From contig NC_073395.1 in the NCBI RefSeq assembly GCF_028641065.1, forward strand, positions 16,492,001 through 16,556,000: a DNA stretch of 64,000 nucleotides, given 5' to 3'. The position numbers and the translations under genes are program-made. Below are positions 1 to 64,000 of this stretch, piece by piece; positions within the stretch are counted from its first letter, which is position 1, and every line of letters starts with the position of its first letter. The notes under the pieces are model-generated. The model saw nothing but the letters and a program-made list of their open reading frames with translations, was not told where the DNA came from and did no database searches. The DNA is from Leucoraja erinacea (Eukaryota).

Positions 1-190
1 GACAGTAGTGATTTTGGCATGAGTGGTGATGGTGATTGATGAGTGTAGAGCAGTGGATGTTATATACATGGACTTTAGTAATGCATTTGATAAAGTCCCT
101 CATGGTAGGCTGATCCAGAAGTTTAAGATGCAGAGGATCCACAGTGATTTGGTGGTTTACAATCGGAACTGGTTTACCTATAAAAGACAG
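1..190 (+). mobile_element. CR1 LINE reverse-transcriptase fragment
   Basis: AVDVIYMDFSNAFDKVPHGRL is the CR1 RT motif. Confidence 0.85.
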
Positions 191-204
191 AAAAGCTTTC
201 AGGC

Positions 205-1320
205 TTTTAGATAATCATCTGCTCAATGGGAAAGGGCAGATGGGAAACTGACCAGCATGATAAAGGGTTCTTGATTATGTTGGCTGCTTTCCTGAAGCAG
301 CATGAAATTATGTTTTCTCTGGTGCATCTAAAGAAGCTTATGCGGGTCATTGGAGATATGCCAAACGTTATATAAAGGCGTTGGTGTGCTTTCCCAGCCA
401 CTGCTTCGATGTGCTCCAATACAGATTGTTGGAGATATTTACGGCAAGGAACTTGAAGCTCTCACCCATTTCCACTTTGGCATCATTGATGCTGACTGGG
501 GTTTGTATTCACTTTCTCTAGTTATTGGTCAATAACTGGCTCCTTCATCCTGCTGACGTTGAGGGAGAGTTTGTTGTCTTGCCACCATACCAAGCTCTCT
601 ATCTCCCTCCTGTAATCTGTCTCATCATTGTTCAAGATCCTGCCCACTATAGTGATATCAACTGCAAATCTGTAAATGAGCGTAGAGCAGAAATTAGCCC
701 GACAGTCATGAGCGTATAGGGAGCATAATGGGGACTGAGGACGCTTCCTTGCAGGGTACTGGTGTTGAAAATGATCATGGAGGAGATGTTGTCATCTATA
801 CTTGATGGTTGTGGACTATGGATCAGGAAGTCAAGGATTCAGTGGCCGAGGATGCGAGGGAGAGGTACTGACTCCTAGTTCCAGGAGTTTGGAGATGATT
901 TTGCATTGGGTTAGAGTTTTCAAGGCAGTAAGTAGGAGTATGATATAGGTATCCTTGTTATCTAGATATTTGCATGGTGAGTGTAGGACTAGCCATGGGC
1001 CTTTTGCAACGTTAGGCAAACTTTGCTTTTCCTTGGCACCAGGGTGATAGTGGTCTTCTTGGAACAGTTGTGAACCTCAGAACAGAGTAGGGAGAGAGTA
1101 AAGATGTCTGTAAATACTACTGCCAGCTGGACCACACAGGTCCGGAGGTGGCGACTGGGATTCCACATGGACCACTTACTTTCTGTGGGTTCACCATCAG
1201 GGTGGCTGATCTGACATCTGCAACAGTGTCCATGGGTATAGACGCACCCGAGGCTGTCGGGCAGATGATGCCATTGTACCAACCTTCTGTTCAAACTGAA
1301 CAATGAATGCACTGAGCATA
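205..1320 (-). mobile_element. Decayed Rex/Babar-type LINE RT fragment
   Basis: Minus-strand translations QLAVVFTDIFTLSL...KKTTITLVPRKSKV and KAHQRLY; frameshifted. Confidence 0.75.
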
Positions 1321-2029
1321 GAATGTAAGAGAGAGGTTAGCAAGACCCGAACAGCATTGCCATACAGAGGAACATGGGCGTCTAAGTTAGGTACAAGTAG
1401 GTAGAGCGGTATGCTTGTCTTCCTCCGTTGAGCATTAAGTATAAAAATCAGAAACTCATTCCCAGTGTGCTATGTATGGTCCCTGTATACCCAGTGCCAT
1501 GTACGCTCACTAATGAATTGAATACTTCATGGTCACATGTGACAAGTCACAGTGAAATTCTTTGCTTGCATTCCCAAGGTATGCAAATAGTCACCACATA
1601 AAGGGCGCTTAAAAAGTTACGAATTCCCTCCACGCGCCAGGTTCCCCTTTGTTCTTCCCCCCTCATTCATGGCGATCCTCCCACACCGAGTCCTCCATTG
1701 TTGATTGTTCTCCCCCTCATTCACGGCGGCCCCCCCACGCCTGGTCCTCCTTTGTTCTTTCCCACGGGGGCAGCGGCGTCCTCACTTCCACGTGTCTGTC
1801 CTCGTCCATCGGTCGGTGCCATCATTGACCGCCGCGCCGACTCTCCACTAACTGCCGGGTCCTCTTCGGACGCCTCCGTGACGCTGACCCAGGTCCCAGC
1901 CACGGGCTCCACAGACCCAGGCACCTATGGCCTCGGGATTAGTCAACCCGCGAGGCTCTATCTCCTACCCTTGAGGCCCGGACCACGTGGCTCTGGGCTC
2001 GACTTCTCAGCAGCACCTCCGGAAGGCAG

Positions 2030-2700
2030 AGTTTCCTGTGTTCCCAGTGTCGCAGAAGGTCATTGTGTACACGATTATTTTTGGTCGCTGCGTTACCTGG
2101 GCTGTGCACGGTCACTGTGTACCCAGTGCCATTTACGATCATTGTGTTCCCAGTGCCGTTTTAATCACTATTTCCAGTGCCGTGTTGTCCCAGTGGTGTT
2201 TGCACACTGTGTTCCCAGTACCAGATAAGGTCACTGTGCTACTAGTGCCGCATCATTTACTATGTTACCGGTGTCACGTATAGTCACTGTGTTTCCATTG
2301 CTGATTACGTTCACTGGGTTCCCAAGTGCCACATGAGGTCACTGTGTTTTCAGTGCTGTGTACAGTCTCTGTATTCCCTGTGTGTTTACAATCTCTCTGC
2401 TCTCACTGCCGTGTACAATCACTGTGTTCCCAGTATTATTTATGGTCACTCTGTTTCCACTGCCATGTATGGTCCCTGTGGGCTGTTTTCAGTCGCTGTG
2501 TTGCCAGTTGCCACTTATGGTCACTGTGTGCCCAGTAACGCGTACAGTTTCTCTGTTCCAAGTGCCGCGCACGGCCCCTCTGTTCCCAGTGCTGTTTCGG
2601 TCACTGTGTTCCTGGTGTCACGCACGATCACTGTGTTCCCCGAGTGCTTATGTTGACTGTGGTCCCAGTGCCGCGTACACGATGACCACGGAGTGTGTAC
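2030..2700. repeat. Degenerate ~27-bp minisatellite (cactgtgttcccagtgccgtgtacggt)
   Basis: More than 20 diverged units directly upstream of exon 2749; two more units at ~1455-1510, separated by a CpG-rich insertion at ~1512-2030. Confidence 0.85.
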
Positions 2701-2748
2701 TCTGATACTGTAACCACCTCTGTTCTGTTTGTTCTCACCCTCCTGCAG

Positions 2749-2833
2749 GAGAAGGTGTTTGCTCCTCCACTGCCTACCCTGACCCCGGATGGACAACCTA
2801 TCCCCAAGGAACCGTACATTGTGGGAGCCACAG
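2749..2833 (+). CDS. MICAL3: MICAL3-like exon just after the LIM domain (EKVFAPPLPTLTPDGQPIPKEPYIVGAT), phase 0 to 1
   Basis: Pyrimidine tract plus ctgcag acceptor; donor CAG|gtagtt; phase joins the 11396 exon in frame. Sequence is poorly conserved, so the call rests on splice signals and phase. Confidence 0.7.
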
Positions 2834-3297
2834 GTAGTTGTTGTGCCCTTCTTGACGGCGAGTGGCTGCCCTTCCCTCTGAGGAGTGGGTTTGCTCGTCT
2901 ATACGACGGAATGAACCGATGGATATCCGACACAGCTGATGCAGAACTAGGAAAGGAAGTTATCTCGCCGCCCCGTCCTCGTCCACACATGCGCACCCCT
3001 CGACAGTTCAAAGTGAAAGCACTCTGGTGATCTGCCATTTCCATAACTCAAGAGCCTGGTGAATCTCCACCCATCCCTCCTTGCCTCACCACCGCCTGGG
3101 CATCCTCGACTGCCCAAGTGACCTAGCTCACTGAGTCCTGAGTCTCCACACCTCTTCCAATATCCCGCCCGTTCTGATGGAAACACCCTCACCAAATCCA
3201 GTCTATGCAAAGTGCAGGCACAGAAGATGGAATGCTAGTCCCCTGGCTGATTAGTGGTGGCCAACCATTCTAAGACTACTACAGACACTGCTACTCC

Positions 3298-3303
3298 AAT
3301 AAA
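3298..3303 (+). promoter_or_regulatory. Candidate intronic poly(A) signal AATAAA
   Basis: AATAAA followed by a GT-rich stretch, about 270 nt after the stop of the read-through extension of exon 2749. Confidence 0.35.
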
Positions 3304-3399
3304 TCTCCTGTTAACAGTTTGGGTCTGGCTGACATGTTTAAGGGTTACACAGAATCTAAATAAGTAATGTCAGTTACAGTGTTGTAACAGTACCACGTG

Positions 3400-4260
3400 G
3401 GATACAGTAACCTGGATTCACCAGCAGATCCAGTGACAGCAGGGTCCAGGGGTAGGCAGATATATGGTGACCCAATGACAACCAGGGATCCAGAGATATA
3501 AGGGCCAATGGGGTTCTGGTGATGCCTGAGGATCCAGTGACCAAGGGTTTCCAATGATCCAGTGACAGCCAGGGATCAGGAGATCCAGTGACAGCTCCTG
3601 AAAGACACAAAATGCTGGAGTAACTTAGTGGGCCAGGCAGCATCTCTGGAGAAAAGGAATAGGTGACATTTCGAGTTAAGACTCTTCTTCAGACCCTGTT
3701 CACCTACGCACAGATCTCAACCGGAAATGTCACGTATTCCCTTTTCTCCAGAGATGCTGCCTGGCCCACTGGGTTACTCCAGCATTTTGTGTCTATCTTC
3801 AGTGTAAACCAGCATCTGCAGTTCCTTCCTACACAGCGACAGCTCGGGGTTGGGTTGCAGGTGGGGATTCAGTGATCCAGGGGCAAATAGTGACGTGGAA
3901 AACAGCAAGGGATCCCGTGATAGACGTGGATTAAGTGGCCAGGGGACTGACTGTGTAATATGGGACTAACCATGTAACACGTGACTGACGAGAACCCTGT
4001 ATCACAGACCTGACCGCGTAATACGAGACTGAGGGGAGTTCTATAACAAGGAACTGATGGGGACCATGTAACGTGGACCTGACCATGTAATAAGGGACTG
4101 ACAGGGATCATGTAACATGGGACTGACGTGTATCTTGTAACACGAGACTGACAGGGATTCATGTAACATGGAACAGACAAGAATCATGTAACACGGAGAC
4201 TGATGAGGAACTAGTGACCAAGATTAAGATTGTGGATTCAGTCACTCAGAGACTGATATG
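3400..4260. repeat. Degenerate tandem repeats (gatccagtgac; gggactgac...catgtaac), interrupted at 3603-3833
   Basis: Recurrent motifs visible by eye. Confidence 0.65.
3603..3833. mobile_element. Inverted pair of Penelope-type terminal-repeat fragments with a hammerhead-like core on the - strand (3665-3692)
   Basis: agacacaaaatgctggagtaac...gttactccagcattttgtgtct arms; - strand reads CTGAAGA-A-GAGT-CTTA-ACTC-GAAATGTC. Confidence 0.8.
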
Positions 4261-5164
4261 GATAGAAAACCTGGGGTACGGAGAGGTTCCTGGTGCCAGT
4301 GAAACAGTGTATGCCCCAAATACTCAGCAGGTCAGGCGGCATCTGTGGAGACATCAAACTTAATGTCTCACATTGATCACCGTTAATCAAATCTGGAGAT
4401 TTCTCTCCGCTGTTGCTGCCTGACTTGCTGGGCTCCCTCGGTCTCCATCCTGTAATGCATGGGGAACCAGTAATCGCTGTGAAGACAAAGAGAACTGTGG
4501 GGATCGGGTGTATCAGGGGCTGAAGAGATCGAGTAAAACAGCGTGCAGGAGGACGAGTGTATCATAAAGCCCTTCAACCTGTCCCTCCATTGGGTAAGAA
4601 CATGTCAGTCTGATCCTGGCCCAGCCACACTTCCCATTGTCGATGACTCCCTAATGCGCCAGGGCTCATCTGCGCCTCAAATATATACAGCAATAACGGA
4701 CACTACCCCCCTCCATCATGGCCCATTATAATGAGGGTTATCTGCACTTCATGCTTTGTAGGGTAGGATTGCAAAGGTTTATAATCAGTCCTCATCTCAG
4801 TCTAATGTAATGCAAGAGACTGCAGATGGGATCTGGGGCAAAATGCAAAATGCTGGAGGAGCTCAGCGGGTCAGGCAGCATCTGTGTAAGGAATGGGATC
4901 AGACTTCTTCAGTCTGGAGGACCTCAGAGAAACACCATATTGCACTCTACGTGCCTCCGTCCTTCAGTCTGAAGAACATCATCATTCCATTCCTCACCAC
5001 AGATGCTGCCTGACCTGCTGAGTTCCTCCAGCAGTTTGCTTTTTGCTTAAGTGGAGGTCCCTTTAGCATGGGATCATACACCCTGGCTCTGGCTGTCCCT
5101 GCCAGAGGAAGCATCAACACCTCCCCTGTCACCCCACCGCGCTCCTGAAGCCACAGCCAAAGAC

Positions 5165-6660
5165 AGCACAGATGTTGGAAATATGAAATCAAAACAGGAG
5201 AAAAAAATCTGAGATACTCAGCAGACCAAGTGGAATCTGTGGAGGGAGAAACAGAGTTGGCATTTCAAATTAGAACTAGAAGTGAGAAATTAAATTTGTT
5301 TTAAGTTGCAGAGAAGATGAATTGGGGAGGGGGGGGGGGATGGGGGTTTCAGGCAGAACAGATACCAATGTCCATGACACAGTGAAGAGGCAGAGAAGCA
5401 GAATTACATAAATGGGGGTGTGGTGCAGCTGAGAGAGGGAGGGAAGGTCTGTCTGAGGAGGAGACAGTGGATGGAATCTGAAATACCCGTAAAGGAGAGA
5501 GAGACCGATGGAAATGTGAAGAGCCAGGGTAGAATGGGAGTTCATCTGAAGTGGTTGATGTTAAGCCCTGAAGGTTATAATGTGCCACGTGGGAGAGAGT
5601 TCAGTGGGGGAGTGGACTAGTGAGTTAACGTGTCGGGTAACATCCTCCTCATGACTAAAGAGCCAGCACCCAATCTGGCCGTGAATACTGAACGTAGCAC
5701 ATAGATTGCATGAGGTGGAAGTGAATCGTTGCTTCACATGGAAGGATGTCATGGGTCCCTGGGTGGTGGGAAGTGAAGAGGTGAAAGGACAAGTATTATT
5801 TCTCTGCAGTTGCAAGAGAAAGTGTGGGAAGGGGGGGTGAGGGAGCGGTTTTGTGGAGAAGGAAATTGTGAAGGAAACAGTGCCTACAGAAATGTGACAG
5901 GGAAAAGGAAGATGTGCCTGGTGGTCACATGATAACTGGTGCCATGGAAGGAGAGGATAATGGGAACGCTCCACGTGTTCTGCGTAACTGGAGAGGGATT
6001 TGCGAGCAGCAGTGCAGGAAATGCTACAGGGAGTTGGTCAGCCATGGGACAAAGGGAGCCATTGATGAGCGGAAAATACACCTCTCAGTAGCAGTGGTGT
6101 GGAAAGAGATGTCAGAGTAGATGAGGCAGAGACAGAGAGATCAGGAGACTGGAATGCAACTTAAGACCTTCATTGCTAACTTCCAGTCCTGATGAAAGGT
6201 TGTTAACCTGAAACGTTAAAGGGCCTGTCCCACTTACACGACCTTTACAGGCAACTGCCGGCACCTGTCATAGGTCACCGACATTTTCAACATGTTGAAA
6301 ATTCAGTGGCAACCAGAAAGACGCTACAACTCTTTGGAGACCTCTCATGATCATTGGAGACCTCTCACAACCATACATGCGACCCCTGGCGACATGTCAC
6401 AGGTGACCTCTCACGACCTTAGGGGACCTCTCTCGACCATACCTGTATGGTCATGAGAGGTCATGAGAGGTCTCCAAAGAGTCGTAGCATCATTTTGGTT
6501 GCCACTGAATTTTCAACATGTTGAAAATTACAGCGACCTATGATGGTGCCGGCAGTCGCCTGTAAAGGTCGCGTAAGTGGGACAGGCCCTTAACGGCCTC
6601 TTGCTTCACAGATGTTGCCTGAGGTGCTGAGTATTGTGCCAATATTTTCTTTTTCTGGGA
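5165..6660 (-). mobile_element. Decayed Penelope-like retroelement: GIY-YIG remnant, 3' terminal repeat, and an inverted terminal-repeat copy (6183-6660) split by a MITE
   Basis: Minus strand NTCPFTSSLPTTQGPMTSFHVKQRFTSTSCNL matches the Cys-rich/GIY-YIG region of vertebrate Penelope-like elements; flanked by the same terminal repeat found throughout the window. Confidence 0.8.
6220..6590. mobile_element. PIF/Harbinger-type palindromic MITE, 371 bp, TAA target duplication
   Basis: Ends agggcctgtcccactta...taagtgggacaggccct; TAA at 6217-6219 and 6591-6593; imperfect inverted arms of about 130 bp. Confidence 0.85.
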
Positions 6661-7199
6661 TCTTCTGTCTCAGTAAGATCACCTCTTGTTCTTCTAAACT
6701 CCAAAGCATGAGGGAATAGCCTACTTAATCTTTATTTGTAACATACTTGGGATCAACAAAGTGCACCGTACGTTGTCTCCAAGGCAAACACTTCCTTTCA
6801 TGAGTAAGAAGACAAAGACAGGTGTCCAGTGACAAGGAAGCTGATGGGGATCCGGTAATACATATTTGGGGATTTGAGGACCAGGATGAATGTTGGGACT
6901 TGATCGTGGGAGAATGACGGGACACAGCGACAAGGGAACAATGACAACAGGTGAGGACTGGTAGAGTGGAATGATGGTCATTGTTATCACAGAGGCTACG
7001 GAAACCAGGAGGACGATGTGCTCCCTGTGAGAATGAGGATCTAACCATGAGGTGAAAGGAATGGATGCAGTCACAGAGGGGTTGAAATGCGTCCATAAAA
7101 CGTGTGTTGGTGTCTCTTCAGCTGCAAGAAGAAGAATAAGAATCCACTGAGAAGTGGAGCAAAGGGTATCTTTATTGGTCAGGTTCCAGGAATGTTTAA

Positions 7200-7860
7200 T
7201 TGTCAGGATCCAGGTATGTTGGGGATCCAGTAAAGCGGATTGATGGGGCTCCACTAAGAAGAGGAGCAAAGTGCATCAAACAGTGAGAGCAGCATGACTC
7301 CAGAGACATGAGGAACAATGGGAATGCACCGGACATGGAACCAAAGAGCTGTAGAGTGAGGAGAGAACAGGTAGCAGGGGATAGAGAGAGAATGAGCTGG
7401 ATCAGGTAGAGGGGGAACAGGAGTAGAATGGGGTTAAGGAGAACAAACTTGGAGAGGAGAGAGGAAGAGTGAATGGGGAGCAGGAGTAGCAAGAGCGGGA
7501 AATTGTGTTCAGAGGGATCGGGGCTTGAGGAGAGAGTGAGCAATCGAGAAATATGAAAAGGGAAGCAAATGAAACAGGAGGAGGCTGGGAACAGGGAGTC
7601 GAGAAAGTAGGGGGAGGGAACAGGGAACAACAATGGGAAGGAACGGAGCGCGAGAGCAAACGGGGAACTGGGAGCATTGAGAGTGAATAAGCTGGGAAAT
7701 GGGAGGGGGAAGCAAACAGGACACAGGGACTGGAGAGTGGACAGTGAAGGCCAAGTCATGAAATATATTCTAGTACCTGTAGTATATTTTATAATGCCAG
7801 TAAGATCACTGGATATGGGGAGAAGGGATGAAGGCAAGAACAGGGCTACAAGTGGATGAT
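7200..7860 (+). repeat. Purine-rich low-complexity tract
   Basis: G/A-dominated + strand; gives spurious Pro/Ser/Leu ORFs on the - strand. Confidence 0.75.
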
Positions 7861-8559
7861 CAGCCGTGAATATTGTCGATTCTGAGTCGTACAGTACAGA
7901 AGCAGGCTCTTTGGCCCAACTTGTCCATGCCGACCAGATTTATAATTGTGCGAGTCCCATTTCACTGCCTTTGGCCCATATCCCACCCAACGTTCCAGGC
8001 ATGTAGTTGTCCAAATGTCTTAAATGTCACCATTATAGCTGCCTCTACAGTTTCCTCTTGGCAGCTCATTCCATGAATACACCACCTTCTACTCAAAGCT
8101 TCAGATCTCTTTTTTCCCCTTCACCTTAATCCAATGATGTTCATTTTCCCCAGAGATGCTGCCTGACCCACTGAGTTACTCCAGCATTTTTTTGTCTATC
8201 TTTGGTGTAAACCAGCATCTGCAGTTCTTTTTTGTTACCTTTAGTTCTAGACTTTCTCTACCCTGGGAAAAAGACTATGACCATTCACCCTATCTATGCC
8301 CTTCATGATTTTATAAATCTCTGCAAGGTCACTCCACAGCCTCCTACGCTCCTTGGAAAAAAGTCAAGCCTGTCCAGTCCCACCTTATAACTCAGGCCTC
8401 CAGTCCTGTTAACATCCTGCAAAATCTGTTTTGCGTCCTTTCCAGCTTAACAATATCCTTCTTAGATAAGGACGAGTGCACACAATACCCCAAATGTGGT
8501 CTCACCAATACCTTGAAGAGCAGGTTTGAAGTAATGATGGACTACTGCCGCTGCTTCAG

Positions 8560-9410
8560 AGAGTGTGAGGGTGAGCAGGAAGCAGTGGGTGAGAGAAAAC
8601 GGAGAAGAGATCAAACATCGAACATGGAAAGGGAAAATAAGCAGGGAACAGAGAGGAGGAGGGGAGAGAGAAGGACAGTGAGGAGCGGGAGAGAGGGATA
8701 ATGATCGGGGGGGTGAGCAGGGGAGAGAGAGAAGGGGAAAAGAATGAAACTAGAGAGTGGAGAGAAGGGTGTGGGAGAGGGATCAAGGAAAACAGGATGG
8801 GACAGCAAGAGGAAACAGTGAACAAACAGTAAAAAAAAAATGGGAGCAGGAAACGCAACCGGAACGGAGGAGGAGAAGAAATTGAGAGCAAGCGAGAGAG
8901 CAGGAAATGGCATGGGACGGAGGGAGCAGGGGATGGGGGGGGAGTGAAGGACGGAGAGGGAACAAGATCGGGAGCAAGGACAGGGAGCGAACCGGGGGAG
9001 GGAGCAGCGGAGGAACAGAGACCAGGGAACGTGGACCTGCAGACGGAACGAACGGGACGGAGGGAGCACGAGATGGAGGGTGCAGGTAGGGGAAGGGAAT
9101 GGGACGGAACGAGCTGGGGACTGAGAGGGTGAATGAGACGGAGGGAGCAGGGGGAGGGAACGGGACGGAGAGTGCAGTGGACCGGGAGGGAGTGGAGAAC
9201 GGGGAGGGAACAGGGATAGGGAGCAAGTAGGGGGCAGGTGGCGAGGACAGACGGAGCAGGGATCAGAAATATAAAACAAGTGAGCAAGCAGGAAATGGAG
9301 AGGAGGTACTGAGCAATGAGCGGGAGTGGGAGAGGGAGGAGGCCGAGCAGAGAAGGAACGAGCCAGAAAGATTTCGGAGCAAGGCCAAGATGGGAGTGAG
9401 CAATGGAAAA
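8560..9410 (+). repeat. G/A-rich degenerate repeat (gggagca / gggaacg units)
   Basis: About 850 bp with very few T on the + strand. Confidence 0.85.
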
Positions 9411-11395
9411 GCGAACGTTCATTGGTAGATTACTTATCCTTTGGCAAGGGTTTCGTCCTAGAGCAGTGGATTTCTTTGGCTCCGGCATTTTCTTCCCCTA
9501 TCATTTTTACTGGGTATTTTAGCAGGAGAGTTCTCTGTACAATGACATTACATTCATCTTACTTGTGAGCTTCTACAGTGCATGAACTCAAGGTGGTCTC
9601 AGCGCTGAATGAAACAATCATAATTCAGCCTTGCTTGACGTGAGTGGGGACATACTGAGAAAGGCGAGCGATGCAAGCATGCACCCGGTGTGGGAAACCT
9701 CCGGGTAATATCAGAGTGAAACAGAGAAGAGATAAAATAGAGACTTTCATTGATATCACATGGCAGGCAGCTCAGAACATCCCAGTGCTATTTACACCCA
9801 GCAAAGTCTAGTCCATTTCTCTCAGGGTTGCAGCCTACTTGATTTCACTCCATTTCTGAGGAGTGGAGGATGCCAATGCGTGAATTCATTTTTAACGTCA
9901 GCAGCTCGTTACACAATTAATCACCATGTTGTCTTGACAGAGAGAGGTCTGGGTCCTGTGGCAAGAAGACAGGAATTTAAGCTATAGAACAGAAGCGCTG
10001 GACTAACTCAGCGGGTCAGGCAGCATCTCTGGAGGACGTGGACAGCTGGCTGTGCTGTGTGGCCAGAACACTTGAACACAGAGGCACACTCTAAGCGCAG
10101 ATAGACGCACTCCGACTGCGCAAACCCATATGAGAGCACAGAAGCGATCTTACTCACTACCCATTTCCAAAGTAATGTAATGCTTGCAAGCCTTGCCTGT
10201 TCACTCCGTCTCTAAAAGTAAAACCACCAGTGGGAGCACGCAGTGGACCAAGCAGCCTCTGTGGAGAGAAAAGGAAGAGTTATCTTTCCACCAGCTGCAG
10301 TTGTTTTTATTTTCACGCTCCCACTAATAACCTTTTCCTAATTGCTTGATATCTAGTTCAGAAACCTGGATTGAGGGAAGCTTTATCAAGGATACTGGGC
10401 AGATTTATTTGCTCTTTAAAATTGTGCCCTGAAAACTGTTTGTGGATGTTCTCATCTCCGACCAAATAGCACGGCCCCTGTCCTACACTGAAAAGTCCAT
10501 CTGATTTGTGGGATCTTCATCAACTGGGCTAATGGGCTGAGGAATGACTGATGGAGTTTAATTCAGATAAATATGAGGTGTTGCATTTTCAAAAGACAAA
10601 GCAGGGCAGGACTCGCACAGCAAATGGTGGTGCCCTGGGGAGTGTTGTAGAACGTAGAGACCAATGAGTACATGGTCCCTTGAAAGCGGTGAAACAGGCG
10701 GGTAGCCCTGACTCAAGAATGTTAAGCACAGTTTGCAGTGTCTCCATTCTGTTTACTCTAACTGTTAGTAGCTGCTTCAGGTACTGTGAGGACAGCAGTC
10801 CTGGACATGCCCACCGTTTATATTGGTGATGGCAGGGTAGGTCGTCAACCTCACAGCCCCAGGATCCAAACACTGCGTTGCATTTACCCCTGTGGTGACC
10901 AGCGGGACAACACGGGGCCGGGCGAGTGAGGGGCAAGGTGTGGGCGATGGGGCTGAGACAGATGCAAGGTCGTGCATGGGGCAGAGGTGGCCAGCAGGAG
11001 TGTGGAACCAAAATCCACACGGCACCAGTGGCCAAGGTGGGTAAATGGGTGTCTACTCGTGTGATGTCAGTACAGAGCGTTTAATTGTCATATGCACGAG
11101 GCCCAGAACAATGAGCTCCTTACTTGCTGCAGCTTTACAGGTACACGATAAACAGTAAATTATCAGGCAAACCAGAGCGTGATAGTGCAAAACCAGAGTG
11201 CGTAGTGTTGATTCCCTGGTCAGTGTTGTGTGTTCCCTTGGGCTGGGCTGCCACAGTATTATGTTCCCTTCCCTGCCCCAGATCAGTCTTGAGCTGCTTC
11301 AGTTAGTTCCTCTGTTGTCCCATTCGACTGTGCTCCCCGCTTCACCAATACTTCACCCACCCTCGCTGACAATCTTCTTTTCTCTCCCGTGACAG

Positions 11396-11564
11396 AGCCC
11401 TGGCAGGCAAAGCGTCTGCGCGGCACTCCAGAGAGGATCGAGCTGGAGAACATCCGAGTGTCCCTGGAGCGGGAGGAAGATCTGCAGGAGGTGCCGGAGG
11501 AGACACTTGCTGAGCACAATCTGAGCAGCGCTTTGCACCAAACCAGCCAAGAGCCCGGCAGCAG
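11396..11564 (+). CDS. MICAL3: MICAL3-like exon (EPWQAKRLRGTPERIELENIRVSLEREEDLQEVPEETLAEHNLSS...), phase 1 to 2
   Basis: AKRLRGTPERIELEN and EVPEET-AEHNLSS are MICAL3 post-LIM motifs as I recall them; acceptor ttttctctcccgtgacag, donor CAG|gtcagt. Confidence 0.93.
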
Positions 11565-13341
11565 GTCAGTGTCGGACAGGACGGCAGTCCTGCAAACCCC
11601 TGAGAAACAGACCCCTCGGTGTCGCAACCTTGCATGGGCCAAATAAATCTCCCACCTTTCATCTAATCCAGACCCCCAATGTCTGGACCTACCTCGTCAG
11701 CCTAGTGTTTGTCTACCTCCGTCTCGCAGTGTTGTACGTGTCTGATTACATTTGCTTTCTGGATGGTTGTGTCTAGTTTCTTTCCTGTGGTGTCTCGTAT
11801 GCAACAGATAATGTTGGCAATCCTCAGCGGGCCGGCCACCTCTGTGGGAAGAGAAACATAGTCAACGTTTCAGATCAAACACTTTCGTTAGAACTTGAAA
11901 AGTCCACACCTGAAATAAAATCTCTGTTTCTCTCTCCTTAGACACTGCCCCGACCTGCTGAGTGGGTCTGTTATTGTCTCCTCGTGCATGACCCTGCTTG
12001 GAGCCATATAGCACCGAAACGGGCCCTACTCTTCTGCCCAACTCATCCATGTCTAAGATGCCCATCTAAGCTAGTCTCACTTGCCTATGGTTGTCTCCTA
12101 TCCATCTAAATCTTTCATAGAGTCGTAAAGTCGGACAGAATGGAAACAGGCCCATCGGCCCAGCTTGCCCACACCAACCAACATGTCGCATCTACACTAG
12201 TCCCACCTGCCTGCATTTGGCCCATATCCCATTAAGCCCATCCAATTCCATGTAACTATGTAAATGTTTCTTAAACGTTGTGATAGTACCTGCCTCAACT
12301 ATCGGCTCTTGCAGCTCGTTCCATATACCCACTACCCTTTGTATAAAAAAAGGTTACCCCTCAGGTTCCTAGTAAATCTTTCCCTCCTCACCTTAAACTT
12401 ATGTCCTCTGGTTCTCGATTCTCCTACTCTGGGCAAGAGACTCTGTGCGTTTACCTGATCTATTCCTCTCGCAATTTATTTTCTACCCATTTACCTGTCG
12501 AAATGGTTTTGCACTTTGTAATTGTACCCGCATCAACCACATCCCTGGCAACTTGATCCACGTATCTATCACCTCATATGTGAAAACCTTGCTCCTCGGG
12601 TCCCCTTTAAATCTTTCACTTCTTATCTTAAATCTATGCCGTCTAGTTTTAAACTTCCCCATGTATGCTCCTTGTGATTTTATAAACCAGTATAAGATTT
12701 ATTTGGCAGGAATATCAGGCGGGGGATGAGGATCAGATTTCTCATCCAGTGTGGGTGTGGGGGATAGGAACTCCACAACTGAAAGGATGAGACAGACCAA
12801 AACCCTCATCACATTTAAACAGAGGGAAGTTAATCGGGCTATGGGGGAATAAAAAAAATTGAGATTAATGCAAGCCGGTGCAGACTCGATGGACTTATTT
12901 CTGTACAGTGTCTCTCTATGACTCTAAAAAAGGCAGAAAATGCTGGAAACACACAGAAGGCCAGGCAGCATCTGTGGAGAAGAACAGAGAGTAAATATTT
13001 CAAGCCAACTTCCTTTGCCAGAACCTTTTTGATGTGAGCGTGGAGAGCTGCAATCTACATACAGTGCTGGGAGGTGGGATCAGGGTGAGGAACTCATTAT
13101 TGATCGCCTTGCAAAGGATGGGCTTCATTTTGTGCTGCGTATTTTCTACACAACTGTGATTTCAGCTGCTGGTCTTGTCCTGCCTATCACTCTGTCTCGT
13201 CCTGTGTATCGTGCCGGGCAGTGCTTAATTTCCGTGCAGTCTCTACCTCTGTTGCAATCTCTGTATGTCCGCTAATTTATCCACCCTACTATCACTGTTG
13301 GAGCCAGGGCACTGCTTATCAAGTGACATATCTGCATTCAG

Positions 13342-13568
13342 TTGCAGCAGCTCTGAGTACGAAATGGAGGAGGACGAGGAGGAGGAGGAGGAGGAAGAAG
13401 ATGAGGAGGACAAGGAGGATAAGAGGGATGAGGAAGATATGTTGTCTCCCTCAGTGGACGGAGTACCATGGAGAAAAGCAGCGGAGGCCCAGCAGTTGCT
13501 GAAGAAAAATTCAGAGGAAGACAGTGAGGCAGAGAGCGAGGATGAGGGACATTCACAATCGAGTTACG
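13342..13568 (+). CDS. MICAL3: MICAL3-like acidic exon (SSSEYEMEEDEEEE...GVPWRKAAEAQQLLKKNSEED...); start 13342, 13348 or 13351
   Basis: Poly-Glu plus GVPW-KA motif like MICAL3; three in-frame phase-2 AGs (ttcag ttgcag cag); donor ACG|gtgagt. Confidence 0.88.
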
Positions 13569-16500
13569 GTGAGTGACACTGTCCGACATGCAGGAGCTTC
13601 CTTCTGAGGTGATTATCATTAGCCGAGGAAACTTTTGAACTAATTGTCTAAACCCTAGATCATTGCAGGGCGCTGCTCCCAGTCAAAGGCCAGTTGTCAT
13701 CGGTCCTTTGGAGTCTACAAAGCCCTCGTGACTACTGAGCAAGTGGGGAGGCGAGTGGAGCTTGGTCTCCTTGAAGGGTGTCTAACGTAGAGCTGATCTC
13801 CAGAGGGCTCGCTGGAGAGAGGAAGCAGCGCATGGGGATGGATCTATTGGGAAGTCGACTATACGGGAAGGTCCGAGTTCAGTGGGAGAGTTAAAATATT
13901 GTAGGTGCGGAGTTCAGGACAAGAGTTAGTGTACTGGAGGCATTGAGCTCCAAGGGAGAGTTAATACACCAGGGATACATAGGAGTTGGAGATGTTAATG
14001 CACGGGATATATGGGGGGTCACAGGGAATAATGAACTAGGGATTTATAGGGAATGGGGGTCAATACACTGGAAACTAGTTATAACTAGTTATGTACGTGC
14101 TGCGGAAGTTAACAAACTGGAGATGTTTCATAAGGGCAGGGGGAGTTATTGCACCAGAAGGATCAGCTTAATTGATGTAGCAGAACCCAAATGATGTGAG
14201 TTGGGTTCAATGGGAGTTAATGTAATGGATCATTGACCCCCTCGTGCCTGTTCTGCCGTTCACTGAGATCTTGACCCGAGTGCCACTCTCCTGCACCAAC
14301 CCCATTTCCCTCGATTGTCTGAACATCTAAATGTCTCTGTTTGAGCCCACGCAGTTACAGAGCCTCCACAACCTTCCTGTGTAGAAAATTCCAAACATTC
14401 CCACTTCCCTGGGTGAAGCATCATGTGTGCCTTGTCTATCGATTCCCATGTGCTGTGTTCAATGCAGTTTATTGTCACGTGTACCGAGGTACAGTGAAAA
14501 GCTTTTTGTAACGTGCTAACCAGTCTGCAGAAAGACTATACATAATTACAATCGATCCGTTTACAGTGTATATGATAAGGGAATAACGTTTAGTGCAAGG
14601 TAAAGCCAGCAAAGTCCGATCAAGGATCATCAAAGAGGTAGATAGTAGTTCAGCACTTTTCTCTGGTTGTGTTAGGATGATTCAGTTGCCTGCTCCAAAA
14701 TCTCTCAATTCTTTCTCACGTGTCGTTCCAGCCCTGAAAGGCTGATCCTTTATTTTAAAATTTTAACCCGGCCTCTTGACACCACACCCAGAAGAAAGAG
14801 CATCAACTCTGACAAACCCCACAAGAATTTTGTGTCATCAATGAGATCATCTCACTAAACTCGAGACAACAGGCCCGGTCCACAGTCTGCTTTGGCCTTT
14901 ATTGTGAGACAGTGTGAGCAGGAGTAAACTCCCTTACTGCAAATTATACATGGCTCTGGTGAGAACATACCTGGAGTATTGGGTCATTTTAGTCTCTTTA
15001 CCGCAAGAACATAAAACAGTACAGCACAGGAACAGGTCCTACAGCCCACCTTGTTGATGCCAATCACGATGCCAAATTAAACTAATCCCATCTGCCTGCA
15101 CTCGATCTACATCCCTCTATTCCCTTCCTGTTCATAGGCTCCTTAAATGTCACTATGGTATCTTGATTAAACCACCACCACTGGCCATGCATTTCAGGCA
15201 CCTTTGTTTAAAAAAACACATTCTCCACACATCTCCTTTAAACTTTCTCCCTCTCACCTTAAAGTTATGCCCACTAGTTTTTGACATTTCCACCCTGAGA
15301 AAAATATTTTGGTGAATACCGATCCAAAATACTCAGTTAGTTCTTCGCCCACCTCCTCTAAAGATCTTCTTACACCTGAAAAGTCAACAGATTGGTTCTT
15401 GTGATGGGGATTGGTTGTAGGAGCAAAGATTGGGTGCTCCCGTCTCCCCCAAAGACGAGTGGGTTTAATTGTAAATTAATTGGCCTCTGTAATATTACCC
15501 CTGGTTTGTAGGGGGTGGATGAGAGAGTAGGATCAAGTAGAACTAGTGCGAACGGGTGATGGGTGGTCAGCGTGGGCTTGATGGGCCAAAAGGCCTGTTT
15601 CCATACTGTATCTTTCAATCATTCAATCAGTGTGGAATTCTTTGCCCTGGGGAGGTGTGGAGGCTTGCGGAGCTCATTTAAAGCCGATTGATACATTTCT
15701 GGAATGAGGAGATATGAGGATGGAACCAGGAAATGGAGGTAGAAGATCCTGATGAATGATAGAGCAGGCTGGGATGAATGCTTTTTTTTCTTTTCGTATT
15801 AACTCCCTCAGAGGACAAAACCACATGCCATGAATCAATATGATGAATCTTGTACTCACTTTCCTGAGGTAGGGAGACAATACCTTCACTCGGTGCCTGC
15901 CTCTTTGCTCTCCAGTGAAGATAAGGCCTTGTGCTGGAGAGTTAATGCATGGGACGGAGATGGGAAAGTGGAAGTGGCAGTGGTTTGTTGGGCAGAGATC
16001 AGTGGGAGAGGCAGTGACTGGACAAGTAACCCAGACCCCTGGACTAACATTCCCACCAGAGGAACTGAGGAATTTAAAATCAGTTAGTATTCAGAATTAG
16101 AAATGACAACCACTCATCTGGTTTACCAATGTTCTTCTGGGCAAAGAATCCAGCTTCTAACCTGTCTAAATACAACAAAAACTCTGCAGCTAGGCAAAAT
16201 CCCAGCTGCAGTTCTGAAGATCTGCGTTCCAGAACTAGCGATGCCTCTGGCCAAGCGGTTCCACTACAGAGTGGAAAATTGCCCACGTGCGTCTGGCAGA
16301 TTGTGAATTCTGTAGCCTCACGCACACTCTTCCCAGCAATCATTGAGAATGGGGAAATTCCCAGAGCTTCCTCGGCCTGTCAGCTGCTGAATTGTCCACC
16401 CTTATCCGAGCTGTGTCGCTGGGTGTGAGATTGCTTTAGTTTAGTTTAGTTTAGAGATACAGCGAGGAAATAGGCCCTTCAGCCCACCGAGTCCGTGCCA

Positions 16501-17154
16501 AACTCCAGCAATTGCGTGCAGTTTTTGCTGTGCAACACAGACGATCCTGCCCTACAGTTTCCTCAGGCTGGCATCATCTGCAGCCTCTCGTGGTACTATG
16601 CCCTCCTTTATGCCTCATGAACCAGGAAACATAGAAGGTGCAGGAGTAGGCCATTCGGCCCTTCGAGACAGCATCGTCATTCAATATGATCATGGCTGAT
16701 CATGTTACCCAGATCCTAATGGTACAGCCATATTTCCTTTCATATTTCCATAAAATAGAAGTGGGCCATTCAGCCTATCAAGTCAGTGCCAGCTCTTGGC
16801 ACATTCCTAATCCCTCACTGTTCTAATCCCACATTCCCACAAAATCCCCCAGATTCTATCCTTCACAAGGGCCAATGCTCAGCATCCAATTAACTTGCCA
16901 ACTTGCACGAGTTTGGGACATGGGAGCACCCAGAGGAGACCCATCCAATCACAGGGAGAACATGCAAACTCCACACGGATAGCACCAGAAGTTGGGGATT
17001 GAAATGGGGTTGCTGGAGCTGTGAGGCAGTAGCTGTGCCACCGTGCTACCCAATGAGCTGCAGATTGTGCAAGCGTATGCTGCAGTAATCTGAGTCTTGG
17101 TTACCTGATCTCCTTACCGAAGAAACAATGTACATGCCAAAGATGGAATTCAGT

Positions 17155-17432
17155 GTTTAGTTTAGAGATGCAGCTCGGACAAAGGCCCGACCAGTGATCC
17201 CCGCACACTTACATTATCCTACACAATAGGGGACAATTTACAATTATACCAAGCCAATTAACCTACAAACCTGTACGCCTTTGGAATGTGGGTTAAAGCG
17301 GAGATCCTGGTGAAAACCCACGCAGGTCATGGGGCGAACGTACAAACTCCATACAGACAGCACCCCTGGTCAAGATCGAACCCGGGTCTCTGGCGCTGTA
17401 AGCGAGTAGCTTTACCGCAGCACCATCGTGCC
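17155..17432 (-). mobile_element. tRNA-derived HE1/V-SINE-like SINE
   Basis: Reverse complement has tRNA A/B boxes, a central gggttttc...ccgg domain and a (ctaaa)n tail. Confidence 0.8.
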
Positions 17433-19342
17433 ATCCGGTGAAGTGAAGATTCATCAGACTACCTCCAAGGATGGTGGGACTGCCAGGTGGAGTGAGTCTG
17501 CATTCTCTAGAGTTTGGAGGAATGACTGGAGATCCCATTGAAATGCACAGATCAACAACAGGCTAGACACAGGGAGGATGATTCCCTGAACTAGGAGTCC
17601 AGGACTAGGGAACAGTCTCAGAATATGGATGAGAACTGGGAATCGGACTGAGATTCTTTGTGCCCCTGGTGACAAACACATGGAATTCTCTACCCCAGAG
17701 TGCGGTGTAGGTTCAGTCATGGAATCCATTCAAAAAAGTTTGATCAATGTTTGGATATTAAAGGAACCATGGCTCACGGGGGGAGAGCAGTAAAATGGGG
17801 CTGAGCTGATGAACAACAATCTTGTTGAATGGCAGCACAGGCATGAAGGAGCTGGAGTAGCCATGGGCCCTAGTTCGTACGTCTGAGTATATCACTCCAC
17901 CCTGGTGATTGCGAAGGAATGCCAAGTGGTTACAGTCAGGCAGAGTTGGTAGTTTGGAAATTGATAGAATTCTGGAGATTTTTTGTGGGTTTCTGTGGGT
18001 CTGCTGAGGTTTTGGTGAGAATGTTGAGAAATTCCTTCCTTTTATTTTTAAATCTGTTATTATTGGCAAGGAAGGTGGTGTGAGCTTCACTGCTCCCCCA
18101 CACCCGCCCTCCTGGCGCTGTGACTGTCAATTTGTCCTCAATCAGCATTAACTGGCAAGTAGGCTTAAGGTGTGGTGAGGCGGTGTCTGTTTCTGGATCC
18201 TGGATGTTCTTTTTCATTTCCTGAAGTGGTGAGAATTGCCTGTTTGATCGAGTGTGAGGTTTCTAGTCTTAAGAATGGACAAGTAATTGGGTGGGCAGGG
18301 TGGCGAGGGGGTAGGGGTGCAATTCATCAAATATGGGATAGAATGGCAAATTAAAGGTACAATTCCCATCACTGATGACCTAAAGAATAACGAGGCTCTG
18401 AGGTATTGCAGTGCCTCCCTGCAGTCTTGGTGCAGGCCTGTGGAAGGTGAAGAGGCTGCAGGCCTCTATCATATCCGAGATCTCTCAGGATCCAATCTTG
18501 GATGATCCATGGGATGCAATCACTACATCTCGCGCTACTCCATCGGCTTGCTCAGCATCAGGTCTGTCATTGGCTGCACCTTGCACCAGGAAGCCCACTG
18601 AACTGGCTGAGAGTTGTGAGCAGGAGCACACCAAGAATTATTCAGCTATGTTCATTACTCCACACTCGCCCACCCTCCACCCCACAGCCTCAGACAGCGC
18701 TGGTAACTGGGGCAGAGCAGGGTGTGAACAGCCGATCCTGTCCCAGCAGCAGAAATAGGCACCAAAGACCAACTAGCAGTGGTCTGGTGGGGCAGAGATA
18801 AAGATGTTAATCTTACCTAGGCTCCTCGGTCATCCTGGCCTTGGTCACTGCAGCCATCACAGCCCAGCAGAAGCAAGGGGGCAAAGATAAACCCCGCCCT
18901 GAGGCTTTAGCTCTGCTCCCAGTTGAGAACTCCCTCCCCCCTCGCCAAGGATGCCTGTATAAGATTACCTCTCAAAACATCAACCAGACTGGCCTCTCTG
19001 AATTTCCTGCACTAACTGTACTTCATGTTTTCCTTTACCCCACTCTGTGCGTGTGTGTATGTGTGTGTTTGTTTGTCTGTCTGTGACTGTATTTATTTAT
19101 CCATCTGTGTGTGGGACTGTATATGTGTGTGCGTCTATGGCCATATACATGTGTGGGGATATGGATGGGATTTCACTTGTATGTGCATGTATGTACATTT
19201 CTGTCTAAATGTTTTTTTAATGTCTGTGTGTTTGTGTGTGTCTCATGGCTGTGGATCAATGTATGTCTGTCTGTGTGACTATATCTTTGTATGCAACTAT
19301 GACGGTATAAATCTGTGGAACATGCCCATGTATATGCCTGTG

Positions 19343-19344
<2 letters not shown>

Positions 19345-19380
<36 letters not shown>
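19345..19380. repeat. (TG)n microsatellite upstream of exon 19419, within a larger TG-rich tract (19045-19386)
   Basis: Direct reading. Confidence 0.95.
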
Positions 19381-19386
<6 letters not shown>

Positions 19387-19418
19387 TCCTCTTCCTCCCT
19401 CCCTCTCTCTCTCTGAAG

Positions 19419-19508
19419 AGGGCGAGTACTGCCCCTGGGAGAAGGAGCTCCAGTTTGGGCTCTGGGTCCATCAGCTGTCTGATGAAGAGGACAACCATGT
19501 GTTCAGAG
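19419..19508 (+). CDS. MICAL3: MICAL3-like 90-nt symmetric exon (EGEYCPWEKELQFGLWVHQLSDEEDNHVFR)
   Basis: CT-rich tract plus gaag acceptor; donor GAG|gtatct; EGEYCPWE-ELQ-GLW resembles fish mical3 isoforms (recalled); phase 1-1. Confidence 0.85.
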
Positions 19509-20639
19509 GTATCTGCTTTGCTTCTCTGCAAGTACAGAGCTCAACAGCACTAATCAGATACAATCCACCCCTTTAAAGCGGGCACCAGCTGCTTTGTGAT
19601 TGCACGGGCAGAGGCTGGAGCTCACAATTGGTGGCAGCCGGAACAAAAATTCAGTTCAAAGCGACGGGGATTGGGAGAGGAAGGTGTGGTCAAGACAATG
19701 CTTTTTACACAGTCAGAGGGACAGGTCTTGTGTGCAGACTCCCCATTTATGATGGGAATGCATGCAGGGGAATGCCCGGCAAATACTATCATCCACACAA
19801 AACTGTCACGCTGTACTGCATGGACTGTCCACTCTAACGCTCCACTTACGACATTACAGTGTGATCCCTGGCACACACACACTCATGACCCTGGGTTATC
19901 CTGATTCTCTTTCTCTTTCCCTCCCTCTCTCCCCCCCTCCCTCTCCCTCTCCCTCATTCTCTCTCTTTTTCTTCCTCCCCCCCCCCGGGCTGTTCTCTCT
20001 CTCTCTCTCTCTCTCACGCATGCACGCACACTCACTCACGACTCTGGGCTGTCCTTTCTCTCTCTCACACACACACACACACCACCCAGGGATGCCCTGG
20101 CACACACACTATAGTCACTGGGCTTGATTGGAAATGACAGTTCCCATGTTCCGCTTGTCACCGACTCTCTCCAGCACACCCTGTGTGCCCCTCAGCATCT
20201 GGGCCACACTGCAGCTTCTTTTGCTGATGACATTAACCCTTCCTAGAGTGGAGAGCATTGCTGCCTAACACTGGAGTGTGTGGGTGCTGAGTGCCTCCAG
20301 CTCCGCAGCTTGATCCGCTGTGTGCTGCACTTGTCTGACTGTTGATGGTGAGTGTTTCTCACCGCCCTCGAGGTCTCTGCATGGCTTGTGGCCTGTATCT
20401 GCTTGTGTGCACTAACTTGCTTCACACAGTGTCCAGCAGAGGCATTCTTCGCTGTTGCATATAGCCCCATGTTTCTGTCCCAGACTGTGTGGCAGGGGGT
20501 TAGCTGGGCTATGCAAAGCTGTGAGGTGCTGTGCTGGGTGGGGTGAGTCTGTGCCATGTAGGAGTGGCCTGAACGCTGGGCTGGCACTGCACATCATTGC
20601 CAGGCTGCGCTGTGGTGTTTGCTGCAGGGCTGGTCATGG

Positions 20640-20900
20640 TCAGGCCTAGCCAGGCTGGAGGATCGGACTGGGCTGGGAGGATTAGATGGTGCTTGGAGGA
20701 CTGGATGGGGCTGGGAGGACTTGGATAGGAAGACTGGAGGAAGGTTGGAGTCCAGGGCTGGGAGAATGAAATGGGGCTGGGAAGACTGGGTTGGGAAGAC
20801 CACATAAAGCTGGGAGCACTGGGCTGGAAGGTTGGACCAGGCTGGGAGAACGGGTCTGGGCTAGGAGAACGGACAAGGTTGGGAGGACCGGGTTGGGCCG
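20640..20900. repeat. Degenerate ggctggga minisatellite
   Basis: Recurrent ggctggga / ggttggga units. Confidence 0.7.
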
Positions 20901-21902
20901 AGACAGGTGAGGATGATTTTGGGTTAAGAGGACTGGATATTGTGTCGGACAGGATTGGGTGGACTCTTTTCTGGATTAGGGAATAATGTGAGCAGGGAGA
21001 ATGCCTGATAGTGCAGGAATTCATGAATGCAGATAAGCACCTGGATGGGAAGGAATCATGACCAGATTTGACCGTTGTGTTCAGTGCTAGGTTCTGCTGT
21101 ATAGAGTCACAGTAAGATAATTCCTGAAGGGGACCAGAGGCTGGAATATTGGGCGTTTTCAGAAGTAAGAATAATTGTACAGGAATTTGTTGGGAAAGAA
21201 CAGGATTGGGGGTCAGTAGCAGGAATTTTTGTGGTTCCAGGGACAAGGTTCTTGGAGACAAGTCAGTTACTCAGTACATTAAAGAGATCAGTTGATGTAT
21301 TGGTATGAAGGGAATTGAGGGGCATGTGGATAGTGCAGGAAAATGATGTCCAGACAGAAAATCAGCCGTGATCTTGAATGGCAGAGATACGAGGGGCTGA
21401 ATGGCCCACTCCTGCCTCTGTTGTCCTCTCAGGCCTATGGAGAGTAAACAAAGAGAGGCAGGAGGTTCTGGGACCAGTGGGGCTACGGACAAAAGGGAAA
21501 TACAAGGAGAAACAAGAGTTCCCAGAGAATTTAGGCCCTCACTTGCCCCGCTGCAGGGTTGTGGGAACAGGGTCAGACGGTGCTGTCAAAAGGGAATTGC
21601 GTGGGGTGGTGGGGGGGAGGGGGAGAGAGAGAACATCAGACTCGGGGCTGAAAGGAAAGTATGAGATTACTTTGCCAGGAGCCAGCATAGACAGACCGGC
21701 CTGGTGTGGTGACTATGAGCAGGAGAGGGAGCGTGCCTCTCCAACAACTCTGCTGCACTGTGCTGCTCATTGCATGCATTTCTCCGCTCTTTGCATCTGC
21801 TCTCTATGTTCCATGGTCTACCTCACTTTTCTGTGATCTCTCTTTCTCCCTCCTTTCCGCTCCCATTCCTGTCGCTTCACTGGCCCCGCACCTACGGAGC
21901 AG

Positions 21903-22028
21903 CTTCGAGCCTGAGGGTGCGTCAGCTCGTCAGCCCCATTGATCCGCTGGAAATCAAGGCGGACGTGCACTGGACACACATCACGGGCCAGGAAGGGGCA
22001 ATCCTTCCAGCAGCCCCAGACCCAGAAG
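21903..22028 (+). CDS. MICAL3: MICAL3-like 126-nt exon (ASSLRVRQLVSPIDPLEIKADVHWTHITGQEG...)
   Basis: DPLEI-ADVHWTHI MICAL3 motif; pyrimidine tract then GAGCAG tandem acceptor; donor AAG|gtacgg; phase 1-1. Confidence 0.88.
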
Positions 22029-22159
22029 GTACGGAGCAGTGTCAGAGTCCACAAGGGGGCGCCATGTAGGAGAGATGCCACCGAGGGCAAGACAGTGCCA
22101 AGGCAGCGGGGCAGTGGGCACAGTGGTGCTGGAAACAGCAGAGTACAGGCTGACCATGC

Positions 22160-22462
22160 ATCGGGACCTGTGTGTGGGAGGGTGGCACGCACAGGGATCA
22201 TGTGTGGGAGAATGTTGCATGCTGAGGGTGACACACACTGGGGCCGGATGTGGGAGGGGGTTGCACTGGGACCGCATGTGAGTGGGTGACATGCGCTGGG
22301 ACCGCATGTCGGTAGGGGGTCGCATTGGGACCGCATGTGGGATGGGGTCACGCATGGGCCATGTGTGCGAGGGAGTCACGCATTGAGACTGCATGTGGGA
22401 GGGAGATCACGCACTGGGACCGTGTGTGGGAGAGGGTCACATGCCCACACAGTGTGTGGGAG
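22160..22462. repeat. ~29-bp minisatellite (gcatgtgggaggggtcacgcactgggacc)
   Basis: About 10 diverged units downstream of exon 21903. Confidence 0.8.
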
Positions 22463-23359
22463 GTGCTGAATGGTGAGTGTACAATCTTCCTGCACCAACT
22501 AATAACTACGTTCCCAGATTATAGATGGAGCTCACTTTTCCGAGCCTCCTTTGCCTGTTGCTTGTCTTCTCGAGGAGACCGTCTAGTTCCTGCCTGGAGC
22601 CTTTTTCACACCTCTACCTTGTGTGCATTTTATTAAAGTCTTTTTCCCTGTTTCAGCTTTGAATTGCCTGTGTTTCCCATTACAACCTCATCCTCGCATG
22701 AATAAACTGACAAGCAGAACATCTTTTACTATCGTTTGCAGTTTGTTATTAAACTTCAAAGTCCTTCACTGATCTTAACACTTTTCGAAGAAAGGGTCTC
22801 GACCCAAAACGTCACGTCTTCCTTTTCTCCAGAGACACTGTCTGACGCTCTGAGTCACTCCAGCTTTTTGTATCTTACTCCCCACCTACCCAGGCTGGGG
22901 CATTCCAATGAGTTGGTGGATGTGTGTAAGAGGAGATGGAATACTGGGGATCATATCAGAGGCCCACGGACCCAGGAGGAAGTATTGGATAGCCTCCTGG
23001 AATCAAACAAACATTGCTGGGATGCGTACATCTCTATTCCTGTTGCACAATAGAACTCCGATAATCCGGTATTTTGTTCGTTTAGAAATCCCAATGGTTG
23101 GGCATCTGGCTCGTACGTTAGTCCAGCGTGTGAGCTAGGGGTCTGGAGTGCACGCCAGTCGTGTGGTCGGAGATGGTCTCCAGAGTGTCGGTGAAACTTG
23201 TGCTGACAAGCGGGCTCTCATCAGCTACTGCTTCTTGCCCGGTTTAAACACACCGGGCTACTGGACAGTTATCATCTACCATGACCCATAACGCCAAGGT
23301 GAAATAAAAGTGGCCATTTGGATATTGACAGGAGTAGCGTTCAATAATCTGTGAAATCT

Positions 23360-24130
23360 GCAGTACATTTGGTGGACATTGCAGTCATCATGCATTGAAG
23401 CTGGAGGTAATGAACGACGAGTGTGTAAATGGGCTACTTTGCCCTGCAGGGTTGAGAATTTCTGGAGCTGTAATCACCCAAGCATGCAGATAGCATTCAC
23501 CGTGCTCCTGAGCTGTGCCGTGTAGATAGTGGAAAGGTTTGTGATGCCATGGGGTGAGTCTCCTGCCACAAGACTCCCAGCCTCTGACCCTCCCTTGCAA
23601 CCATGGTATTTATGTGGCTGTCCCAGCTGAGGTTCTGGTCGTGGTGACTCCCAGTTGAATATCAACAGTGGGTTTCTGGAAATTGAACTTTGCTTAGAAA
23701 GTTGTGATACAAATGCTATTTGATGCTTACCAACCCATGCCTGAATGTTGTCTAGGACTTGCTGCACACAGGTGTGTTCTGCCTCATTTGTTGTGGAGTT
23801 TCAAATAGAACATTGTTCAATCATCAGCAAACACCCCATGTAACGGAAGAAAAGTAACTGAACGTCCTGTATTTTTGTCTGCAACTCAAATGATGGACCC
23901 TTATGAAACTGGTGGATGATATACAGTAACTCCATCCCTGGAGGGGTTTGCATTGATTTCTGTTTTTGATCAGTGCTCCTTGATGCCATATGTGGTCAAC
24001 TGCTCCTTTGATGGCAAGAGAATCACACTCACCTTACCTTTGGACCAAGTCTTTTAGTCTGAGTTTGAGCCTGGTCTGTAAACCAAGCCAGGTAGTAATG
24101 AACAGGTCGTTGATAGCTTGATGGTACCAT
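23360..24130 (-). mobile_element. Decayed CR1-like LINE RT fragment
   Basis: Minus strand MQQVLDNIQAW and LSTIYTAQLRSTV resemble CR1-clade RT C-terminal motifs. Confidence 0.65.
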
Positions 24131-25154
24131 CAACTACACCTTGTTGATAAGTTCATAGGAGCAGAATTAGGCCATTCAGCCCATCAAGTCTACTCTGCCA
24201 TTCAATCATTGCTGATCTACCTTCCCCCATTACCGTGGACACCCTGACTAATCAAGAGCAGAGAGTAGATAATCGGGAGTAGACTGATTGGAATGATCCT
24301 GCCTTCTGTGGTTGGACATACCTGGGTAATTCTCCATAGGCCTCATGTTGTGATGCCACTGGAACACAAGGCTTTGTCTCCACAGCTAAGGGTCTCACAC
24401 CCTGTCGAGAGTTGATCTGATCTGTTTGTGGTGTAGTTCCTTTTAGTTTCACGAGTTAGCATGCAGTCAGATTGGTGCTTACCTTTGCTGGGTTGGGATT
24501 TTATATTTCCACCTTTGCTCAGTGACAATCCTGCATGTCCCTAATGTTCCCCTCACTAATTAATTTGCTGAGGATATATGGTAGGTGATAATCAGTAGGA
24601 GGTTTGGATTTAATCTGTAATGGGTTAATTTTGAAGTGTCCCTGACCACTCATTCGTCACTGTTTGCCAAATGACACCACCTCTGTTAGGTCTACAGTGC
24701 AGATGGGATATAACCCAGAGACCGGCTAGAAGGTGTTGTTCTGTCATTGACTACATCAGGTTTAACGAGCTTGTGGGCCTGTTCTTCTTGTTAAGGCAGA
24801 TTACCTCTGATATTCGAGGCATGGCACATTATCACAACTAGTAAGCTGCTGCCTCACAGTGCCAGAGATCTGGGTTCAGTCCTGACCTCAGATGCTGATT
24901 GTGGAGTTTGCACGTTCCCCGTGATTGCATGGGTACACACCTAGTGTGTAGATGAGGGGAGAATTGGTGGGAATCTGGAGAGAATGAAATAGGATTACCT
25001 TACGGTTAGAGTAGATGGGTAATTGATGGTTAATGTGAATCAGTGGGCCAAATACCCTATTTCCGTGTACTATGACTATAACTCCCGCCACCTACAGCCA
25101 GTCTGAAGAACGATCCCAATCCAAATCATCACATCCATTTTCTCCAGAGATGCT

Positions 25155-25447
25155 GCACAGTGGCGCAGCGGTAGAGTAGCTGCTTTACAGCACCAGACCC
25201 AGGTTTGATCCTGACTATGGGTGCTGTCTGTACGGAGTTTGTACTTTCCTCCTGTGACGGGTTTTCTTCGAGTTCTTCGGTTTGCTCCTACACTCCAAAG
25301 ACATACAGGTTTGTAGGTTAATTGGCTTGGTATAAATGTAAATTGTCCCTAGTATGTGTAGGATAGTGTTAATGTGCGGGAATCGCTGGTCGGTGCGGAT
25401 TCAGTGGGCCGAAGAGCCAGTTTCTGTGCTGTATCACTAAACTAAAC
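25155..25447 (+). mobile_element. tRNA-derived HE1/V-SINE-like SINE nested in a Penelope terminal-repeat fragment (25100-25497)
   Basis: tggcgcagcggtag A box, ggtttgatcc B box, actaaactaaac tail; host repeat resumes at gctgcctgacctgctga. Confidence 0.85.
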
Positions 25448-25674
25448 TTTTTTTAAAGCTGCCTGACCTGCTGAAATACTCTAGCATGTTGTGTCTACCC
25501 TAACCAATGACATTAGTCTCCGAAACCATGTCCCCTCATATCCCACAAAGTGAAGCTCACACATTGAACTCGTTAATGAGAAGGGAGTATTGAATAACAT
25601 TAGATATTGACAATCCCTGTGGGTTAACTAAAGATATCGGGAATGTGAATGTGTTAAATAGAATTGGATATGGC

Positions 25675-26110
25675 TGGCCTGTTCACTGTCGCTGCTGGTT
25701 ATGCATTTTTACACAGCTGCTGCTGGCTCTGGCATTGTGCGCCTGTTCTGGCATTGTGCGCCTGTTCTCTGATGCTAGTTTCTGCATTCTGCGCTTGATC
25801 CTTGTTGGTGCTGTTCTAGTATTGTACGCCTGTCCCTGTTGATGCTAGTCGTGGCATTTTCTACCTGTTGCCTGGACCTCGTTTCACCTGTGCACTGTAG
25901 CGACTGTGTTCTGGTATTGACGCCTGCTCCCGTTTGACACTGGTTTCAGGTGTTGCGTGCCTGTAATTTTGTGCTAATGTATGGCAGTGTGCACCAGTTC
26001 ACAGTCGGTGCTGCTGTAGGCACTGCGCGCCTGTTCACTATTGCCAGTGTGTTATTTGCTGCTGGTTTCTGGCATTGTGTACCTGTCGCCCACTGCTGCT
26101 GTTTTGGGCG
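25675..26110. repeat. Degenerate minisatellite (ggcattgtgcgcctgttc)
   Basis: Recurrent units. Confidence 0.7.
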
Positions 26111-26411
26111 TTCAGTTCCCTACATTGGTTTAGATATGTTTAGTATAGATTGCGCATGTTTGAGAGGTGACAATCCTTTCCTCACATCAGCTGAGATATC
26201 TTTCAATTCGTCTGTTCACTAGCTTTTATTTTTTCCCAAATATAGCCTCTGATGTTCCCCCATTTCGGAATGAAGCAGTTCGAGCATGGTTGGACACCCT
26301 GTCTGGAGGTAGTTTTGTTTTGTTAAAGACAGCCTGGCCATTACGCTGCTTTCCTTCTGCTCTCCCTCTCTTTTGGGGCATCAGTGTCAGAGTGAACAAC
26401 GCCAATGGCAC

Positions 26412-26565
26412 AGGGATGAGGGGTTGTGGAGGTTGGGACAGAGAGTGTAGGCTCAGGGAGGGGATGGGAGGTTGGGACAGAGAGTGTAGGCTTGGGGTGG
26501 GGATGGGAGGATGGGAGGTTGGGACAGAGAGTGTAGGCTTGGGGTGGGGTAAAGCGTGTAGGCCC
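26412..26565. repeat. ~38-bp tandem repeat (ggatgggaggttgggacagagagtgtaggcttggggtg), about 3 copies
   Basis: Direct reading. Confidence 0.85.
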
Positions 26566-27791
26566 AGGGGGTAACAGTGCAGAAAGTGTCAGCTATCCCT
26601 GTGGAGAGGAAGGCAGGTGTAAATACATTGGCCTCGGGGAGGGTGTATCAGTCCTGGTGAGTCACAAGGAAGAGCTGTTACAAATTAAAGGCAGGAAGCA
26701 TACAGGGATAGATAATGCTACATCGCATGTTGATTCCTCGATCTGAGTAAAATGAAAGGGACGAGAGTGGAATTAAAGTGGGATTGGTGCTAAATATTGC
26801 AGGGATGGGAATTGAATGGGAGACGGGTCGGGGGGCTGATGGTGAGAATAGTTCCTGACTGGTTGGGTGTGACAGTGGTGCAACTGGTAGAACTGCTGCC
26901 TCACAGCTCCAGCGACCTGGGTTCAATCCTGACCTCGGGTCCTGTCTGTTTACACGTCCTCCATCTGGCCATGTGGATTGCCTCCGGGTGCTCTGGTTTT
27001 CTCCCACGTTACAAAGACTTGCGGATCAGCCAGTTAACTGGCTGCTTCAATTACCTCTCTTGTCGGTAGAGAATCGGGGAAAGTTGTTGGGGACGGAGGA
27101 GAGTGTTCTTCACAGGGGTAGTAAGTGTGGGAATGAGATCAATAGGCTTCTAGCATAGAGTTGATGGGCTGAATGGCCCATATTACAAGGAAGTATGTGA
27201 TGGTCAGATTTATAAAGAATGAGTTGGAAATGGAATTATAAATCCTGGATGAAGAACCAATATCACAACATCTGATTACAGAAGCTGCAAGATGCCTCTA
27301 CGTTCTTTCTTTATATTTAAAATATCTCATTCTTGTTTTCTTGTTTTCAACTCTCCTTGGCCTCATCCTGCAGTATCTGCAAATCCTCCTTATCCCTGTA
27401 ACTCTAAGGAAGCTGCGCTGCTCAATTCCTGCCTTTTGCACTCTCGCCATATTAATCACCGCCTCTGAATGCTGTGCTTCAACTATCTGGCTCCGATGCT
27501 CAGAAACTCATCTCCTGAATCACTCCACCTCTTGTCATCAGGACGTTGCTTCAAACCGACCTCCCATCTTGTTTGTTTGTGTAATGTTTAATTGTGTAAT
27601 GTTTCTGTGGCTCTGTGGTAAATTTTATTTGATGACATGCCCTTGGAGTTAATGGTGACTTCAAATTTAAAAAAAGAAACAAGTGATTTTTAGCTGATAA
27701 ATGCACCCTATTAGAAATCTGAGCTGTTGCTTGAGGCTGCTCTGGGACTTTATGGTTCTTTAATTATTTCACTTTCTCCATTGCATTCCAG

Positions 27792-27854
27792 AAAAGCAGA
27801 TGAAGGAGGAGTTGAGCCCAGATGAGGAGGAGGGCAGTTCATCATTGGAGGATG
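27792..27854 (+). CDS. MICAL3: MICAL3-like 63-nt exon (EKQMKEELSPDEEEGSSSLED)
   Basis: Acceptor ttctccattgcattccag, donor ATG|gtatgc, purine-rich acidic codons, phase 1-1. Not in the ORF track. Confidence 0.75.
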
Positions 27855-28789
27855 GTATGCTGAATCTCACTTGATACAGAGTCTGGAGCTCTGATACACT
27901 CAAAGCATCTAACAGCCTCTATAAACACCACTACTGTATCTACCTCAACCACCACTTCTGACAATGCGTTCCAGACCCCCAATACCCCTGGGGGGAAAAA
28001 AACTTGCACCACACATCTCCATCATTGGGAAAAGCATGTGCCTTCCCATTAGCCCGCAATTCAATATCAACAGCATGGAAACAGCCCTCAGGCCCAATTC
28101 ATCCATTCCAACCAAGAGGCCCATCTACACTTGTCCATTTGCGAGTGTTTGACCCATATCCACTGAACCTTCCTATCCATGTATCTATCCAAATGTCCCT
28201 TAAATCTTGTTATTGTTAGTTTGAATCTAAAAGCGACATTCCATTTTGATCTATTGCTCCTTTCTCTTTTTCTCCACTGTATCTTTATTTCCAATTCTCT
28301 CTTGAAGACCATGATGAAAGTTCCCATTTCCTCATCTGCAGGCAGTATATTCCAGTTCCTAATCAAATATTGCATAACATTTCTGCTTTGTGTCACTCTT
28401 AATTTTACCCCCTTTTATTTCATACAGGTCCTCTACACCTCGGTCATGTTTTCCTTATGAACCACTTGACCTGTCACGTTCAATGGTCCCTTGGCTCCCG
28501 CATCCCTTTTAGAACAATATTGCCTCCGCTCATCATCCCCAACAAAGCACATCACCTCACATTTTTCTGCATTAAACTTTATCCTCCACACCTTTGCCAT
28601 TCCATATCCTATATATCCGATTCCATATATCTGTACATCCTGCTGCAATTTATCACTATCCTTTTCGCAGGCCACAACTTCAGCTGGCATGTTTTATATT
28701 ACCTTCAAATGTAGAAAGTGTGGCTTGCACCAAATCATTGAATTAGATCAAAGAATGATGGTCACAGGGGAAAACCACTATTCATCTCC

Positions 28790-29345
28790 GCAGGTACTTC
28801 TCCTGCAACCACAGGAGTGTAACACCTGTCCCTGTACCCCCTCCCTCACATCTTTTGGGGGACCCCAGCACGTCTTCCAGGTGAGATAGAGGTTCACATG
28901 TACCTTCTCTTTGGTGTTGCTGATGTGGCCTCCTTAACATCAGCGAGACCATGGATAGATCAGGCCACCATTGCGCTCGGTCTGTTTGACCTGTTTGTCC
29001 TCAGCTTCCTCCACTGCCAGAGTGAGGCTACATGCAAAATATAGGAACAGCACGTCCCATTCCGTTTGGTTAGCTTGCNNNNNNNNNNNNNNNNNNNNNN
29101 NNNNNNNNNNNNNNNNNNNNNNNNNNNNNNNNNNNNNNNNNNNNNNNNNNNNNNNNNNNNNNNNNNNNNNNNNNNNNNNNNNNNNNNNNNNNNNNNNNNN
29201 NNNNNNNNNNNNNNNNNNNNNNNNNNNNNNNNNNNNNNNNNNNNNNNNNNTCACTTTCCATGTCCTCCAGAGATGTTGCCTGACCTGCTGAGTTACTCCA
29301 GCACTTTGTGCTTTGTGTTCAAGATTCCAACATTTGCATATTCTT
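28790..29345 (+). mobile_element. Penelope-like GIY-YIG remnant plus terminal repeat, spanning the assembly gap
   Basis: ECNTCPCTPSLTSFGGPQHVFQVR followed after the gap by cctccagagatgttgcctgacctgctgagttactccagc. Confidence 0.75.
29079..29250. other. Assembly gap (172 N)
   Basis: Run of n. Confidence 1.
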
Positions 29346-29379
29346 GTGTCTATTCACCATCCTCGGGTCTGAACAACAA

Positions 29380-30780
29380 CCATTCACCTCTACTGTCCGT
29401 TACTTTGCCAACTTTGTGTCCATGATATTGTTCCTTTCATACACCATGCCCCTCAGTTTTTCTAATAAACCAGGGGTACCTCATCAAAAGCATATTGCAC
29501 ACCCTATCAACTGCATTATCTTCACCAAAAGGCTCTTCTAAATTGGTTAAACATGATTTCACCTCACACATCCCTGCTGACTCAGTTCAATTCATACTTT
29601 AACTCTGGGTGACTGCGAAAACCTGCTCCAGATCAGTGATCTGTGATTCCTCACTAACAAGTTCAATGGATTGTAGTTGTGAACTTGCCCTTTCTCCCCT
29701 TTTTGAACAATGGAGACATTTACTACTCTCTGTACCGTAAAGGGCCTGTCCCACGAGCATGCGACCTGCATGCGGCAAGTGTGACCAAACCGGACGTGAG
29801 GGCCGTGCGGAGGTCGAGTGAGTGACGTGAAGTTCGAGCAAAGTCCGTGGGAACTTCGCGCATAACGTACGGCGTCGAGACGCTTCGCACGCCCGTCAAG
29901 GCGGTGCGTGCAGCGCAGCGTCGAGGCGGCTGCGGAATTTTTGAGCATGGTCAGTTTTTCGGAGTCCCGCGCGATGTCGGGACCAGTTCCGCACAACTCC
30001 ATACGGCTCCGGCGATCGAAGTGAGACCGGCCCCGCGAGGCCGTACGGCTCAAGCGACCACGTTAGGTCGCGCTTGCCGCATGGAGTCGCATGCTCGTGG
30101 GACAGGCCCTTCACACCACCACATTAGCCAAAGAACACCGGAAGATCGCATTCAGTGGCTCTGTGACTTCCTCCTTGCTTCCCTCAGAATCCCCGGGTAC
30201 ATCCCCTCTCGTCTTGATGACAACAATCGCACATTCATCCAACGTTTCTAATGCTTCCGTGCTATAAATCTTAAATATATCCAGTATCTCACCTATCCTC
30301 TCCTTCGCGATTTCTTTGGAGTCACCGCATGTGATGACAAATACAAAATACCCATTTAGTGCTTTAACACCCTGTCGGTATCTTTTAACATTCCCATTTT
30401 TAACCTTAACATACAACACTGCATATGTACTACCCCTTTTTACTATTTATATGCCTAATGAACACTTCTGGATTCCCCTTTACACGTTGACAGCTGATCT
30501 GTTCTCACACACTCTCTGCTTCTCATTTTAATTTTCACTTCCTCTATCATTCCTCTGTAATCAGCCTGATTCTCGCTGATATTTACAACCCTGGGCTTGC
30601 TACATCCAGCTCTGATATTCTCTATCATCCAGAGAGCTGTGAATTTGCTTGTTCTTCCATCACCCCTTTCAAATTTGCCTCAACCATATCCAAACCATCT
30701 CTTACCTCTGAATTGTAAACCCGACTATAGATTAAACTACATCTCTCTCTAACATTGTTTTGAAATCCATCATCTCATCG
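29380..30780 (-). mobile_element. Decayed CR1 LINE ORF2 remnant
   Basis: Minus strand KALNGYFVFVIT and GDVPGDSEGSKEEVTEPLNAIF resemble CR1 ORF2; interrupted by the MITE. Confidence 0.65.
29741..30110. mobile_element. PIF/Harbinger-type MITE, 370 bp, CpG-rich, inserted in a CR1 remnant
   Basis: TIR agggcctgtcccacgagcatgcgac / gtcgcatgctcgtgggacaggccct; flanks TAA and TCA. Confidence 0.85.
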
Positions 30781-31434
30781 GCACACTTTCCCAGTGACCC
30801 CTCCAAAGCAAGACTATTAATTAACCCTACATGAGGATTAAGCATTGCACCGATGTTGGGCTTGGACATGGAGAAGAGCCATCAGAGTCAGCTGCATCCA
30901 CTTCATCAAAGCTACAGGACAGACTGTTGGCAACTAGTTGGAGATGACCTTTTCCCTTCTAATGGTTCACTAATGGCTCTAATCAGTTTAATAACCTAAA
31001 TAGCCATATTCATCTATAAATTGACCTTGAGCCTTTCACCAGCATCTGCAGTTCTTTTCTACATCCCCTAAATCTTGAAGGCTGGGATTGAGGGGATTGA
31101 GCTACAGCCTCACAACCCTCTGTAGCGAGGTGTTTCTAAATATCTTACACTTAACCTTCTATCCATGGTCTCTTATTCTTGCCTCCAACAAAGTAACGCA
31201 AGTCTGTACCCATGGTGTCAGACAAGGCCCAGTGGGGTGGAAGGTTAGCAGTTTGCTCGTGAGATTTGGGCACGTAATCCAGGCTGAAGCTCCCAGTGCA
31301 ATATTGGATGTAGCCCATCATGTAAAACCTGCCCCCCACCCCCACCCCAGCCAGTGTGATCAGGCACCATTTACACCATGGTCTTTTTTTACTTTTTCCC
31401 TCTCATGTCAGGCAGAAGGTACAAAATTTAAAGC

Positions 31435-31873
31435 ATGAGAGAGGGGAGAGAAGGAGTGGAGACACTTTTAAGAAGCCAGACAACTTTTAATAAAGTTTAG
31501 CGGGTATTTAACATTACCGGTCGGTTTACTTACCTTTTCCTTCCTCAATGAGCTTTACCTTTGATTAGCTTTGATTGCCTTCGATTACCTATGATAACAT
31601 TACAACCTACTTTGACCTACCTCGACTAAACCTACGAGTAAAAAAATATCGATTTTTTCCATGGCAACCTTTTTTTACTCGCGGGCATTTTTCAGCATGT
31701 TGAAAACAAACGCCGCGACCTAGCTGAGGCCTCGAGTACACGGGGACTACTCTCGAGCATGAAGGAGAGTTACAAAGACCTCCTTGGACCTCGTGTCGAC
31801 CATGCTGCGAGTATGAGTCGAGGGCAAACTCTTCTAAACTCGCCAATTAGGTCGCCGCAGTGGGACAGGCCCT
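31435..31873. mobile_element. Truncated MITE of the same TIR family (right end only)
   Basis: Ends agtgggacaggccct|tta; contains the shared ttttcagcatgttgaaaa motif; left boundary approximate. Confidence 0.7.
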
Positions 31874-31966
31874 TTAATGTGAACTCTCTACATTCTGTGC
31901 CCAGATCCTAGATTCTGCTTTCTCCCCACTGGTCTCAAGGCTCCTGTTTTATCTTTCTGTTGACAG

Positions 31967-32056
31967 ATATTGCATCTGATGCAGAAGCAGAGAACCGGTT
32001 GGTCTCATACACACACGAGCTGGAGCAATTAGTGCGAGAAAAGGAAGAGGCTTGTG
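31967..32056 (+). CDS. MICAL3: MICAL3-like 90-nt exon (DIASDAEAENRLVSYTHELEQLVREKEEAC)
   Basis: Acceptor ttttatctttctgttgacag, donor GTG|gtgagg; SDAEAE resembles a MICAL3 linker motif; phase 1-1. Not in the ORF track. Confidence 0.8.
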
Positions 32057-32354
32057 GTGAGGTTGGATCTCCAAGTAAGTATCCCACAACACTCTACTTA
32101 AGTCATTGTTATTGATGAAATATGTTGACATATGCATAGTTATGGGATCGAGTACAGAGGGATCTTGCAATCCGAATCCATAACTCCCTGAGAGTGACAA
32201 CACAGGTAGGACTGGAAGCTAGAAAATAAACCATGACAAATCGGGGCCAGCAAGAGATGACCTCTGACACGGAGGTTCCCTGGTAGGCCGATTGTTGGCT
32301 AGAGATGATGTGAGCCCATGAGCGATACATTGTTACGAACTGTGGAACTTTTAT

Positions 32355-32680
32355 TGGGGGGGGTAGGCATTTGTAGAAGTTCCCTAAAATTAGCCAATTC
32401 ACTATTTTTGCCATCGGGTTGTAAGCAACGCAAGCTAACTATGAGATACTGTTCTTCCAATTTGCTTGGGCCCTCTCTCTGGCAGTGGAGGGGGGCTCGG
32501 ACAGAAAGATCATAATTGGGAATGGGAAGGAGAGTTAAAGTGGGAGTCAGAAACCAGAAGATCCAGTAGGCCTTAGCGCAGCGAGCGTAAGTGTTCAGCA
32601 AAACGGTCGCCGGGTCTGCGATTTGTCTCGCCAATGTACAGGAGCCCACAGTGAAATCTGGATGCAGTAGATGAGATTAT
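32355..32680 (-). mobile_element. Penelope-like GIY-YIG fragment
   Basis: Minus strand SKLEEQYLIVSLRCLQPDG resembles the end of the Penelope-like ORF; similar fragments at ~36540-36650 and ~61690-61830. Confidence 0.65.
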
Positions 32681-33267
32681 TCCAGCATTTTGTGTCTATC
32701 TCTGGTGATCAACATGAATCGGAGTTTGCTGACCCTTGAACCATCTGCCAAGGTTGCAAATGATGTAAGATTTTGGCAGGAAGAAATGACAAAACATTTG
32801 AGTTTCCAGTTAAAGGAAGATGAGTATCATCCATTACTGGAAGTGTCCAATAAAATACTTTGGGTACGGAAAGAGTAGGGGGAAGACGGTTAAGGTATAA
32901 TTTAGGTGTCATCAGAACTGATGCCCATGTGCTGGCATGGAGTTACATCATTGCCCCCGACAGATTTCAACCTGCTCCTCTGGAAGTTTCAACCAAACCC
33001 CACCAAGAACCTGTACACAAATCTCATCAAGCTTCCTCAGAGATCTCAACAAAATTCCTCTGGCACTGAAAGAATTGTTACAGCACACGAGGAAGCATTT
33101 TGCCAATTGAGTCCTTGCCAGGTTCTGATAAAGCAATTCAATTCCCCTGTGGTGCCAGCATTCCTCACCCAAATCTTGACCCAATTGTTAATGGTGTGAG
33201 GAAAAAGTCATGGACTGTATAAAAGATGGTTCGATCAGATTAGTATGTTGAGAAGCCAATGAGTTTT

Positions 33268-33555
33268 GTTTAGTTTAGTTTAGAGATACACAACAGAAAC
33301 AGGCCCTTCGGCCTACCAAGTCCGCACCGACCAGCGATCCCCGCACACTAACACTATCCTACACACACTAGGAACAATTTACATTTCTACCAAACCAATT
33401 AACCGACAAACCTGTAATTCTTTAGAGTGTGGGAGGAAACCCATGCAGGTCACGGGGAGGGCGTACAAACTCATACAGACAGCACCCATAGTCAGGATTG
33501 AACCCGGGTCTCTGACGCTGTAAGGCAACAACTCTACTGCTGCGTAACTGCCACC
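33268..33555 (-). mobile_element. tRNA-derived HE1/V-SINE-like SINE
   Basis: Reverse-complement match to 25155-25447. Older copies at ~16775-17048(-), 24822-25080(+), 26866-27180(+) and 53225-53466(-). Confidence 0.85.
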
Positions 33556-33559
33556 CTTG

Positions 33560-36090
33560 AGGGAACAAGATATTTTAGATCTAGTGTTGTGCAATGAGAA
33601 AGGATTCATTGACGATGTGGTGGTCAAAGACGTGTTCGTGTGGGAAATTAAATTTTATATAAAGATTGACTATTATATAGTTTAATCTGAAACCAGATAG
33701 TTAAAGCTGAACAAAGCAAAATATTGATTAATGAGGTGTGACTTGTCCTCGGTAGATTGGAGAACTAGGTTAAAAGGTGTGACCTACAATGAATAACTTT
33801 TAAAGAATTAATACATAGTTTACAAGAATCCATATCCATTTGCAGACAAAAAATGTATCAAGAAATATTATCCATACATGGTTACCAAGGGAGGTTAATG
33901 ATAGCATTGGATCAAAGAGAAAGGATTATAGTGATGCCAAGAAAAGCAATGATTCTGACGTGTATGAAAAAAATTCAATTCAGCACAGAAATAGTCTAGG
34001 CTGAAAGCCAGAAACAGCCTGTTGAAGCATCAGTGGATACAGTGTAAAAAAGGAACTAACTAGCTAGAAAAAGATCATGTGGTTCCCTTAAAGGCTGAAA
34101 CAGAAGGAATTATGGCAAGAAAAAGGTGACAGAGGAATTAAATAACTTTTTTGTGTCTATCCTTATGGAAAACAACATTACAAAATCTCCCACAAATGGT
34201 GGGGAAATTACAGATCTGTAATCAAAGAAATCAATATTCATAAAAAAAGTAATATCGAAGAAATTAATGCAAACAAGAGGTGATAAATCGCCAGCACCTG
34301 ATGATCTACATCCTACGGTTTTGAAGAGGTGTCAATTAAAGCATCCACATGATTATCATAAAGGTGGGTGGCATTGTAGATAACGAAGATGGTTGTCAAA
34401 CCTTGCTGTGGGATCTTGATCATTGGCCTGGTGGGCTGAGGATGGTTGATAGAGTCTAATACAGATAAGTGTGAGGTCTTGCATTTTGGGAAGTCTAACC
34501 TACACAGTGGATGGCAGAGCCCTGGGGAGTGTTGTAGAGCTGTGTGATCTAGGAGGGCAGATACATAGATGCAGATGCAGAGTATTGAATGTAGAATTTG
34601 GGAGGCTATGTTACAGTTGTACAAGACATTGGTGAGGCCACATTTAGAGAGTTGTGTTCGGTTATGGTCATCCTATTATTGGAAAGATGTTGTTAAGTTG
34701 GAAAGCATGCAAAGATCTATGAGGATTTGCGTTTAATTTATTGTCACATGCTAACCATCAATGGATAGACTAGACATGATTACACTCAAGCCCTCCACAG
34801 TGTACAGATACATGATAAAGGGATTAACATTTAGTGCAAGATAAAGTCCAGTAAAGTCCGATTAAAGATAGTCTGAAGGTTTCCAATGAGGAAGATAATA
34901 GCTCGGGGCCGCTCGCTGGTTGTTGATAGGATGGTTCAGTTGCCTGATAACAGCTGGGAAGAACCTGTCCCTGAATCTGGAGATCGGTGTTTTCATACCT
35001 CTGTACCTCTTGTCTAATGGGAGAGGGGATAGAGAGGGACTGGGGTGAGGCTCATCCTTGATTACGCTGGTGACCTTGCCGGGACAGCGTGAAGTGTAGA
35101 TGGAGTCAATGCATGGGAGGTTGGTTTGTGTGATGGCCTGGGCTGTGTCCACAATTCTCTGCAATTTCTTGTGGTCACCAACCATGCTATGATGCATCTT
35201 GATATAATGCTTTCTACGCACATCTATAAAATTGGCGAGGATTGTTGGGGACATGACGAACTTCCTAGCCCTTGTAAGGAAGTTGTGGTGTTGGTGTTGT
35301 TTCTTGGCTGGTCCAAGACAAGTTGCTAGTGATATTTACTCCAAGGAACTTGAAGCTTTCAACCATCTCTACTTGACACCATCAATATATACCAGGATAT
35401 GTGTACCGCTTTGCATCCTGAAGTCAATCACTATCTCCCTTGTCTTGCTGACATCGAGAGAAAGGTTGTTGTCCTGACACAAGGTTCCAACAAGGTTCTG
35501 AATCTCCTTCCTGTCCTCTGCCTCGTCATTATTTGATATAAGGCCCACTACGGTGATGTCCGCATATTTGTAAATTGAATTTGGTTTGTACTTGGTGAGT
35601 ACCAGAATTATTGTTGAGGATAATTTGTCCCCTATCCTCAGTGATTATGGTCTGTTGCCAGGACTCGAAGGCCTGGGCTGTAGCCAGATGTTGAGCAGAC
35701 TAGGACTTTATTGCTTGGAGCGCAGGAGGATGAGGGGTGATCTTATAGATCATGAGAGGAGTAGATAGGATAAATCCACAGAGTTCTTTACCCAGAGTCA
35801 GGCAATCAAGAACCAGAGGTCATAGGTTTAAGTTCAGAGGGGGAAAAAATTATAGGAACGTGAGGTGCAGATTTTACTTGAAGGTTGGAAGTTATATGGG
35901 ATGAGCTGCCAGAAGAGGTAATTGATAGGTAGATACTATCATAACGTTTAAAAAACATTTGGACAGGTACATGGATAGGAAAGATTCAGAAGGATATGGG
36001 CCAAACATAGGCAAGTGGGATGTGTAGATGGAGCATGTTGATCGGCATGGGCAAGTTGGGCAGGAAGGAGTGTTTCCACACTGTATAACT
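33560..36090. mobile_element. Decayed CR1 LINE (+; 33560-34720 and 35660-36090) with a Rex/Babar-type LINE (-; 34735-35660) between
   Basis: gataaatcgccagcacctgat (DKSPAPD), tgtgaggtcttgcattttggg and a CR1-type 3' end; minus strand DHKKLQRIVDTAQAITQTNLP...RFRDRFFPAVIRQLN. Confidence 0.75.
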
Positions 36091-37247
36091 CTGTCAGGGA
36101 ACTGCAGCTGCTGGAATCTTGTGTAGAACACAAGTGCCGGAGTAACTGAGTGGGTCAGGCAGCATCTCTGGAGGACATGGATAGGCAATGTTACTGGTTA
36201 GGACCATTCTTCTGACTCGACCCCAAACTTCTCCTATCCATACCCTCCAGAGCTACTGCCTAACCCGCTGAATTATTCCAACACTCAAGGAAAAGATTGA
36301 TGGTTTGGTGCAGGAAGGTTTGCGTAATAGAGGCATCCTGCTCCAATTATGCGCAGCCCTGCTGAGACACCATGCAGAATGTTATGTATCGTTGTAACTC
36401 CCAAAGGGAGCTGCAAATGCTCGCTCACTCAACATATGCAGGACAGTTATTTTTAAATCGTAAGGAATCAAGGGATATGGAGTGAATGTGGGAATTGGCA
36501 TTTGGGTAAAATAATTAGCCAGGACCTTGCTGAAGGAGGCCACATCGGGAACACTGGACGCAGTAGATGAGGATCGGCGAGGTGCACAAGAACTTCTGTC
36601 TCACCTGGAAGGACTGCTTGGGTCCCTAGATTGAGGTGAAGGAGGAGGTATCTGCCTCTTTGACGCCCCTCAAACTCAATTTGTCACATTTTCTCCTCTC
36701 CCGTTGTTCTTTCAGCTGCTTAATTATGATTCATAATATTTAAATTCACTCTGCTGATGCTGACTGACTCGGTGTGTATTTCCAGTTTTTGCAGTTTTTA
36801 GAGTCAAATAAAGTCATACAGCATCTCCGGGTCACTAGTGCAATGAGGCATTGGCTCTACGGGCTGGGCCACTAGGCCTCACTGTGTCCATTGTAAATAT
36901 CTGCTTCTCACCCGCCTTCCTTCCTCCTCTCCCTCTAACTTTCAATATCTCTCGGCTTTGCCTGCTCTTTCTTGTACCTTTGCAATTCCTGCCCCTTCCT
37001 CACCTTTCACCACATTCTCTGTTCACCATCTCTGTGCCATTTTCTATTTCTTTCCTGTCTCTCAATCTGCACACCTTGACTGCAAGTTAAAACTGAGCAA
37101 GTGACTGCAGATGGATTTTAAAAGGAAGTAGGAGAGGTACATCAACTGGCAAAAGACAAGAATTTAAAACGGGACAAGGTGCAGCAAATAGACAATAATG
37201 TGCGGTTACTGCATTTTTCTAAACTAATGTCTGTCTGATATGTTTAG

Positions 37248-37300
37248 ATGGATCCATACCAACACACCAAGTGCTTTCAGAGAACAGAGCAGATCTTCAG
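37248..37300 (+). CDS. MICAL3: MICAL3-like 53-nt exon (DGSIPTHQVLSENRADLQ), phase 1 to 0
   Basis: Branch-like actaat, acceptor gtttag, donor CAG|gtacct; provides exactly the phase change needed to enter the large exon. Confidence 0.7.
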
Positions 37301-37490
37301 GTACCTTCTGTCAACTCGAGGAGAGAACAACCAGAGGTACAGTAAACCCGCTTGTGGTGCTTTGGGTGAAATGTCTTGGAATGGAGCTCTGCGTAATGTG
37401 GGTGATCTCGCCAGGTGGGGGTTTGTGGAAGATTGGGAGAGTTTTGGGTATATTGATAATGTGGCCAGGGATGAGGCTTTGGGAGATCTA

Positions 37491-37575
37491 GTTAGGTGTG
37501 GGTCACTGGGGTTCTGGTTAGGTACGGGTCACTGCGGTTCTGGTTAGGTACGGGTCTCTGCGGTTCTGGTTAGGT
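37491..37575. repeat. 26-bp tandem repeat (ggttctggttaggtacgggtcactgc), about 3 copies
   Basis: Direct reading. Confidence 0.9.
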
Positions 37576-37941
37576 TTGGTGATCTGGAATGATTCTTCTG
37601 GCGTCCATAACATGTCTGCTGTACATGGAGTTGACTTGGAGGATGCTCCAAATAGCCCTCAGTGACTCCACAACTCAACATCATTGCAGTCAGAAAGACA
37701 GGTTTACCCTTACTGTGGACTTGCTGAGGGCGCAGCATATGCATTCGAGCCTGCGTCCAACAGGGTGAAGAGAGGCGCTCCGTATCAGACCGTGGCTGCA
37801 GTAAACTTGCCGCCTTCCCTGTTGTACACTCAGGAAACTCGGGCCACTTCGGGGCAATTTCTGGCAACGCGTCTGTGCATTCATAACTAGTCCGTGCTCT
37901 GTGTGAGTTTAAAATATCTAATTTATTTTCCCTTCAATCAG

Positions 37942-39598
37942 ATCGATAAACACAGTCCTTCCACAAAACTATTTTCATCGGAAAGGAGAGGTGAGCAGTC
38001 GCAGGAAAAGCCCAGCTCTCTTTCCACGCTCTCTCCAGTACGGCAGCAGTCTCTGTTCTTCCCAGAAATGTCTTTGCCCTGTTCACCAGTGGAATGCAAG
38101 CCAGCAGCCACCCCTCCTGCCATCTGCTGCCAGCCCCTGACATCGCCCCCAGCAGGCAGCCCCGTCACTGCCAAGTCCCCGGTGAAGTCGCAGCCACTCT
38201 CCTTAGTCCAGACCTCCACCCCCATCACCGAACCCGGCAGGGAGTGGCTACGCGGTGGAGGGATCAAGGCAAAGGGCCCTCTGCAGGGGGTGGACAAACC
38301 GGCCAGGAAAGACCCTGTGGACGAGTTCTGGCTGAGGAGCAATGAGATGAGGAGAAATCTGGGAGTCAGTGCTCTGGAGAGAACCAGCGGCTCGGAAACC
38401 AGCTTCACCTTGTCCACCACGGGGTCGGCATCCCCTCAGTCCTTCACGCCGGAGGAGATGTTTGACGAATGCACATCCAGCCCCCAGCCACTCTCGGGGA
38501 CGCCCACCGCACCCATGGTGGGAGGGCAGCTGGTTCCATCCCCCACCCTCAGCCCATCCATCGGGCTGGATCCCAAGACCTCAGACAGTGGGCAAAGGGA
38601 CCTGACCAGCACCTCGGGGCTGGGCCTGAATGGGAGCATGAGCAACACCAGGACTGCTGCCAGTGAGAGCCTCAACAACTCGGACACTATGTTAACACCT
38701 CCCTCCAGCCCGCCCCCACCTCCCCCTGCTGGCGAGGAGCCCGCCACCCTCCGCCGGAAGAAGCAGCAGGGCCCCAGGACACGGCCTGCTGAGCAAGGCC
38801 CTGCTGCCCAGCCCGCCTCAGGCTCGCAGTCGGCAGGCGTGAGGAAGTCGCTGGTGGAGAGCCTGGATGAGATTCCCTTTGCGGACGACGTTGAGGACAC
38901 GTACGATGACCGGACGCCCGACGCCAGCATCCAGGAGCGGTTCTACACGCCGGCCGGCAGCCTGGAGAAACCCGGGCAGCTGAACCTGGCCCCCGTCAAA
39001 GACACGCTGCCCCCGAGTGGGAAACGGCGGCCCCTCACCCAGATCTCCCCCGAGGCCAAGGAGATCGCCAAAGAGAGGATGAGGGCCCGCGAGAAGTCAG
39101 TCAAGAGCCAGGCGCTCCGAGATGCCATGGCCAAGGAGCTGAGGAAGATGAAGGAAATGGAAGCGGCAGAAGGGTCCCCAGCCCGTCCTCCGATAGCCCA
39201 GGTGGCCGAGGCGCCGGTTCCCCTTGCTGCCAAGTTAATCGATGGGGACCCGCCGCAGCAGGAGGTGGTGGTGGAGAAGCCGTTACCTATACCGGCACCG
39301 GCACAGGACCTCAGTCTGGAGGGATCAGGAGCCTCCTCCGAGGGTTCTGCCAGCAAGAACAAGAAGAGAACCTCCCTCTTCTCCCCCCGCAAAAGCAAAA
39401 AGGAGAAAAAGTCCAAGACTGAGAGCAGCCTGACCGAGGAGAGCACCAAGCCCAGGTCCATCTGGAAATCCGTCTTCTCCAGTTACCGGAGGGACAGAAA
39501 GAAGAAGGAGGAGAAGACTTGCCCCAGCACCCCGTCCAGCGGTAACACCGTCAACTCCAGCACCAGGCGCAGCACTGACATCCTCCGCACCGCAGTCG
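37942..39598 (+). CDS. MICAL3: MICAL3-like large exon (1657 nt), Pro/Ser-rich and Lys-rich linker
   Basis: Inside the 604-aa ORF; MLTPPSSPPPPPP-GEEPATLRRK, ESLDEIPFADDVEDTYDD and ERMRAREKSVKSQALRDAM are MICAL3 hallmarks; acceptor ttcccttcaatcag, donor TCG|gtagga. Confidence 0.95.
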
Positions 39599-39611
39599 GT
39601 AGGATACGGAC

Positions 39612-39842
39612 ATGCACTGCCCAAAGCACCGCGCACTCACCGTTAAACTGCCCCACACATCGCGCACTCGCCCTCAAACACACAGCCCAGACACCACGCT
39701 CACCCTGATACACTGACTACACACCACATTCGCCCTGATACACTGCCCACTCACCACACTCGCCCTCAAACACTGGCCCCTAACACACCCCATTCACCAT
39801 CAAACACTGCCCTCACACCACACTCACCCACAAACACAGCTC
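39612..39842. repeat. C/A-rich minisatellite (cacactcgccctcaaacactgccc) after the large exon
   Basis: About 8 diverged units. Confidence 0.8.
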
Positions 39843-41405
39843 CTAGCATAATGCCGTCTCACCTTGACAAGCCTCCAATATCCTCACTCTCCCTCTCTGC
39901 CCCCAATACCCTCACACTTCTCTGCACCTCCAATTTTGTTTCTTGGGGTGGGAGGTGCTCACCATATAGCACTCTATGCCCAACTGTTGCCGTGTTTGAC
40001 CCTCACAAGTGCAAATCATTTAATTACAGTGCAATAAACAAAGCATTTTTTTTTGCTTAACTCTGGAAAAACTCCACCAGAAATAGCCGTCAACTTTTCC
40101 CCTTTGCCTACTCCCCCTTACTGAGCCTACTTTACATCCAGCGGTCGATTTCATTAAACTCCATGGACTTTCAATTTTCCGATAAGCCTGCCAGATGGCA
40201 AATACGTTGAATGCATTTCCCTCCATGGTGACTTTTCTTGTTTCCATCCTCAAAAGTTTTAATTGAATTAGTTGGACCCAGCCTTCACTTAACATGCGGA
40301 CTAACCGTGATTAATCTTGTCCACCTTAATGACATTTAATGCAGTTCTGCTCATTTTTCCAATGATTTAACAATGATTGATCATACACATTCTGGCAACT
40401 AATTTTTCTGTGTAACCCTCTTCCACCTTTTAAGCATCAACACATTCTTCAATGTGCCATTACTGTGTGGGGAGTGAAATGTGTTTAAACAATCTCAGGC
40501 CTTTCCTTATTCACTGTTCCTGGGCCAGGGGATGGCATTATAAGACTCTCTCTCTGGGCACATTGGTGCACCAGAGTTGGGGAACATATATTTCACCTCT
40601 GAGTGTTATGCATGAATATAGAACAGTTCAGCAAACGAACAGGCCCTTCAGCCCACAATGTCCATCCAAAACATGATGCCACGGTAAATGATGCCATGGC
40701 AACTTGAACTGCATGCAATGCACCAAATGTGGCCTCACCATAGTGGTAAAAAGCTGCAACTTGACTTCCTGGCTCTTGTACTCAATGTCCTGACTAATGA
40801 AGCCAAGCATACCATCTGAGGAAGGGTCTTGACCCGATACGTCACCCATTCCTTCCCTCCAGAGATGCTGCCTGTCCCATTGAGTTACTCCAGCATTTTT
40901 GGTTTAAACCAGCAACTGTAGTTCCTTCATACACATACCTTCTTTGACAATCTATCTACCTGTGTTGCCACTTTCAGGGTGCTATGATCATGGATCCCAA
41001 GTTCCTTCTGTGCATTGATGTTGTTAAGGATCCTGCCATTGCAAGAATTAAATGGGGACTATGTACAAAGACCTTCCCTAAATACTATCATAATACAAGG
41101 GTGGTGATCTACATGGGGTTTCTCTGCATACTATCGCTGTAGATCTGTGGGTTTGGGTGAGTAAATGCTGCATGATGGTTCTCACTCTGAGATCTGGGGG
41201 TGCGAGGTATGCAGGATATTTGGACACGATCACTGTATGGGAGATGGATATACAAGACATTTTGCCACTGCACAAGGGACATATGGGATATATGTGAACT
41301 CCTTTAGTTCCATCACTCCAAGGGACTGGGTGTCCTGACCTTGTGTGGACCTTCATTGTTCAACCTATTTCAGGGACACGGTTCTCATGTGGTTGTTTGT
41401 TGCAG

Positions 41406-41500
41406 GACTCCAATTCCGTCAACACCTGAGTTTCTCGGAGGATTCGGACTTGTCCAGTGACGATATACTTGAGAGGACCTCACAGCGCTCCAGGCGAGAG
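41406..41500 (+). CDS. MICAL3: MICAL3-like exon (GLQFRQHLSFSEDSDLSSDDILERTSQRSRRE)
   Basis: LSFSEDSDLSSDD-LE-SQ-SRRE motif; acceptor tttgttgcag, donor GAG|gtaccc; phase 1 to 0. Confidence 0.93.
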
Positions 41501-42442
41501 GTACCCAGGCACTGCTTTTTGTGTGGGTGGGTGTGTGTGTGTGCATGTGTGCGCGCGTGCGTGTGTGTGCGTGTGTGTGTGCGTGCCGACTGGGTTTTCC
41601 ATTTGGCTTCTGGGTCTGTGCTGAGCTAGGCTGGGCCAATTAAAGTGGGATGGAATCTGTAAAGAATATATATTGGGGGGAAGAAGTCAGTCAGGGATCT
41701 CACTGGTGAAGATTGTTTTCAAAGCAGTTTGGTTCAGATGTAGGATTGTGCTTGGTCTTCTCATTAGGATTGTAAATGAGATCAGGATTGGGTATCGAAG
41801 TGTGATTACGATTGCGTTCAGGTTGAGGATTGTCTTGGATAGTACAGGGTGTACAGGATTCAGGTGTGTTGTATTTGAGGAGTCCGAGGGCACAGGGATA
41901 GAAGGGTCCAAGCAAATGTGCACAAGGACCTGGGTAGAGTGATAAATAGATCCATGAGCTCCGAGATAGAATAAGAATAGAAATAGAATTATCCCCGAGA
42001 GAGAATTATCTCTGTTTGCAGAAGAACAGGTGTGCGAGTGCACTTTGCTTCAAGTACATTGTGGGAAAGGGGTCCAAGTGTACGGGTAGAAAGGTCCAAG
42101 GCGATAGTTAAACTACACTGCGGTAAATACATGCATGCTCAATTGTAGGGTGTGAAAGGGAATGGAGCAGAAAGGATCTAAGTGTACGTCAGTCAATGTC
42201 TACAGCAGTGTATGAGAACTGTACAAGAGTGGATATATTTAACTGAACAGGTGATAGAGAGGTGTGTTTGCACAGTTTCAGAAGCACTGATTGTATTGTA
42301 TTGATTGGTTGGTGAGCGTCAATATGAAGACAAAATGTGTGATTTTTTTACTTCTACATCATAGTGCCAGTTTATCTTTGTTACTGTGATCTGTTTTCAA
42401 TCTGTTCCTTTCTAAGTTGTTTTATTTTTCTTCCTTCTTGAG

Positions 42443-42493
42443 ACTGTCTATGTTCCTCATGCTCTGGCATTCAGGAGATCATACACGTTGAAG
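42443..42493 (+). CDS. MICAL3: Probable 51-nt cassette exon (TVYVPHALAFRRSYTLK)
   Basis: Long T/C tract plus ttgag acceptor, donor AAG|gtagag, phase 0-0; resembles the YVPHALAF-RS insert recalled from MICAL3 isoforms. Confidence 0.8.
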
Positions 42494-42849
42494 GTAGAGT
42501 GCTGTACACTGATGCTGAGTGGCTGCAATGTAGGCAACACTGTGAATCAATGGTTTTCCTCCATAGATGGAGAAGGGAGGGAGGGCACTTCTCATTGATG
42601 AATGGTGTGGGTTTGAGGGTGTGCGGCCCCATTAGTGTTAATTGGAGATTGAGAGAAGGCAGTTTCATCCTGCACTGTGCAGGGGATTAGATTCAGTCAG
42701 TTTGAGGGGGGGGGGGGGGTTAATCCTTTCAATCCAGTTAATCCTTTTCTGTAGCTCAGCTCCAAGGCATTGACTCGAAGCCTTTTCTCATGGCAGTTGT
42801 CCTTGTCTTCTTACTGTCTGCCCCACTGCTGTAGTGATTCACGGAATGG

Positions 42850-45200
42850 ATAAAGCACAAAAATTTAGTCCATATTGACTCAATGGAATAGCAATCCAAC
42901 CTGTCCCACTGCACCGCCCTCTCCCCATAGCCCTGTAAATTATCTCGGGCATTTACTTGCTGCCTTTTGCAGGCTACAATTGATTTTCCCCCTCCTACTG
43001 TGTCTGGTGGTCCATTCCAGACACAACCACTTGATGTGGAAAAACATAATTTCCTCGCATCAACTTTTGGTTCTTTTACCAAGCACCTTATTTCCATGAC
43101 ACCAGTTCTTACGACAGCAATCCCTGTCACCCTGCTCTATCAATTCCTCTCAGTTCCAAATACTTCAATCAGCCATCCTCACCAGCTCCTTTGTTTCAAG
43201 AGGAACGACCCTTGTTTCTTCAGTCTGTTTACATCATCAAAGTTCTTTCTCTTTGGAATCATCTTAGTGAATCTCTTGCTCAGCCTTTCACATCACTCCT
43301 TAAAGCTTGGGTCCAGAATTGACACAGTATCCTGTTGATAAAAGTGCCCTTGACTTTATATTCCTCCTTCTCATCCTCCCAATAAAATGTAGCACTTCAC
43401 ATTTCTCTGTATTCTATTTCATTGAATTCCTTGCCTCTAGTTATAAAGTTCAAAATCCCGTTTCCTTTTTGCAACTGCTTTCTTAACCCGACCTGCCACT
43501 TTCAACCAACTAAGCAGCACATATACCCACAGATCTCCCTCTTGAACCCATTTTTGAATTAGGCCTTTAAGTTCATATTCCCTTTTCTCATCCCACAAAC
43601 TGTAACACTTCATCTCTCACAGTATTACATGTCATCTGTCATCTATCTGTCCATTCCACCCGTCTGCCTACAGCGCTTTCAAGTCTGTTACAAAACCTTT
43701 CGCAGTTCATTACATTTATTGTGTTTTGTGTCATCTGCAAATATGTAATTGTTCCTGTACACCTGGTGTTAATATAGAAAAATAAATGCCATGGTTCTGG
43801 AATGGGCTGTTGGGGAACTCCACTCTACACTTCCTACCAGTCTGGAGAAACCCCTTCACTGCCACTCCATCTGCTTTTGCTTTACCATTTTTGTATCCAT
43901 GCTGCTATAGCTCCTTTTTCCTGCGTCCTATAATCTTGTTAACAAGCTTATTTGTTACATACTTCATCAATCCCACTTTCCTCATCAACAATCCCTGTTA
44001 CTACATGAAAAACGATAGCATTGGACATCATTTGATTTTAACAATTTTATGCCGACTTTCTCTAATCAATCCACATGTCCAAATGACTGATAATTCTATC
44101 CCAGCTTAATATTTTTTGGACTTTCCCTATTACTGAGGTTTAAATAACATATGTATTGTTACTGGCATGAATCTATGGATGTTGGGGTGATTATGGTTAG
44201 GATTTCTGCAATTTCCTCCCTTATTTCCTTCCTTGAAATTCTGGAATGGAAAGGCTGGTTGACCAGAATGGATAAATCACCTGCAACAGATGGAATGCAT
44301 ACTAGGTTACTTAAATTAGTATGCATTCCATCTGTTCCAGGTGATTTATCCATTCTGGTCAACCAGCCTTTCCATTCCAGAATTTCAATAACTTCATTCT
44401 ATGTGACAACTTCAGCAACATATTTAACCATGGTGAACCCTGGCATAAAGTTCTTTGTACCTCAGCTATATCTTGTGCCTCAATGAGTCGGCTTGTTTTC
44501 TGATCTTTGACCTCATATGACTCAAGCCTGTTGAAGATTTCTCAATTCTCTTGTACATATGCTGCCAATCTTTTCTTGCCCCCTCCATTTGCTCTCCATT
44601 TCCTTTTCTACTTCCCCTGAACTTCCCGCAATACGCCTGTTTTACACAGTTACCAACCGCGATAAATTCACGTCATAGGAGCAGAATCTACTCTGCTGTT
44701 CAATCTTGGCTGATATATCTTTCCCTCTCAACCCTGTGCTCCTGCCTTTACCCAATAAACCTCAACACCCTTACTAATCAAGAATCTGTCAATCTCCACC
44801 ATAAAAATACCCAATCGCTTAGCCTCTACAGCCGTCTGTGACAATGAATTCCACAGATTCACCACCCTCTATCCAAATAAATTCCTCCTCCTCTCCTTCC
44901 CAAAGGTACGTCCTTTTAGTCTGAGGTTATGCCCTCTTATCCTAGACTCTCCCACTAGTGGAAACATGCTCTCCACATCCACTCTATCCAGGCCTTTCAC
45001 TATTAGGTAAATTTCAATGAGGTCTTTCAACCTTCTATCCATGCTAATATGTTCATTTTAATACTCTGGGCACTCATCTTCATTAGGAGCCTCATGTGCA
45101 GCATCTTAATACCAAATCCAGAATTGCCTTTTCCCCAAGTAGGCTTGACTACAAGCTGCTCTAAGAACGTTGACTGAATTTCATTCCTTGCCAGCAGAAC
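42850..45200 (-). mobile_element. Mosaic of decayed CR1 LINE fragments
   Basis: Minus strand DKSPGTDGMH...KEIREEIAEILTII and a CR1-type 3' region. Confidence 0.7.
44233..44388. repeat. Near-perfect inverted repeat: 72-bp arms, 1 mismatch, 12-nt loop
   Basis: 44233-44304 is the reverse complement of 44317-44388. Confidence 0.95.
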
Positions 45201-46172
45201 CACCTCACCCCCTCTGCTCATCTGTTTTCCTTTCTCTGCTCTTGGAATTGATGGAACTGATAATCATTAAATGAAGACATTTTGCAGTGGCCTGGGAAAC
45301 TGTGATTGACGTATAATGAAGTATTAGAAAGTACGGAGAATAAAACCTTTCCTATTCACCCACACAGTGCTACTGCAAATTGGAACTAGGAGGCTTAAGT
45401 GGGTACAGTTTTCCCGTTGTTCCTATTTTCAGGAATCATTCCACTTCCACTATTTTGAGCTGGTTCTCCCCATTATCCGTGGTGGAGGAGATGAGTAATG
45501 GGGTATTTGAATATCCATGTGCAATTAATTCACACTTCTCTTTGTGCATAGAAAATTAAAGGTGATCTTACTGAGATTCGAAGAGTTGTAGTGTACCCCT
45601 ATTGTCATAGAGCTGTCGGCACAAGGCATTAAGGAAGTAATGAAAATAAGCCAAACCACCAACGTGTGGTAGGAAACTTTCATTGCCATCCCTGCCTCAT
45701 TGCCCGATCATAATGTGGAGAAACAACTGATGAATCTACCCAAGTGTTACTGTTCAAACTGTACAATTAGATCTATGCTTTGATCTTTGCTTCGATCCGT
45801 ATGTGTGACTTGGTGTTCTTCAGCTTTTGCGAAGCAGATTTAATCAGTATCCTGGTGGTTTTCTCTGTCTGTGGCCTCCTGTAAGTAGATGCAGATCCTC
45901 TTTGTGTCTTCGTGGATCCAGTAGTTTGCTCTGTCCTTGTGTGTTCTTCCAGTGAGTTTTGTGGATTTGTTTTCTGCACTCAACCCTGCAGTAGATTCAG
46001 TGGTGTGATCTAGTAGATCCTGCGGCATACTTTGTCTGAATGATCCACTCCCACTGTACCTATTACTGAGTGCACTAGTCACGCCTGGTGTTTGTTTCTC
46101 ACTTCACTGGAAAGGACATTCACTGAGGACATTTTGCTGAGCAAAAATAAAGACTGGGCTCTGTTCTTTCAG

Positions 46173-46280
46173 AAACCCTACAGTGAAGAGGAGCTCAACT
46201 CCAAACTGACTCGGAGGGTACAGAAGGCAGCCCGGAGACAAGCCAAGCAGGAAGAGCTGAAGAGGTTACACAGAGCACAG
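46173..46280 (+). CDS. MICAL3: MICAL3-like exon (KPYSEEELNSKLTRRVQKAARRQAKQEELKRLHRAQ), start of C-terminal coiled coil/bMERB
   Basis: Near-identical to the MICAL3 C-terminus; acceptor ctgttctttcag, donor CAG|gttgac; phase 0-0. Confidence 0.95.
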
Positions 46281-48277
46281 GTTGACAACTGGGGGCATGG
46301 TCCCATCAGTCTGTAGAGGGACAATCTATCTTGTTTCTCTATTTCAGGAAACCAGCTATCGATTGGCATTTATTACATGCAAAATACCCCACATGCGCCT
46401 AAAATACAAACTTTACAAACAGGATTTATGGTAGACAGTCCTAAGTGATGATGAGTATTTAGTACACTTCCCTCATAGTGCAATAGGCACAGTCATAATC
46501 TGCCAAATGATGGCGTTACAATGTGTGGTACATATGCAGTTCTCTGCTACACATCCCAAAGGGAGCAATCAACACTAAAGTAAGGAGCTGAGGCGCCCTC
46601 AAGCCTGCCCCGCAGGTCAATATGATCATGGCTGATCGACCCTGGTCACAGCTTCTCTGCTGTGTCAATCCCCATAACGTTTGATTCATCGATAGTTCAA
46701 ATATTTATTTTTCTCCGCCTGTGACCTGGCCACCACCTCTCTCATGAGCAGATTCACTACCCTCTGACATGTTTCCACGCACCTTAGTTTTATTTTGTAA
46801 CTATGTCCCCTTGTTCGTGACTAGACCCAAGTGAAAACATTTCAACATCTAACCTATCAAACCTCCTTGTGATCTTATATGAATGAAAAAGACCCTCATT
46901 CTTCTAAACCTCAAGGAATACAGACCCAAACTATCCAATATCTCTTGATAGGACAATCCCCTCACCCCAAGAATTAGCTTGGTGAATCGCCTTTGAACTG
47001 TTGAGAATGCAACTATTTTACTTTAAGTAAGGGAATTAAAATTGTGCACAATATTCCAGGTGTGACCTCACAAATACCATGTGCAACTGTAAAAGCCCCC
47101 GACCAGACCCAAAATGTCACCTATCCATGTCCTCCAGAAATGCTACCTAACCCGCTGAGTAACTCCAGCAATTTGTGTTCTATGCAAGCCCCCCCCCCCC
47201 CCCCCCCCCTCCCATTCTTTAAGGCCAAAATTATGTTTGCCTTCTTATCTGCTTATTGGACATTGCTAACATTTTGTGATCCGTGCACCAGAACAGCTAG
47301 ATTCCTCTGAAGTTAACTTGTTTGACGTTTCTCTCCATTTTGATTATAATCTGAATGACCTTCCACTTCCACATGTTAAACTCCATTTGCCAGCTTTTTT
47401 CTCCAAACACTCAGTCTTTACAATGTTGCAGAATTTCAATGTCCTCACCACAACAGGCCCTTCCACATTTTCGTATCAACGGCAAACTTGGAAATCTTAC
47501 ACAGAGTCATAGAATGACACAGTGTAGAAATAGGTCCTTCGGCCCAACTTGTCCACACCGGCCAACATGTCCCAGATACACTAGTCCCACCTGCCGGCGT
47601 TTGGTCCATATCCCTCCAAACCTGCCCTATCCATGTACCTGTCTAACTGTTTCTTAAATGTTGGCATAGTCCCTGCCGCAACTACCGCTTCTGGCAGCTT
47701 GTTCCAACACCCTTTGTGTAAAATAGTTATCCCTCATATTCCTATGAAATTCCCAGTCCACATCCGCGGGGCCCGTCGGGAACTCTGCACTGAGGGTTAG
47801 CAATTTCCACAGCACACTGCCTGAGAGGGTTGATTCATCAGAACATAAGAAACAGGAAAATTTGGCCTCTCGAGCCTGCTACGTCATTTATCGGGATCAT
47901 GGTTAATTTTCTCCCACTGCCACTTTCCTGTACTCTTGCCATTTCACGTTATTCCCTTTGTATCCAGAGCTCTGCCTGTTTCTATTCTAAATCAATTCAA
48001 TGACCAAGAATAATGGGATTTAATGATGACCGTGAGAGGGGTAATAGGATTTAATATTCACTGTGTGAGGGATAATGAATTCTCCTGTTCGCCATGGTGG
48101 TCTATTGATCAGAGAGGGTAACAGGTTCTATGGTTCCGTGTCAGATGGGGTAACAGATTGGCTGTGACTCTGCCTTCAGACACATTGTTCTTACACACAG
48201 CTCTCTTCTCTCATGTGGGGTGAAGCTTCCACTGCACCACCATGTCAACTGACCTGAGTAAACTCCTGCTCTTACAG

Positions 48278-48371
48278 ATCATTCAGCGGCAGCTGGAGCA
48301 GGTGGAGGAGAAGCAGCGACAGCTGGAGGAGCGGGGAGTGGCCGTGGAGAAGGCTCTCCGGGGAGAAGCAG
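48278..48371 (+). CDS. MICAL3: MICAL3-like bMERB exon (IIQRQLEQVEEKQRQLEERGVAVEKALRGEA)
   Basis: Canonical bMERB first-helix sequence; acceptor ctcttacag, donor CAG|gtaact. Confidence 0.96.
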
Positions 48372-50087
48372 GTAACTCCACCCTGTTTCCGTCATGGCCT
48401 GTGCTGCTAGAGCACAGGGCAGTCCAGCGGCAATTTCCCATGGAGGCCCAGCAAAGCTTGCGTCTGAGGGTGGGTTACTGAGAAGGTCGGCCTCTTGCCC
48501 TCGGCCACTGGCTGAATACCTGCCCCCCCCACCGGCTGTTCACTTGTCTCCAGTCAGAGTCGGTCGCGGGTTCCCTTGAGTCACTTGTTCCATCCATGGC
48601 AAATAAGGGTGGCATGGGCAAAGGGAGTTCCCATGAGCAAGGAGTGGTAGCCCCAATCTCTCCCTTTGTTGAGATAAAATGCTGCGGGCCAGTGCCTCGT
48701 ATCAACTGTCCTTCCTCTCTACATCCGTGAGTACTCCAACTTTGATATTCCTGGGATCACTCACTCTGGGATGAATCAGTCTTTCCCAGATCACTCTCTC
48801 TGGGATTAATCTCAGTCCGGATGAGGATCACTGCATTATTTCCAAATTTAGTAACAGTCCTACTTTCAGAGTCATTTACAGATGTGCCTTGGTTCACTTG
48901 CGCAGTCATTGCGGGGAGTCATTTACTAATCTTCCCACTGCCAGCAACATGAGTGAATGACAGAGCTCGTGACCAGGGTGACCTCTTCACTCTACAGGTA
49001 ACATGTGAGTCTTTCGGAGTCATTCTCACAATCTGGGGCAGGGTGGGGATGTTGGGTGAATGGTCATCCTCTGGGTCAGTCATTTACTCTGGGTCAGTCA
49101 CAGACCTTTGCATTTCCTCCAGAAGTCGATTGTTGTCCTTCTGGGATCATTGTGACTCATTCCATATGGGGGGGGCTTAATCATTTCTTGATCCCGGCTC
49201 CCCTTCACTCCCCCAGAGAGAATCACAGAACCACAGAATGTAGCCCATTCCAGTCCAGGTTCCCCTCACGCACCATTCTATCACCATCCCTTCATCAATG
49301 GTGGATCTAAATCCTGGAACAGCAGCACGGAGGAAGCAGCCTCAGCAGAGGCGCAGCAGTGGTTCTACTGCGCTCACAGTTGGGGATGGGGACTGAATGC
49401 TGTTCTTGCCAGCTGAGTCCACAACTCAATCGTCAGTGTTCCAAACGTGGGCAGCGGAGTGCTGAGTTCCAACGTCTTTGACCCATCCCTTGGGATCCGG
49501 TCCACCTGGGATTCTGCTGACTCCAGCTGCTCGGAGATCTTCACCAGCCGTGCTTCAGATCTCCTAAACATTGCAGAACCTCTCAAACCTGCTGCTGACA
49601 GTAGCCTTGATCCCAGCACACTGGTTTCCTGACCAACTGTTGTCCAATACCCTCAACCAGAGCAATATGGGTTTTCCTGTACAAGTGAGCAATATTTAAC
49701 TTTTGTGGGGAGTTTTTTTTTTCCTTGCTTTTTAAAAAAATTCCTTTTCTCAAATAAGCTTTGTTTTCCTGACCATCAGGTGAGCTGTACTCCACTGAGC
49801 TGTACTCTACCAACTGTCAGACAACTTACTGACAGTTCCTTCTTAAAAACTTACTGCATCTGCCTGACCTCTCCTAACACTAACTGCATCTATTGCACTG
49901 ATACCAGAGGAGGTTGCACCTCCTTTCACCTCCTCGATGGTGCTGGAATAAGCCAAGCTGGGACTCATTGACAGCCCTGGATATATGCTAGATGTTAAAG
50001 GGCATTCCCACACCCACTCCTATCTATCACTGTCAGTTCTCTTGTAACGAGCCAACTCTCTGCCTTAACCTGAGCAGTGGGCATTGG

Positions 50088-50483
50088 CAAAGATCCTATA
50101 GCAAGATAGATCACTCCTGCTAAATGCAATGGGCTGACATGTAGTACGCAACGGAACGGACGTGGGCCTTTTTTTCATCCATTTCCGTAACCCAAACCGA
50201 CTCGACTCGCAGTGTAATCAACGTTGCGGGGGAACAGTTTGTGTTAATAAATTAAAATTCTGAAAATGAGGAGATTTTTACTAAATAACTTTTATTTTTA
50301 CGAGGATGTTTCCGTAACCGGCTTCCGTTTCTGCACTAGTTATCTTTGCTCCACTATGGGATCTTTGGTGCGGAGACGGAAGCCGGTTCCGGAAATGGGG
50401 CGTAAAATCACCCATGAATCTGCCCATGACCGTACTACGTCTTTTTCATTGAGTGATCTATCTTGCTTGCTATAGGATCTTTG
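50088..50483. mobile_element. Non-autonomous DNA transposon, 396 bp, 29/33-bp TIRs (CAAAG...CTTTG), 8-bp TSD GGCATTGG; probably P superfamily
   Basis: TIRs at 50088-50116 and 50451-50483; TSD at 50080-50087 and 50484-50491. Confidence 0.85.
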
Positions 50484-50926
50484 GGCATTGGGTGTCTGAG
50501 GATCAGTAGGTTTCTGGGTGGGCCTGTCCAACTTTGACAAACTGTCATTGACTGTCTCCATTGCTGCACAATTTCCGTCTAATGAAGCTGCTCAAGGGGC
50601 TAGCCGTTTCTCCATCAGAAGCAAGTGAGTGAACGGGTACTCAGTGAGCACCTGCACCCAAGGGGCTTATCTGTCAACAAAACCACCATTGAACGTGAGC
50701 CTGCACATGAGGCACCTGCACCAGAGTTGCAGTCCCATCAGAAGCGACGGAGCACCTGGTCTGCACGGCAACACCTTGCAGGACTAGACTGCAGCGTGCA
50801 TTCCCAGTGCAAGGTTCTGACCGAGAGTTTGGGTTGTGTTCACCTCTTGAGCAGCACATGTGTGTGCATGATTTGTACTGCGTGTTGCCTGGCATTGTAC
50901 AGTAACTCTTTCTAATCTTATTATAG

Positions 50927-50977
50927 ACTATTGGGGAGAGTCTAGTTACAGTGAAATCCTCGACTTGCATCTGGGTG
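50927..50977 (+). CDS. MICAL3: Probable 51-nt cassette exon within bMERB (DYWGESSYSEILDLHLG)
   Basis: Branch ctaat, acceptor ttattatag, donor GTG|gtacgt, phase 1-1; resembles the DYWGES-YSEILDLHLG insert recalled from vertebrate MICAL3 isoforms. Confidence 0.82.
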
Positions 50978-51465
50978 GTACGTATGGCTGTCGCTCTGCT
51001 TCATCATTCTTGCTAACCTTCACCTTTCTCTCTAATGCCTTCCTCTTCACTTGTATCCTTGACTGCACCCTCTTTTTAGTTTAGTGAGGTTAGAGTACCT
51101 GCCTCCCTGCCCCAGATCTTGCACAGTCTCATGTATGTATAGTGGTGACCATTCTCGGCTGAAGAGATGGGTGGGGGAGGGGTGGGGGGGGATGTCAAAT
51201 TGAAAGTAGTGTTTGGACAAGTGATCAAGCAGCAAATTGCAAGAACGGCTTTGCTTCTAATTGAGTTACATGCTGACTAATTATAGGGCTAGCCAAATGT
51301 TGTTTCTTGGCTTTGGAAGTGGATGGGTTTGGGGACAGATGAATGGGGAACCGGATGGTTGGTTGGGTGAGAGGGTGAAGGGCGGCAGGGTGACAGAGAT
51401 GGGTGGTTAGGGGTGATGAATGAGAGCGGGGGGGGGAGTGATGGATGGTAAATTGGCAAGATGTA

Positions 51466-52351
51466 CTGTGCCCACCATAATGTTTGGGACAAAGAGCCAT
51501 CATTTATTTATTTGCCTCTGTACTCCACAATTTGAGATTTGTAATAGAAAAATATCACATGTAGTTAAAGTGTACATTGTTAGATTTTATTAAAGGCAAT
51601 TTTTATACATTTTGGTTTCACCTTGTAGAAATTACAGCTGTGTTCCTACATAGTCCCCCCCATTTCAGGACACCATAATACAATGATGATACAACTGCTG
51701 ATGGTAACAGCATAATGAATTCTGAAGTGTATAGACTCATCCTATCTGCTCAACTTCAAACAAATGCCTCAAAACTCATTGGCCGGCGGTTCATTCTACA
51801 GCAAGACAATAATCCCAAACATACTGCTAAAGCAATAAAGGAGTATTTCAAAACTAAAAACTGGTCAATTCTTGGGGCCGTCAATCACCCGATCTGAACC
51901 CAATTGAGTACGCCTTTTATATGCTGAAGAGAAAACTGAAGGGGACTACCCCCCTAAAACGAGCATAAGCTAAAGATGGCTGCAATACAGACCAGGCAGA
52001 GCATCACCAGAGAAGACACCCAGCAACTGGTGATGTCCATGAATCGCTGACTTCAAGCAGTCATTGCATGTAAAGGATATGCACCAAAACATTAAACAAG
52101 CTACTTTCATTTACATGACATTGCTGTGTCCCAAACATTATGGTGTCCTGAAATGAGGGGACTATGTATAAGCACTGCTGTAATTTCTACATGGTGAAAC
52201 CAAAATGTTTAAAAATGGCCTTTATTAAAATCTGACAATGTGCACTTTAACCACATATGATTTTTTTTCTATTACAAATCTTAAATTGTGGAGTTCAGAT
52301 GGAAAAAAAATAAATAATGGGTCTTTGTCCCAAACATTATGGAGGGCACTG
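51466..52351 (+). mobile_element. Internally deleted Tc1-family transposon, IR/DR-type long TIRs, TA target duplication
   Basis: ta|ctgtgcccaccataatgtttgggaca ... tgtcccaaacattatggagggcactg|ta; ~210-bp TIRs; transposase remnant FILQQDNNPKHT...SPDLNPIE with frameshift and stops. Confidence 0.92.
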
Positions 52352-55300
52352 TACGACAAGATGCAGTGAAGACTAAATGTAATGAGGAAATAATGAGCGA
52401 ATAGGCCAGAGTCCAGTCCCACAGGACTCCCACAGAGTTCCACTTCTGCAGAACATGATATTCAGGTTCTAGTTGGGCTGGGGAATTTGATGCATCAATG
52501 GGAAGAGGCACTTTTACGGAATTAACTGACAGAATATTTTTTACTGAATTAACAAACAAAAATAAGGTTGGGGGCTTCAACCTCTGCAGTGCAGGTGGGA
52601 GCTCCAGGATTCTACCCATGTCCCTGGACTGAAGAGGAGGGGGACCGAGGAGGAGGGGTCGTAGCTGATCCAAGAGAGTTATGAATCTGTTGAATTCTCT
52701 GCCTCAGAAGGCAATAGAGGTCAATTCTCTGGATGCTTTCAAGAGAGAGTTAGATAGAGCTCTTAAAGATAGCAGAGGATATGGCGTGAAGGCAGGAACG
52801 GGGTACTGATTGTGGATGATCAGCCATGATGGTGCTGGCTCGAAGAGCCGAATGGCCTACTTCTGAACCTTTTATCTATTGTCAATAGAGAGAAATAGGA
52901 ATAACGTTTTTTAATCGAGCATGCCTAATTTTAACGGGTTGGAAAGTGATAGCAACTCAAACATAACTCACTCGGAGCTACTCATCAAAGGGGTTCAGGG
53001 ATTTAGCATTTTTTAAGTCGATAATTCAACAGAACTAAATGATATGCAGCTCAGACTAGTAAAAAAAAAACAAAAGGGGGAGATGGTAGAGGCACTGGAT
53101 ACAAATGTTTGATATACTAGGAACGGAAGCAGAAAACAATTGCAAGGATATTGCCAGGGTGATTAAGGTACCAAGATTATTTTTCGCATTTGGAAGAGTT
53201 TTTTTTTAAATGTAGTGTGGAACTAGGCCCTGAATCCATGCCGACAATTGTTCACTGGTTCTATATTATCCCTCTTCCGCATCCTACACACTAAGGGCAA
53301 TTTGCAGAATCCAAATAACCTACAAACCTGCATGTCTTTGGAATGTAAGAAGAAACACAGAGGAAATGTAAGAGGGAGAACGTGCAAACTCCAAACAGAC
53401 AGCACCCGAGGTCAGGATCGAACCCAGATCTCTAGCACTGTGAGCCAACTGCTCTACCACTATGCCAGACTTGAAGGACTAAGTTGTAGGGAGAGATTGG
53501 GCAGGCTAGGACTTAATTCCTCCCAAGGGTGTGTTTGACAAAGCTTTCAATGTAACCCTACTGGTCAAAATAATCATAGACCATGGGATCCAAGGGTGAG
53601 AGGCAAACTAGATCCAGAACCAACTCAGTGTCAGGAAGCAAACAATAATGGTTGATGAGTGTTTGAGACAAGAGGCAGTTAGCAGTGGGGGTTTCTCAAT
53701 ACCTAGTACTTGATCCCTTGATCTTTCCCATTGCATAATCAATGATTTAGACTTAAATGTAGAGAGCATGACAACAAATAGCAGGATATTGGTGTGGAGA
53801 AACAAATAAATCTTGACAAGTAAGTGCACAAGTACTTAATGTTCGCAGGACAGATCAATAAGGTGATACAAAAGATATACAGGATGCTTTGTTCTATTTA
53901 CTGAAGCACTGAATGAAAGATAGGAATACCGAGAGGGAAGACTCCTGTGCCCTAAATGTATGAGGAGTCTGCAAATGTGGACAGACATAACGAGTGTGAT
54001 GGAGAGACAGTTATTGATGGGAGAGGCAGGAATCGAGGTGTGATGGGGAGAGGCAGAGGTTGATGGGGAGACAGGAGTGAATGAAGGAGATGGCGGATGT
54101 GATGGGGGAGACTGGGCTGCATGGGGCAGTAGGGGTTCTGATTTGGGGGAACCAAAGATGGGAGAGGAAGTGATGGAGAGGGCTGTGATGGTGGAGGCAG
54201 GGGGAAGATGGGAGAGGTGGAAGTTGATGTATGTAATGGTGAAGCAGTTATTTTTACCTGATCTTTCTGTTTCATCACAGGAGCCTGAATATTTAGACTT
54301 TGGAGCACTAATATTAAGATTAGTGAGTGGACTGTAGGTTTCACACTCACTTCTATTGTTAGCTATCACTGTGTACATCTCTGCATGTATTTAACCATGG
54401 CTTGGTCTCCTGCTCCCCATCATTGGCTGCGGAAACTTGCACACGTGTGGATATTGGCAACCAGCTACAGCTGTCCTCAGCTGTGATAGTCCCCACCGTT
54501 CAATAGCTAAACCGCGCCCGTTCTTTAAGCTTGATGCATTACCGAAAGTTAATGGTGCGCAGTTAGAGTTGGCATCTACAATTCAGAGGAATGAAAGCAG
54601 AATGTGTCAGTGATGGCCAGCGCGATGTGAAGATGGCAGCTTGCTGATTGCCCCACTCTCTGTGAACCAGGTTCGCTGGCAAGTTGATGATAGCACACTG
54701 CTAGAGGAGGCCATTCCTGTTAATGGGCTGACATGCTTAGAGGGCACAGTCACTGATAAAAAATCTAGCTGCGTGTTTGCTCTTGGTTTTAAATGTAGAT
54801 TGCATGCTCTTTATGTAATTCCAATGGTTTCTTCACTAACAATTAACTGTTTGCTCTCCTCTTCCATCACCTACAAGTCTCCCTTTGACTTCCGGTTTGT
54901 AGCAACACTTGTTGAGCAGACTGTCCTAATGACGTTGGTTCGGTTTAAGCATGGGCACATTAAGGATGTTCTCTTGATAGATGCATGATTGTGGAATTTG
55001 GTTTTCTAACTCCGCATCATACCAGGTTTTACAGAGGTCAAGCAGTCTGCTGCCAAAATGGCTTAGCTAGAGCACAAACGCCAACCAGGGAAACTACTAT
55101 TACAATCCAGCTGTTGTGCCACAGAATAACACTGGGAGGGCAGTGAGCGAAAGAGGCAAAGCACTCCACATCTGGGCTCCACACGGGCAGTCCTACCAGC
55201 AACATATCTCTCCCACATCCATTATAAATCACGTTCCTCTCCTCATCCATCCTCTTCTAATCTCTCTCCCACACTAAGTGTGACTTTCTGCCTCATTTCA

Positions 55301-55767
55301 CCCCCTGCTCAAAAAGTGCTCACATTTCTTCCTCGGCCTTTTGTGTACTCATGCCTTTACTTTTCTCTTCCAAGCTGCGCTTCCAGATTCCCTCCCCCTT
55401 TGTGCTTCTGTCCCACTCTCCATCCTTGCTCTGGTTTACATCCCGGCTCTGCCTCTCTCCCTCCTTCTGCCCCACTCTCCATTCAGTGAGAAGATTTGCT
55501 TGAGATTTTGAAAGTTGGAGGGCTGCTTGTTATGGAGGGGTACCGTGGTCTTTGATTGTGTAACCCTGGATTGCATGAGTGAGATATGCCATTAGTTCCT
55601 TGATTGCTACAGGCAGTTGCACTGTCTCATCCTGTTCTTGTTTTCCTTCATTTCTTTCTGTTTGTTTCCTGCCCCCTCATTATTAGATTCTTTGCTTTGC
55701 CCTCTTCTTCTCTCCCTCTCACATTCTGCTCCTCTGCTTTGCTTTTCTTTTACTTCTCTTGTTGAAG

Positions 55768-55836
55768 TTGAGGCCCTTGTTGGAGCTCCGCGGCGAAGAC
55801 CTCTTTCCTTCTGCCACTGCTGTACCCACGACAGAG
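55768..55836 (+). CDS. MICAL3: Probable 69-nt cassette exon within bMERB (VEALVGAPRRRPLSFCHCCTHDR)
   Basis: Very long pyrimidine tract, gaag acceptor, donor GAG|gtaatg, phase 1-1; PRRRPLSFC-CC resembles a recalled MICAL3 alternative exon. Confidence 0.82.
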
Positions 55837-57856
55837 GTAATGTAAACCAAGCCCTCAGAGGGTCACCTTAACCACACTGGGGTTCTCAAACCCTGAGGCT
55901 CAGTACAGTTCCCTTGGACACCTGGTCAAGTGTAAATTGTGATCAAATACCGCACCCGCTGCAGGACCAGCTTCAGGGAGCCAGAGGTAAGAACGGCCAG
56001 AGAGCTGGAGCCGTCAAGAAGTTGAGGAAACCGATGGCTTCAAATTAGTGGGGCAGAGATAGAAGTGAATGGTACAGTCCCCCTAACGGATGGGTTAGGC
56101 CCATGGGACATTAAAGTGGTAGATGGTTTAGCCATGCCCCATTTGGCAACGTGCAAGATGGCGGTCAGTAGGGATAGCATGAGTGTGTAGTGCCATGTCC
56201 CATCCCGACAACACATGCTGTTGTCAGCCTGCTCTGTCCCCCTCCTGTAGACCTCACGCCTGGGAATCCCCGACTGACAGGACCTCAGAGTGAGCATCAA
56301 AGTTCGAAGCAAAGCCCCGTTTGATTAAGGCAGATGAATGGATTCAAATGCTCTCTTAGCTTTGGGGTTATCCTCTGCTAACAAGACAAGAGCTCTCCAC
56401 CCTTGGCCTTGGCCCCCATCTGACCACTGAACCCCATCCCTTGATCACAGGCTCCAACCACCAACCACCAAACCCTGCACTTGGCTCCACTCCTTGATCC
56501 TGCTACTCCTCCCCACCCTTCTCCCTCACTCTACCTTGCCACTCAACCACAGCATGCAGGCACACACTTGGTCTGTCCCTTCAGTCACACCATCTCCCGT
56601 TCTCTGTGTGTTATCCTCCCTCCCCAGTTTCCTGGCCTTTTCTCCCCATTTCCTATTTCCCCATCATTTGCTTTTTCTTCCCATGGCCTTTCTCCTCATC
56701 TCCCAATTCCCCTAATCAATTTTCCTCAGTGAATGGAAGGTTTCTTACTTGTCACACGTTCTTCTCTCTCTCTCTCTCTCCATATTCTCCCCATCTCCCA
56801 CTTGCCCATTTCCCAAACAGTTCCCCATAACTGTACAGTATATAATAGCGCCATTGATACACATATCCAGAGTAGCGAAGATCCTCCTATCTGACGCAAG
56901 TAATTTAATGGTTAACTACCTGAGGACTCATGGATCCATCACCATATCCTGTAATAACAAATCTTTGAATTGGAAGATCAGCCTAATCTCTGCAGGATGA
57001 AAACTCAGTCAGCATTCTCCTCTGAAAGTAGTGGCTGAAGAATAGATTCGGATCATCCCCAAAGGCCACTCCATCGTGCCGTCCTGGGTCAGAAAAATAC
57101 CGAGGGCTCTGGAGAGTGAGTGAGGCAGTGTGACATTAGTTTTAATTGTACCAGTATGGAGCCAGCTTTGGCACCATGGATCTAAAGGCAGAGAGACTCA
57201 ACCACTACCTGCACTGAGGTGAGAAGCTGGGCAATAAATGAGAAAGAATTGAGACAGAGTGGTTTCCTGAACCACCTCCCCCAAGGATCTCACTTCACTG
57301 TGAGTGCACACGGGCTGGGAAGGAATGAGAGTCTTGCCGGTGCAGAAAATTGGCTTGTGGCGTAGACCAGAGCGTAATAGCTGTTCCTTGGGACTTTACT
57401 CTGCCTCTCTGCCTGCTTGCAGTGACTCACTCCATTCCACCCGCAGTAATCTCCACCTGGACTGACTTCTCATCTCAACGACTGGGCTTTATTTTCCCGT
57501 ACCCTGCTTTTCTGTTCTGCAAGCACCCGTTTTGTTGAATGGCCTGAAATTTTCCCTTGGCTGAGAAACTTTCCATTCACTGAGGCACAGTACCTCCAAA
57601 CCTTGGTCAGCTGACAGTGGAGACATCTGAGTTTTACCTGTAAAATGTGAAGTCTGGAGTCAGGTGCAATCCATAATGGTGAACAAGATTCAGCCTGGGG
57701 CAGGGACTGAGAAAGCAAGAGGACTAGGGTTGCAGCCAGTGGTTCTACGCACTAAGTACACAGGTTGCCAAAATACAAAGATGTGGGCGTGATTTACCCC
57801 CTAGAGTAATTCCCACTGCACGTTAGATGATACAAGTATGCTATAGAAAGGTAGAT

Positions 57857-58055
57857 TCAGGGAACTGCAGATGCTGAAATCTTGCTTAGAACACACAGGA
57901 AGGAACTAAACAGGTCATGCAGCATCTCTGGAGAACATGGTTAGGCGACATTTTTGGACACGTCAGTAGAAGGGTTCTGATCCTAAACGTCACCTGTCCA
58001 TGTCCTCCAGAGATGTTGCCTGACCCGCTGAGTTACTCCAACACTTTGTGTTCTA
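57857..58055. mobile_element. Inverted pair of Penelope-type terminal-repeat fragments
   Basis: gcagcatctctggagaacatgg...ccatgtcctccagagatgttgcc; similar pairs at 4812-5048, 11810-11965 and 36095-36285. Confidence 0.75.
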
Positions 58056-60544
58056 CTCTGTTGAAAGATGGTTTAGATCTATGACCTTTGAGGCCATTAA
58101 ATCTAATTTGCACTAATTAAGCAAGTGTTCACATACAGCATGTAATTGTTGCACATTGGACAAATACTGTAGGTTGCCAAGGCTACCCTGTTTACCATGC
58201 ACATTCAGAAGTAGCAGCATTCTCTGATGCTCCCAGGTTGGTTGTGTGTTGCCCATTCAGTTCAAACGGGTTAGATGCGACTTTTGTTCATTGTTCAATC
58301 TAAGTGAATGCTAGTCAGTCACAAATCTAGCAGAGTCTGTCTGTGAACTGTCCCTTTGAGCTTGCAAGAAAGGAATAAATCAAGGGTGAGTTTCAAGCAA
58401 AATCTGCAAGTAAGGGTAGGAACACCAACCAATCAAACCCACATTATTAGGAGACGGTTTAAGCATTTACCTTGAATTTCTTCCAGCTGAAAACTTGTTA
58501 CTGATTAAATGTTGTAAAGGAGCCCAAAGTACTTCTTACCATGTTACCCCCCTCCCTCCCCCCCCCCCCCTCCTCCCTCCCCCTTCCCTAGAAAAATGGA
58601 TTGGCAATAAACACGTGCATCAGTTGGCATCTCACGGAAAAAATGATTCCTTTACTCCCATCAAACCCACCACGGGCACCTCCTCCTCCCCCCCCCCCCC
58701 CCCACCCCCATTCACTTATCGTCCTTCTACCAATTCATTTGCACTTCATTCCTCCCACTTTCGCCATCACAGAACTCTCTACAAGGACAAGAGTAGTGAC
58801 AATTTTATTCCTATCATACGTTGGTGGAAGAGAATGTTCCTAACCTTGCCACACGTCTTGATATCACCAACCAATTGTTAGAGGACATCATAGGTTAAGT
58901 CTCACAAAAATTAATCATCCTTTTTTAAACAAATTAACATTACAACTTCCTAGTGTTATAAACCAATAAAATACCTCCCATAGAAGTGACCTATTACAAA
59001 CCTGTCTGTATTAATTTAACACATTACAGAACTTACGTGTAATAAACTGCTACTACCAACCAACCATTATGTCAAGCTATCATTACAAAGCAACCAGTGT
59101 TTCAATCTAGTATGACAAGCTTGCTATTGTAACACGCTGATACTGTAGAGTTTCCACCCAACAAATTGGCACTGCAGATCAACCAAAATACCAGGTTAAA
59201 GTTGCAGGCCAGTCGTTGGTGTGAAGCTAACAATTAAACCTCACAGTTTAATCGACCAATATTACAGCCCTTCCATTTTTACAAACTGACAATACAGACC
59301 CCTTATTGTAATATACCAATATAACAGAGCAATCATTATATGAAACTAATGAAACTAACTAAGATCACATTCCAATTAAAACAACATTGCGATTTTTCCA
59401 TTGTAACAAACTGACAAGGCAGACACACCATTATAAGGAACCAATATCACAGACTCTTAAACCAAAATCAAACTTTAGATTTAAAGGAATTGAAATTAAG
59501 AACCTCTCATTATGGAGACCAATGTCACAACTGTAGTAAATCAACATTCCAGGCTTTCCTTTGTACAAAATGACACTACAGCTATCCTATTGCAATAGAA
59601 TTGTAACAAGACTTCACCTGGTAACCCATTAACCTTACAATTTGTGAGATATGAGTTGTTTGCCAACTCAGCAAGTCTTTGAAGCCTGAGGCTTTATGCC
59701 AAAAGTAGGCTATGTCACAGCTCCCTACTCCGAAACAATATACAGGGAAAAGCACAGCAGTGCCTAGTGCATGGTGGAAGGAATAATAAGTAAGTGGGGT
59801 AAGAAAGAATGGTCAACGTTGAATCTCTAATCTACATCCAAGAACCATTATTTGCTTTGTTTCATATCCACATTCAGGCTTGAGGACACACAGACTGGGC
59901 TCAGGAAAGGGATTGTGTAGAATGGTGGGCACTACTGAGATTCCATGAATGTCATCAGAATGAAAGTGTGTGCATATGCAGTGCATGTGATAATGTGTCT
60001 TAATGTGTAAGGTCTCTAAGATTGTGTGAATGGGTGCACACAGGAGTTTAAAATTGTATCGGATGTCTCAGAATATGATGATTGTGTAACAAAACTTTTA
60101 CAAACGAGTAATATGTGCATGGTACATAATGCCTGAAAATGCCATAATATACACTATGAAGAGTAGCATACCTGATAGAGACAGACAGGTTAGAATGAAA
60201 TGAAAATGTTTTGTAGTATATGTAATCAATTGTGGATAGCCAGCCAGGTGAGTTGCAGGCTGCAACATTACCTAAAGATTTTGCAATTTATATATTAAAT
60301 AAAAGATGATTGGGAGCAAGTTGTAGGCTCTGTCAATAAATATTGGGTAGTTTACAGGTAGAATATCAGATACTTGGAAATAAGTTCAATGCCAGTCTAA
60401 TTGAGAGATTTTCAGTGTTCAGGTGTGGAATATTTACATCTGAGTGGTGAGTTACAGATTAGAATGTATTCAGTGGGTTTTGAAGGTTTATATTAGAATA
60501 CCTGGAGTGAGTTATAGGCTGGAAACCAATCTATAGATATTGGG

Positions 60545-60639
60545 TGTAGACAAAAGTGCTGGAGAAACTCAGCGGGTGAGGCAGCATCTATGGAGCAAAG
60601 GAAATAGGCGACGTTTCGGGTCGAGACCCTTCTTCAGAC
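60545..60639 (-). mobile_element. 95-bp Penelope-type terminal-repeat insertion with a 15-bp flanking duplication
   Basis: TCTATAGATATTGGG at 60530-60544 and 60640-60654. Confidence 0.85.
60610..60637 (-). ncRNA. Minimal type-I hammerhead ribozyme-like core
   Basis: Minus strand CUGAAGA-A-GGGU-CUCG-ACCC-GAAAC-GUC: conserved core boxes, 4-bp helix II, palindromic ACGU helix III; helix I is weak. Confidence 0.6.
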
Positions 60640-62467
60640 TCTATAGATATTGGGAGTTTATTTATAGAATAAGTTATAGAAGCAAGTTATAGGCTCAAAT
60701 ATGAACAATAATGATGGGGATGTACAGCATATGTAGAATGGCAGATGTTGAAAGTAAATTACTGACTGGAATCTAATTGAGAGATCTTTGGAGTTTACTT
60801 ATAGAATAGTAGATGCCTGAAGGTTGAGTTTGAGTACAGAATCCAAGCAATAATTATTGGATACTTCGAAATTATTTACTGCCCAGAGTCCAAATAAGAA
60901 TTTAATTATAAAATCTAATCAATAGATGTTGAGAATCAAATGGCGAATCCAAGGAAAAATCTATAATCTTACTGAGAACTGAAGGATTTGTAAGCAGAAT
61001 CAGTAATAACGGAAGGAATTTGAGTTTAGATGACAAATATTTGTTGTTTATATCTTGATTAACATCGAGCTGGAAATTGGTTTTATTGTATAAATAGACT
61101 AAAAAGCTATTCAATAGGTTTGGGGTAGTTGAAGTCAATTATGTGCAGATTCTAACTGGATTTTTTTAGCATTAGAAGCAAAATAAATAGTGAAATTTTT
61201 AATAGGTGGAAAATAATATTTGAAATACTCTGCAGAACATGCACTATCTGTGAACCGAGAGATAGAGTCAATGTTTCAGACCAATGGCTTTTCTTGGAAC
61301 TGGGAAAAGTTAGAAGCGGAATGGATTTTGTTGTTTGGAGAGTGAGGGGGTGTCGGATAGAATGGAGACCGGGAGAGACTAAATAACACAAGTGTTGGTG
61401 GTGCCTGTTGAGAAAAGTTGGTGATGGTGTGCCTAGACGATGCGCAAGTAAGAGGTGGCGAATAAAACCGTATTGTTGTTGTTACGAAATAAATTTGAAA
61501 TAGCAGAAGAGATGAGAGGAATAAAAGAATTGACTGCAGTAAATGTGAGATACAAGAATTGAACGTGTAGGAACGAACTGCAGATGCTCATTTAAACCCA
61601 AGATAGTCACAAAAAGCTGGACTCAGTGGGTCAGACAGCATCTCTGGAGAAAAGGAATAGGTGACGTTTCGGGTCGAGATTCTTCTTCAGAATGGAATGC
61701 CTGAAACTGTTGGCTTTGTTGTTGAGCTGAGGACTGTATTGAGCCCAGACATAAGATGAGGTGCTGCTCCTCGAGCTAATAGCATCCAATAATGTGGAGG
61801 GACAGCAGTATTTCTAGGCAGATATTGGAGTGAGTGACAACCCAGAGGTAAAAAAAAAAGATTTGGATGGTTTAAAATAAATTAACAGATTGTCCAGGTC
61901 AATTCTGGGCATGAACCACATCTTTTTCCTTTAGCATCTTTTAGCAACTGGTTAGCATCTAATCAAGACATTCAGATGATCTATGTTCAGAATAATATCT
62001 AACTGGAAGTGAGTTCTAGGCTGGGATATAGTTGAGGAATTTGGACATTTTATACATTTTTATATAAGAAAATGCAGATGCTGGAATATTGTGCAAAACA
62101 TAAAGTACTGGAGTCAGTGGGTCAGACAGCATCTGTGTAAAGAATAGATAGGTGATGTTTCAGATCAGGACTGAATGTCAGAATCAGGCTGATTTTTATG
62201 TTAGTTTAAAGTTAATTGCCGAATAGTCTGCAACCTGTTTGATGACCCCTACGGACTGATGACCTAGGACGAGGTTAAGTCGGTGTGTTACCCAATGGTT
62301 TGAAGTGCAGGGTTATGCTATGTTGAAATGATCCGCTCCAGCTGTGTGTGTACTTACAAGAGACTGTATGACAGAGCTTTCTTTGTGTTGGTGAGTGGCC
62401 CGTTGTCTCCTGTCTCATGCATGGCGTGCCTTGTTGTGGTCTTTGATTGTGATGTGCTCTCTGGCAG

Positions 62468-62567
62468 GAATGGGAAAGAAAGATGACCCTCGCCTGATGC
62501 AGGAATGGTTTAAGCTGGTGCAGGAGAAGAACAGCTTGGTACGCTACGAGTCAGAGCTGATGATCTT
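62468..62567 (+). CDS. MICAL3: MICAL3-like bMERB exon ([33 protein letters not shown]); gene continues beyond the window
   Basis: Near-identical to the MICAL3 bMERB second helix; acceptor ctctctggcag, donor TT|gtaagt. Not in the ORF track. Confidence 0.96.
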
Positions 62568-64000
62568 GTAAGTAGCAAGAGTTGTGTTTCTCACAACCCG
62601 ATCCATTGTTCATTTCTTTCCCTCTGGCGAGGAGCTTGAGATTGGGACCAAATGGACTGTCTCTGCACAGTGCTATGCAGCACCCTGATCCTGAATTTCA
62701 GCCAACACTCCTTAATAAGGATCAAATTTTCCACCTCTGGCATTCTGCTCTTCTATTGATAGCCTACTGACCTGAACCAAGCTACCAAAAAGTATTCAAT
62801 TCAATCTAAATCATTTTAAATGACAATATTTGCTTTTGGTGTAGATAAAAGCTTTTGTTTGTGTACTATCCAATTAAATCAGATAATACTACACAAGAAT
62901 ACAATCGCCATATACAAGCACAAGAGGTAGATCAGAGAATAAAAATGACCAGAGTGCAGAATATAGTTTTCACCATTGTAGCATAACCGTTCCAGAGAAA
63001 AAGTCCAATGTTCACAATTGGAGGATTGGTACTGGACCCTAGCACATGAGAGAAATGTTCAGAAGACTCATAACAGAAGCAAAGAAGCTGGTCCAGAGTC
63101 TGGTGGTACATGCTTTCAAGCTTTTGTATCTTTCTGCCCAATGGGAGCTGGAAAAGAGAGAATGATCAGGGTGAGAAAGGTTGTTGACTGTGTTGGCTGC
63201 CGTCCCGACAGTGTTCCAGTCACACACAGCCCAGCAGCCCACCACTAAGCCAGTTCTGAATCCAAAGGGCCGAGTCATTGTAGACTCCATACATCTTAAT
63301 CTGCTGGATCAGCCTACCATGTGGGTCTTTATCAAATGCCTTTTTAAAAACCATGCTGACAAAACCCACTCCCCTACCCTCAATGAAACACCCTTGTCAC
63401 CTCCTCAAAAAACAAATCCAGGCCGTAGCCTCACTGGGTCAGATTGAATATCGCCTGGAGAGATGCAAAGTGATGAACTGTGTTTGTTTCCTGGTGTAGT
63501 GCCCGTGAGCTGGAGCTGGAAGATTGTCAGAGCAGGCTACAGCAGGAGCTCCGGGAACGCATGGCCATTGATGGTAGGTGACACTCGTGCCTATTCTCTG
63601 TCGGCCCTCTCTGATCTTTCCAGGCCAAAGACACTGGTGGATATTAGGGCCCCCTCCTAGGGATCTGTGCAACGTTTAAGTGATTCCGTGGGCCGTGGTA
63701 AGACAGCAGTGCTTGCCACAAACCAGATAAACCCAGGAGCTTCTGTCAGCATGTTGCTGCAGGTAGCTCACCATGTCTACAAACCTCACACCAAACAATC
63801 CACCCTGAGCTCCATCATGGCAAGATATTCCCAGAGGCAGAGAAAGCTAGGACATTGTCAAGTCTCTCTGCCAGGAACACATAGAGGGGAAGAGCAAGCT
63901 GCATCTTACTTACCCATCCACCTCAAAACCACCTGTCCCACATGCAGAGGCTCGATCCCCCACTGGGCCCGATAGCCACAAAAAAACACCCACAACTGGG

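What the first reader, a model, noticed from the sequence alone, without database searches (positions are those of the whole stretch)
3603..62170. About 20 Penelope-type terminal-repeat fragments carrying a minimal hammerhead-ribozyme motif
Seen: the commonest short repeat (...ctgaagaagggtctcgacccgaaacgtc...ccagagatgctgcctgacc-gctgagttactccagc) begins with CUGANGA / helix II / GAAAC-GUH. Cores are readable at 60610-60637(-), 3665-3692(-), 61663-61690(-), 6189-6217(+) and 40816-40843(+). Helix II co-varies: GGGU/ACCC, GAGU/ACUC, AGGUU/AACCU. The repeat abuts GIY-YIG remnants at 5165-6120 and 28790-29345. Known: Penelope-like elements and retrozymes carry minimal type-I hammerheads whose palindromic helix III works in dimers. 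Inference: a very high-copy ribozyme-bearing retroposon family (about one fragment per 3 kb here). Helix I is only about 2 bp in these copies, so activity is uncertain.
Basis: partly seen in the sequence, partly recalled or inferred. Interest (0 to 1): 0.7.

Follow-up and report, generated by a model that had tools for sequence, protein, structure and literature searches.

The report
Skate Penelope retrotransposon stubs with hammerheads
These repeats are short, mostly decayed end pieces of a known kind of jumping gene (a Penelope-like retrotransposon), with an estimated million copies in this skate genome; they carry a known miniature self-cutting-RNA motif that is predicted to be weak, and they were likely copied from uncut RNA.

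Summary
The repeat is real: 23-30 fragments lie in the window, all in MICAL3 introns, and about 1.1 million genome-wide (extrapolated). It is the end repeat (pLTR) plus tail of a Neptune-type Penelope-like element: it follows a GIY-YIG match on the same strand in 23 of 30 loci, and in long copies it precedes the RT frame. The motif is the published minimal hammerhead of such elements. Only 3 of the 5 named cores pass a strict descriptor, and one has every element. The cited helix II 'covariation' is decay (29 double mutants, 15.5 expected); real lineage covariation is in helix I. Copies have target-site duplications, two fixed 3' ends about 40 nt apart, and 5' ends peaking just before the core. 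Only 5 of 352 start at the predicted cut site, as background predicts. They are therefore likely short reverse-transcription products of uncut RNA, not retrozymes. Cleavage is untested. The scan has noted this family many times, in this genome and in sharks. Known kind, modest interest.

The parts
60530..60657 (-). Only complete motif in the window: solo stub with core 60637-60610 (predicted cut between 60610 and 60609), 2-bp helix I, short 3' end, flanked by a target-site duplication (15 nt exact, 18 with one mismatch)
3586..3845 (.). Head-to-head fold-back insertion, arms 3595-3697(-) and 3715-3835(+), 12-nt target-site duplication with one mismatch; the minus arm holds the decayed GAGU/ACUC core at 3692-3665
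   Evidence: variant counts
4812..5051 (.). Head-to-head pair 4812-4917(-) and 4964-5051(+), cores partly deleted
5167..6120 (-).
6184..6634 (+). Inverted old-subfamily repeat head to head with the element above; core 6189-6217, split just after the cut site by an inverted-repeat DNA element (about 6220-6590), resuming at about 6594
8140..8230 (+). Stub without core
9975..10281 (-). Two coreless stubs (9975-10035, 10218-10281)
11803..11971 (.). Old-subfamily head-to-head pair
12911..13002 (-). Old-subfamily stub
22787..22878 (+). Stub starting inside the core; G12 lost
25098..25503 (+). Two pieces (25098-25156, 25456-25503), likely one stub split by another insertion (inferred)
28786..29347 (+). 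5'-truncated element: cysteine linker and GIY-YIG remnant, then the downstream block and tail; the part that should hold the core is masked and was not judged
32389..32726 (.).
   Evidence: tblastn E 1e-19
36096..36288 (.). Head-to-head pair, decayed cores
36524..36833 (.). Linker/GIY-YIG remnant 36524-36700(-) and a weak repeat match 36745-36833(+)
   Evidence: E 2e-11 and 0.002
40814..40935 (+). Solo stub with the long 3' end; core broken (GAUA)
47106..47182 (+). Stub starting in helix II
57858..58064 (.). Head-to-head pair, decayed cores
61214..62171 (-). Three stubs: 61214-61279 (old), 61563-61695 (core 61690-61663, helix II broken), 62065-62171
4309..4352 (-). Short coreless piece
2746..63572 (+). 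Host context: 16 exon matches of a MICAL3 gene; every repeat lies between them

Best explanation
The repeats are 90-135-base insertions of the hammerhead-bearing end repeat and tail of a Neptune-type Penelope-like retrotransposon, likely made when the element's reverse transcriptase started at one of two internal sites and stopped near the ribozyme's first letters on uncut RNA. Shown: ORF end - pyrimidine-rich spacer - hammerhead motif - about 135-nt leader - ORF start; two 3' ends; a 5' peak just before C3; target-site duplications; 30% with an inverted partner; neutral decay of the copies. Inferred, most to least secure: (1) endonuclease-primed insertion from the two internal starts, by analogy with the Anolis element; (2) the template was not cut at the hammerhead, or had been rejoined; (3) the 5' peak is the start of the capped RNA, so the motif fills the first ~33 nt of the message and a cut would remove the cap. 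The motif was probably kept by selection in the active lineages as a weak, dimer- or protein-assisted ribozyme. The intronic copies in this window are inferred to be inert passengers.
For: Same-strand repeat 200-520 nt after a GIY-YIG match in 23 of 30 loci picked by protein alone; opposite strand in 3. Frames of about 400 aa with RT, CX4CXXC linker and GIY-YIG motifs. Pfam RVT_1 E 1e-5 and GIY-YIG E 4e-4, both below the curated cut-offs; 36 longer homologues, most with RT. In L329-L331 the repeat runs on into the ORF start; in L331 the main ATG is at +164 (C3 = 1), and the N-terminus aligns with 6 homologues. 3' ends are bimodal, about 61-68 and about 101 nt past the cut site (same loose ends in reads and contigs of related organisms). 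PMC11167929 equates such a tail with two RT start sites. 5' starts: 138 of 352 at or before position 0, commonest single start -1 (28 copies), 5 at 28-30 against 5.2 expected. Exact duplications of 8 nt or more in 22 of 194 solo copies against 0-2 in 5 controls. None of 29 duplication-flanked copies starts at the cut site. Extra G before the -1 start: 13 of 24, p 0.004; by eye 33 G, 30 T, 9 C of 72. Helix I changes by lineage: U-A (18 of 24), U-G (18 of 25), and a 3-pair helix in an old subfamily.
Against: No cleavage, start-site or protein data for this element. 5' starts are spread (-4 to +18 in 27 of 29 duplication-flanked copies), which ordinary truncation or stalling at structure could also give. 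The G excess is modest and absent at the -2 start (11 of 32, p 0.17). Poly(A) reads of a related organism show no pile-up of ends anywhere, including -1, though passenger copies swamp them. Copies spanning the cut site cannot tell uncut from religated circular RNA. PMC3846280 argues that head-to-head inversions fit an antisense template. The old subfamily has C at position 9 (134 matches), which may mean relaxed selection on catalysis. Clade placement was not tested with a tree.
Confidence: 0.72

Rival explanations
1. Circle model: the hammerheads in two pLTRs cut the transcript, the ends are ligated, and RT copies across the rejoined site; stubs are early drop-offs.
For: Proposed in PMC4209133 (discussion read). 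It explains partial tandems such as L331. A rejoined site has the same sequence as an uncut one, so spanning copies do not exclude it. Helix I is kept by compensating changes.
Against: Gives no reason for a 5' peak with an extra G at -1. No excess of ends at the cut site. The active fold is predicted to be rare in a monomer: helix I probability 0.002 or less in the first 132 nt. In Anolis, ribozyme mutants insert normally in vitro (PMC11167929).
Confidence: 0.15
2. The 5' peak is a structural stall or template-switch point at the 3' pLTR, not the RNA's start; otherwise as in the best explanation.
For: 104 of 352 copies have an inverted partner, with junctions spread over -4 to +21. Starts are dispersed. 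The core strand is predicted to pair with the pyrimidine linker in subfamilies A and C.
Against: G excess at -2. The peak sits in a TCAGT initiator-like motif (sequence; consensus recalled; PMC3846280 notes an Inr-like TCACT in a rotifer pLTR).
Confidence: 0.3
3. An independent non-autonomous, ribozyme-driven family (retrozyme or SINE-like) that multiplies from its own short RNA.
For: Own target-site duplications; copy number near a million; stubs far outnumber coding pieces (depth drops about 20-fold outside the stub).
Against: Dispersed, not tandem (10 of 437). Not bounded by cut sites. Each common stub type also occurs behind an ORF end. The 5' flanks are not shared.
Confidence: 0.06
4. Intact intronic copies cut host pre-mRNA and so regulate genes such as MICAL3.
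For: About 29,000 fully intact motifs genome-wide by extrapolation from 16 in 1.2 Mb; the repeat is abundant in poly(A) reads on both strands.
Against: No complete sense-strand motif in this gene; the one complete copy is antisense. Core letters decay like flanks, 0.89 against 0.93, and G12 is 0.70. Only one same-strand pair of intact motifs in 120 stretches, 4.7 kb apart.
Confidence: 0.04

Closest known systems
Minimal type I hammerheads in pLTRs of metazoan Penelope-like elements (Cervera and De la Pena 2014, PMC4209133; parts 1-2 of 4 read, 2 supplementary files searched, file 1 not searchable)
   Same: Full core, one extra base between 9 and 10.1, G10.1-C11.1 pair, palindromic 15.2-16.2, no helix III loop, location in the pLTR, mostly solo copies, some close pairs on opposite strands; reported there for Xena, Poseidon and Neptune elements of fishes.
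   Different: Helix II is 4 bp (7-8 in Schistosoma) and helix I 2 bp (4-5 there; 2 in D. virilis). Copy number is far higher than the 4,000-9,000 they give for coelacanth and Xenopus. No skate or shark term was found in the files searched.
Neptune/Nematis-type EN+ Penelope-like elements (Craig et al. 2021, PMC8557442, passages; Arkhipova et al. 2013, PMC3846280, passages)
   Same: RT then cysteine linker then GIY-YIG, pLTR, partial tandem, inverted 5'-truncated copy, optional 30-40 bp tail, target-site duplications.
   Different: Nothing structural found; stub-dominated abundance in a skate was not found in my paper searches.
Anolis Poseidon element PAc (Frangieh et al. 2024, PMC11167929; parts 1-2 of 4 read)
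   Same: Two internal RT starts equal the tail ends; uncut RNA is the main template; no read ends at the cut site.
   Different: There the ORF starts inside helix II; here the main ATG is about 135 nt past the cut site. Different clade. Their ribozyme was shown to cut with protein help; this one is untested.
Non-LTR retrozymes (Li et al., bioRxiv 10.64898/2026.07.22.740005; part 1 of 5 and passages read)
   Same: Type I hammerhead, related to pLTRs, reported in one chondrichthyan.
   Different: Defined as tandem repeats with a hammerhead in each unit; these copies are dispersed stubs.

Membership tests
EN+ Penelope-like element, Neptune type | Single ORF with RT and C-terminal GIY-YIG | tested here: met
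   L226, L227, L239 frames; Pfam hits below curated cut-offs; 36 longer homologues. The window itself has only remnants.
EN+ Penelope-like element, Neptune type | CX2-5CxxC linker before the endonuclease | tested here: met
   CX4CXXC in genomic frames and in 12 of 12 homologues looked at; feature from PMC8557442
EN+ Penelope-like element, Neptune type | pLTR in partial tandem, inverted truncated copies, optional 30-40 bp tail, target-site duplication | tested here: met
   (104 of 352 inverted; two 3' ends)
EN+ Penelope-like element, Neptune type | RT phylogeny places it in Neptune rather than Nematis | not tested
   No named reference set was at hand; the preprint found only Neptune and Poseidon in vertebrates
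PLE minimal hammerhead | Core C3UGANGA9 ... G12AAA ... UH17 with extra base 9/10.1, G10.1-C11.1 and palindromic 15.2-16.2 | tested here: met
   Consensus of four young subfamilies; 56 descriptor hits against 0-2. The old subfamily has C at 9.
PLE minimal hammerhead | Helices supported by covariation across lineages | tested here: inconclusive
   Helix I: yes. Helix II: only one U-A to U-G change; the cited double changes are decay. Few lineages, and search patterns fixed most helix II letters.
PLE minimal hammerhead | Helix I of 4-5 bp as in most described families | tested here: not met
   2 bp in young, 3 bp in old subfamilies; 2 bp is reported for the D. virilis variant
PLE minimal hammerhead | Self-cleavage as dimer or with protein | not testable with these tools
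   Predicted dimer helix III only -3.1 to -4.1 kcal/mol
Rfam hammerhead families | Match to a covariance model | tested here: not met
   None among 11 matches at E<=10
Non-LTR retrozyme | Tandem units each with a hammerhead | tested here: not met
   10 of 437 cores tandem; one intact same-strand pair, 4.7 kb apart
Non-LTR retrozyme | Monomer bounded by cleavage sites | tested here: not met
   5 of 352 start at 28-30
Non-LTR retrozyme | Accumulating circular RNA | not testable with these tools
   Only one poly(A) raw-read run, of another organism, was offered

The most novel reading that the evidence does not exclude
The million stubs are run-off copies of the capped first 95-135 nt of the element's mRNA. 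The hammerhead is then the very front of the message (its helix I 5' strand is the first two bases), a cut would decap the RNA, and the genome itself maps the start site and both RT start sites of a Neptune element. The old lineage with C at position 9 would show that the 'extra' base of these minimal hammerheads can sit before A9.
Probability: 0.4. Interest if true: 0.5.

Novelty: new member of a known kind. Interest (0 to 1): 0.25.

Why it matters
The link between Penelope-like elements and minimal hammerheads has been in print since 2014, so the finding itself is ordinary. What has value is the census. About 5% of this genome is one 130-base element end, and its sharp boundaries extend to a Neptune element what was shown in vitro for a lizard Poseidon element: internal starts and an uncut template. 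They also give exact positions to test for the open questions of where PLE RNA starts and what the hammerhead does.

Tried and rejected
Rfam scan: no hammerhead. One search found nothing because I mis-set the loop length; redone. Intron idea: a GT..AG stretch of about 122 nt after an upstream ATG looked like an intron (my notebook entry 2 still says so). It is rejected: the stretch encodes the homologous N-terminus from its own ATG, and no such joint was among those shown in RNA reads. The upstream ATG opens 41 codons in one subfamily and, read by eye from the consensus lines, stops early in two; no role assigned. Cut-site starts reported by earlier notes for sharks: not seen here. TATA box about 31 nt upstream: only weak matches in some spacers, by eye; not claimed. 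Sequencing runs: no RNA holder listed. The one raw RNA run is from another organism, about 6% of it was read, and it showed no end pile-ups; uninformative on cleavage. Protein atlas gave no result. No non-partner control pair was run for the double-mutant count, so the 1.9-fold excess is attributed to age spread by inference. No covariance model, tree or structure was built. Strand bias of intact motifs in genes could not be tested beyond this gene.
Full report
Observation. The five cited places hold core-like sequences. A profile from 30 exact genomic copies finds 23 fragments in the window; one including older subfamilies finds 30, 16 on + and 14 on -, and none in the reversed window. All lie between 16 exon matches of a MICAL3 gene that spans the window on +; the large exon is 97% identical to a skate protein. 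A strict minimal-hammerhead descriptor without helix I passes 3 window copies (60610-, 3665-, 6189+) and 53 in 120 evenly picked 10-kb stretches, against 0, 0, 2 in shuffles. 61663 has a broken helix II and 40816 a broken GAAA. Only 60610 is complete, and it is antisense to the gene. Rfam reports no hammerhead.

Abundance. One 31-letter pattern has 11,640 exact matches in 2.19 Gb, control 0. The profile gives 605 hits in 1.2 Mb, 4.8% of bases, 0 reversed; that extrapolates to about 1.1 million fragments. Sixteen fully intact young-type motifs in 1.2 Mb extrapolate to about 29,000.

What it belongs to. In 23 of 30 loci picked only by a 66-residue GIY-YIG query, the repeat follows on the same strand within 200-520 nt; 3 had an opposite-strand hit there and 7 had no same-strand hit. 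Longer stretches hold frames with RT motifs, a CX4CXXC linker and GIY-YIG, weak Pfam hits and 36 longer homologues. Upstream of three of four long copies fetched, the same repeat runs on into the ORF start; L331 shows ORF end, spacer, motif, leader and ORF start in partial tandem. The main ATG is at +164 counting C3 as 1, and the N-terminus aligns with six homologues. By the features in PMC8557442 (passages) this is a Neptune- or Nematis-type element; no tree was made. In the window, remnants at 5702-5806 and 28812-29077 are confirmed and two more found. The 5167-6634 region reads as one old insertion with an inverted end repeat, later split by a DNA element.

The motif. Four young subfamilies share the whole core, an extra A between 9 and 10.1, a 4-bp helix II, a CG palindrome at 15.2-16.2 and a 2-bp helix I. 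These are the marks of the minimal hammerheads in PMC4209133 (parts 1-2 of 4 read), reported there for fish Neptune elements and shown to cut poorly in vitro. Lineage-level change is in helix I: closing pair U-A in 18 of 24 A copies and U-G in 18 of 25 B1 copies. In 27 old-subfamily loci (3 of 30 dropped for young flanks) there is a three-pair helix: C above in 18 and G below in 15, with A in 12 as CpG decay would give; then U-A in 15 and G-C in 13. That subfamily has C at position 9 (134 matches). Among 235 copies, core letters are no better kept than the linker (0.89 against 0.93; G12, in a CpG, 0.70; truncation depresses the 5' values). So copies decay neutrally, and any selection acted on the source elements. 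Folding predicts the active form is rare in a monomer: helix II 0.03 or less in three of five subfamilies, helix I 0.002 or less; the dimer helix is -3.1 to -4.1 kcal/mol.

How the stubs form. I anchored copies on the downstream block alone (425 found; 397 kept with an intact first half; 352 with at most 4 mismatches). 3' ends fall in two groups, about 61-68 and about 101 nt past the predicted cut, and reads and contigs of related organisms break off at the same places. PMC11167929 (parts 1-2 of 4) showed that such a tail lies between two internal RT starts, that ribozyme mutants insert normally, and that the ribozyme needs protein. 5' starts: 138 of 352 are at or before position 0, 59 of them reaching the end of the reference; the commonest single start is -1. 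Five lie at 28-30 against 5.2 expected (95% interval 0.5-3.3%). An inverted partner is present in 104 of 352. Exact duplications of 8 nt or more flank 22 of 194 solo copies against 0-2 in controls. Of 29 duplication-flanked copies, 27 start between -4 and +18 and none at the cut. The window's 60610 stub and the 3595-3835 fold-back each have a duplication. Each stub is therefore its own insertion, and its template carried the ribozyme's 5' part.

The start-site reading. Earlier notes suggested the 5' peak is the capped start. I tested the predicted extra G: 13 of 24 at the -1 start (p 0.004), 11 of 32 at the -2 start (p 0.17). In the first 100 of 2,555 listed matches I counted by eye 57 G, 32 T, 11 C; after dropping 28 visibly element-derived flanks, 33, 30, 9 (p 3e-4). 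This is real but modest support, and stalling or template switching remains a rival. Poly(A) reads from another organism cover the stub about equally in both directions and show no pile-up of ends, which says little because passenger copies dominate. Earlier notes on sharks report starts at the cut site; this genome's sample shows none.

Comparison and verdict. It works like, and by tested features is, the pLTR-and-tail of an EN+ Penelope-like element with a minimal hammerhead. It fails the tests for a retrozyme. Searches for skate- or shark-specific descriptions listed none by title. A 2026 preprint covers one chondrichthyan (passages; its supplements are closed), and file 1 of the 2014 supplements could not be searched. 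The scan holds 119 notes fitting these words in this genome. New member of a known kind; interest 0.25. Cleavage, the start site and any circle remain untested.

Noticed in passing
window 6220-6590: A roughly 370-bp element with terminal inverted repeats and a TAA duplication splits the old repeat just after the cut site; by recalled criteria a Harbinger-type miniature DNA transposon.
   Followed up: partly
L266, L271-L298: Old subfamily with C at core position 9 followed by A, and a 3-bp helix I; suggests either a dead core or that the extra base lies before A9. PMC3705267 (passage) covers only changes of the base after A9.
   Followed up: partly
L331:2965-3130; subfamily consensuses: The block after the linker holds an upstream ATG preceded by a pyrimidine tract and AG in all subfamilies; it is at least as well kept as the core, has no assigned role, and lies where the protein may bind.
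   Followed up: partly
folds: In subfamilies A and C the purine-rich core strand is predicted to pair with the pyrimidine linker, a possible off-switch.
   Followed up: no
L045, L077, L232: Head-to-tail runs of a 66-nt piece of the repeat that starts at the GAAA of the core.
   Followed up: no
window 32389-32650 and 36524-36700: Two further GIY-YIG/linker remnants on the minus strand.
   Followed up: partly
window 44241-44380: Near-perfect inverted repeat of about 35-bp arms (weak Rfam miRNA match); probably another miniature DNA element.
   Followed up: no
L021:1606-1773 and L331:2780-2940, 3095-3199: In the poly(A) run of another organism, coding and spacer parts show about 2:1 strand bias, antisense to the ORF if the library is of the usual stranded kind; the stub part does not.
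   Followed up: no
L310, L316: The ORF's N-terminal half contains a proline-rich tandem-repeat expansion of variable length.
   Followed up: no
window 2746-63572: MICAL3 gene, residues about 912-1981 of the skate homologue, with a 554-residue exon at 37939-39600.
   Followed up: yes
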